Source: Trichoplax adhaerens | Lineage: Eukaryota; Animalia; Placozoa | Direction of reading: 5' to 3' | DNA: 64,000 nt | Assembly (NCBI RefSeq): GCF_000150275.1 | Contig: NW_002060943.1 | Coordinates: forward strand, 2,756,462-2,820,461 | Shown here: one piece after another, positions 1-64,000 of the stretch | Numbering within the stretch: the first letter of the stretch is position 1 | Layout of the letters: each line of letters starts with the position of its first letter | Position numbers and translations under genes: made by a program | Notes under the pieces: model-generated | What the model was told of the DNA's origin: nothing | Databases searched by the model: none | Seen by the model: the letters and a program-made list of their open reading frames with translations, nothing else

Positions 1-141
1 TTAACTGGCTAATTTCCATCAGATATAGTTTTCTTTATAAATTACAATGATGAACGAATTTAGATATGACATATTATTATGGTAAATTGACTATCTCACA
101 CTGCTGACGATACCCTGTTTATCATTAAAAATCGCTACTAG

Positions 142-411
142 GCGGACTACTTTCTCTACTGTTACATACACCAAATATCAGCCTTTCCTATCGATAAAAA
201 GGCCAACTGGCCTAAAGATTATACAAAGGAATTAATGAAGCTAGCCAATTGGTGTCTAAGACATAAATATGAAGATCGACCATATATGAAGGAGGTTAGT
301 AGGGAGACTATCCAAGGTTTGATTTTGCCGTAATGATTACTAGATGAGCTTATATTATCTATTTATAAGGTGATTGAAAAGCTTTCAGAAATCGCTTCTA
401 AGACAAAATGA
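142..411 (+). CDS. K0: last two coding exons of a Pelle/IRAK-family K-type kinase gene (5' part lies upstream of the window)
   Basis: Exons 142-294 (ADYFLYCYIHQISAFPIDKKANWPKDYTKELMKLANWCLRHKYEDRPYMKE) and 370-411 (VIEKLSEIASKTK*) have AG/GT boundaries. The 153-nt exon has the same size and FPID...WP...LA.WCL...RP motif as exon 8 of K1, K2 and K4. Catalytic motifs are not visible in the window. Confidence 0.85.
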
Positions 412-1144
412 TTATCATGGTAATTATAAAAAATGAATGATTGCAGTAGCTGAAGAATTTACTCGAATAATTAAAATTACTAAAGAATACAAAATGATCT
501 TTAAATCATTCAAGATTGAAATAATTATGATTTTTTTGTCATATATCAGCGGTGCAAATAGCTTCCGAAGTGTGGCAATTAATTAAATATTGTGTCATCA
601 ATGATTTACTTTTATCGAGTAATTAATCATATGTTAACACCTAGCCATTAATAAACTATTATTAAATGTCGTAGAAAGTGTGTTGTGATTGTTGCAATAT
701 TCAATAAGTAGACTTGGCTATGAATTTATTATTGCTTGCACCAATGAAGTTTGTGAGGCTATATAAAAGCCTCAAAGTTCTTAAGAATCAAAATTTTATT
801 CTAAAAGCTACTTATTAAAATGACCGATTAAACTCACAACTTGCAATCTACTTCTAACAACTGATAACATTCTGCTATCGACTAACTTGTTAAATTCCTC
901 AATCAACGTGAGTATTCTATCGTCTAAGACTCGAATCTGAGTTGGTAGATTAAAGAGTGCGTAGAGTTAGTTGCTTAGATAGTTAAGACTACTTTTGACG
1001 AAAGAATCTAATTAATTTTTGTCGTACAATCTCGGTTATGACATCGAGATAACGTAATTAATGAAGAGCTATGATAGAAACTGCATCGATTCAATGATAC
1101 GATGTGATATATTTTAATCGCTAAGTAGTAACTGAGGGTATAAA

Positions 1145-4100
1145 TTAGTCTTGGCTACTCTTTTGTTTCCATTTATCCAATACTTGCTTACATTTGGTAA
1201 ACACCTAAAAGTCAGGCAGGTAAATGGATTTGATGAGTAAAGTTGCTTTGTGATTTCCTGTAGAAGCCTTATTTTAATATTAATCAAGTCATACCAGTTC
1301 AATTTGGGGTCGTTCTTTGGCATTTTCAGCAAGGCACGCAGCAGATAAAGTAAGTAGTACTTTTCTTGGGCGATAAATATTAAGATAGTTAATATTTTTC
1401 TTCCATTTTATTCCTATATCCTTGAGGTATTTCCAGTTTTTGTAAGAAGTATTCAACAGATAATCTTTCTATTGATGAGATGAAATACGATATGCAATAA
1501 ATTAATATAACTAAGATAAAGACGGAGATGTACAAAAAATTTGTTAATTTTGCAAACACAATGAAAATTAAAAGAACTAACCAGTTGAGTTGGTTTCCTA
1601 TTGCTATCATAAATCGCCTTCCCAGAAACTACAACTAAACAGATCTAATTGAAATATGAAGCAAAAAGGAGTATTGATTAGATCTTATTACGTGTAATTC
1701 AATATATTCAAAGCTTAATCGCATTTCTTACTGCTCCAAAGCTGTATATATCGTTAGAATAATCGATCATTCCACGTAGGGCTTCCTCGCAAAAATAGCC
1801 AATCTTATCGACTTTGGAAGATTGAGCTAGCTGAATGTTCTTAGAACAATTTACCTGTATACATCCATCGGCCAGTTTTGCTGTTCCATTTTCGTTTATC
1901 AAAACATTTGTGCTGTTAGATAAAAGGAAAATTTTAATTATCCTACTAAATTCAAGTTATGGAGGAAATGATCTGGTTTACAGTAATCCACGCTAAATAG
2001 AGCAAGTTATTACTAAGGATACTTCCTAATTGATGTGCTCAGCAGTGGTGGCAAAAAATACAACCACTGACTACTAAAGTGAAACTAAATTAATGCATCT
2101 TAGTAGTCCATGATAAAACATTATTGAATACTTAGGTTAGTCGTATATCGTTTCATTTCACTAGAATTATAGGCTTAATGCTAATATGCCGTATTTGCGC
2201 TGACACTACAGTTACCTAATCATCTTGCAGATACAGTTAATACACTGTAGATGGCAAGCATTAGTACTACATTAAAACATTATACTAAGAGATTCAATGA
2301 AGCTCAAGGAAAAACATCGAAAAGTAATTACGAATAAATAAGAATACGCTAATCGTTATTTACGGCAATAGAAAATATTTATGTATAATGATTGCAAGTA
2401 GGCTATAGACTTTTATCATTTTAAATTGTTATAAACTAATTGATATTTAAGTAAAGTGCGTGATCCTTTCGTAAGGGTTAAGAATAAATATTGGACAGTC
2501 ATTACGAGTGGATATGATTACATTAATTATTATTTACAACACTAGCAAATAATAATGCTTAATACTTGCTAATAAACAACTGATTTTTACCATTTTAAAT
2601 TATTGTGAACTAGTTCATAATCGTGTATATAGCGCAATCCATTTGCTATATCAGATAGTATGGATAATCGTGTTCCACACTCAGGCAGCTTATTATCCTA
2701 AAATAAATCAAAGCCTCTATAATCAAATCATGGAGCTTTGTATCAATAGTAAAATAAGTTACAGTCGATTCAATAACATCATAATATTACTTTTAATAGC
2801 TCGTCAAGCGATAGATTTAGGAATTCTAGAAGTAAACCTCCAGGATCTGGGTAATAGTCATAGACGACCCTTATATTTCCATGCCTTAGTCTACAGTAAA
2901 TAAAAATTTTGTCGATGACGATGTTATAATAGGAATGGTAAAGCATTCTTGGTATATGTACGAATAAAATGTAGTCGATACAAAGTAAAAAGGGTGACAA
3001 GCCTGGGCATTATTTCAAGCTTTCATAGTATTCTGATATTTAATCTATCACAGAGCTTCTATAGCTTACCGTTTTAAGTCATTAATGACATTCAGGTTAT
3101 CGCCAAGATACTTACACATAGCCTAACAAAAGTTAAGAAACGATATCAAATAATATTGAAAAGAATGTGTAGAGATGAATATTTACTGTAAAAACTTGAT
3201 CTATATTTGCAAAAAATTTAATGATAGAGAAAATTTTATATTGCCATTTGAAATAAATAAAATAGTTTTCAATTTAAAAGTATATCAAGTAGGCTATTAA
3301 GAAAACAAAGCTTTATCTGATATTTTAAGTAGTGATGTAGGTAACTTCAAATCAATGGATGCATTAATACTTGCTAGCTAAATGAAGGCAAAACTTTCAA
3401 TACTTGGAGTTTTAAGTCAACTATATATCGAATTGAAAGCGCTAGAAAACAGTATCATTTTAAATCGATTCCGTATATTGATAGAGCTGTCAATCGTTAA
3501 GCAACATTAAAGGCTTAAAATCGATGCCCCCTGTAGCCATGGTCAAGATATTGGTGCTAGACTTGAGTGCATAATGGAGTAGCGTTTTCAAAGATATCAT
3601 ATTGAGACATTAAAACAGTCAAATGCTATTACAGTGGCGTTTATATAGTTTAAATGGTCTAAATTTGCTACTATAATATTCAATGGTCACTTTAAGTAAT
3701 AAAATATTTTGTAGGCTACATGGGGAAAAAATTAATGAGTGGCTGTTTCAGAATAGGGAAAGAAAGACCACTTTATTACACTGCCTTAAGTTAAAGCTAA
3801 ATCAATTCTTAGTTCATATAGCTAATTCAATCTCGATTATAGAAAAGAATAGAAAAATTATCTATTTTAAGACATTCTAATTGGCTTGAAATTTAATCAT
3901 TATGAACATAATCAGATTGATGCGACGTTAAAACTATTTTAGTAGCTGATCAAATTTATCCTTGTAAAATTCAAGATAAAGATGAAATAAAACGAAACAG
4001 TATATATATATAGTGATCAATTAGAAGTCAATCTTATCAAAACGAGTCTATTTTATACGCAAAAAGATTCATCTTACTTCAATAAATGACATACCTCATC

Positions 4101-4718
4101 CTTCCATTTCTTAAAAACGTAAGGCTGCTTGTTTGAAACGATTTTGTAAGAAGTGCTCAATTTACCTGACCAACCATTGCTGTTGCTCATACAATTTTCA
4201 ATTATCTTCAGGATAAAATAAGTAGCAAAATAGATAGAAATTGATTATACTGTCAAGAGATTTTATTTTAGTTGATTGTATGTAAATAATTTGATTTTTA
4301 TAGTTCATCGACAACAGAGACTTACTGATTGCATTACGGCCCTTTCATTATTACCAGGATTGCTTCTACTAGAAGTTAGCAAAATGTTACTGGCTATACT
4401 AGGTTGAGAGGTTTGAGCAGAAGAGGATGATTTCCTAGGCTATAACGTTACAAAATAAAACTACAATCAATCAAGAAAATCTCTTTATGTAGCAACAACG
4501 GCGATGATGTATTTACTCACTAACTAAGAAAGTTTAAGGTACGAGTGCTAACTTAATTTAACCATTTTAGATTGTAATTTTCCGCTCAATGGATTAATTC
4601 GGAGCCAGTTATAAGTAAAACACTCAAAAAGAATTATCCAATTTTGAAATTTATTTGCTGTACTTACAAAACAACAGCAGGTTTTAACTTGTTTGTCATC
4701 AGATTGACTCTCACCCAT
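1145..4718 (-). CDS. P1: Pelle/IRAK-related pseudokinase, about 337 aa, 10 coding exons, with N-terminal myristoylation/palmitoylation motifs
   Basis: Exons 4718-4668, 4439-4326, 4205-4095, 3122-3070, 2890-2791, 2697-2591, 1912-1732, 1644-1582, 1468-1295, 1204-1145 are all GT-AG and in phase, with no stops. Starts MGESQSDDKQVKTCCCF. Motifs: GWSGKLSTSY (Gly-loop), YVFKKW (beta3 Lys), LRHGNI, VHNNLKCTNVL (HRD to HNN), KLADGC (DFG to DGC), GYFCEE, NDIYSFG, CLAENAKERP. Confidence 0.88.
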
Positions 4719-6125
4719 GGCTGTCCTTCACCGATTGCTAAAGTAGTCAGCACTTAGGATTATCGCATTAAAAAATTAATAAGTCTACTTAGATGTCGAC
4801 TATTACTGTAGTAAGTAAACAGCAATCGGTCTTCCGATCGATACTTCAAAGCAGGTTATTGTTTAGATTAAATAATTTTGCGTCTATGAAGTACAATAGC
4901 AATCGAAATAAATGTCCCTATGGCACAACTTTGCTATATCAGCTAATTTTATGGGTCTTTCTTCACTCTAGCTAGCATAGGCATGTTTATACCACTGGCT
5001 AGATTGGTCAAGCTTTATGATGGCTTTCTTTAGTTATTGGTCTAGTTAAGACGCCATCCTTATAGGATGATACAGTTTTTGTAAGTCTAGGCGAGCGAAT
5101 AATCACAGTGATTGACAAGGAGATGAGACTTTTGCCCTTAACTCGAGAGTCGATGATTTACTCGCTAGCAAGCTTGTGGTGGAGTTCTGGGAAACTTGCT
5201 TATGATATAACAATGTCCCCTTGTTTATAACAATACCAGAACATTTTATGGAATGTTAGTAATGTAGAGACTATGAATAGCAGTCAGTGATTATTCTTAG
5301 CGTCCAACAAAAACAATCTACTGTCTACTATCCCAATTTTTGAAATATAAGAATATTATAGATGAAAGTAGAGAATTAATAAAGTAACTAGCATTCCAAA
5401 TTTCCAATCAGCCTTTATTGATTAATTTAGAGTCACTTTTTTGCACTTCTATTAATTCATAGCCAATCCATTTTTATACAGATTAGCCCATCTAGTTCCA
5501 ACTTAATTGTGGTCTTCCTTTCAATCACTTAATAATAAACTTGAAAGGTCTCTTGATGGGCTCTCTAATTATTATGCCTGCGGCCATATTATTCTCCTAC
5601 TGTGACTTTGTAGCGGGCAATAAAACCTTTTGTCTCTCTAAACTCTCTATGAGTTCGGCAAGACTTATCAAACTGCAGTTTCTGTACTAACAAGATAATT
5701 CTTTCAGCTTATAACGCCTAGAGCAAATTATCCATTGACATTTTTCACGGTTTATTAGTAAAGTTAAAAGGTAGGTAAGAAAGTTAATAAACGCACTTTA
5801 AATAATGCTTTCGGGTGGTTCCGGTTGCATGTAATTTTAATTGTTTACTTTAATTATTGATACAGTTGATTTGATGTAAATTTCACTAATCAAGGCGTTA
5901 TTGAACGCACTCCAAATTTAAAAAATTTTTTTCTAGTATTGCAGGTAGTCTGTTCTATCTAGCATTGTAACTAGAATGATATTTTGTCAGCTTCCTGCTG
6001 CAATTTGATAGATAATGAATTGTTTAATAATTACAATTAATCCTTTGCAGGTTTTTAGGCAAAACTGAAATTGATCTCCGATCTGGGCCTTATTTTAGTA
6101 TTACTTTACCGAGTTAGAAAAGAAA

Positions 6126-9100
6126 ATGGGAAACGGATGTTCATGTTTTAAGAGTCAGGTAAATTGTAGACTACAGAGAGTTCTGGTTGTTTGTCTGATA
6201 GCTATTTGTGAAGATCAATTACTGCTGTCACATACATAAAATGCGGTACTTAATTAATCTTAGAACATAAAGTTAAATTTTCTTTCAATCTCTATGCTTA
6301 CTTGATTGCAATTGAGACCATGTAAAATGATTAAATTACTTAGGAACGGGAATTATTGCCAACAGTTGGAGATTCGAGCTTTGCAATACAACCTAAGGTA
6401 TTACATTCTGTTAATGCTTACAGGATAGCGCTGGATATTTGTAACTATTTAAGGACGAACCATTATAGAATTATTTCCATCAAATTGTGCATTTAAGATA
6501 GTTAAACTTGTTCTAGGATGTAAATAGGGCAACAAATAACTTTTCTGATGAGTACAGGATTGGTAGAGGCGGTTTTGGGGAGGTCTATCGAGCTGATTTG
6601 GATCAACATGGCCACGTCGCTATCAAGCGAATTAAAAAAGATTTAGTAAGCAGCTTTTGAGGTTCATTGCAGTGTCTAAACTATCAGTATTTTATGATTC
6701 AGCAATATCAATTATAAAACGAATCAAGATTAGTAATTTGCTTATTTTAATCATCTGCTTAACATTTATTCAATAATCTAATGCTGATGCACTGAAAGTT
6801 ATCGATGGAAGATGAACGAGAATGTAAACTTCTATCTGAGTAAGAATTAATTACAACACTTGTATACTGAAAAATACACTACAGTAAATATAGTAAAGAC
6901 AGCTTATAAAATGTAAAGTAGAATCGATTTATCAAACGATCTTCCTTCAGAATTGCATCTATATTACACTAGAAGTTAGCATATGATTAAACCGATATAA
7001 TACTGCTTCTACATTCAGTAAGTTTCTATACGGTAGTAATTCGATGGTTACTACTTACTTCTAGCTATCAACATCCTAATCTCGTTCGATTTCATACTGC
7101 GTTGGTTGTTGATAAGCACCTGTGCATAGTTATGGAGCTTGTAGCAAATGGCAGTTTAAGAATAATGCTGAAAAATGAGGTAAAATCTTTTTTGCGATAT
7201 TAAAAGTATCTTCGTAAAGGTATCTCTAGGCTACTCCAACTTTATTTAATGAAAAATATGATGATGCTGTTCAAGTTCGAAATTTTGAATAAAATTAACT
7301 ATGGCTGTGATGTATTAACTGTTTCATGTAAACCATTTCGTTACGATCATTTTCATTTATATCAGTTCTTGTTCACATTCCAATGGAAACGTTATAATTG
7401 CTAAAACTTTATGAATTTCAGGGTGGAAATCTGGATTATAAAATCAGATTAAATATTTGCAAAGGCATAGCCAAAGGAATCAATTATCTTCATACAGCAT
7501 ATAGCACACATCTAGTACACAGAGACATAAAAACCGATAACGTATTGCTTACGGAAGACTACACGGCTAAAATATGCGATTTTGGTCTTGGAAAAATATT
7601 ATGTCAAAAATTTAATAGCGAAACCGTTATAACTAGCCACATATGTGGAACTGAAGCATATTTACCTCCAGAAGCTCTCCAAGGAAAAGTATCACGTCGT
7701 CTTGATATCTATAGCTACGGAGTTGTACGTATATATAATTATAAAAGTACGGTATAGAATCAATGCTATAATGGCTTGCAAGACTCATTTTTTTCATCAT
7801 TTTCTGGCAGGTATTACTTGAGATTCTATCGGGAAAATCACCTCTTTACAATGGTAGTGAAAAATGTCGTTTCTTGGTTAGTCCATATTCAAGTGCTACA
7901 TGAATACCATAGCATTGGATTATGTACACTGACATAAATATTGTATAGCTAGCCTATAATTTACATTTCAAAATGCAATATATTTTGGCATATATAGCAC
8001 TCATCATTATGAAAGCTCTCCTATTAGTTCGATTTTAATGGCCATATGCTATAAATCAATTACAGTGCTCGTATAAATGAAGAAGCTCTAGAATTACTGC
8101 TAATAATTACCATACCGAGAAATTGATTTGATATTTTGAGATGATGAAAATCGAAATCGACTTAACTTTAGACGCTCGAGTTCATTAAAAAAAACAAAGG
8201 ATTTGAGATTGATTCGTTGAAAAAATTAAATCAAAGACCTTCAAACTATATTTTATTTCAAAATATTTTTACTTCAATTCAACAATAGATAAAGTACTCA
8301 TATCTATATACTCGTAGATCTAGTGAATCTACTTAAGATTGCTACCGTTCTTGTTTTGAAATTAAGTACTTTTAAGAGCCCGTAAATATCGACAAACTAC
8401 TTGATAGTGGAGTTTGACAAGTATTTGTTACCTTTTCATACAGCAAAATGAATGCAGAAAATTTTTATAGTATTTTTAATAATCAAGGTCAAATTACTTT
8501 ATCTCTCCTACTAATTTATTATTGCCAAGTTACCATAATCTGAACGGTCAATACTAAATACTGTTAGAGAAGTTCAGTTTAATCCTAATCATATTTGCTA
8601 CGAATCATAAACTTATGTTAAGTTTCAAGCAAGAAAAATATCTCAGAAACTCTTATAATATTTATCAGTGCTCCATCGCTTAATTTTATCTATCATATAT
8701 TTAACCGATGATTTTTCCATTAGATATGATATGTGCTTGATAGGCTAAAATAATAGATAAAATTTAGACAAATGTTATAACAATATTGATAAATTGATTA
8801 TTCTAAAGTGCGTACATAATCCTTTTGAAATCATTATTAGGTTGGTCTATTTCATCTTCACTATAATCACAATAGAACCGCGTTTCCAATCGATGAAACT
8901 GCCAATTGGCCTAATGATTATAAAAGGGGATTAATGGAGTTAGCCAAATGGTGTCTAAAGACTAAATATAGAAAGAGACCTTTGATGAATCAGGTCGGTA
9001 GCAAGAATAGCTTAATTATTATACGGTACGTTCGATTTTATATAGATCGATTACTGAGTAAAATCTAAATTTTTATTTTATACGGTAAGGTGATTATCGA

Positions 9101-9137
9101 ATTAGAAAAAATCTTTTCCAGGAATGTTTGCGCGTAA
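6126..9137 (+). CDS. K1: catalytically intact Pelle/IRAK (RLK/Pelle family) kinase, about 313 aa, no death domain, predicted N-myristoylated/S-acylated
   Basis: Exons 6126-6158, 6344-6397, 6517-6645, 6799-6839, 7065-7179, 7422-7724, 7811-7876, 8841-8993, 9090-9137. Starts MGNGCSCFK. Motifs: ATNNFSDEYRIGRGGFGEVY, VAIK, HPNLV, NGSL, HRDIKTDNVLL, KICDFG, GTEAYLPPE, DIYSYGVVLLEILSG. Confidence 0.92.
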
Positions 9138-9380
9138 TTTCTTGAAGGATAGCCAATGATGGACATTTTTAAAAGCTTTTAATTTGCTTACTTGATCCTG
9201 AGGATGAACTAATGCTACATCTCCGCATGGATTAAAAATCAAATTTAGTTGATCGCAGAGTATCAGCTGGTTAAATGTGGGCAGTATCAAACAATTTTAA
9301 GAGTTCAACTTCATAGATTGTACTAACAATAACCGTAGTGTACTACTTATTTGTATAATGTACATTTAACTATTCATACC

Positions 9381-10882
9381 GTGGAAATCTCTTATACTCT
9401 AGCTTGATTGTATCGTAGAACTATTGAATTAAGCTATTCTTAATAGTCATTCGTATTTTAGGAATAATTTCCCCTGCTGTGCTTCTTACATTATAAAAGC
9501 GCTAATATTGCATCTACCTCGTTAGTTAGTTCTGTTAGTTGCATAGTAAGCTTGTACGCTTTACGTATTCTACATTACTAAAGCTATTTGACTACTTACG
9601 TCGTTGTACACGCTATAACCTCACGTGGCTTTCCTCTACCACTAATTCCAATAAACTCTACTCTTCTCTGCTAATTTAACTCTGGTAATTTAATTGCAAT
9701 TATGACTGACCCTAAACCTTCCGAAATATCACTATAACAACCCAATACGAGATTGTTTCGTCGGAATTCTGACGACAATCGTAATTCTACTAGATCTATG
9801 ATGAATCAAATGGTCTTAGGTATAGGCTATCCAATGATATAAATATGATGAAATTGTCACTACAACTATCCTAATGTATTAAGTATTGATAAAACCAGCC
9901 ATAAATTATACTATAGATTACATTATGATTAGACAACTATCCACACTAGCTATTTAATTTACATTGTACAAGTGTGGATCTAACTATACAGATATTCATT
10001 TACAATTCATCATCATACTGTATGTTATATATATAAATATTTCTATAGACTAAATTGATCACTGTTTTACTATCTTCTAATTAAATTAAAAGATATTCGT
10101 ATTGCAACTTTTTACGCCACACGTATAAAAGCCCTTGGTTCTCAAGCCATAGATTAATCAAATAGGGTATAAACAAGCAGCTTTTAAGCATTTATGTCAT
10201 CTTTGACAACGTATATAATTTTTGCCCCCTATATTACTCCTGAATAATGAAAAAACGCGATGTACCTTTTCTACTGAGCTGAAGATGGCAAGATCGCGAT
10301 ACACTACCAAAGTGCAATTTTAAGATTTACTCGTAACTGAGTATCGAATTATACATTGTAAGCATACTGATAAACTGAACTATATAAATTGATTTCATAT
10401 CAATACCGAGTTGGCAACTGTAGTGTTTACTTCTAAATACGGTATAGTCTATTTTTAGTAAAAGTCAATTTCCACTAGATTGTAGCATAACTCTAAATAT
10501 GTATAATTTATATTTAACAAAATACTCTGTGGAAATCGCTTTGAATCTAGCTGAATTTATATCGTAGCCCTGTCTTAACATAGAAGTAACATATTCTTAT
10601 TAGTCATTTATGATTTCCTCCTGCTGTGCTTTATACATTATAAAAGCTATCTTCTTTCACCTATCTCGTTAGTTAGTTCTGCTAGTTACACGGTAAGCTT
10701 GCACGTTTTACCTATGCTACATTACTATAGCTATTCGACTAGTCACGTCGTTATACACGCTGTAATCTCACACGGTCTTTCCTTTGCGCTAATTCCAATA
10801 AACTCTATTCCTCTACTAAATTAACTCTGGTAATTTACTGTGATCATGACGAATCCACAATCTTCCGAAACATCACAGCAAC
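9381..10882. repeat. Diverged direct repeat of about 355 bp (9381-9738 and 10529-10882) between K1 and P2
   Basis: Collinear shared blocks such as cctgctgtgctt..tacattataaaagc, ctcgttagttagttctg, ctaattccaataaactcta and ttaactctggtaattta occur in both copies. Confidence 0.85.
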
Positions 10883-11833
10883 TTATTACTGAAAAAAAGG
10901 ATGTTCCTTATTTTACTTAAATGTCCTTGCATGTACTGTAGAAGTGATAATATAAGATGAGAAATCTTAATTTATGGTACTTTCGATTTTAGCAAAGTTA
11001 TAGAATATAGAGTGTATCTCGCTACTCATGAAAGTGTCTATAACAAATAATGAGTGACTATTATCCGATCGTAAGTTAATACTAACATTAAACATGAAAT
11101 GCATAAAACAATTATTAGGCTATAGTACCGCATAAATTGACATCCAAAAGCAATATCATCTTCTACACGACGATGAATTAATATTTATACTCGTAAGATA
11201 TGAGGAAATTGACTCAATATAATCTGCTCATAAATTTGATAATAAGTAATTTAATTTTCGGCAAACGCTGCTACAGTAATTAAAACTGAACTTAATTAAT
11301 TATTAACATGCAACATAACGTGAGCAGACTGCCGTATTGGCTTAATTTTTCTCAGGTCCAATTCATCACATGTTCGGTGCTAGAATTCATCTAACTTCTA
11401 TTTAAAGGTCTATCTACTTCAATTTCTGGCAACTAAAATACGAGAATTAATATTTAAAAATGCATTAAATTATATAATCTAAAGGAAGTTAGCTATCTAG
11501 CCGTTACGGTATTAGAATATGATGAAGATTGATCTATTTGCTAATTAGTACGCAAATTAATTAACTGACCATTTTTTTAAAGAATAATCATATTGCACAA
11601 AAACGCGATTTGTAATCTGCAAGGATCTGTTTCCGCTAACTATGTTGGCTAACTCATTTAACTTCTCTACTATTATTAAATCCCATCTCAGAAATGGTGA
11701 TTTTCAATCACATGTTGAAAAAAAAAATTGCCTGATGATAGATAGTGCTTAACTACAGATAGGACAAAGTCTACTTTGATTAAAATGACTGCATGTGATA
11801 GATTGTAATTACTAAGCGGAATATGAATAAAAA

Positions 11834-14767
11834 TTAATGGCTGCCAACGTTTCCTTTCCAGTTAATTAATAGCTGCTGACAGTTTTGCGATACCTGAAAA
11901 ATCGAAACGTAAATATTTAAAAGAATTCTAATTGCATTATGAATACATGCTGTGGCTTTCATTTAATTCTAATCGAGTCTTACCTTATCTATCGTAGGGC
12001 GATCTTGGGCAGTTTCAGAAAGACAATTAGCAGCTAAACCTAGCAGTGCTTTCCTTGGACGATCAGTCTTGAACATAGTTAATTTTTTGTTCCATTTTAT
12101 ATTTTCATCCTTAAGGTATTTCCAGTTCTTGTAAGAGGTATTTAATAAATATTCTTTCTGTCGAAAAAAATAGATATGTAAATAAAAATGAGTTAAGTAA
12201 AATCAACGCTGCAGCATCGAAAAGAATTTGCTTATTCTTATAAAACTATGCGCATTAAGAGAGCTAACCAACAGAGATGGCTTCCTATCTCTTGCATAAA
12301 TCGGCTTTCCAGAAACTATAACTAAACAAATCTAATCGAAATATCAAACAAAATAGAACATGTATTAAGTCTTATCATATGTAACTCAAATCAAGTTATA
12401 ACTTTCTTGATTTTACTTACTGCTCCAAAACTGAATATATCGTTAGAGAAAGCAATTCTTCCAGCTAGAGCTTCTTCGCAACAATAACCAATCTTATCAA
12501 TCTGGGTAGATAAAGCCAGTTTCACTTGCGTGTCATTGCCATTATTGATACATCCGTCGCTTAACTTTGCTATTCCTTTACTTCTGTCTATCAAAACATT
12601 TGTGCTGATAGATAAAAATGCAACTTTAATCGTAGCTACGGCATACATGATTATTTACAAAAGTATATAAATTAATGTAGATATTGAAAACAAGCTTTGC
12701 CCTAAGGTATCACTAATTTACGATATCTGCTTTACATAAGTGCGTATATTTCAATCATTGCAAGCTTAATGCTCAATTTTACCATTTTAGATCATTGTGA
12801 ACTAATTGACAATTGTGCAAATAGCGTAGTCCTTCCGCAATATCGCACATTATGGACAATCGCCCTTCACAGTGAGGTAATTCCTTCTTCTAAAATAAAT
12901 TATTATCACTTTTAGTAGCATTAATCATAAAGATTTGTTCTAACAGGAGAACTAGTTTCAGTCTACTAAAGTCGCGCAAAACTACTACCTTTACTAGCTG
13001 CTGAAGGGATAAAGGCAAAAATTCCTGAAGGAAGCCTTCAAGATCTTGATAGTAAGCAAAGACTTTTCGCACGTTTTTGTGCTTTAATCTACAGTATCAG
13101 AATTGGATTAAGGATATTATTAATAGGTGAATGCTTCGGCAAATTTAATAGATATCGAATAAGGTAAGGTAAAAAGAACTTAAAATTGTGATAAGGACAA
13201 GCACAATTTCAAGGCATACACAGTAACACTCTTCCATAAAGTCTCTGTGCATGATTTCTCTAGCTTACCGTACTAAGTCGTTGGCTATTTTTGTGTCGTT
13301 AGCAATATACTTATGGACAGCCTAACGAGAGATTAAAAGAAGAGGTCAAACAAACTATACAGTATTAAAAAGTTGACGTGGAAATACCATAATTTAATAT
13401 GAAAACTTGAATTATAATATAAAATATATTCTATTTGACATTGCAGTTTTAACTATGCTAAACTGAAAATATTTCAATTTAGATATATGCCAAGTAGCAA
13501 GGCTAAATAATAATTATATATATAATTAATAAACAGGAAGATAATTAAGGATTACATCCCATTCTGCTATTCTAATTAGTGGTATTGATTACTTAAAGTA
13601 AAATAATTAATAACTGAAATCCAAATAAAATCTTAGTCTGCAAAGCTTGGAATTTGAAGCTTACTAAGCTTTAAATCGAGAAAATTAAAACGTATTGTTT
13701 AATATACCGTAGTTGTGCTAGAGCTATAAACTATTCAGTCTGCTGCTTGAATTTACGGCTTAAAATTCATTACTATGTTGAAAGTAATTAAGTTACTAGT
13801 CTATAAATTTGATTAGATATAGAAGTTCATGCCATTTCTGTAGTAGAAAAGTATGATAAAATGTTTTATCTAGAAATTTGTGATTACTTCGTAATCCAAT
13901 GATGGTCAACGAGTCAGATTTACGAAATTTTGCAACTATTTTGATATCTAGCTAGATTAATCTTACTAATAACCATGATGCTTGTAAAGGATTAAACGGG
14001 ATAACATTCAATTGCTTTTGCAAGTAATAAATTAGACACAGCATTAATTCATTTCGATTCGGCTTTGGTAAAGGAAATTATTTGCCTTTTTCCAAAAAAT
14101 CCTATACCTCATTTTTCCAGGCCTTAAAAGTATAAATCTTTCCAGCAAATACAAATCGGTAAGTAACACTTGATGGACCTGGCCAACCTTGTCGTTTTGC
14201 GACATAATCTCTAATCGTCTTTATTAATAGCAGTAGTCATTGAATAGATATACGCATATATACATAAATTGGCCTTACAGTGACAAATTTCTAGTGAATA
14301 TATAGATTGGAAATTATTTTCATGCGATAATCGAAACTTACGGCATCTGGTACAGGGCCCAACCCATTGCCAATACAAGATTTTACAAACTTTTTCGAAG
14401 TAGCTAGATCGTCACTAACGTCGCGATGTTTAGGAATTCTACGAAAGGAGCGGAATAAATTCCAAGGCTATAGGTTGTAAGAAGAAAAAATCCACAATTA
14501 AAAAAAGAGCAAATTGATATCGTACGTCTAGACCATTATCAAATCTATACTATACGAAAGAAATTACAGAATGACTGATTTAGGTTATTAATCTAAATTG
14601 CCGATGAATTGGTTGACATTTAGTAGAGCCAAATCAGTATAGTTTAATGTAGTACAAGTATAGCTCCTCATCCCAGTTTTAAAATAAAGTTATCATACTT
14701 TGCTGCGAAAGTTTCTAATTCCATCGTCTTTAGTCTGTGGATTATCATTTAAATACCATTTCTCCAT
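11834..14767 (-). CDS. P2: Pelle/IRAK-related pseudokinase-type paralogue, about 348 aa (retains the catalytic-loop Asp as HND)
   Basis: Exons 14767-14699, 14467-14342, 14218-14108, 13321-13269, 13088-12989, 12889-12783, 12604-12421, 12331-12269, 12157-11984, 11893-11834 have the same phases as P1. Motifs: GWPGPSSVTY, YTFKAW, VHNDLKCTNVL, KLSDGC, GYCCEE, NDIFSFG. Exon 1 (MEKWYLND...) is less certain. Confidence 0.85.
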
Positions 14768-17387
14768 AGCTGTGATTAACCTTTAGTTAAAGTTAACATT
14801 CAATTTAAACTGTACAAGATTTTCCGTAGAATACGATTTATACGTAATATTAAATTGACCTAGCCAATCTCGACTTTCTTTCGTATGCCTTTGAATGGCT
14901 TTGACTAATAAGATGATAACTTGAATAGATGAGAATTGAACTTATTGTGGAAGATTTCAATCTAATCAATTGCTCGCGTCTGATCTTAGCGTTAATACGC
15001 CTATGAAAACTTACAAAATTTAAGCTATAGTCACTGTCGTCGAAATTAGAGTCAACAAAGCTAACAGAAGTAACCTGATCATTACAGGCTATACTAAATC
15101 GTTAGCAACCAATGAAACGGGATAAGTACCAGTAAAACTAAAAGATTGCAAAAAGCAATAAATGGAAACCGTAAACTAGTGTAGTAAAGACCATCATAAT
15201 TATTCTATAAAGAGATAGATAGTTTTATCGAGCTAATTCAAGTCATTCTTTAAATTTTAGTCAATTAATTTATCATAATAATAACTAGCATTGATCTATT
15301 TTCGATTGCCCTACTCATACAATAACAATGGGTGGTCACCGAATGTTAACTACTCTCCAATTGCATATCCTTCATGATTCTAACCAACTTGTTGCTAGCA
15401 AAATTATATGTTGGGCATTATCTTTGCAAAACTGATATAATCTACAGTATACTGAGGTTAATAATTAGAATTTATGGAACAAACATCAATCAGTCTCTCT
15501 CATCAACCCCAAGCAAGTTGTTTACTTCACGATCGTCATAGTATTCAATAATTAAATAATATACGTGTACAGTGGTGGAAGAAAAATAGCTTCTTCTAGA
15601 TCACTCTGTATGGGAGCCCTGTTTAATTTAAGTGAAAGTCTTTATCTATTTAGTACAATGGAATAGTTGGATAGCATAAGTGAATTCAATTATTGCATAA
15701 AAGCCTTCGTCCATTTCGTACAATAAATCAGTTGGATCATGCAAATAAAATAAGCGAAGAATCCCAGCACAAAACAATGGAGATAGCGTGCATTGATACA
15801 CTTTTACAATAGAGAAGCTCTGAAGATCGCTAATTCTCTGCATGGCCGCCAAAATGCCGGCGGGTATATATAGCGGTATTGTAATTTTTTCCATTTGAAG
15901 GAGTGTTGTGTACCGCTGTGATAAGACTGGCGGATAGAGTTAATCGGATTAGTTTATTAGCGTTGTTGTGTTCCTTAAATTTAAGCTTGCTTTACAAGAG
16001 CAGTTTGTGTTTTATGTAAAGCAAGTTTTAAGCTTGCTTTACAGCTTGATTGACAATAACAGCAAGTGTTATAACAGTAAGCGGTAATTTGCCGTTCGTA
16101 TCTCAATTAATTAATCAAGTTATTAAGTTTTTTAAATTGTTTTATTACAAAATATGTTAACCACAAATTTCTCACTATACTGCAATAGAAGTTACTGTAA
16201 TGCTTTCAGGCGTTAAAGTTTAAGCTATTTATCACTCAACGATCAAGCGATCAACGGCCAAAATTATGAAAATTGTATATTTTCAGCCGCACGGCCAACA
16301 TCTAAATAACGATCAGATGATGTCGCTGGTTATTCAGTTACAGGCTTTATACAGAAAATGCTTCACTAGCAGCAGTGACTTGCCAACCATCTATAAAAAA
16401 AACTAGCTGAAATGCAATCTATAATAACCCAAAAAGCATTACTGGTTCCGACCCTTACATGCATAGCTATGGTAAACAGATACTAGATAGACCAAATTAA
16501 GATCTAGAACATCACTTAATATAAACGTACATTCCATATACGGTACATATAGATATACAGACAGACTAAAATTTGATGGGGAGGTTAATCAATGGGTGGC
16601 CCAGATTTCGCCTAGTACAGTACTGTCAGCAATCGCGATCCAAGCTAAACTTGAGCCGAGCAGTTGCTTCGTATCCTAAAATCTCTGCGAACTAACAACG
16701 ATCCTTAAGCAGGTTTATTAACAGTCTAATCTTACTAATCTGCTGATTTCTACATTTCCACGCATTAGTATTCTACTTATTTATCGGTGCAGAATGAAAA
16801 TTCATAATATACACGTAGATTTGTATAGTCTCTTCTTTTCCTCACTTTATTTCCTCAGTGAATCTGAAGATACTTATTTACAGCATACATTCAATCCAGA
16901 CAAGGTAAACTCTGCCTGATTGAACTTAATTTTGTTTCTATATTTATTCTCAGTTTTCTAGTAAGTTAAATGAAAATATTGGTTTTCAAGTTGTATTTTA
17001 CGACGAAAGCATCTTCCATTCGGTCAATTTCTACTATTGGCCTCGCTAGCCCTGTAATCTCTCGTTTCATGAGAAAGTCTTCTTGTATATCTACTTTATT
17101 TACGATTTAATTCAGATATAGATTAACCTTACGCTAATTTATTAGTAATGAAAGGCTTGCTTAAAAGACTTAAAATTAAAATAAGCTTTAAAGGAAAAAT
17201 ATTGTAGTTGCTAGCATTAGTTAGAATGCCCAACAACACTATTACAAAAAATAGGCTCATTTTTGATTCCATTGCTTCTCTACTGAGAAGAATTTCAATG
17301 CATAAATAGAGGATAAGGGTTGACTATTTCTTATTTAATCTCTGATATAGGCAATATTCAAGTACCAGACCGAACTGAAAATAAGAT

Positions 17388-20300
17388 ATGGGGATAATTT
17401 GTGCATGCTGTAAGAGACAGGTAAATAATCGAATATTCCTGGCTGTTGCGTTGATAACTACAGCACTTGCAAAATTACTATCGCCGTGTCAAATAGTATG
17501 CCATGAGTCTATTATATCAACATTTTAACAAGACTACAACTGCGGTTATATGTATGAATTACACGATTAGCCACGACTATTGCTGATAGACCCCAGTGAA
17601 GATTTAGATTTTGATATACAAGCTGAGGTATATTATATTTCCATCGCTTATAGCATAGTACCAAATAAATGCAACAATTCATGATAAACAATTATTTAAG
17701 TTCTTCCGTTCAGATATTGATACATGTAAATTGAATACGTAAACGGTTATAGGATATAAAGAGGGGCACAAACTATTTTTCCTATAAAAACAGGATTGGT
17801 GCAGGTGGCTTTGGAGAAGTCTATCGAACTGAAACATTATCTTATGGCATTCTTGCCGTCAAAAGAATGAAAGAGCAATTAGTAAGCAATTTCTGCAAGT
17901 GGTATTGAAATAACTTACCTAGAAATTTTAATGTCTAATAATTTTAATTTATTTATGAAACGAATCAATTCTATTAATTAATATATTTTTAATGACTTTT
18001 TGACATCTTATTCTGCTATCTATTGGCGAATATGGTAAAGCTTACAGTAAATGATCTACTAGAATGTCAAAATATAATCCAGTAAGTCTCGACTACTCGT
18101 TTATTTGATTTTGTACAGTACCATTAGTTAATGTACTGTATATCTTAGTTCTAGTTTATAAAATAAAGACCACGATTACGTATTTAGACTAATTTATGAT
18201 AGGAGTTTCCTTTAGAACTACATTTACAGTACACCTTATCATTTCATTAGGCACCTGTAAAAAAGAGTATGATTGTTTATGTAGGCTGAGTTGAGATAGC
18301 ATTTTCTTTTAGAACTATACTTGCTGTATACTGTATACTTTAAATTGAATACATGGTTAAACGCTTGTATGATAATGCTTCTATATTTATTAAGATTCTA
18401 CAGCACTAAGACATTTACTACTGGCTTCTAGATATAGACATACTAATCTCGTCTGCTTGTTTTCCGCCTTGATGGTTGACAACCACTTTTGCATGGTGAT
18501 GGAATACGTAGCAAATGGCAGTTTAAGATCAAAATTGAAGGCAAAGGTAAATTGACGCTTTAATAGTAATTTAGAGGAATATTTCCAAATTACTCTAACC
18601 CTATTAATGGGAATATTACGATTGTTACTCAAAATCATGACCTTTTAATAAGATTGATGATGACACATAAATTATTTTATGTTAACCGTAACATAGTAAT
18701 TACTTCTTCGATACTATAGTAGTAATTGTTCATAGCTTGAGTAGAATCAATTATAATTACTGCAATTTTACTGATTCCAGGATGAAAATTTAGACTATTC
18801 GGTTAGGCTACAAATTTGCAGAGGCATAGCAGAGGGAATCAATTATCTACATACAGCGTTCATGACATATCTTGTACACAGAGATATTAAATCTGATAAT
18901 ATATTGCTTACGGAAGACTATACTCCCAAAATATGCGATTTCGGCCTGGCAAAAATATTATCTGCAAGAATAGATCATGGAAATAGTGCTATATTTACTG
19001 AAACTATATGTGGGACTGAACCTTACTTACCTCCAGAATCATTTCAAGGAATAGTCTCACGGCGTTTTGATGTCTATAGCTATGGAGTTGTACGTATATT
19101 GACCTAATAGTCAACAATCTAATCTATAGAAGCTCGTAACTATCAGTTATTCTGTATCAAATATCTGGCAGGTGTTACTAGAAATTATATCAGGAAAACC
19201 AGCAACCTTTAGTGATCTGGAAGGGTGTCGCTTCTTGGTATGTCTGTATTCATGTACTGTACTAAAACTATAACATTGAATAATGTCTATGCAACGCGAA
19301 TATGATACAACTAATGTTTTATACATTTAACTACAAATAATATGACACCCTTAAAGTAGAATCATTGATACAATCGGTGTTAGTTAGATTTCTACCATAA
19401 AATATAGTACTATTAACTAACTGCAGTGTAAAATCATTTTAATTATTGTTAGTAGCTACTTTATAGGAAGTAGTTTGATATTTTTAGCCTTATATAAGCC
19501 AAAATTGACTTAAGTAGAGATGCTCGAGTCTGGTATAAATTTTTATGAACATTGCACTTTATTCTAAAATGGCCTGTCCTCTATTATAAATAAATCTCAG
19601 AGCTTGAACATACTTTATTCAAAAAATATTGTTGCCTGAATTTAGCAAACAAATATTTCAATAATCTCTACGCAGGCTTAGCTAAAATAATAATTTGATC
19701 GAAGGGCTTAGGTATACATGATTCAGAAAATATTTTAGCTTAGATTTGACCAGTAACTGTTCTAATAATCCCTGTGTGGGCCCAGCTAATCTAGTTTTTA
19801 TTCAAGGTTGCTGCCGTTCACGATTTGAAAATAACTATCAAATGAAGTTGTAAAACACTTATTGATCCTCTAATTTTTGCTTTTGATGAGTATTTTTGTT
19901 AATTTGTATAAATACGAAATTAAGGCAATAATTCCTACAGTACGATGGTATATAAAACTATAGTTGGTGTGCTTTCTTATCTATCAATTATACTGTTAGT
20001 CAAACTTTTCATAACTTGATAGACAATATAGAATAGTGCTAGAGCAATTCGCTGTAAGTATTGGTGAGTGATGAGCGCATTGTTTAGTAATATGAACTAA
20101 GACAAAATATTATTCGAAAGGGATTTCTTTAAACATTTTACAGCATGCTTTAGTCTTTACCGATGCCTTTTCATGGTCTACCTCCAAATTTTATCATATA
20201 TTTGCTTCATCTTTGATAATATAATTAATTAGTTGTAAAATCTTTTTCATTGATTAAAATGATAGAAAAATCTGATCTATAAACTTTAGTTTTATAACAA

Positions 20301-20674
20301 TAGTGAAAAATTCACTATTCTAATCCGCTTGTAATGCTGTCATTATTCAATGACCACTAGGCCAATTACTTTCTTCATTGTTACAATCATGATAAATCAA
20401 CGTTTCCAATCGCTGAAACGGCTTCTTGGCCTAATAATATTAAAAAAAAACTAATGAAACTTGCAAAGAACTGTCTAAAGCGCAATTACAGAGACAGACC
20501 TCAAATGGATAAGGTCAGAAGCTATAGTAATCTTACGCTCGATTTTATCGTAAAGAATACTTTTATTATCTAATTTATTTTTATTTTAAGGTGACTACTA
20601 AACTTGCAAAGATCAATTTAATGCAAGATAATTCTCCTGACAGTAAACTGACAAGGTTCTTCTCGCGCATTTAA
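17388..20674 (+). CDS. K2: catalytically intact Pelle/IRAK-family kinase, about 328 aa, no death domain, predicted lipid-anchored
   Basis: Exons 17388-17420, 17571-17627, 17753-17881, 18041-18081, 18432-18546, 18781-19089, 19172-19237, 20361-20513, 20591-20674. Starts MGIICACCKR. Motifs: IGAGGFGEVY, LAVK, HTNLV, HRDIKSDNILL, KICDFG, GTEPYLPPE, DVYSYG. Confidence 0.92.
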
Positions 20675-22553
20675 ATTAGTAGTAGACTATAATATGAGCT
20701 GTCTCATAAATATATGTGGTATTTGCAATCTTTCGTACTGAATCATATATTTGAATACAGATTTTTGCGTTTAGCCCTACTATAGCGCATTCCTTACTGT
20801 TTCTTTTCACTGACTACAATTATTTGCTATTATCTAGATTATTCTGATATTCGTGCATTATAATTTAGAATTCTACTGTCTTAATCTCTTCACGTGTTCT
20901 TTTCCAATAGTATAATATCATAACGCTAACTTTTACTTCATGTCTTACTTATTATTGCGGTTATTGTAGTTACTAGCGCTACGTACGCGTAGTTATTACT
21001 ATCTTTACTTATGACAGCTTACATGTCGAACTAAAAAACAATCTTCATTTTTAGATGATTTACAGTATGAATAAAAACCTCTTTCTTAAATAAAATGTCT
21101 TGTGTTGATCTCTTATGGCTATAAAATCCACTTCTACTAATTTTTTGGAGCTCTTATTACCTTTGCATACAAGGTCTCATTAATAAACTAATGCAAGACC
21201 TAAGCGTCGGCTAAAATATATTTAATGACATGACATGAAGTATTATCTGATTAATACATTGTATCCAAATTATTTTAAAAATCACAGCTGTTCGATTACA
21301 GTAATAAGATTAATATAACATGAAATTGTTTAGCTGAAGTTTGATGCTAGTAGAAATCTTTAATTATTGAAATAAAGCACCTTAATATTGGACCCGATAG
21401 ATAGCCTAAGTCGGATGACCTAATAAAAATTGTACCCATAATGAATCGAGACAAGTCTTAATATAGTAAAAATGTCATTAAACTATCCTAATATGTTAAA
21501 TATGGATAAGACTGATGATACATTATATACTGGTACCGCAGCTTACTAGTATTTATATAATGGATATAATTAAATGTTGGCATGTTAAATTAATACTAAT
21601 CAATTATACCATGATTCAATTCCTAAATATAATATAATTTTGTATTTAATATATATCGGAATTGTGGAGGATGCAACCATAAAAGTCGTAACATCTAAAT
21701 TAATGTATATAATCAGCTTTTACATATATACTAGCGGCATTCAATAAAGGTATCATTAGTAGCGTAAGAAGTATTACCCAAAAGTAGATATACCATTGAA
21801 AGAATTCTGTATTTTACTAAAATTTAACCTATTTTTTCAAGTCAGTATCAGATATTATAGCCTCAACTATTGAAATTGAATAGGTGTGATTATGGATACA
21901 CTCCTAGAACGTTCATTTTCTCAGCAAAATGCCAATAACTACATGAAAGTATCTAATTTAAAAAAGTGGGAAATACTAACTGATACTGTATATCCATTAA
22001 GCGTGTTCTTGGCAAACCTACATCATGTATATGTTAGTTTATATAATTTAAATAGACTAAAGAGATTAAATTTTATTCAATACAAAATCTTAACACCGCC
22101 AAAACTTTAATATTGTGGGAGAGAAATACAGACTCAGAGCAATAGTATTCCAAATGTTTTAATATAGTTCAATGAATCCATATAACCTAATCTTACTTTT
22201 AGCCAATTACATAGTTTAGGCAATTTATCAGTATTCGTATAGCAAAAATCCAATTTTACAAGCTTGATTATTTAATAATCACTTTATTTTGTACTGTAAT
22301 TACTGCATTTGAAATCGCTTTTTTAATAACTAAAATCGTTCATTAGGAAAAAATCATTAGTGCATAGGATAAAAACAAACGATTTCGAATATTGGGACTA
22401 CTTCATTTATTTATAACTTCGAATTTACTAGATATTAAATTTTGTAACTACTTTTACAGCAAATCTATGGATCTAGCTTACTATCTACGCATAATCTTTA
22501 CTTATCGCCACTTTTTATTATTGCATATTGAAATGAGATATAACAATTCAGTA

Positions 22554-25195
22554 CTACTTATCCATCTTATTCAATAACTGCTGACAACATTCATATACCT
22601 AAAATCCAAATGTAAATATTCACTTTAAAATCAAATGTAATAACTTCATCTAGTTCTAATTTGGTCTTACTTTTTGGATACTAGGTCGATCTTGAGCAGT
22701 TTCATTAAGACAATCGGAAGCTAAATTTAAGAGTTTTTTCCTTGGACGATAAGTATATAATACACTAATTTGTTTCTTCCATGATATTCTTTTATCTTTA
22801 AGGTATTTCCAGTTCTTATAAGGAGTATTTAACAAGTACTCTTTCTGTTAATGAAAATAGATAACTCACTAAAATGATTTAAACTAGCCATATGTACAAC
22901 ATCTAAAAACATTTTCAATTTTTGCAAGACTATAGATATTAGCACAGCTAACCAGCATAGATGGTCTCCTGTCTCTTGTATAAATCGATTTTCCGGAAAC
23001 TACAACTAGGCAAATCTAACTCCAATAGCAAGCGAAAAATATCATTAAATCTTTATGTGTAGTTCAATCCAGCTTTAAGTATGGCTTAATTATTTTTGCT
23101 TACCGCCCCAAAGCTAAATATATCATTAGAGAAAGTAACTGTTCCAGCTAGAGCTTCTTCGCAACAGTAGCCCATCTTATCAATTTGGCAAGGTAAAGTT
23201 AACTGCGACTGCCTGATAATATTGCGATATATGCATCCGTCCGATAACTTTGCCACTCCTCTTTCATCTATCAAAACATTTGCACTGATAAAAATGAACA
23301 TTTTTAATTCTTACATTGGTAAATACAAACATTCATGCATAGCAATTGCCAGTAAATTATTTGAATTACCACTTTAAATTATTGTGAACTAATTTACATT
23401 CGTGTAAATGGTGTAAGCCTTTTGCTATATCACGTAATATGGACAATCGCTCCTTACACTTTGGTAAATAAGTACTCTAAGATAATTTAAAATTTCTTTA
23501 GCAGCTTTGAAAACGTCGATAGATAGGAGAAATTAGCTATTTAGTAAGAATTATACGAAACTGTTGCTGCTAATTTCGTCTCTAGCGAATGAGGCAAAAA
23601 TTCCTGTAGTAAGCCTCCAAGCAGTGGATAGTAAGCATAGACATTTCTGATATTTCCATGCTTTAGTCTATTAGTACAAATAAAGCTTCAATGATCATGC
23701 TAATAAAATTACCTATGGAATCCTTATTAAGCATTAAAATACCAGTAGAATTATAATAAACCTACAGCGGTAATAAGATCAGTTTTTGCAGTACTCTTTT
23801 ATAAAGTCTATACGTATAACTAGAGCTTACCGTAGTAAATCATTGATTATATTTATGTTTTCATCAAGATAATTTCGCACGACCTAAGAAAAATTCAAAG
23901 AGGTATCACATAACTATACAAATTAAAAGCTGGCTTCCAAGTGCTATAATTCACTACCACTATGAAATTTGGAGCCATATCCTGAATCAGATGCTATTAA
24001 AAGTTTTGTGTTAGATTTCAAGCTTACTATAAGAAATATTCACAGCTTTAAAAGTATGTCACGTAGCATGACCAATAATTATAATAGATAGTAAGGAAAT
24101 TAAAGATCATATCCTATTCGAATATGGCTTAGCTAGCTACTGACTGCAATACTGGAGAGATTAAAAAAATGCTACTACAGTATACCGCATTCAACATAGC
24201 TACGATAGGCAATAAACTGTCCATTTAGGTATAAAATCTGTGTTACGTGAGAGCAAATGAAATCTAAGATTACAAATATGATTCGATTCTCGGCGTAATT
24301 CGATTACTATTGAGCAAAAGCAAAACAGGCTATCTAAGAATTTGTCATTAATTAGCAAATTCCTGAAATTTGGTTATAAATGTGTTTATATTTAATTCAT
24401 GATGAAAAACTGTGTTGATATTTAGCAGAATTAATCCCTGTAATAATCGTGATACTAATCGGGAAAAAGAACGATGTTAAATTATAACTTCTCCTGATGA
24501 ATTAGATGCTATTGAACAAGAATTGGATTTCTTGTAATCGAAAGTAAAGATTTATCTTGTTTCAAGAAATTATGCACCTCACTATTCCATTTCTTAAAAG
24601 CATATAACTTTCTATCCGAAACGATTTCATAAGTAGTACTAAATGGGCCTGACCAACCTTGATTTTCTCTCATAAATTGTCGAATAACCTTAATTGATAT
24701 GCATAATTGAATAGTTAAAAGTTGATCATATTATAGTAGATCTAAAATTTATGAAATTATTCACGCGTAGGCTAACTTAATTTTGAATACGGAAGTAAAA
24801 ACTTACAGAAATTGGTACGGGATTCATGATGTTGCCACTATCGTCGTCGATATATGAGTTAACAGAGAAATTTGAAGTAGCTGGATCAATATAGACTACA
24901 CTAGGTTTAAAGTTCGAGCAGAGCAATCGCCAACAGGACTACAAGATTGCAAAATATTATCAATGAAATCGAAATAGGGAATTATTACAGTTAAAAATGT
25001 CGTCATAAGCATATACAGACATAATTTGAAAGTACAGACCTAAAGTATTTTTTCTAATTTTCAATAGTATTTGTTGACTAGGAATCTATTTTAAAATCAA
25101 TACTAACTTAACTAATTCGTTCACTTTGTCAATTTACTTACACAACAGCAAGTATTATCTTCATCTTGATTACTAATAAAGTAATTCTCTTCCAT
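22554..25195 (-). CDS. P3: Pelle/IRAK-related pseudokinase, about 341 aa, Cys-rich N-terminus
   Basis: Exons 25195-25142, 24938-24807, 24688-24578, 23883-23831, 23667-23562, 23476-23370, 23284-23104, 23015-22953, 22844-22671, 22598-22554. Starts MEENYFISNQDEDNTCCC|SCWRLLC. Motifs: GWSGPFSTTY, YAFKKW, VHNNLKCANVL, KLSDGC, GYCCEE, NDIFSFG. Confidence 0.87.
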
Positions 25196-27517
25196 GTCCT
25201 CCTTCGGTACTTTGTTGAAAAATGATCATAGGCAATACTGGAGTTAATAAATACTAAATAAACACTAATCAAGTCATATGATTAATCCCAAAGTAACATC
25301 AATATCATGTATCAAGAAGAATAATAACAGATCTCGTGATTAAATTAAATAATTATCTGATTTTAATACATTCAACACGTCATGTCAACTAGCTAATTGT
25401 AGCAATAAATTAATACTGAGTGGAAATAAATGTAATTCCGCGATGGGAGAGATGAGACTGCATAATGAGTGAAGTCGTCGAGTTTCTTCAGTCGATGCGT
25501 TCTTATTAGAGCAAATCAGTTCATATATTACAAAAAATCGGTGAAATGTTGTAGCTGCTTGTAATTTATGTTCGTGATAGTATTTAGTTATAAATAATTA
25601 CTGTACAGTACATTCATGAACGCTTAAATACATAGATAGTAGATGTAGTCACGGTATTGGCTATCAGTTTAGCGATCAAGATTGCTCTCAATTGAAAGTA
25701 AACTATTTTTCTAGTTTAGAGAGAATGAAACCGTTATGCAGCATAGAGAATTATATCTGCCTTCAAGTAGAATAAATGCTCTATTTGATCAAACTTTCAG
25801 ATATACTCTCTGACTGTATTAGCTACACTGATAGCACTTATAAATCGATCCATGTAAATTATCTTTACTTTAATGAAATTTGGGAAAATTTAGTTAGAAA
25901 TAGAGTTATCAATTTAAAAAGGGGATTATAAAAGCTAAAGGACATGTTCAGAAATTACAGAAATGATTTATAGCGAGAAGAAATGTTCGTAGAAAATCTG
26001 CGATCTTCTCGCTTAAATGGTAAAAATCATCACGATCTGAAAACGTAAAATTCCCAAAAATGACCGAAGTAATTCACGTTATTTTACATTATAAAAAAAA
26101 ATCAGAAATCTGATAAACCCCTTTATATTTTTGTATGACAATCATAAGAAGTGTATAACGCAATAAATCTAGAAAATAGAATGAGGAAATCATTTATTGG
26201 CTTATAGTACAAGAATAGTAAAAAGTTGGCAAGTCTTGAATTTTAATCTTAAAATTAGATAGAAAAGTTAGACAACAGTATAATAAGAAGATGCGAACAA
26301 TGTTCTAACATCTTAAAGAGAAATTAGCAATCAAATAACGCATCAAAATAACAGCCAATAAAAAAATCTTCACAATCAAGATTAAATGTTGAATAAGCCA
26401 AGAAATAAGGAACACTCATGGTAGTTATGGCTCTTTAAATTATTCAATTTCATAATTGCAACCTTCCGTTAGCGACATATTTATTCTGTTTCTTGACAGT
26501 CGCTAAGCTTTGATCGATTATAATGACTTCATAAGTTCTCTTTTCTATATCAATATTTCAAAACCTGAAACATAGCTCAAGCTAAACTTCAGCATCTTTA
26601 ATCTTGTCTGCGATATATAGCTTGAACCATGGTATATTGAAATGTAGTCAGTTTAAATCTAGTGCAAAGAATATTGTAAACTGTTTTGATTCTTTGTAAA
26701 CCAAGTGTAGAAGATTTAAGCTTTCTATAAATTAATCATAAGGCTTGCTTATGCAAATTTGAAACTGTATTTACTATTATAGGATGAAGATAAACTGCAA
26801 TTTCTTGATATTCCAGCCAATAAACTCCATTTTACTTCTATCCTAATCATTCATAAATCTATCTTCTATTATATCAGTTTGTAATGATTGAAATTTTATT
26901 CCTTAAGAATTATAGCAGAGATGGAGCTAGCCCAACTTGATACAGCATGTAAGTGAATTCTATTCCAACAAGATAATCAGATTCAGATATTTTATAAATG
27001 GTTCGATCAAAATTATGTATTCCTATGTGATATACATACGCATTATTGGAATAAGCTTAAATTTAAATAAAATTCTATTTGGTGCATTTTATCAAGTATC
27101 AAAATAAGTTTTTGTTAGATCGATGACTCAATTAAAAGGATAATATCTTTGAGCACGATGATTTAAAGATTTATGTATTAGCTTAGTAGTTAATTTCTGA
27201 GGTGAAGCACAATAATATACGGTATCCACTATAGATTTTGTGTATTATTTTAAACATTTAAAAAATAATTATGCATTGAACATTAATAAGTTAGCAAAAG
27301 GTAACAAATTTTAGCAACTAATTCAGTTGTGGTGATATTGTATACCTTTTTTGCAGTGAATTGAACATACTCTTTACCATTACAGTAATAAAGTAAATTA
27401 CAAACTTAAATTTAAGCTTTGCCTTGGATATCTATTAATAGAAGAAAAATATTTTGTAAAAGGTAGTCAATACTAAGCGTGCAACAACGATTGATAAAAG
27501 TTGGAGGTTAAGATTTG

Positions 27518-30500
27518 TTATGGCCATCTTTCATATAAGTCGATACAAGTTCGCTGTACCTGTCAATATAAAAAGTTTATGGACAGCATTTGAAAACTTG
27601 ATCAATGTAATCTTTGATACCCTTATTCGTACGTCTTGCCTACCTCAAAATTAGGTGGTCTCTCTTGTGTTGTTTCTGCTAGACACCAAGCAGCTAAATT
27701 CAAAAGTTTCTTTCTTGGGCGGTAGATATCTATCTTGGTAATTGCAACTTTCCAGGAAATTCGCTTATCTTTCAACTTTTTCCAGTTTTTATGAGATGCA
27801 TGCATTAAATAGTCTCTCTAATAAAGATATCATAAAACAAATTAGATCATTTTCTGTATCAGTCTTTCAAAGAAACTGATTAATTATTATAGTTTAGGGA
27901 AGAAATCTCAACTAATGCCCGATAATGTGAAAGTATTTACTAGCATAGATGGCCTTCTTTTCTTAACAAAAATCGGTTCACCAGATACCAATTCTAAGCA
28001 GATCTAAATACATATAATTAGATACCTATATTAGCAAAGTGTCTATTTGCTGTATGCTATACCAAATGCATTACTTACAGCCCCGAAACTATAAATGTCG
28101 TTTGCAGGAATTACTTTACCACAAAGAGCTTCATTACAGCAATAGCCAATCTTGCCTACATGAGATGGTAAGGTACTTTGCGCGTGGACACTTCCAGTGA
28201 AATCTAAACATCCATCACTTATTTTGGCAGATCCATTATTATCTATCAAGACATTGGTACTGGTAGATAGAAAAATGTATTATAGATTGCTATTAAAACA
28301 GTCTAGCTTTAGTTAATTGCAGTGCAAGAGATGTAGTATCACTTTAAAATTACCTTGTTAAGCAATTGTGAACTACGTTGCTATCGCGCAAGTAGCAAAG
28401 TCCGTTGATAACATCTTTAAGTATTGAAAGACGTTCCTTACATTGAGGCAGTTTATCTCCCTATTTTTTTAAAGATATACCGTAAAAATTCAGGCATATA
28501 ATTTCATTGAGTGCCTTGATTTTGCTTTGTAAGGATTAAAATTACTATGGTTATCAGAATGTAATCCAAAGTTTAGTAAATACTGAACTTTTAGTGTCAT
28601 TAGCTGCCGAAGTGAATAAGGTAGATATTCTTGTAATAGACCTCCAAGGTGAACATGGTAAGAATATGTAATTCGTAAGCTTTCATGATTTAGCCTATGG
28701 AAAAAGATTGATACAGAAAGATGAGGAGTGTAAGCAATGTTACTAAAACTGGTGCCTTGATATCGTCCAATTTCAATTGCATTTACTCCTATTGTATATT
28801 CTTATTCTTTTTTTAAGATATTAAACAGGGGAATACTTTGATGGCTTGCATTATCATGCTCTAAAATATTAACTAATTCTATTACAAATTTATCATCTAC
28901 CTAAAATTTTATCAAAATGTGAACGGAAATGCCTTAATAGATATTAACATGGCAGATACTTTTCATCATGCAGAAATGCTTCTACTCTAGCAGTATTCTT
29001 GCAGTCTACCCGAGATATCACACATTTCGATAGAATTATGAATTAAAATTTCCTAATCTATATTAACATGATTACAATATACTTTGTCGTGTGTAAGTAC
29101 TTTTACTCCACTTTCATTATGTAATACAGTTTTATTTACTTTATAATATACTAGTAAACTGGTTAATTAAAGCACCCTCAATATCGAAAAGATTCTGGAA
29201 TGAATGTCCTAAACTGGATTTATTTAATTAGTTTTCAAATAATCGAGTAGAATTTTATTTAATCCCATAGAGCAGCTATAACTGGATAAAATGTTTATCG
29301 AAAGTATCATGGAAATGAACTTTCTTAATTTATATTAGTCTGATTAGCTTTCTCATTTTCGACTACTTCCTGTTCTTAAAGCTTACTGTAGTATCATATT
29401 TACCTATAGTTAGCGTCAGTATCTATAGATATATGCAATAAACTTCTTTAGTTAATGCTAAGTACTTATATAATTATAATAAAGAGTTTTATTCGCTCCT
29501 ATGGCAAACTTATATTTTAACCTATACTTAATGTACGACCAGAAATCGAATCATTTTGCAATCGTATCTACTCTTGCAAGATAGTTATCTTGTAAATAAC
29601 ATCTCATCAATATCTGATGGTATTATTGAAAGAACTTACCTGAGTAATTGCTCTATCAATTGATCTTTATCCGATAAATAACTGCTCATCTAATTTTGGA
29701 CGACAAAAAATCAGAAATTCCGTTAAATTTTTTTTATTCCTATTTCAGCAAAAAATAAAGTACTAATAATGTCAGCTTTAGCTCTATCCCCGATAGGTTT
29801 AACTATTCTAGATTAACTAGGTTACACATCCAAAAATTGAAAGATCTATGCTGAATAGAGAACAATAACTAGGTTTCGGAACAATTCGATCAATAAACTC
29901 TTGTAACACTGTAGTAATTCTATTTGCTAATAGCTGTGGAGTTTAAGAATGAATACCAAAGAATCGAAACCTTTTGGCGATAATGTAAGTGATAATAACG
30001 GAGTGTGGATTAAAGGACATTGTTTTGGTCGTGCTACAGTACTAAAAATTACTCTTGCTACTGCCTACAGTTGTTTTGAAGGCAAAACCTTGCTCTGATA
30101 GGCATGTTTAATGACGATTACTATACTTATAGGCATAATAATCGCCATTTAATAAAATCTATCAAAGCCATCTTGGGTTACATCCAATCTAATGGAAATA
30201 GTTTTCTATAACGATGAATTACCGTACATAAAGATGCAGCAATGCAAAGGAATATCACTATTTACGTCAATGTTGATAAATTTGGTAAAAGAAAGACAAA
30301 AACGCAAAAATTTCACCATTATGTTAAGAATTAGATGCTGCCATCAGTACTGTGTATCTAAGCACTTGAAAAAGGAAGTAAAATTTATAGTATCGTTCAA
30401 GACATTCCTTTAGTTTTTACTGTTCTAATGTGTCGTTGTATCAGAGGAATGAAAGTTTACTGCTCTAACCATTTTAATATTGCGATACTGTAGTCGTATT

Positions 30501-32591
30501 GCCTAAAGTTTGTCTTAAAGGCAAGACCCTGCACTGATCGGCAACTTCAGTGACGATTATTATGCTTATAAACCGAATTAATATCATTTAAAACCTATCA
30601 AAATCGTCTTGGCTTAAATACAATTTAACAGAAACACAGTAGTTATTCATAACGATGAATTAGTTTATACAAAGATGTGCCGATGGAATGGAGTATTACA
30701 CTATTTACATCAATGTTGATAATTATGGTAAGAGAAAGACAAAAAAAACGTAATAAATATATGATTACTATAAAGGAATTAGTTGCCATTATTAATGCTG
30801 TCAACTAAGTACTTAATAAAGGAAGGGAAATTTATGGAATCGTTCAAGGCGCTCCTTTAGTTATTAGTTTTCTAATGTGTCATTCTATTAGCAGAATGAT
30901 AGTTTACTGCTCTAACCTTTCTACTATTGTCTTTGAACTTATAAGCAGAACATGTACTTCTAATTGGAAAATATTAGATGAGAAAAGTGGTTACAGTAAG
31001 AGATTCGTTATAAGTGGACAGAGTCAATTTCATTGCTCTAAAAGATCCAATATTTCTCTTAATTTATAAACTGAATATGCAGTTTTAATTGGCAAATATT
31101 AGAAGAGAAAAATGGCCATATCGACAAATAGAAAGTTCAGTTTCTTGCTGTTCAGAAAACAGTGTTGGTCTAGACAATATTACGGTTATATCACATAGTT
31201 TGTTCAATTCATTGATGAAGTATTTGCTAATCAACGATTAAAGAATGGAATTGATTAGTAAACCGATCACAATGTTCATTAGTTGGATAATGGAGAGAAT
31301 TTAAATTGCCTTGGATTAAAAACTGATAGTAAACTGCGTGACGAATGAAAATGGTTAATATCGTTTATGGAAAAATTAAAATAGTGGAAGTGTGGGATAG
31401 ACGTCGTCGAGCATCATCCTCTTTTATGTGTAATAAAGTGTTTTCCAAAAAATAAAACAAGAATCAGTTTCCTGTAAACCTTACTTTATTGCATCGATTA
31501 AGTTCGTCTTTCAAATACCAAGGACTATCTATTTTCCGTCCATCATTTTAATATTAAGCTAATTTGGGGCTGAATGACGATACGAAATGCCTATTTTATT
31601 GGTTTGATCAGGGTAAAAACATGTAGATGTTGTACCTTGTTTTAAGTCTACAGTATAGTACATCACCAATTTGAATATCTTTAACGTAAATACGTTGTTT
31701 AAGATAGGTAAAATGTGAGCAAATAATTGTGTTCGAACCCCTTATTCCCAAGTTAAAATGATCTACGAGCAACTTTAGATGGGGTTGACTGACTTGGGTT
31801 AGAAACAAAAATTGTTTTGATACAGACCATGATATATCATTATGAATTTAAGAATTCGTTTAAATTATTATAACTGGCGTATAGTTTCAAGTGCTAGTAT
31901 AGCAATTGAGAATAGAATATCTTAATAGAAACATTCATTAAATGATCTACAACAGAATTTACCTCTGGTTTCCATTTTTTAAACGCTGAAACTTTACCAT
32001 CGATAGTAATTCTATACGTAGTGCTAAAGAAGCCCGGTAGCGCCAACGCTTTCTTAATGGCTGATTGAATCGCCTAAATCAGAATGCGAACTATATTGAG
32101 TGCACCGAAACTCAAATTGATTCTATCCATTTCTAATAGCATTATTGATTGTGTAAAACTCAATACCCGTATAGTCATCTCTCAAGGAACTTACAGAGTC
32201 CGATGGAGGAGCTTGATCATCGTTATCCCCGATTGGTGAATAATCATTTGCTTTAGGTACATCAGCATAGATGACACTAGCTCGAAAGAGTCTTGAAAAG
32301 CAATTCAACCAAGGGCAACAACCACCCTAATACCGTATCCATAACCGAATAAAATGATGTCAAAGCCAAAATTAGTATTTTACCTTATTCATAGTGGCTG
32401 CAACTATCACTTATCCGTATTTCAACAAGCGTTTTAAATGCAGTAGCAATCATCTATTTTAGCCTATTCTATCATCAGTGATGGAACGAGACGTTGGGCA
32501 TTAATCTACAGTATTTCAAGTTTTTACAACTTACGTGACATGGCTCATCCTGATCTTCATATTGGATATTTCCTGTAGACCGTGGTTCCAT
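27518..32591 (-). CDS. P4: the most divergent Pelle/IRAK-related pseudokinase, about 340 aa
   Basis: Exons 32591-32535, 32326-32195, 32073-31963, 29689-29640, 28694-28589, 28460-28354, 28259-28079, 28003-27941, 27817-27644, 27559-27518. Starts MEPRSTGNIQYEDQDEPCH|GGCCPWLNCF. Motifs: ALPGFFSTTY, SAFKKW, VHNCLTSTNVL, KISDGC, GYCCNE, NDIYSFG. Exon phases match P1-P3. Confidence 0.85.
30060..30930. repeat. Tandem duplication of about 435 bp (two diverged copies) inside P4 intron 3
   Basis: 30060-30482 and 30498-30930 share ggcaa.acc.tgc.ctgat, ataacgatgaatta, ctatttac.tcaatgttgataa, gaaagacaaaaa, atcgttcaag and agtttactgctctaacc. Confidence 0.85.
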
Positions 32592-33180
32592 GTTTTTAAT
32601 CAATGGTATCAATCGGCATGAAATAAAGACATCTTGCCACGGAAGAGTGGCACAAAATTGGTCAAAACTAGGAGCAACAGTCTAGTGTCGTTGACAATTT
32701 TAAAAGTGTTTTGAAAATTAACTCTGGCATCACTTGACGGTAGTTTTCCATGTTAATATTATTAGATAAAGAAAACGAATGAATGGGCACCCTACTGTGA
32801 CTTCCATCACGTGATATCGATCAGGCTGATAAGAAGAATGAATATAAATCGAAGGTATTGTCCTCCACGAGGGGAACAATAGCACTAGACAATAGGCGGA
32901 GAGGGCAGTAGGCAGGCCATCGTGAAAAAACTTTTATGCCGGTGTTTGCTATCTATAAGTTCACTTTAAAAAGCTTCATTTTGACACCAGGATTTCGAGA
33001 TGAATTTCTAGGATGTCCAATATGGACTAGAATCTGTTTTCTTTATAGCTTCCTACCAGCTTATTAATCTCTAAAATGAACAAAACGATAACGATTAAAG
33101 ATAAATTCGACTAAAACAGCGTCTCTTCGTCTCTATTGGAAGTGAATAGTATCATAAAATTTGGCGTAATATCTGATAGA

Positions 33181-34075
33181 TTACTCTTTCCCTATCTCAC
33201 AAGTTGATCTAATTCTGGCGTCATCATGTAACAGCTTGCAATATCGTATATTGAACTTGGTTACGATTTAAAAATGATCAACTAGGTTCTTTGAATCAAG
33301 TTCATCATAAGATTGTTTCTTACTTCTTAAATCTTGCAATAAAGTACTGTTTCTATTCCTACTCTGAAACAATCACTCAATAATTTGTCTCTCAATGCAG
33401 TGGATAAGAATAGTTTACGGGTTTTACTTCAAATACTTGTTCAATATCAAATTAGCACTTAGACCAAGTAAAACTATAAGTAGCAAGATCTTAAACTGAA
33501 CTCTCTTCCTGAAAATGTCAGCGTTTAACATCTTTCATTTCAGACTATTAAAATGGTTATTTTAAGTAGTAATGTTGTAGTACTTCGTCAGCAAAGCGAC
33601 GGGTTATAGGTGTACTTCTCATTATTTATACTTTACTCTTTTCCCATTTAAGTTGATCTAATTCTAGCGTCATCATGTTAACTGCTTACAATCTATATTG
33701 AACTTGGTTACGATGTAGAAATGATTAACATGGTTCTTCGATTCGAGTTTATCTTAAGATTGCTTCTTACTTCTAAAATCTTGCAATAAAGTACTTTTCC
33801 TATCCTGGCCTTAAACAGTTACTCAATAATATAATATGTCTCCAAATGTAGCATATAAAATTGTTTTCTTACTTCAAACATTTGTAAAATATTAATATAG
33901 TAAATTTAGACCATGTAAAACTACACATAGCTAGATCTTAGACTGAGCTCCCTTCCTAAAGGAGTCAGCCTTTTATATCCTTCATTTAGGACTATTAAAA
34001 CTGCTACTTTAAGTAACAATATTGTGACTCATGCTCCGTCAGTAAAGCGACGTGGTGCAGGATTAGTTCTCATTC
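33181..34075. repeat. Tandem duplication of about 450 bp (two copies) upstream of P4
   Basis: 33181-33625 and 33633-34075 share aagttgatctaattct.gcgtcatcatgt, tatattgaacttggttacgat, aatcttgcaataaagtact, agatctta.actga.ctc.cttcct and cgtcag.aaagcgac. Confidence 0.88.
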
Positions 34076-35026
34076 TAGCCTGCAGTTATCTTCTCTAAAT
34101 TATCCACTAACAGCACTCGATAATCCTATAGTCTTGTACTTTATTACACCCGCCTAAATGTGATTTGTATGACAGCTAGCCAATTCAGGTCTAGCGCTGC
34201 CATCTCACTTGTAATTATCGAGATCACACCATAGAATCTATATTCCTACAAATTGATGATCACGATTTATCGGCATGTCGTTTTCTACTAAAAAAATGAA
34301 ATGTGCAAAGTTTATTCGGTCAACTTAATCGGTCATCCACTTTTGTTTTGACCATGTCTATTCCTCATATAAAATCAAACGAAATGGCTGTTGTTCTCTT
34401 TTACAATCTAGCAATGGTCAGCAAGGTTTTTTCGATTCTAATCCACCTTAAGATAGATTCTTGTTACTTACCGTACATCTCCGTTGTTGTAGTTTCTTCA
34501 AAAATAAAATGATCATGGTCTAGTTGGTAATGAATTTATATGTTTTGACGTAGTGTACATCTCGCCAAAAAAATTACAGTTCTCGTCTACAAACTAGAAT
34601 TGATCAATAAGGTACTTTAATTCTCCTCTTTCCATCAATAAAAACATGTCGAGGAACTGAAACAAAGCCTTACTGGTATTATATTACATACGGTAATATG
34701 ATGGATTCCTTACTTATGATCAATCGAGATTTAGCGGCGTTCTTCAAAAAGATTTCATTGTAGTTGATACAGCTAGCCGAAATTATGGTTTAGCAAATCA
34801 TTTTTTTGTTCTGGATAATACTGTAAGAAACTATGTAGGAATAATCATCTCCTAACGGTAAAACAACGAAGCTTTATTCCATGTCTATTCTTCTACAGTA
34901 AGAGAATTGATCATGTTAATATTGTAAGCATGAATTAGCTAAGCCGTAACGGTAAACCCGTCAAGATCTGTTGTCTACTTCTTTTAACATGAATTATTGT
35001 AGTCATTGTAGAATGCAGCTACTCCA

Positions 35027-35555
35027 CTTAGCAGGGAATCTTCTTAAGGTCTGAATGGAACAATTGTAGACTAATGCTTACTAATATCTTAACGTAATAT
35101 TCAGTTACGACACTAATTTTATTCGCGCGGAAACTAGCTTGCAGCTCAAGAATAAAGGTACCTATTAGTGTGTTGCAGCCGATACGATAGTACATGCCTT
35201 TATGATCTGTTATAATTCTAAGGATACAATAAAAGATACCTTTAGTTAGAATTATTACTTACCCCATTTCAATCTAAGCAGTATAGAATATAATCGCTTA
35301 GCGGGGTATCCTCTTAACGTCTAAATGGAACAATTGTAGACCGATAATTATTATGCTATAGCGCAATAATCTATAACGACATTAATTTTTAAGCATGGAA
35401 GCTTGATTGCTGCTAAGAATCATGGTATCTATTGGTGTACTAAAGTCGATAAAATTTGAGTATATGATCTGCTATGATTCTACAGATACGATACAGGATG
35501 CCGTCAATTATAATTATTAGTTACCTCCAATTTCATTCTAAGCAGCAAAATAGGC
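35027..35555. repeat. Tandem duplication with a 270-bp period (two copies)
   Basis: aatggaacaattgtagac recurs exactly 270 bp apart (in the LNGTIVD codons starting at 35051 and 35321). The copies also share tatgatctg.tat.attcta and atttca.tctaagcag. Confidence 0.85.
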
Positions 35556-37954
35556 GTTAATGGGAACAGGTAAAGTTAATGAACCAAAGTCGATCGGACA
35601 TACTAATGTGGAAGTCACTAGTAATCAATCCTAACTCCGAAATTATCTGAGATTGATAGTTTTAAAAATAAAGACAAAAAATACGAACCTATTTCGCATG
35701 AATCCTTCATCAACTACAGTATAAGAAGGTACTACTAGGAATATCTGTCATTTTTCCTAACGCTTACCCAAAAATTATATTAGTTCATATAAAAAGGCAT
35801 TTACGCTTTTTGCATCAAATTTTTTTAAAGCCTCCAGCTTTTTACAGATATGAAGAAAGCCGTAGTACTATTGGAATACTTAGTATTTCACAGAATGCCT
35901 CCAATTAATTCGTGATATCGGTAGTTTTTGCATTGAAATTGAGGTTTATACTAAATCTAAACCCTAATCATCGGTCTATAGGTGTTTAGCTAGTGATCTA
36001 AAATTTCGCATAAACTTTCAAAAAGTGCAAAAAAATACGATACTACTAGAGTTGGTGCTAGAAGATTTCTGCTTATATAGTCAGATGAATCTTGCAACAA
36101 AACAGAGAAGAACTGCTCGACATTCGTTAGAGATAACGAAAGAACACTTTGCTCTTCTAGTTTCATAATTATACTAGCATAAATCTGCAAATAATTTAGA
36201 AAACTATGGTAAAATAGTGTTGGAGACGGTAAAAGAACATTTGCTTTCACTGTAGCATATTTTATTTTAAAATTCAGTACATAAACAAACGATTGAAAAA
36301 CACTCTTATAAGACAACATCGTAAAGTGAATGAGCCAAAACATGTCAATAAATGAAATTCCTTAGAGGTCTTCAATTATATATGTGTAGAATATTACTTT
36401 ATATACTTTTATCCAACCTTAAAACAGTGTTCGTATCTCATAGATAGCCGATAAGCATAGGACTTTAATTACTTCATAAAAACCAAATTTTAACATGTTG
36501 AACAGTACTAACACTTTAGGCATAGTTTTATATGGTAGTCCATTGCCAAGGAAAATAAAAATTTTCGTAACTATTATTAAGATGATAGGAATGATGCGAT
36601 CATAGAATTTCGATGTAAATAGGATTGTCAATTTGCAAGGTTATATTCATTTCGGTGATAGATAGCGTTGAATATGATTAGTTGAGGAGAAGAATAAACA
36701 TCTTTTCCTTCAACTTCACAAATTGAATTTACTCTTATAACATTATTGAAAATGATCGATTAAAGCCAGTATCTCTTAACAAATGAATTATTCGTAAATT
36801 CATATGGATTTAGCAATTGTATCAGTTTCGATAATTTTTTATATAGGGAAAGCTTTAAGGTAACATATTCAGTTGCATATTAAATGAATACGCTCTGTGC
36901 AATTAAGTTAAACTCAATTTTTCTTTATGTTTAACTATGTCAAAGAGTTTTGCGCCTTATAATTTAATGTCTCCATTTTCTTTTTCAGGATGTTGTATAA
37001 TTATATATGTCAGCAGGTAAATTTATCTGAAAGATTAACTGGTTTGTAGCTATAAAGATATTTAACGAATATTTTTTAAGAGTTTGCTAATACTTGAATT
37101 ATTGCAATAACATCAAATTTCTTTCCATATCTATTTTAAGCTGATGAAAGTCTATTGTAACATTAAACGTTAAATTAACGCCCAAAACCGAAAATAATCA
37201 CCAGGCTGTTGTATTGATCTAAAGAATAAATTCCTACCTTGATGAAGGTGAATCTTAGACAATAAATGGAGGTAGGAGTTGAGAATAGATTTCAAATTGC
37301 GCTTAGCAAAAAATTTTAGGATCAATATTATATCTATTTCTCATTGTAGAAGGATAAAAATGGCATTAAAAATTAAAGGATTGCGGCTGGCTTACGACTA
37401 TCGAATTGTTTTAAAAGTATCAAGTGTAGTCTTTTTTTAACAGCCAATGCTGCAAGTAAAAATGACGTCTGTATCCCTTTGCTTAAAGAAATGGTTAGAA
37501 TGGCTATCTTAAGACATTCACTACCATTGATTTAGCTGTATTGAACCAAATAATAGCCCCAATACTATCAAGATGTTACAGTTGTGGCCAATTTTTTACT
37601 CTTGTATCGATGAATTACTTCTTGAGATTCGCCGTAGTCGAATAAGCGATGCTAAATAGTTTACAATCTATGATGATGAAGAAATAAAGCAGTGAAATAG
37701 TTGCCGATGGAATTTGCAACCTAATGATAGTAAAGCTAATGTGATATGGCAGAAAAGCATTAAAAACTTGGCTTACGAAAACAATTTATAATTAATGTAA
37801 TGGAGGGGAAAGAAAGAGTACAATATTGGCATGTGAGAATGATTTACTATTCTGATGTCACATTTTGAAAAAAAAGTGAAATTTTTGCCTATTAAAATAT
37901 CTATAGCCAAATGTAATGTAGGAGAAGGTGGTAAACTATTTATTTACCAAATAA

Positions 37955-40463
37955 TTAAATGCCCAATAAGATATAAAAAAAATAAAGTGCAAAATACTTG
38001 TCTGCAAAACAATTTAAAACCTAATATGACAGAAGAAAAATAGTCCAACTTTGGCCTAGGATTATTGATAGGTATAAAGTTATTAAAATTATAAGGTACT
38101 ATGATGTATGCTTACAGAAGATATGTCCGGCCTTTTATATCGGTTATCTTCCAAGCAAACTTTCGCTAAGGCTAATAATTTCCATGCAAATTTTTGCGGC
38201 CATTTTGCTACTGGATCAAGAGGGAAACTCCATTTATCATAGGCATAGCAATACTGAAAGTATTGAGCCTGAAATTGATAAAAAGAAAATAGATTTTCTC
38301 ATAGTTGAAATTACCTTAGGAGAGCTTAGTCTTGCAAAAGGATATTATTTAACTGACTTGAAGAATAATAAAAATGTTCAGTCAAACATTAGTGAATTCT
38401 TTATTCATTCATCGTTTTTATTTTAAATTGTAAAGTAGGATTAGTTGATAATTGCATCAATAGAACGATAGAAAGTGGTCTGCTTATTGAATGTCACGAC
38501 TTGTCAATCATTAAGCATGCAGAAGTATAAATTTTACTCTTCTCGATATAAGGATAAGTCACGCAACAAACTACCTCAATATTCTTACTGATGCCATTAA
38601 CTACGTCAACTATTTATATTCCATCTACTTCACGATTCTAAATGTATTTTTCTTTGCAAGTTATCCTTGATAACTTACTAAGTAACGGTGTTTACGATTG
38701 GTGGCACAATTGGCTTTGCCTGAAACAACTTCAAGTATCACCTAAAACAGATAGAAATATCCTCTTTAAGCGTTTCTATCAATTGAATAGCCATTAGAAA
38801 TGACTTAACAGTTGAATGTTTGAAATTTGAACTGACCACACCAAAGCTGTAGATATCAAATCTTCTGGAAATAATACCAACCCGAGCTTCTGGCGGTGCA
38901 TAACCTCGAGTACCTGCATTATCTTGAGCTATAGTTACACTCGTATTATTTTTTCCACCATATATTACTGTCACCAATCCAAAATCGCATATTTTTGGAA
39001 CATAATTCTGATCGAGTAGGATATTCGCTGTTTTAATATCTCGATGAATTAAGGAGTAATGAAATCCAGTATGAAGGAAACGAATCCCTTTAGCGATTCC
39101 TGCGCAAATTTGTAATCTGACTATATAATTTAGATTGCAATCCTGTTTTAACAAACCAAAATTGAGCTTTGTCAATATCTAGAACCAATTTCATCCTCGA
39201 CTTCATTACTTAACAAGAGAAGTTAGCAATTGCTGATATCACGTATAGTATGTAATCAAGTGAAATAATGAAAAGGCTTATTGGATTTTTTCCCTAAAAG
39301 TAAAATATTTTACATCAGCTACATCTGAACAATATAACCTTTTCTTTCAAGTTCGATTTTAAACTGCCATTGCTCACATACTGCATAATTAAGCAGTGGT
39401 GGCCTTTGACTTGCATAGATTGATATAATTTAACCAAGTTGGAGTGCTCGCATCTAATGTAAAATAGATCATGAATGAAAAGCGAAACAAACACTATGTT
39501 TGCATTTAAACTGACATACAATAAACACTGCCAAAGCAGAAACTGATTTATTTGAAGGAGAGTAAACTAATTCAATGTCACCGAAGTAATGATTGTCTTA
39601 TCTTCCAAATGCTAATGTTACCGTATGTAAATAGTCGATTAGTCATAGACCAAAAATATTGCGTCAATCTAATAAAGATATTTATCAATTATAGATGAAT
39701 AATCCGTCTTACTGCATAAGATATTGATTTTCTGTTCGAAATTCCTTGGAAACCTACTCATAAAAATCACGTTGAAAGTGCGAGCACAATAGTAAATTTG
39801 GTGTAGATCATTAATTTAATCCCACATAGTTTCGTCTTTAATCGTACTTATTCTATCAGCAAGTGATGGAGGCTATACTACTAAGCATTTTATTATTCAA
39901 TTAAAACGAATGACTAGAATAAAAAATTTAAGAGAATCATAGTAAAACATAGGATTGAAGTTTATCCTTTCTACTTACGCCATCCTTAATTCGTTTGATA
40001 GCAACAACGCCATAGGACGGTAGTTTACCCTTATAAACCTCACCAAAACCACCACTTCCTATTTTATATTCTTCATTAAAATCGTGAGTCGCGGCAATTA
40101 TATCCTAATAGAAGTGTGAGAGAAATAGCGACAATTGCTTGTTACTACAGTTTTAATCTATCGAGGTGTATTTAGAAAGGGATAATTTGATGAATCCAAA
40201 TTATAGGACAGTTGGAAATGTTTAGTCTTGTAGTCGATTATTTAAAGTTGAGAATCAATTTTACCTTAGAACAGATCTTGACATACTGGCAATCATTATT
40301 AGCGTTGATCGGTAATGATTTTTGTTGTTGCTGTCGTGGTAAAAGGAATAGGATAGGTTAGACGATATAGATTACTCTGAGAAAAAATGGATTATAGCGT
40401 AAAAAATAGACAAATCGATTCTTTAACCTTACGGTTACACTTTTTAGAATAGAGACACCCCAT
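37955..40463 (-). CDS. K3: catalytically intact Pelle/IRAK-family kinase, about 323 aa, divergent K paralogue, predicted N-myristoylated/S-acylated
   Basis: Exons 40463-40428, 40330-40265, 40104-39979, 39753-39713, 39453-39339, 39142-38837, 38741-38679, 38268-38116, 38020-37955 (last exon less certain). Starts MGCLYSKKCNRK. Motifs: ATHDFNEEYKIGSGGFGEVYKG, VAIK, HSNLV, HRDIKTANILL, KICDFG, GTRGYAPPE, DIYSFG. Confidence 0.9.
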
Positions 40464-43400
40464 TCTGCTGTAATATAGAACTTGTTAACTTATAAAAAAT
40501 GTTCATTCATAATGACAGTCTTTTAGGATGACAAATAGATGAATGATGGGGTAAGTGATAATGTTCTCGTGGAGTAGTAGGTAGGAATAAAATTTGAACC
40601 TCTATGAATGTTTGCATAAAATTGGATTTCTTCGATGAAAGCGATAGCGTATCATTTTTTAACAGACTATTACTATCGATATTAGGTATCACGCCATCGG
40701 CAAATTTTACGCCGTCCAATTAGACAGATTTCATCAATTGGTCAACTGATCAATGAAACTCATCTAGCTTTGTGACGGGTGTGATATAAACTCATATCAG
40801 TACTATGGGTTTTTATAGCAAATTTATTCTCATGGAAAAGATTTTTTGATGATTAAAACCACACAATACTGCTGTTGATTAAATCAAATGAGGATGAATT
40901 GGATTGTTCTACAGCGAAATATTATTTACAATGTCTATTGTCGCCTAGAACTGCGTTTAGTCTATAAAATTATGGCTATTATAGCCATGATAATGATAAT
41001 AGCCAAGAGAAACCGGATAATGTCCTAGACGTAAAGCGATTTTCGTCAACAATCATTCTTTTGTTTCTATAGTATCTACAATCTCAGAATAAGGTTCTAT
41101 CAAACTCAGACAGCATGGGGTACAATCTTTTCTCATTCTGAAATGTTACAGTATATCATTATGGTTCAGATAGAAAAGCAGCTGATCATATCCTACGTAA
41201 TATAAATTATTTTTTATGGTTTAATTTGTTTGGATTTATCGATCGATTTATCACCATAATTTGCATATGTATAGCAGCATCACTGCAGTAGATCTTGTCG
41301 TTATGAAAAACATTCACATTATGTTGGTTACTGTTGTCCTAGAAGGCATCAGAATTGGCAAAAGAAAAATAATTATTATTTCAATGATCTTGTTAATCAT
41401 ATTGGAGTCGATTATTATTCATGAAGAATATCTCAACTTTATTTTTTTATGTTGAATTCATATCGATATTATCCTAATACTATATTAGCTTGGTGTTGTC
41501 AAGACTGCGTACTAGCCTAGAGGGAAGATAACCTCTTTTCTACCGTTCCAGGAAATAATTCCTTCCGCAGGAATGTAATCGGCATATCTCTTGACTTAGC
41601 CGAAAGTGATCGTCATGATTTCTACATTTTAGCCTAAGTTTATAAAGTACCAAATATGCCCACGGACAGAGGATATATTTACTAGTCCGTGCTTTATCCT
41701 AGCTTTTTCCACTACAATGCTCAGTGTAGCGCATGGGTTCTTAGCTAACATATTACTACTGTAATTAGCTAAAATCGTCATCATTCGTTTAAATCCAGCT
41801 ATAATATATTATAATATAGCTGTCTGCTTGAGTAAAATAAAAAAACTTGTCGCCAATTTTATCTATTATTGCCCACTACATTTCAATAGTGATTAGTATG
41901 ATATTCTGCCAGTGCTTTTTACCCCTGCAAATAGTTGTAGAAAGCAAAGTTTTCTCCTACACTATTAACAATTTATAGCTATAGAAATGATGCCGTAATG
42001 TAAGATTAACTTCTAACTTTTTCGAGGTACTAACTATAACAAACAAAAATAGGGGATTTTCGATTCTACATCCGTTAGATTGTAGCGTGCAAATATTTCT
42101 AAAGTCTCACATAACTGGAGCGAGACTAATATGTAACATAAATCCGTGACAATATCCAACTTTGGGTAAGGAAATAGCTATTAAAATGATATAAGAATAG
42201 AAGATTGATTACTAACTCATCCGAGTTTCATTGTAATGATGTTTTTGTAAGCCTTTGTATAGATGTATCCAATATATTTGAGCTATATCAATGTCAAAAC
42301 ATAGTCAGTTCTAGCAAAGTGTAATTCTTCGGCTACGACCATTTTCTAAATTCTGATGTTGTTTATCATATTTGTTCCGTCTGATTTTTTCTCTATATCA
42401 TTATATATCATTATTCCAGAATTTTGTAACTTATGCCTCTTTTGAAATTATATTGTCCGCGAAGAAAAAACTTGTACAACTTCTCAATCTGGATGGCATT
42501 CTTATCTTAGTATCAAAGTTTATAGATTTAGTAATTCCTAAAAATGGCCAATATCATCTACATTCACTTTACGTATTTACATTATTAAGGTCTTAAGGAT
42601 ACGATTGTTATAAATTTTTATTTATTCATGGCTAGATAAATCTGTAGATAATAGCACTAGCTTTATGTTGTACACCTGTCGCAATATACGTCAATTGCTG
42701 CGAAATAATTGAATAATCTTGTTCACTACTAGCGGTAGCATTAACAGTGCACGAAAAAACCTATTGCATTTTCCGGAGATATACTATACTAGACAGTTCT
42801 ATATCAATTTTAAGGATCGAATAAAAATAATAAAGGCACTTGCCGGTATTGTAGAATTTTTGCTAGATTACAGTTTAATAACTCGATGAACATTATGTAT
42901 TGAGTACGAATGTAGTGCCTCTTAATATCACAAGAAAATTGCAACGGCAATAAGGTATCAAAGTTAGTGTGAAGTGATGAGTTAGAGCAAAATCACAATT
43001 TAATTACAGTCAATGATTAAAAATATTTTTGTAGCAAAGTTGTTTTTCAATGAGAACATGAATGATGATAACGGCTGTAACATATTTTTCAATAATAGAT
43101 CGATGTTTTAGATATATGAGGTAATTTAACGTTTATTTTATTGGATATTGTTGACCAAAAAATTAGTTATTATTCCAAATATTAATATGCATGATATTAA
43201 TAGCCAGTTTTAAAGTGTCCATAGATAAGATTTATCAGCATAAATCGACTAATATTTTGTACGTTAAATTATTTCATAGTTCTGTTATTATTGTTAATAT
43301 TAATTGGTGATGGTAACTATAAAGATTGATAAATTATGTGTAGATTAACTTTTACTGGGGATTATTAGCTTGATATGGTGCCTGAACTTTTGATTATTGG

Positions 43401-46400
43401 AGAAATTTACGATTTATTATTAATAATAATTAATGAGGATGATAGTCATTGCCTTAAATGAAATATCCAAGGATCAATTTTATTGTAAGAATATAATTGA
43501 ACTGGTACTAGTGCACCGACTATTCAGCCATACGATCTGGCTATGAAATGATCATTAATATTCTCTTAATATCAATAAGAGATAATTATAGCTACAGTAG
43601 TAAAAATCGATAGTGAAGATTCCTTGAGGTCAATGCTTGTATCATATCATAATGTTCATAGCTTTGTTGATGCTCAACTATCGATACTGTTACGAATAAT
43701 AGCTATAGTGTCGATAGAATAGGTATCTAACTTTATTGTTAATGTTTTTCGTTTATGGATATGGGTTGATAATTGAATTTAGATTACTGAAATCAATGCA
43801 AGGGCAGCTGTAGTTGATAGAGCGATCTTGCTGTAATTATTGATTGAAGTTTATTAATAATGAGATCCCTACTTAAACTAGTACTGGTCTGAACTGAGCT
43901 ATTGTAGTTGACAGTAACAGCCACAGAAAATACGAAAGTAACCGGAGATTGATTTATTGATCAAAATCGAACCTTAACGCATGTCATCAATGTGCATATT
44001 TGATTATCGACAAAGATAACAGGTTCTCTCATAGCTATACACTATAAATACGTGTATGCAGGTATTTTAACAGTATCATTTCCAGTTTAGATCGAATGAA
44101 GTTGATTGCGAACCCTTTTGAGACTGAATAAAATTCGATGCTTATGATATCAAATAATGTTGCGTGACTGGCGAAGGAATCAGCTAGATTTAGAAGTGAT
44201 GTTTCTCCATTACTATAATCATATAAATACTTTGTAAAATTCTTTTATTTGATCAAAATATCTGGCATTCAGTTTAAATAATTCTATAATCACGCATGGG
44301 CTACTGTTATGGAAATAGCTTAAATCTAATTTCAATAAATATCAATTTTAAATAGGACTTTATTCTATTAACCGAACTCATTGTTAAGATTCAATGAACT
44401 TAGGATTACCAAGCTGAGAGTGTACGTGACTTGTCAATAAAGCCTAAGATATATGCTAAGTTATGACTTTCTATCTAGTCAAAATAACGATCCTAGATAA
44501 ATATTTTTTATTCCTGATGTATAGTAATAAGAATATTATGACCAGCATGATGGCAGCTTATTGATATTAGATTGAATGAAAATATTATTCGAATTGCGAT
44601 CATCATGTCTATATGGAATAAAGGCACGAAAGCTGTTGATTGTAAGCTAATTTATGCAATGTTGGGTATATAATGGGTAATTAAATTTAAATTTACTTAT
44701 TGCTAACATGCTCTCCTAATTAATGAACTTTAAAGTTAGTACACTGAATGGCGTTATCATTACGAAATAATATTTTGTAAATTGATCATCAGCAATGAGA
44801 ATTCTTCTTGGCTTTATTATCAATTTTCTAGTATTAGCATAGATCTAAAAATGCTTTTCTCGACTTCTTTAAATGTGCTTGCGATGTTTATGAAAGTCTG
44901 TGATTAAATTATACGTATATGAAATAGCTATATCTTGTTTTCGTTATCTTTTATTTTAGATACAGCTTTAATCTTAACGATGTATTATTTGCAATAATTA
45001 ACTTTGTAACGGACTCATAATAGTAGTAAGTGATTCTGAATTCATGAAAATGATACTGATTTTGATTTAATATTATTTTAAATACGAAATATCTTATAGC
45101 TTATTTTACTGGTAATACCCTTTAAAAATTGTTACAGTGTGTCGGTAGCTCGAGTCGAAAACCACGTACAATCAAAATAAAATGAATACTTGAGGGTGTA
45201 TTATATAATAAAGCCTTGTACATAATTATTTGATAATTTCAAGATTCTAACATTATATTTTCATGCAAACCCAACAAATAGAAGAAAATAAATGGATCAA
45301 ACAATCTTCACATTATCGTATACCTTGAAATTTAAGATCATTTCAACTATGTTCACCTTAAACATCAGAGAAATTGTAATGAAATTGTTATGTACTTTAT
45401 GGCAATCTATAAGGCAATACTAGTCAATATTAAAACTTTCGGATATCGTGTACTTTGTTGAAAGATGTTGTTACAGTTTAAAATATATCCTAATGGTATA
45501 ATTACTAATTCAAGTGATTACTCTTGGTATAGCATATATTTTAACTGAAGCATTATAAACAATTTTAAAACAGCTTAGCAATGGAAATTGAGAAAAAAAT
45601 TCTCGGCAAGGATAGTGGATCTGAGTATTATACTACAACGTATAAATAATACATCTATCAGCTTATCAATCACGTATCTCATAAAATACATTATAGTTCC
45701 ATAATTGTTGTATTAATGGGTGCACTAACGATCCAGCAGTTTCGCATTGTCCATGGAGAAATAAATTTTACCGCTTCACAAATATCATCTACAGAATGTA
45801 CGAAAATTTGTATTGCTAACTTTCCTACACGTACTTAGTAGCGACATGAATTTCTATTTGCTTCCTTATTACATACATTTGACATACAGCATGCAAGTAT
45901 TTAGGAAAGAAAGTCAGCATCTTGGCGCATAATTTATAACTGTATTTATTTAATTTACTCCTTGAAAGTTGCAATACTTGAGGTTGACTTAAATAAATAA
46001 TTCTTAGGATCATATGCCAATCGTCTTATTATCTATTTGATATATTAGGATAGTTTCAGTGATTGCATTATTTTATTATTTTGATGAAATAGGATAGCTT
46101 ATAATTGAAGCTATCTTAACCCATCATGGAGTAATATAATTACATTAGATTACCGCAATAGTTTACAAATTACCACTTAAAAATTTACGTCACTATCAAC
46201 TATCTGTGAGACAATTTAATATTTATCGGTATTGTTGCTAAAATGGAAGAGGTTTAACTTTTAAAAGTGTTCCGATGCAATATCGAATCAGCTGTTACTC
46301 TGTCATCGAACTGGGCTTCTTGGCAACTAACATTGAGATCTTGTATTAAGTCAACGCTAGGATTGTGTGCGCAAAGAAAAAACTTGTTAAGTTCTACATC

Positions 46401-46416
46401 ATAATATGCGCACTTA

Positions 46417-49400
46417 TCATGCCTTGGAAGCGATTCTTATGAGATTTGCGATTATCTTGTAAAAGTTAAAAATGAAAAGTAACCTAATTACATTGACAAT
46501 AAAATCGAATTATGGATTTCTCTTACTACTGACCTTGTCCATGTAGGGTCTATCTTTATAATTATCCATTAGACACCATTTGGCTAGCTTCGTTAATCTC
46601 TTTACGAAATCATCCGGCCAATTAGCATTTTCATCGATTGGAAATTTTGATTTACAGTGTTTATAACAGTAATGAAAGTAGCCAGCCTAATTGCGAATTA
46701 ATATCGGTAACGTTATAAGCAGTTTAAGACAGTCAATTTATCTTTATAGCGTTTGCCATTTTAATCCGTTAGATAGACTTCGTATATGATGCAAAACTAG
46801 AGTTAAGCAAACGAATGCCATCATTTGAGCTAGCTAAGCTGAAAAATATTCTCATGATTTCAGCAACCCTCTCTTTATTAAATTTGATATTAGCTCATAC
46901 TATGGACCAACGGAAATGTTTAGAATTTAGGTAAATTTCTTTAGCGATGCTTTCATACCAGTTACTCAACCTAAGGAAATTCAGTAATAATAAATTGGTG
47001 AAGTTGCGGAGAATAAACTGATTATGGTTTTGAGTAGTGCTGCTACAATTATGGTCTTAATTTTCTTATGAAAATTAATAATTGCCGTTGCTGAATTCAA
47101 CAACCAGCGAGTCTATGAGTGTTTTATAGGTCTACGCAATGTTTAAGTTGAAACGTGAATGGTAACAATTTCGATTAACAACTGTATCAGTTTGACCTAC
47201 ACAGACTTCATTAGCGTATTTATTTGGAAAGTTTAAATTTGAACATTTGCTGATAATATATATTTAGGTTCTTTGATTTAATTACATGTATTATCTACTG
47301 GCTCTAGTAATTTAATTAAGAGCTAACTACACCACTCCTTGTCAAATTTTTACCAATCTCCAGTATCCCAATAATGCCGATTTTGACCTGTAATAGCTGA
47401 AGATGTCAAGTCGTCAAATAGCGATGTAGTGATGCACTGATATTTGATTATGCGGATAGCTATATTTGATATAGTTAGGTTGCTTTGAATAAATATTATC
47501 GCGAAGCTAATATTAGATGATTGTTAACTACTATATTAGAAATTGCTGATGACTAATAGTAGCCAGTTGACTAATTATGGTGCAAGATTTATGTAGCTAG
47601 AAATACTGCAGTTGTTAAGGTGCCCTTCGGAGAATGGGCCTAGACGTTAATAGAGGAGTAGTGATATCTTAAGTAGAATGATTTAGATTGTAGAAAATAA
47701 TGATGTACTATTAGAGAAAAGTATTTTGTTTGATGATTTATATCTAATTGTAGATTAATCAAGTTGTTTCAAATGGATTTAACGAAATGTGCATAAGAAC
47801 TACAGAGATAAGCTCACAGAGGAGAAGAGACTTCACTTCGTTTTAAGCTCGGAATACTTTCGATTTTAGACTAGATTCTTATAATAATTAATTATTGCTC
47901 TACTATTCCTAAAACTTTGTAATGTAATAGAAGCCTTTTAGAAAATACGATTTGACTAAGATAGTTGTTGTGAGACGCATTTACTACAAGCTACTAGCAA
48001 TAATTTTATAATATTTTACTTTTACAGTATCGTTATTAATTTATAGTTCATGATTCTGGAAATCTAGCGAACATCGAGCACACTGTTAAAGACGTATAAA
48101 TCTTTCGGAATTTCTTTGACTTACTATATAAAATTTGAGCTATATACGTGTAATAATTGCTTTCATACATGCTCTCCAATATTGTGGCGTCAAAGTGAAG
48201 CAGGGGTAATTAAGTATGGACTTACCAAATACCGATATCCTTCTTTATCACTAAAGAACGCTGATTTCCCTGATATAATCTCAAGTAATACCTTCCAAAT
48301 AATGATATATAGTAGTTGATAGAAATGAACATTTATAAATTCGATTACATACTATTCGATCAATACACTTACAACTCCATAGCAATAGACATCAAAGCGA
48401 CGTGATATTATTTTTTGATATGCTTCTGGAGGTAAGTAAGCCCGAGTTCCAATGATGTTTTCTGTAATGGCGGTACTATCTCTATCCGTTCTTGTAGATA
48501 ATATTTTTGACAAACCGAAATCGCATATTTTAGGAGTATAATCCTCCGTGAGTAATATATTATCAGTTTTAATGTCCCTATGTACGAGATATGTCCTAAA
48601 TGCAGTGTGTAGATAATTGATTCCTTTGGCTACGCCTATACAAATTTGTATTCTGACCCAATAATTCAGAATTTCATCCTGAAATTTTTAAAATTTTAGT
48701 AATTATGATAGGTTACATTAGAGTATGAGCAAATCTTTGTGTTGATGGAATGACTGGTATCAACTCGATTCTCTAAAGTACTTCATGTATAACAATTACA
48801 GTTTATCCTATTAGAGTTTTCTAGCTATGACTGTAGCTGTATTAATATTTCTCATCAATGACCATTACAGTCGTCTAGCGTTAATCAAGCTTTCTACTAA
48901 GGTCCTTTTTTATGAGTCAATTTACCTTCGCTTGTAATCTTGAATTTAAACTGCCATTGGCTATGAACTCCATCACCATACAAAGGTGGCCATCAATCCG
49001 TAATGAGGTATGCAATCGAACGAGATTAATATGCTCATATCTAGAAGTAATTACTATCTAAGTATTCTAGGATATACAATATCGGTATGCTATCGTTTTG
49101 TTAATATTTCTAATTAAAACAGATGCCGCAGTAAACGATAGACAGTACTGTCTTAAATGGTTATAACCGTTCCGTCTAACTATTTAATTTTATAAACTAT
49201 GTTCATTGCATTAACTACGATGCAGTAAATAATCTACGAAATAGTTGATGCTTACTGAAATAAAAGTTGACACTCCCGTTGATCATCTGTTGGAATCTGT
49301 TATTATATCGGTGAGACACCATAGAAAAGCATTACACCGATCATCAAAAGTACGCAAATTGATGGTGTGGATCCATATCGTAATTGAAATTTATGAAAAT

Positions 49401-49971
49401 AAAGTAGTAATCTACGAGGTGCTTTGATAACATTTACTAGATTACTTACCAAATTCTGCTTAATCCTTTTGATGGCAACGACGCCAAATGAATGCAACTT
49501 CGCTCGGTATACTTCACCAAAGCCGCCTGCTCCAATCATGTGCTCCTTCGAAAAATTAGCTGTTGCCTTCTTTATATCCTAGAATAGTGAAATTTTAGTA
49601 AATCATGCTTCAATGGAAACAGTTTGAGTATAAATCATCAATTACGGTAACTACGGCTGGTAGCATCCTGTATAACATCTGGATAAGATACCTTAGCTTG
49701 TATTGCTAAACTCGGATTTCCATTGCAGGATGGTGTAATCAATGGTTGTTGCTAATTCATTGCAGTCAAGTTACAGTTATTTTAATACAGAGATTCGAAT
49801 TAAAGTATGCGTACTGTATTAGTGCTAATTCGTGAAGTATTTGATGTAGTTACAGTAATTAATTAATGTATGCCAACAGCCGTCAAAGGAGCAATCAGAA
49901 ATAGCCTACTGTGAAAACACCTCTTCGTTGATGATCTTAACTTTCCTACATAAGACATAAATGGTTCCCAT
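46417..49971 (-). CDS. K4: catalytically intact Pelle/IRAK-family kinase, about 312-319 aa, no death domain
   Basis: Exons 49971-49942 (or -49921; two in-phase donors), 49751-49692, 49578-49450, 49296-49256, 49040-48926, 48678-48373, 48291-48226, 46686-46534, 46455-46417. Starts MGTIYVLCRK. Motifs: ATANFSKEHMIGAGGFGEVY, VAIK, HINLV, HRDIKTDNILL, KICDFG, GTRAYLPPE, DVYCYG. Confidence 0.9.
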
Positions 49972-52014
49972 TTTTGGGGGAATTCTGTACGGTACCGTAC
50001 TTCAATATATAGCCTAGGGGGAAAAATAGACTTAGCCTCGAATAAAATCTACGGATTATTTGCTAAGTTGTAGCATTAGCCTGATGATAGATTTGATAAC
50101 GAACTCTAGGTTAAATTTTTTATTTAGCTTAAATAATATTTTTAGTACCAATAAAAAAGCATTTTGAAATTTAAACTGCGTCCAACAAACGAACGAAATT
50201 TTAAAAGGCGATATTCTGCTACTAATTTGAAATTACTACAACAGGAGTAGTGGCTATTTCCTCTATAAATTCTGTGAAAAGAAAGTGCACTCAAAGACTT
50301 TCAATATTTGTGGGCGAACATGATAAGATTCGATTCCTAGTTGTAGCCATTTTCCATATAGTATAAATTCTATGATTACGAAATGTAGTGATGATTTTAT
50401 CGCAGCTTTATGGTAGAGAAGTTAACAATTTTAATCCGGCTAACGCAACAAAGTCCTATTCTAATTGTACAGTATAGCTAGAACAGTTATCTACCATTGT
50501 AGGGTTGTATGACTGCAAAAATCTAATTATTTTTCGATACTGATACAGTATGCCCGCTCTCTATCCTCAATAACGACGTCCATAGTCGCATTAAGATCAA
50601 ATCAACTAAAATATACAAGTAAATAATAATCAAGTTACAAATAATGTCATAACGATGCTACTTTCTCTAGCACAAATATTGCAAGAATTATACTTTGATA
50701 AAATGCTTAAAGAAAAGCTTAATTTTAAGCTGTTAAGGAATCGATATTAAATTTATGGACTTTTCAACCAAACGCAATTAAGAGCATGAATAGTATATTA
50801 TGTTTAGGTAATTATTTTCTATTCTATTCCGACTACTATATTCAAAGCAAATCTAGGATTTTCTGTTGCAATTTGCTGTTGCTAATTTCAGACTTCGAAT
50901 GCATACGGCAACGTATCAATACTATATTATGGATGATCTATTTAAACATGGATCATTTAAGTGGCTCATGCTTCCGATTAGTACAACAAGTGTTCTTAGC
51001 AAATACGAATGCATTTCTCTAGAGGAACTGGTTCATCTAGTTGTTAGCAGATTTAGCTTTGAAGATTTGCAAAAAAAATAAAGTTTTCCTCTAGATATTT
51101 ACTAGCTTTGTGTCTAGATTATTTTTGACTTGAAATTAAAATCGCACGGCAGCAGTACGGAACTACAACTTTGATATTGCTGGCTGTCTATTTTCAATAA
51201 ATATGTGCAGTATAATGTTAGGGTAGAAAATGTCGACCTACGATTCAAACTTTCCGCTTGCACTTGATTTGCTAGAAATAGTAGATTGACATGAATGTTG
51301 GCAGAGTCATTGCAATATAAACGTGTTTTTGAAAATGCTTACCACTCTTGTATTAATACAATTGTAATAGCATTAATACTGAATATTGATGGCGATCTTA
51401 ACAGCTATAGAAATCAAATCTTGTTGGTTTGTTTTGGGCTGTATTTCAGGAAAGTGAGATATCGCTTATTCGCTACTGAATAGCAGTAGAATGAAATATG
51501 ACTCGTAGACAAGTACAGTAAATTATATTAATTTCTAGTCATCCGTAATGGATGCATCCAGTAGTACGGTAATTTATAAACTTAACAGTAGAGCAAATGT
51601 ATAATTAGACCACCGTAACTTTCAGTACGCGGCTCTTTTTAATACAAATAGTAAAAATCTGAATACCGAATATCTTTTGTTTATAAATATACCTATAAAT
51701 TAAGAATAAATTATCTGAAGTATTTCAATAATCTATTAGTATTAGGTCGACCGCACCTATATCATGCGGTTGTTCAAAGTTCAAAATAGTGTAATGCATG
51801 ACTAACTTGCGTCGTAATGTTGACTACAGTTACGTCTTTCCTTAAAATGTATATAATCATGCCTGTAACAACATTCGCTTAATTTCCTAAGTGATGCAAT
51901 TTTTTCTACTAAATCAACAATAACATTGGGTAATAGACACAGAGAAGAGCTCTTTGGCCATTTTAAAAAAATGCGACCGAGTCATGTCTACGCATACTAT
52001 GTTTACTCATTGGT

Positions 52015-52300
52015 GGGCTTGATGGCTATTTCATTGCTTGCTTTTATTTTAGTGAAAGTACTTTATACATGTTACACGTGTAGTAAATGTTATGTTTTAG
52101 TTGGGTCCTTGCTTCAGATCAGGTGTAAATTATACAGAAAGGTAATGCTTAGCAGACAGATGAATCGTTAAATATTTTTTGCTTATTGCACTTTTAACAG
52201 TTATTAATACTTCACAGCGAGCTTGTGGAGCTTGATGACTATTTAATGGTTTCCTTTTATTTTAGTGAAATTAATTTAAACGTTTATCCCGTAGTTTGCT
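52015..52300. repeat. Short diverged direct repeat (about 70 bp, two copies about 210 bp apart)
   Basis: gtgggcttgatggctatttcattgcttgcttttattttagtgaaa versus gtggagcttgatgactatttaatggtttccttttattttagtgaaa. Confidence 0.6.
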
Positions 52301-53786
52301 TTAATCCATTACAGATAGCTAGCAACAAGTCTATATAGATATAAAATATAAGTTTAGATCAGGTCGTTCGATAACAATGGCTACCTATACTCGTACACTG
52401 CCCATTCCTACTAATCCTTGCTATGCTACAAAAGGTGCAACATTATAGTTGTTCAAAATCTATTTCCCTTTATATTGGATATAATTTTAACATCTACAGT
52501 AATATTATAAAGCAATAGAAATAATTCTACCTCTACTTCATTTATGATGTATGCTCTATTCCCTATTTTTTACCGGTACTTTAACTGTATACTAAACAGA
52601 GTATACTCAGTTCTGTACTGCTGCAGATTTATTTCAATATCAGTACATACAGTACTATGCCCTAAAATGGCCATTTATAAGCAAATGATAAAGAAACCAA
52701 TTACTGTGTAATGCTCGAGCTAGCTAATATTCGTTGAAGAAATGAAACATAAGCTCAGCCACTACATAGACAGTACTGTAGCATAGTGCATATTCTGCAC
52801 TATACTAGGGATGTTCATTGTATTTGTTATGGTTGTACTGTTGTTGCATTTGAAAGCACCTTTTCGTAGTATAAAAAACATGATATATTTCTTTACGACA
52901 GTGCTAACTTTGCTTATAAATTGTTGTATGTAAGGTTTTTCTTCAGTTTCATAGGTACAAGTATAATTGAATAATATTTGTTGTTAAAAATAACATTAGT
53001 CGGAATAAATGCAGACTTTAAATATATTACAATACTTATAGATCAATTTAAGCCTCTTCAGTTACATTATACAGTATACTCTGTTGCCTTTACGAATACG
53101 CTTAGACCTTCTCTTCTATCGTATTGGTGCATTAAAAAATGTAAAATTCGTGCTGGTGTATTTCAAGTTCAGAGTGTGTTGCAGATGTAATGCAAAATTA
53201 AAAATTTCACCAAATAGCATACAAGTTAATAACATAGAACATCAAGCTAACTTGTGTGCCTGAATTTAAAGAGGTACTGCAGCTGCTATTACTGGATGAT
53301 TAGCTGTAAGTGAGACAAAAATTGTAATACGTGTAATAGCGGATTGCAACCATAGCATAGATATACCTCAACCTTAGAAGTGACTACGATGCAATAAAAT
53401 CCAATTATCGTATCATAAATTATTTCGTACAGTCAATTATGACTCCATATCATTACCGAATGATAGGGTAATTGCTGGGATAGTTCAAGTTGCCGAATAG
53501 CAGTTCTTTTTAGTCTTTACATCAGTTTTACAAATGAACTGTGGCTGGATATCGAGAACGATCACTAACTAATAACGAAGCATGACGATAAAACAAATTG
53601 ATTATTAAAAGAGTTAATTTTTATTTTTAGAATTCTGTTGTTCATAAAAGCAATGAAAGAGAGTAAGGTTGTAAAGTAATTACTCCACTCAGCGCGTATA
53701 ATTGAAATATGTTAATTCAGTATAGCAAAACTATTAGCAATAAAACTGAAAGCCTAAGGCTTTATGTATGATTAATAACAATATAG

Positions 53787-55814
53787 TTATTTAGTGAGAA
53801 GTTCATCCCAGTCACTCCAAAATTCCGCCTTAAGCCGATCAGTATATTCAACTAAATTTGGAAACTTATCACGGAGCATGATGTTTGGCCAGCTTTGTGG
53901 ATTCAGTCCATAGACAATATTCGCTAGGTAACCGAATAAAGCACAATCATACGAAGTAGGCCTATCACCAAGTATATAATGCTTGTCTCCAAGTATTGTC
54001 GAAATTGCCTGTAGATCTCCTTCAGTGATATGTCTAATCTCTTCATCAGAATGCTTATCCATTCCATGACTTTTCAGATTTTTACCTAATCGACTCTTGA
54101 AACTCCATAGAAATAGATTTCTCACTATCCAGGATATAGATTTGGCGGTCGAAAAAAACCACTCGCTATCTTCAAAGATTCTGTTACGAGCCACTGTAAT
54201 GCTAATATATAATTTGATTTAAAATATCAGTTACAGTTTAAAGTGCATTACACCGCAAAAGAACGATTTCTATCAGAAGTCACATGTTGAATGTATAAGT
54301 AATATTAGAATGGACATATGCTATCGAATCGAGCTCTCGTTAACTGGGAAATCGAAAATCTGACGGGACTGTGATAAGTAAATGACCAGCATTAAATATT
54401 GAGATTTAACATTCGTGAAATTATGCTGTCGATGATGTACAATTTTCTATAGCCTTATACTGTACTTCCTTAAGCGAAGAGTACGTTTCTTCAGGGTTTA
54501 TTTCTTTAGACTGTTTCATTGCCATACTCTGACTGTTTAACTGTGTTAATGGATGATTTATTCATAAACAGATATAATTCTGTAGCAAGAAATTAGGCTA
54601 CTCGAAGCTAAGAGTATTAATAGATTGTCCATTCTTTCCCTTACAATATTGTAATTGCGTATGACAGTACCAGATTCCCAGTATTCTAGATATAAATGTG
54701 CATAAAGTTAGTTAAAGTTAATTTGCCATTAATGCTAATTGAGAACAATACAAATCTTTAGTAGGGTTGCTAGTATTAACTTTAGATAATGATACACAAC
54801 CTTTATTTCTTGCGTATCATTATACAGAATGTACTGTGCTACCGTAGTGCAATGATTGCTCGGTTGTACAGTAGATAAAAGGAAGTTACCAGCAATCTGC
54901 TTAGTACACCATCTTGGTAATTTGTAGCAGTGCATCCTATCTACGGGTGAGCAAAGACTGTAAGAGCATGGTATGGCGATTTAAGAGGATATCAGTCCCT
55001 GATACTAGATTGATTGCAAAATTATGACGATAATGTGCAAGACAGTAGTGTCAAAGGGATCTGTACTTGTGCATTAGTTAGGTGTACGGTAGGTGGCACA
55101 AATCCAGAAGTAATTATCTACAGGTATTGCAATAGAGAGAATTTGATTACTTAAAGTCAGTTAATACTAGCAGTTTTCAAGGCAATTAATACAGTATAGT
55201 GTGCTGCATGAAGGCATGTTGAACTCATCCGTTTACCGACAACATCTGCAGGTGTTTAATCACAAATTTGGTTCAGGAAAAGTTTCTTATACTCAAGCAA
55301 TTGCATCCATATTGCCAGATAGTAAAAAATAGTTACAACATAAAACTTGAATAATAAATTAAGCTACTACTTTATCACCATTGATAACTTACTAGACAGT
55401 GTTTTCTTCAAAAGTTTTCTGCACCACTCTGCCAAGAGCTCGTTCTTCCTCACTGAGATGTTCATCTAATGTGATCTTGAAATAGTCTGTTAAATATTCG
55501 ATGATAAATGAAGAGTCCGTATGAGCTTTACCATCGATTTCTATCCAAGGGGCCTTTTGTTTTGGGCCTAACGGTTGATCGTAATCATTTTCGTAAGGTA
55601 TTCCGGTTAATCGAAAAAATGTTAGCAATTTTAAAGCAAAAGGCGAAGGACTAAGAATAGTTGATGTCGATGGGAAATGATGCAATAAGACAACTCCAGG
55701 GTCTACCGTTTTAGCATTCTTTTTAAAAAATTTGATTGCAAGGTAGCCTAGCAGACCTGCAGCAGCAGTTCCAGCTAAGACATACTTCGTGTCAACAGTA
55801 CTTAAAGATGTCAT
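53787..55814 (-). CDS. FAXC: Failed axon connections (FAX)/metaxin-like GST-fold protein, about 278 aa, two exons, N-terminal hydrophobic anchor
   Basis: Exon 1 55814-55393 (SPSPFALKLLTFFRLTGIPY, PKQKAPWIEIDG, DSSFIIEYL) joins exon 2 54201-53787 (DLQAISTILGDKHYILGDRPTSYDCALFGYL, FPNLVEYTDRLKAEFW) through a phase-2 GT-AG intron. Confidence 0.88.
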
Positions 55815-58363
55815 TATGTTTAAATGGATGGCGACTCTGACTATCCAGAAAGGAAGAGTAGTATCGAAAAATGAAAAGTCTTGGCCAGCAGTAATACTAG
55901 ATGATCAGTCTGCAGGATGCAGCTTCGACAGGTTCTACTGACAGTCAAAACGTCAGAAATCCTGCGCAATGCAAGCGTTAAATATAGAGAAGTTCATCCT
56001 GTCCGTTACTAATGTACTTTTACTGAGAGTTGATTTTGACGTAAGATTACAAAAGACGGCGAGGTAATACTCCATTGTTGCAACAGCTCCAAAAATTTAC
56101 ATCACAAATAATACTCGAATGAAATTCTTGAGAGTAGAGGGATTATAATCTCGGCAGCTATTTCAAATAGTGCTAAATTATTGAATGATGAGCGTTTATG
56201 ATTAATAATTATAGTGCAGCCCCAAATTAGATTAAGATCAGTAAAATTATAGGGCATATACAAAAACCAAACTTTGCTGTACAACATCACAAAGTTAATG
56301 CTAATTTTGAGGCTGTTTTATACTATGATTGGTTTTTGTAGATACCCTAAAGTTATATTATGACTTGCACACAGGGCTCCAAACAATGATATTATTTACT
56401 GTGCTTGAGTTGTCTACCCCAATATTTAATTGTGTTCGTCTTTGCCGTTTCAAAGTTTCAATTTTGCCTTCATTTTTGCTTTTGCGATCAATTGAATGCA
56501 TATGAAATAGCTCTAGAACCTACTGTGAAGATCATGACTCCGTACTGTGTAGCACCCAATTGAATTTATCCAATTGTCCTATGTATTGTGGAATAATCGT
56601 TGCGGTATAAATTAATTTAATTAAGTTATCGATTTTTATTACACAACTACAATACTTTAGAGTAAAAGTATGGAAGGCAAGATCAGATAGTGCAAGGATA
56701 TACTGTCGATCGTTTGTATCACTCATATATTCGAAATGTCCGATTGGATGGCGATCTACCGACAAATACTTCCGCAGTTCATCGTGAAGGTTATGTCAGA
56801 TTTATTTAACGAATTTCTGCAAGGATAGGGTTGTTGGGACGAAATTTATCTGAATTCGTCTGGTATAGACACTATACAGTATGTGTCTTGGAGTTTTATT
56901 ACACTGGGAAAAGTAATTTTATAGTCCATAAGACGACATCAGATTTGCGTATTTTAATGGATTTCTACTCAACGTCTTCGTTTGTACGAAATGAGATTTT
57001 CGTTAGTTATGCATTACAGTATAAGCTCTTAACTTATTCTGTTAGACTTGCTGTAGCATATTCACTTAGGCATAAAATTTACAGCAAGTCCGTAGAACTC
57101 TCTTCAGGAGATTTCTAGCGAGTCATCCGTATTACAAAGTAGAAGGGTTCGAAAACCTAACAACTGACAAATAAGTAATTACTTTGTGGTCCATTGAGAA
57201 GATTATATCAGTTTTTAATTTAATTTAAATAAATTTTTGTATTAATGCAATCAATCAAATTAGACTCATCTGAGTTAAGTTGAGATATCGTACAGGACAC
57301 TATATAGTATATGCCTAAACTAAACTGATTATACCCGCAAAACACGTACCATGTAAATACCGGGCTATCACATAAAGAAATCAAGATAAATATTCTTCTA
57401 TTAGTTTATAATTGATTTAATCAGTGATAGATGGGACCTTGCCTTGCTACCGTAGCGGTAGCTGCATACCATAATCATACAGTATAATAATCAATGAGAT
57501 GAGTTCTAATGGCTACTAAACAAATAATGCTATATTATTGAACGGCGTTTTTCGAATTATGAAACTCTAATGATACTCCAATTGTACGTAATCATGCCGC
57601 CTAAGTCAGTACGATGTACTACTTATTTGGTATTAATATTCCAGGAATCAAAGTTGTAGATTTTAAACAGAATCGTACACAGACGTACATATTTAATTCA
57701 TATAGTTGAACTCCTTTGAAAAGCTAAATTATGAACTAGTGTTGAATATATACGTATCATAATGAATATTTATACACAACTTACTACATATGCGCATACA
57801 GCGTATATCTTACAAGATTGCAATGTAGCAATACTTAATCATCTTGCCAAAATATTGTATCTATACTTCTTAGATATTTATAGTAACTGGTAACTGACTA
57901 GCTTCATTTATACCTGTAAGCAAACTAGTCAAACTTAAATTCATATTTTTCTTTTCTTTTGTAATAACGAGATGTTGCAGTATAGTGATATCGGAAGCTT
58001 CAATCGGATTTTTACCAAAGTTGTCTTACAGAGACAAAAGGTCTTAAGGAGGCATGGATCATAGTAAAGTGTGAAACAAGATGGTACAATCTGCAGCTTG
58101 TTGCAATGCACATAGTGCTGTACTTATATATCCATAAATCATGATCTATTCATTATATTAGTTTAAATTTTCGTTTGATGTTTAAAAATTATTAAGCTGT
58201 AGATTGAATGCAAATATCGCTACCATCGCATCATATATTTGGAATATATCATCTAGTATTATGGCTACTATGTCAAGTGCCATTATTGTTTGCATGTGCC
58301 TGTCGAGCGCATATTAATCTGGAATGCTAATCAAAGTGAGTGCTAAAAGAAGGTTGGTTAAAG

Positions 58364-59504
58364 TTAGTGAACGCATCGCTGCTCCCAATCAGGCCAAAAG
58401 TTGCTCTTTATTCTTTCTACATAACTATTTAAATTCGGTAAATAGTCCTTTACGTATAAAGTTAGCGAGGACTCAGGTGGATTACCGTAAATAATATTAG
58501 AGATGATGCCAAACATGGCTGCATCAATTGTGGATGGTTGATCGCCAAACATATATTTTTTATGCCCGAGCACAGCCGAAACTGCTTTAAGATCTCCAAT
58601 GGCGATTGATTGAATTTCTTCAGTTGAATGTCTGCCTATTCCATGCTTCTTCATGTCTTTGTGCACTTTTCCAGCAAGAACATAACGAAAGATAAGGTAT
58701 AGGTAGCTGGGCAAGTTTGCAGCTTTTAAGGTATGAGAGATGTGAGCTGAATTTTGAAATCGCACGTTAGTAATGCTGGCCCTAAAATTGTGAACGAGTT
58801 CATTTGAAATAACATTCATCAGTGCCGTTTGCGAGTGATATCGCTATTGATATTTTGTGTGTTATGGTAAGTGTCAGTAATTGTTACAGTATCGTACAGT
58901 GATGTTGACAATAAGTTTACATTATAAAAGCTATTCTGTGTCTGTACAGAATACTAATTTTGCTCAATTATTACTGTGTGCGTAGACAGCTACTAGTAGA
59001 ACTTCTTATAATACCAAGTGTACGATCAAGTAAACATAAAAATTGCACACGATAAAGCACGCTCGATTCAAGCTGACATACTAGACCTTACCATCTGGTA
59101 TTTTCCTCCATCATTCTTTTCAATGCATGAGCTTTAGCCCTATCCTCATCGCTAAGATCTTTATCCAAATCTACTTGAAAGAATTCGTTTAAGTGATCCA
59201 TTATAAAATTAGTATCTTCAATTTCCTCTCCATTTAATTCAATCCATGGAATTTTTCCCTTTCTCTTTCCAAATGTCATACTAAAATCATTGCAATATTT
59301 AATCTTTGCCATCCTGAGGTATGTTTCTAATTTCATGACGAAAGGCGAGCAACTGGGCAAGGGTCTGCATGCATTAAATTGATGTAATCTGACCACGTTC
59401 GTAGGTAGCGGTTCCCTCTTTGCTCGATTGTTACCAAAGTAAATTTTTAGTAACAGTACTATAACGACAGCACTAATAATGGCTATAGGAAATAATGATG
59501 ACAT
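58364..59504 (-). CDS. FAXC: Second FAX/metaxin-like GST-fold protein, about 276 aa, two exons, N-terminal transmembrane segment
   Basis: Exon 1 59504-59092 (PSCSPFVMKLETYLRMAKIKY, KGKIPWIELNG, MMEENT) joins exon 2 58781-58364 (HGIGRHS, GDLKAVSAVLGHKKYMFGDQPSTIDAAMFG, PNLNSYVERIKSNFWPDW). The intron position and phase match the neighbouring copy. Confidence 0.9.
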
Positions 59505-59742
59505 GTTTTCGTTCTTGAACTCAACGCCACAGGAATCTAAAAAAGGTTTTAGAACCTATCATAGAAGCGTACATAGACATATATAGTACTGGTGTTATTT
59601 TATACCCAATGAAATTGGGGAGCTCTGCTGCAGTCTAGCTCCAAAAGATGCAGCGGCGTGGTTTGTTTACATTTGCTCGCTTTGTTTTGGTGTCCTTTCT
59701 TGCTCTTGCATAGTATTGTACTGTACAGTGTACTGTACGCCA

Positions 59743-59772
59743 GAAAAAACGAAAAATAAAATAAAAAATAAA
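59743..59772 (-). terminator. RNA polymerase III oligo-T terminator downstream of the tRNA
   Basis: The minus strand reads TTTATTTTTTATTTTATTTTTCGTTTTTTC just after the tRNA 3' end. Confidence 0.75.
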
Positions 59773-59776
59773 CTGG

Positions 59777-59848
59777 TTCCCACACCGGGAATCGAACCCG
59801 GGCCGCCTGGGTGAAAGCCAGGAATCCTAACCACTAGACCATATGGGA
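59777..59848 (-). tRNA. tRNA-Glu: tRNA-Glu, anticodon TTC (UUC)
   Basis: TCCCATATGGTCTAGTGGTTAGGATTCCTGGCTTTCACCCAGGCGGCCCGGGTTCGATTCCCGGTGTGGGAA is 72 nt. It has acceptor stem TCCCATA/TGTGGGA, anticodon loop CTTTCAC, T-loop TTCGATT, and A- and B-boxes. Confidence 0.97.
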
Positions 59849-62800
59849 TAACCACTGAATGTATATGTAAGTTTACATTATTTAAATAAATACAATCAAT
59901 CGTTTTCCAAAATAAAAAAGAAAGAAAAAAAGAAAATAAATCAATAAAAACAGGAATTTTAGGTTGGGGCCTATGGGTACAGTATCACTGCAGAAGCATG
60001 TACTGTACTGTACTGTATTGTATTGCATTGCCAGGGAGTGCCATCTACTGTACACTGTACAGTACAGTAAGGTAAAACTAAAAATTCCCCTAAAGCGGGT
60101 ACAGCGGGTAATGGAGGAAAATAAAATTTTATTGTGGAATAACGGTACAGTACAGTACTGTACTGGTACTGTGTGACTTTACAGTACAGTATGTACTGTA
60201 CTGTACTGTACTGTACAGTTGAAAATTGATAGAACTCCTTAGGCGTTACCCATACAGCATCTACTGTACTGTAGTCTACTGTACTGTACAGTACAGTACT
60301 GTACAGTGCGCTGCGAGGTGAAGATCTCATTCTGGCTGTACAGTACTTAAGTACAGTACAGTACTGTAGCATGATTGAAGACTGTACTGTACGTTGTAGT
60401 AAAAGCGACATTTATACACTGGGATTTGGGCGCTCATGACATAGGCAAGCGTTTAGGCTTGACCGAGATCGCTTCTTTCTAATGATGTTACAGTAATAAT
60501 CTTAAATTATATCTAATACGCGTAAAACTACTTCATCAAATACAGTAGAATTTCAATTTGAAAGACTTTTTCCTGACATTATTTTGTTTAAACACATCGT
60601 ACATCGTAGGTTTTATTAATTAATAAAGCCTGTAGCAGTTAATGTGAATCTAGCTCGCTTGAACTATTGACGTGGTGACGCAACTGGAGAAGAATCCAAC
60701 TTGGTAAAGTTTGTAAACTCTGGAATCGCAGGTACTATGCTGTATACTGTATAGTAAGCCTTGTGCAATGACGCATATACTAGATATATTCATACAATGT
60801 GTTTATAAATGTTAGAGCATAACTCCTGTTTTAACCGACTAAAGGCTGTAATCTCAGTCTTTAAAGTCATGAAATACTACTATATTCATGTGGATAGTAC
60901 TATATACAGTCTTATACTTTCGTAAGCCATTGTATGGAAAGCACTATCAACTCTGTGATGCTCGCTTGATTAGAAGCGATCGATAGAAATAGTTGACCAA
61001 TACGTTATATTATTCTAATTGAAGAAAATGAATTTATCTTTTGCATTATTACAAAGTCATTCTTTGTAGTGCCGAAGCATTAGTTACTACATTTATAAAG
61101 TGCTATACATTAGAATAAATAAAAAGTAAAATGACACCATAAACGTATGATTTAGTGTAGTGTACTGTTTTACAAACTACTAGAAAATACGACGATAATC
61201 ATCAGGAAAGATTCACGAATACGGCGCTGCCGTGCTACTACAGTACTATGAGCGGAGTTATCATCATGTAGTGATATTTGCGTTATGTATAATAGAGTAT
61301 ATGTACTTTATGTAGACATAAGCCGTCTAAGTATTTTAAAGTAATCTTGAAATTTCTTCGTTTTAGTCACATCGTTATCCGTCGATTACTTTGATCTAAA
61401 ATTAAAATTGGCCGAAAGGGGTTAATTTCGATTTAGACAACAGGATGAGTACTAGCGTTCGTAGTAGCGGTACCAACAATCGAGGATTTTCAAATCGTAG
61501 AATAAGGTATGATGATTATTACAAACTAACTAAATTATCTTTGCGGTAGACTATTGTAAAAGTTCTGGAATGAGTTGATTTGAGACTATTCGTATAGCGA
61601 TGAGGAATGATGCAGTCTAAACAGTCTGTACATTGCCTTAATATCTTAAATGTTAGCGATTGAGAGCAATCCATAGATCACTGTAATGCAACACTGCGTT
61701 GTACGGTACACTATGATTCAGCTATTATTGCACGGTTCTGTATCGCCCATGTTATATCATTGCGTCTATTTTGGATTAGTTGCTAAATTGGACGTCTGCT
61801 GAAGTATTGTGAATGCAATGCAGTAACTTAGTGCTGGTACTAGTTACTGTTATACTGTCCTGTATTATGATTATACGCGTATGGATTGGATCCACTGACA
61901 AGAAGGGCAGATTGGATACTTGCTTGATTCAGTACTTCATTACTTTATATTATACAATCCACATTACATTACTTAATAAGTCCATTATTGTAGCAGGATC
62001 GAACGTTGTGTTCTGCCACATGAAATGGGTCAATGATCCGTTTATACTATTAAGCGTGGTTAAAAATACTGGAAGGACAGAATAAATAATCAAAGAAGTG
62101 ATTTTATTATCAGTTTCTTAAATTTCATCGTCTCGCACAGCAGTATTCCTACGCGTATACTTTCCCGCAAGGCACATTCAACGCAATGTGTGCCGCCAGT
62201 TTACAGTTCCATTTTTGGACAATATTTAGATTGGGACGACATTGGTCCGCAAATGATATCTACGGTAGTTATTCACTAATACAGTATAGCCCAATGGTGA
62301 GTAAATGATGATTTTGTACGAAAGTAATTGGTAGTCCAATCTCTTTTTGCTTCCCTGTGCTTTAGCCAACAGCATTTTTAACAGTACGGTTCCATTGACA
62401 GTCCAGTAATGTTACGGGTACTTTGCCAAGGGATTTCTTCTCATCATTTCCTCATTTCAAGTCAATGGCTAATGCTCTCAGTAGTGTCATGCTATACTGT
62501 ATGCTGGTAGGGCGTAATGACGTTGCAGACTACATACCGTATACCAAGTTAGCAACTACGTTTCCAGTATCTCGCTGCTCGTGTAGTTTGACTTCCCGTC
62601 TGTACGTCCGCGTCCCTTGCGGTTCTCGTTGTGGGTTTTCGCGCAGCAATGGTGCCTGTGGACTCCTTTTACAGTATTAAATTACAGTAGTGTTGTATTT
62701 GGAATCGCTGGGCCATCCTCTAACTACAGTAAATACTGCAGTTTTCTTTGGCAAATTATGATGAAACAATTTTCTTACAGTAGTCGCTGTCTTCAAAACT

Positions 62801-64000
62801 CAACACCTGTCTCTGATACTTTCTAAACAAGTAATTTTTTATCATAATATCTCGTGCAGTATGACACGGTGGCCATCTTTTAGTAGTCCCTGGCGTGGCC
62901 ATGCATCTCCAGTCGTCTTCTTTAATTAATCTATTCACGACAGTCAATCTTATTTAACGTCAATGGTTGCAGCTTCATACAGTACCATAATCCTTTCTCG
63001 TCTTTGGGATTAGTTATTGTGTAATCCGTGTGAATACTCTGTCATTTGCTGTAGCTGTTTTGCCCGTGCTTGTTTTGATAATAGCGTCAGCTTTACTTTC
63101 CTCCCCGATTGGTAACCATAACTACCCTATTACTATATCCAGTCTGTGGTTGCAGCCTACTTGAAAAGTAGCAGTTTTCCAGTTGAATAGAGCAACAACT
63201 GTCATAAATTGCAGTATACCTAAATGTATTTATTGGTTGATAGATGGTCTTACTTCATTACCATACCCTACTGTATTTTGTCACGGATGGATGCCGATAA
63301 ATTCATCAATTGATCTTTTCACTTACTCTTTCTTTAGAGTGATCGAGAGCATTCTATTGAGCAATCTGCATACGATGCAGTCAGTATTCAACAGAAAATT
63401 AATTAAAAAGAAGTTGTAGTTTTAATCGACGATTGGTGCTGCTCGGCGGAGTATAATGTGCGATATTATTCATTCATAGTTATCCTTAATTAAGTTGAAA
63501 CTTTGGTGCTTTCTATTCTAATTAGGCTCTGTTGATTTAAAACTTTTCAACTATTGCACGTTTGCTTGCGTTGGAATAGATGATATCGGGACCTTCGATC
63601 AATATAAGTACTTGCTATCAAAATTGAAAACAATCACTTACAGGGACAAATAGAGTAATTACACTTCATAGCGACTGATAGTCCTTGTTCCATCGGCGTT
63701 TTATAGCTTTCTACATTGATTAGTAGAATGGAGGGTAATCAATAACTTGCATCAGCCCTTGTTTTCGAAGTCATAGACAATCGATGATAATGGTTGTACT
63801 TGTACATTACAGTATATCATAGAGGTATTGTGCGACGCAGTACAGTAGAATCATGGCTTTCGCAACAATCGAGCTACAACACACTACCATGTAATTTACA
63901 AAGGAGACATTGAACCCTTTCTTAATTCTATCCTATCACTTCTTCTCTTATTGGTGGTATTATAATAGCAGATAGGGAGCTTTACTTATTCTGTCTAGGA

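Follow-up and report, generated by a model that had tools for sequence, protein, structure and literature searches.

A placozoan-specific tandem array of death-domain-less IRAK/Pelle/RLK-group kinases and predicted pseudokinases in Trichoplax adhaerens

Introduction

One stretch of Trichoplax adhaerens DNA, 64,000 nucleotides long and here called the window, carries nine paralogous, intron-bearing kinase-domain genes (TRIADDRAFT_51558 to 51565) of two kinds, predicted active kinases (K) and predicted pseudokinases (P). What are these proteins, and does their arrangement reflect a shared function? A sequence-only reading had presented them as a candidate undescribed system of lipid-anchored kinases with cognate pseudokinases.

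“Undescribed” has to be withdrawn, as the genes are already annotated (TRIADDRAFT_51558-51565, RDD38101-38111) and Kamm, Schierwater and DeSalle 2019 (PMC6321704) report death-domain-less IRAK-related kinases “in a tight genomic cluster” in Trichoplax sp. H2, with TrispH2_009235-009242 as placozoan-specific paralogs. The H2 proteins RDD38101, 38103, 38105, 38108 and 38111 are the K genes of the array, while the locus tags of that paper skip 009236 and 009238, apparently P1 and P2 (a mapping inferred from the numbering). In the available text of the paper the word “pseudokinase” has 0 occurrences, the two classes are not separated, and the acyl and Cys-cluster N-termini, the alternation and the second cluster are not mentioned. 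The class split, the predicted anchors and the gene anatomy are new here. According to the same paper, placozoans have many downstream parts of the Toll pathway, with no true Toll-like receptors and no death-domain IRAK, so the signal route to the kinase step is an open question.

Gene content and layout

The order and strands of the genes are K0+ P1- K1+ P2- K2+ P3- P4- K3- K4-. Coordinates below are positions in the window.

Upstream of the window (within about 2 kb), + strand: first seven exons of K0, start MGGICSC
142-294 (exon 8) and 370-411 (exon 9), + strand: last two coding exons of K0 (TRIADDRAFT_51558); public models P0059, P0273
1145..4718, - strand: P1, pseudokinase, 10 coding exons, 337 aa; RNA junctions and P0276; N-terminus MGESQS then a TCCC cluster; HNNLK for HRD, DGC for DFG, no glycine loop
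4668-4718, 4326-4439, 4095-4205, 3070-3122, 2791-2890, - strand: first five P1 exons
2591-2697, 1732-1912, 1582-1644, 1295-1468, 1145-1204, - strand: last five P1 exons
5174..5650, no strand: gap between the divergent 5' ends of P1 and K1, candidate bidirectional promoter, from contig ends and depth bins
6126..9137, + strand: K1 (TRIADDRAFT_51560), active kinase, 9 coding exons, 313 aa, MGNGCSC; model equals P0274; catalytic motifs complete; 5'UTR exon end near 5938-5944
6126-6158, 6344-6397, 6517-6645, 6799-6839, 7065-7179, + strand: first five K1 exons
7422-7724, 7811-7876, 8841-8993, 9090-9137, + strand: last four K1 exons
11834..14767, - strand: P2 (TRIADDRAFT_51561), 10 exons, the last uncertain; P0279; HND (aspartate kept), DGC; glycine loop, N-terminal Met-Gly and Cys cluster all missing
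14804..14896, - strand: relic open frame like P exon 3 (against P3 exon 3, E = 4e-4), just before the P2 ATG
17388..20674, + strand: K2 (TRIADDRAFT_51562), active kinase, 9 exons, 328 aa, MGIICACC; P0275
22554..25195, - strand: P3 (TRIADDRAFT_51563), 10 exons; P0277 and P0278, both skipping exons; MEENYF then a TCCC cluster; HNNLK, DGC
27518..32591, - strand: P4 (TRIADDRAFT_51564), 10 exons, 2.3-kb intron between exons 3 and 4; P0280 (same 5' exons); MEPRST then a CHGGCC cluster; HNC, DGC
38089..40463, - strand: K3 (TRIADDRAFT_51565), active kinase, 310 aa, MGCLYSKKC; P0152
46417..49971, - strand: K4, active kinase, 9 exons, MGTIYVLC; partial public model P0065

In number, position, order and strand the genes agree with the earlier description, and the ATG-to-ATG distances proposed there (about 1.4 and 2.6 kb) come to 1407 bp for P1/K1 and 2620 bp for P2/K2. 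The frames, said to be intact, are all open, and the exon models agree fully or almost fully with public proteins. K1 is identical to P0274 (313/313) and K3 to P0152 (310/310), P1 matches the Trichoplax sp. H2 protein P0276 at 335 of 337 residues, and K2, P2 and P4 correspond equally or nearly so to P0275, P0279 and P0280. Canonical splice sites and intact ten-exon frames are present in all P copies. The relic frame suggests that the 5' end of P2 was remodelled. In practical terms the gene anatomy is now corrected, several public models skipping exons, and each copy is listed as predicted active or dead, which is of use for bench tests.

Two further genes, P0- and Kx-, extend the array on the upstream side of the window. 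On contig C1410 lies a second cluster, far more diverged, in which a K-like gene (+) is followed by a P-like gene (-), twice. Some relatives lack a partner within 10 kb (K-like on C1371; P-like at C1410:2.546 Mb), and the array itself has same-class neighbours (P3-P4 and K3-K4). The alternation had been read as a functional signature; an exact runs test on the class labels gives p = 0.21 for the nine genes and 0.26 for the 11-gene extended array, so no functional explanation is needed. Strict alternation fits a K-P segment duplicated in tandem. The window contains no sensor gene, NLR-type or other, and the genes past the array are GST-fold.

Family membership

Both classes belong to the IRAK/Pelle/RLK group, as had been proposed, with IRAK4 the best solved-structure match of each. 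For a K1 exon, IRAK4 comes top (E = 8e-25), followed by FERONIA, SOBIR1 and BRI1. For P1 exon 7 it is the sole family at E <= 0.01, and full-length P1 matches it at E = 4e-18, the runner-up family reaching 6e-13. The predicted P1 fold (pLDDT 81.8) has IRAK4 in all of its best 50 fold matches. K0 has its best non-placozoan matches in plant RLK/Pelle kinases and animal IRAKs, with identities of about 34-40%.

In the tree, which is unrooted and has no non-TKL outgroup, P is monophyletic (100/100), as is K (99/96). Plant RLK and animal IRAK rows join K in an unresolved fork, and P is a long-branched sister to all three. Five intron positions in the kinase domain are common to K and P, in the same phase and at alignment columns equal or 1-2 apart; a sixth follows the RP motif of subdomain XI. 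These common introns argue that P belongs to the same group. P is a separate, old subfamily; K is its paralogous counterpart, also old, and the gene structure is common to both. The array represents a tandem expansion, specific to placozoans, of kinases of the IRAK/Pelle/RLK group that lack a death domain.

Active-site motifs

The division into active kinases and pseudokinases is upheld by the motif table and the tree alike. All catalytic motifs are retained in K0-K4, and the K genes, of about 310-330 aa, are predicted from these residues to be catalytically competent. The P genes (about 340 aa) retain the beta-3 lysine, the catalytic-loop asparagine and the metal-binding aspartate; the glycine loop and alpha-C glutamate are gone from every copy. 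At the HRD motif, P0, P1 and P3 have HNN and P4 has HNC, with the aspartate kept only in P2 (HND); DFG is replaced by DGC in P1-P4. Further afield, cP1 has HEN, while cP2 and cP3 have HNN and have lost the DFG aspartate too. If a pseudokinase is a kinase lacking the beta-3 Lys, the HRD Asp or the DFG Asp, then P0, P1, P3, P4 and cP1-3 are pseudokinases. P2 has Lys, HND and DGC, a formally complete triad, with no glycine loop or alpha-C Glu; given this K/D/D triad and its missing anchor motif, it is possibly unlike the other P genes. Changes also occur on the K side, where Kx has KFD for DFG, and cK2 has Arg for the beta-3 Lys and has lost HRD.

As for the gatekeeper, it is Met in K0-K4 and Kx, Leu in P1 and Tyr in two animal IRAK rows. 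A tyrosine gatekeeper is the defining residue of the IRAK family.

N-terminal regions

The first K exon is 30-36 nt long and encodes Met-Gly with nearby cysteines, a predicted SH4-like signal for N-myristoylation and palmitoylation. We took as SH4-like a Met-Gly start with a small or hydroxyl residue at position 6 and a Cys in the first 10 residues. Such starts are found in K0 (MGGICSC), K1 (MGNGCSC), K2 (MGIICAC), K3 (MGCLYSKKC) and Kx (MGCLFSC), K0-K3 having Gly2, Ser or Ala at position 6 and a Cys close by. K4 (MGTIYVLC) has Val at position 6, which makes the fit doubtful. Most P genes have an acidic stretch and then a cysteine cluster at the N-terminus; the cluster is seen in P1, P3 and P4 (3/4), and a Met-Gly start only in P1, with Glu at position 3. 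P2 has neither. The description “lipid-anchored” is thus a prediction from sequence motifs that suits K0-K3 well and is doubtful for K4.

No death domain is present in K or P, where the kinase domain begins about 30 (K) or 55 (P) residues after the start. The RNA-supported 5'UTRs of P1 and K1 have in-frame stops upstream of the Met-Gly start codons, and Kamm, Schierwater and DeSalle 2019 likewise describe the domain as missing.

Expression and sequence constraint

P1 (9/9 junctions) and K1 (the first five) are represented in RNA contigs of three studies. The P1 transcript has its 5' end near 5155-5173 and coverage of the K1 5'UTR exon starts from about 5650, with the boundaries of the 5174..5650 gap approximate because RNA contigs cannot fix a start site. 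The two 5' ends are therefore about 500-600 bp apart, within the distance of about 1 kb used to define head-to-head genes. P1/K1 is a genuine head-to-head pair with both genes transcribed, and the two are co-present in the same whole-animal RNA samples. For P2/K2 the spacing is known as the ATG distance of 2620 bp.

The P genes are not decaying. Between paralogs, dN/dS is 0.25-0.48 for P (dS around 1) and 0.2-0.37 for K. Exon-level P orthologs were found in ENA and Logan contigs of placozoan-like genomes (identities of 49/60 for P4, 41/64 for P0 and 49/64 for cP3), each nearest to one paralog and keeping the SDGC or THGG motif. Compared with a close relative (“organism B”), P1 has 9 non-synonymous and 1 synonymous changes, a count not significantly different from the neutral expectation (p about 0.27); recent constraint on P1 looks weak, or selection is diversifying.

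Duplication history and pairing

With introns included, blastn identity is 68-71% between K pairs and 69-73% between P pairs. The relations of K0-K4 in a K-only tree form a star, and only the clade P1+P2+P3 is moderately supported (91/95).

Complex prediction of the K1 and P1 kinase domains scored 0.47, against 0.00 for the best of 3 controls, in a band of the score where passes are more often wrong than right. Of 78 solved complexes, 51 attained the score mark, as did 2 of 108 mismatched pairs; at scores of 0.60 or below the solved complexes attaining it numbered only 5 of those 78, and all 4 passing mismatches fell in this range. The three K1/P1 runs agree in at least 94% of contacts, with partner pLDDT of at least 67. 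The K1/P1 score may reflect solved kinase dimers, and it does not separate cognate from non-cognate K-P pairs. In silico, then, physical pairing of K and P is weakly supported.

Taken as a whole, the data are probably best explained by a tandem expansion of K and P genes whose products are lipid-anchored, with P acting as a non-catalytic partner of K. A two-gene K-P segment would have been copied in tandem in one burst, giving the K+ P- alternation, as suggested by the pairwise DNA identity of about 68-73% in both classes, introns included. K and P would sit on the inner membrane face through their lipid anchors, which could stand in for the death domain as a recruitment device, and P might serve as scaffold or allosteric regulator of the K kinases, on the model of IRAK2/IRAK3 for IRAK4/IRAK1 and of Tube for Pelle.

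Alternative explanations

Two alternatives concern the nature of P. The P proteins, at least P2, could be atypical active kinases, given that P0-P4, all five P genes on C1414, keep the beta-3 lysine, the catalytic-loop asparagine and the DFG-position aspartate and that HND gives P2 the full Lys/Asp/Asp triad. We consider this improbable, since no P has a glycine loop or alpha-C glutamate, Asn or Cys stands at the position of the catalytic aspartate in P0, P1, P3 and P4, cP1-3 have lost this residue as well, and cP2 and cP3 are also without the DFG aspartate. That the P genes are decaying, non-functional copies might be argued from their degenerate catalytic motifs and from the excess of amino-acid changes in P1 against its close relative. 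This is largely refuted, and its probability is negligible: the ten-exon frames are intact with canonical splice sites in all copies, three studies show P1 transcripts with correct splicing, dN/dS is 0.25-0.48 at dS around 1, diverged genomes hold paralog-specific orthologs with the same degenerate motifs, and the kinase fold is predicted confidently.

Other alternatives concern what the arrangement means. The alternation may be no more than a footprint of duplication, left when independent subfamilies that were once neighbours were copied as a segment; there would then be no specific neighbour pairs, and K and P could act in unrelated processes or partner any family member. The runs tests, the unpaired K-like and P-like genes elsewhere, the same-class neighbours, the similar DNA divergence of K pairs and P pairs (consistent with segmental copying) and the weak K1/P1 complex support all favour this explanation. 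It is set against the return of K+ then P- in a second, far more diverged cluster, the 5' ends of P1 and K1 about 0.5 kb apart in the same RNA samples, and the recurrence of kinase-pseudokinase partners in this family (IRAK4 with IRAK2/3, Pelle with Tube), and we give it a substantial minority chance. On another reading, lipid-anchored K and Cys-cluster P would be obligate membrane-bound heterodimers that replace the death-domain Myddosome as a signalling hub downstream of TIR or other receptors, with neighbours co-regulated and co-evolving. This seems unlikely; if true, the array would be an animal counterpart of the plant RLCK and pseudokinase immune modules. A plant-like guard or decoy system, in which P mimics K as bait for microbial effectors and a sensor triggers defence, would suit the clustered and expanded family, the architecture resembling that of RLCK-VII and ZED1/RKS1 (a lone kinase domain with an N-terminal acyl motif) and the mostly amino-acid changes of P1 (9:1). 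That count is not significantly off neutral (p about 0.27), however, the window has no NLR-type or other sensor gene, with GST-fold genes beyond the array, and individual P paralogs are conserved in placozoan-like genomes, unlike fast-turnover decoys. We regard such a system as very improbable.

Comparison with known systems

The kinase domain of animal IRAKs (IRAK4/IRAK1 active; IRAK2/IRAK3 pseudokinases) and of Drosophila Pelle/Tube is the best sequence and fold match of K and P, and in those families too active kinases stand alongside catalytically impaired paralogs. The IRAK family is linked to Toll/IL-1 signalling, whose downstream parts are present in placozoans. Unlike canonical IRAKs, K and P have acyl motifs in place of the N-terminal death domain and thus cannot join the Myddosome in the known way. 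Membrane-anchor signals at this place, together with conserved dead-kinase paralogs, suggest an alternative, recruitment by lipid anchor with a pseudokinase partner. K and P also differ from animal IRAKs in the gatekeeper (Met in K and Leu in P, not Tyr) and in their many, clustered copies.

Lastly, the array offers an animal case for comparison with plant receptor-like cytoplasmic kinases. The RLCK-VII proteins (BIK1/PBS1/PBL2, Pto) consist of a lone kinase domain of the same superfamily with an N-terminal acylation motif of the Met-Gly-Cys type, and together with the RLCK-XII pseudokinases (ZED1, RKS1/ZRKs) they show active and dead kinases coexisting in clustered genes, as in the array. Plant RLCK/RLK proteins are among the best non-placozoan matches of K0. 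We know of no NLR partner for the placozoan kinases. In the tree K is a placozoan clade of its own (99/96) outside the plant rows, and the acyl motifs of the plant RLCKs and of K and P are possibly convergent.

Gene models of the kinase array

The array is real, expressed and conserved; its IRAK-like kinases, some active and some dead, have predicted membrane anchors where death domains would be. The window, at G000:C1414:2756462-2820461, is AT-rich (~31% G+C) and contains no long bacterial-type ORFs. A six-frame motif scan recovered four genes with intact GxGxFG, VAIK, HRD and DFG. Their exons, used in tblastn, found four far weaker minus-strand relatives, and also a fifth kinase gene (K0), represented by its last exon at 142-330. 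The active kinases are termed K0 to K4 and the pseudokinase paralogs P1 to P4.

Genes of the array, with matching public proteins
142-411, plus: K0, last exons; the body of the gene lies upstream of the window
1145-4718, minus: P1 (P0276, 335/337 identical)
6126-9137, plus: K1 (P0274, 313/313 identical)
11834-14767, minus: P2 (P0279, same N-terminus)
17388-20674, plus: K2 (matches P0275)
22554-25195, minus: P3
27518-32591, minus: P4 (P0280 shares the 5' exons at 32.2-32.6 kb)
38089-40463, minus: K3 (P0152, 310/310 identical)
46417-49971, minus: K4

This order and these strands are as read from the sequence beforehand, and the public proteins bear out the exon models. The ATG-to-ATG distances, 1407 bp for P1/K1 and 2620 bp for P2/K2, agree with the earlier figures.

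RNA contigs from three independent studies, mapped on 1250-7249, give all splice junctions of P1 and, for K1, the first five; each of these junctions is GT..AG. These two genes served as templates, with intron phases kept, and complete stop-free models were obtained for K2, K3, K4, P2, P3 and P4. Alignment, trees and dN/dS used the joined spliced models built from the window sequence. Homology searches used single exons, or public proteins that match the models exactly or almost exactly.

In terms of public annotation, the window exons encode TRIADDRAFT_51558 to 51565 in Trichoplax adhaerens and RDD38101 to 38111 in Trichoplax sp. H2. The public K0 models (TRIADDRAFT_51558, RDD38101) skip a 41-nt alpha-C exon, the K1 model (TRIADDRAFT_51560) is without its N-lobe, the P3 models (TRIADDRAFT_51563 and the H2 version) skip two or more exons, and the P4 model (TRIADDRAFT_51564) skips exon 8. 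The H2 protein names SD1-6, CRCK2, EMS1, MSP1 and SRK were carried over from plant proteins and are misleading.

Upstream genes and a second cluster

Relatives were found upstream on the same contig (C1414) and on another contig (C1410).

Relatives outside the window, with locus handles
G000:C1414, within about 2741200-2749300, minus: P0, a fifth P gene (L005, L001)
G000:C1414, within about 2741200-2749300, minus: Kx, K-derived, frame intact (L005, L001)
G000:C1410:6560001-6600000: second cluster, in the order cK1+ cP1- ... cK2+ cP2- cP3- (L003, L006, L004, L007)

Kx starts with MGCLFSC and has HGD, with KFD in place of DFG. Since this member of the K lineage is degenerate in addition to the P class, pseudokinases arose at least twice in the family.

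The C1410 cluster is far more diverged than the window array, and is older. In cK2, Lys is changed to Arg and HRD is lost. The three P-like genes cP1-3 have the extra catalytic-loop intron of the P genes and an N-terminal acidic-plus-CCC motif, with DFG still present in cP1. There is also one lone P-like gene and one lone K-like gene, each with no partner within 10 kb.

Catalytic motifs, gene structure and N-termini

In an alignment of K and P with animal IRAKs and one plant RLCK, all catalytic residues are kept in K0-K4. The glycine loop and the alpha-C glutamate are missing in P0-P4, where HRD has become HNN, HNC or HND, DFG has become DGC, and APE a C-E/Q-E/D motif. P0-P4 do retain the beta-3 lysine, the asparagine of the catalytic loop and, at the DFG position, the first aspartate. 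HND, with its catalytic aspartate, is found in P2 alone.

In a 25-row tree both classes are monophyletic: P (8 genes, three from the second cluster) has support of 100/100, and K (7 genes) has 99/96. Five kinase-domain intron positions are common to K and P, at the same column or within 1-2 columns, with phases 0, 2, 0, 0, 0; a sixth shared intron lies six residues past the RP motif, in subdomain XI. One additional intron, inside the catalytic loop, is present in P. Because intron positions and phases are shared, K and P are old paralogs and not unrelated kinases.

As for the N-termini, every K gene and Kx has a first exon of 30-36 nt that encodes Met-Gly plus one to three cysteines. The usual myristoylation pattern is seen in K0-K3 and Kx, with K4 a doubtful case. 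P1, P3, P4 and cP1-3 begin with an acidic stretch and then a cluster of cysteines, and P1 is the only P protein with a Met-Gly start. Lipid attachment is predicted from these motifs.

P2 is the odd one out (11834-14896), with neither Met-Gly nor a cysteine cluster and with HND retained. A relic exon-3-like frame (14804-14896) lies directly upstream of its start codon.

Expression and constraint of the P genes

The sequence-only reading had named silent P genes, or a dN/dS near 1, as evidence against it. P1 is transcribed and spliced, with all nine junctions in RNA of three studies. Between paralogs, dN/dS ranges over 0.25-0.48 in P and 0.2-0.37 in K, at a dS close to 1. An exon-level profile search of ENA and Logan contigs revealed four P-like open frames (P0268-P0271), each nearest to one paralog (P4, 49/60 identical; P0, 41/64; cP3, 49/64 and 43/64). 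The SDGC or THGG motif is retained in all four, and the read-through of their flanking introns is unrelated. Because these foreign frames are paralog-specific and carry the degenerate motifs, the individual P paralogs and their motifs are older than the separation of those genomes. In view of the transcription and splicing of P1, the dN/dS values and these foreign orthologs, we reject decay as an account of the P genes.

Counting against constraint on P is a non-synonymous excess in P1. Compared with organism B, a close relative present in RNA data (run X15), P1 has 10 exonic differences (1295-4205), 9 non-synonymous and 1 synonymous, a count too small to tell relaxed from diversifying selection. 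Five of the nine amino-acid changes are in codons 273-289. K1 differs at 1/373 sites, and the introns have diverged by about 2%.

Origin of the alternation and pairing of neighbours

The alternation of the two classes had been taken as a functional pattern. We dropped it as a sign of function, as the labels are not unusual in an exact runs test (p = 0.21 for 9 genes, 0.26 for 11 genes), and alternation needs no functional cause. A K-P segment copied in tandem, in two steps, would give the order K0 P1 K1 P2 K2 P3. With short introns included, blastn identity is 68-71% among K0, K1, K2 and K4 and 69-73% among P1, P2 and P3; given this similarity, both sets come from one burst. The 25-row tree contains ((K1,K2),K0) and ((P1,P2),P3), a topology compatible with two-step duplication. 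In the mirror-tree comparison this K topology was lost, the K-only tree being a star, and P1+P2+P3 (91/95) was the sole clade to survive. No intergenic similarity that would bound the duplicated unit was found by blastn, with matches limited to exons and short introns. On these comparisons, K-P co-duplication is plausible.

In terms of neighbour pairing, the divergent 5' ends of P1 and K1 are about 500-600 bp apart. Transcripts of both were recovered from all three RNA data sets, where contig depth gives no ranking of their expression. One complex prediction with the K1 and P1 kinase domains scored 0.47 (best of three controls 0.00), a value that may reflect solved kinase dimers and is blind to which family member binds. 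Contact agreement between runs was at least 94% and partner pLDDT at least 67. The mark is reached by 51/78 solved complexes and 2/108 mismatched pairs. Passes with a score of 0.60 or less come from only 5/78 solved complexes, and they include all 4 passing mismatches. By the predictor's own statement, passes of this kind are wrong more often than right, except where the pairing was already a likely one. The prediction gives weak support, and we count it as no more than a small upward nudge for binding. We treat K-P neighbour pairing as a hypothesis, and an immune decoy role of the array as another. What the sequence-only reading had observed is confirmed, and its interpretation, of paired modules in innate immunity, is supported only in part.

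Other features of the window

Features outside the kinase exons
53787-55814, minus: gene with GST_N_4 and GST_C_6, metaxin or FAXC-like GST fold
58364-59504, minus: second such gene, in tandem
59777-59848, minus: tRNA gene (Rfam RF00005, 64 bits), adjoining the GST-fold genes
59971-60411: ORF with no Pfam match
9349-9732 with 10497-10876: local direct repeats (all such repeats about 250-450 bp, 73-76% identity)
30059-30929: local direct repeats
33181-34074: local direct repeats
35027-35545: local direct repeats
47440-47923: 486-bp stretch in the K4 intron, with a 74% identical match 4 kb upstream of the window

The GST-fold genes lie directly beyond the kinase array and have a weak Tom37 match. 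The direct repeats are intergenic or lie within the long P4 intron. They and the K4-intron match may represent a dispersed repeat or the remains of a transposon.

Relation to earlier descriptions and to known IRAKs

The cluster had been put forward as undescribed; it is already public, through Kamm et al. 2019 (PMC6321704) and database proteins. In its passages on these genes, that paper describes several Trichoplax IRAK-like genes, none of which has a death domain. The word "pseudokinase" is absent from it, and the locus tags it skips, 009236 and 009238, appear from the numbering to be P1 and P2. No literature mention of TRIADDRAFT_51558 to 51562 was found. Among the matches listed for Trichoplax and pseudokinase, none was on this IRAK-like family by title or abstract. 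The Najle 2023 supplements yielded neither the gene numbers nor "IRAK", and the kinases go unmentioned in Mayorova 2024. Additions to the 2019 description are the K/P class split, the predicted anchors, the gene structure common to both classes and the second cluster.

Lastly, the proposed IRAK/Pelle/RLK membership is supported by IRAK4 as best match in both sequence (K1 exon, P1) and fold (P1 model). The K1 exon matches IRAK4 best (E = 8e-25), with plant RLKs next. For P1 exon 7, IRAK4 is the sole match at E <= 0.01, and full-length P1 reaches it at 4e-18, the next family being at 6e-13. The AlphaFold model of P1 (pLDDT 81.8, residues 1-46 disordered) has IRAK4 in all of its best 50 fold matches. 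Outside placozoans, plant RLK/Pelle proteins and animal IRAKs are nearest to K0, at 34-40% identity. A representative-protein search with the K1 exon returned mostly multi-kinase plant proteins, and also recovered the Trichoplax models.

A death domain is absent: in P1 and K1, in-frame stops precede both start codons within the RNA-supported 5'UTRs. The gatekeeper is Met or Leu, compared to Tyr in canonical IRAKs. These placozoan kinases differ from canonical IRAKs in missing both the death domain and the Tyr gatekeeper.
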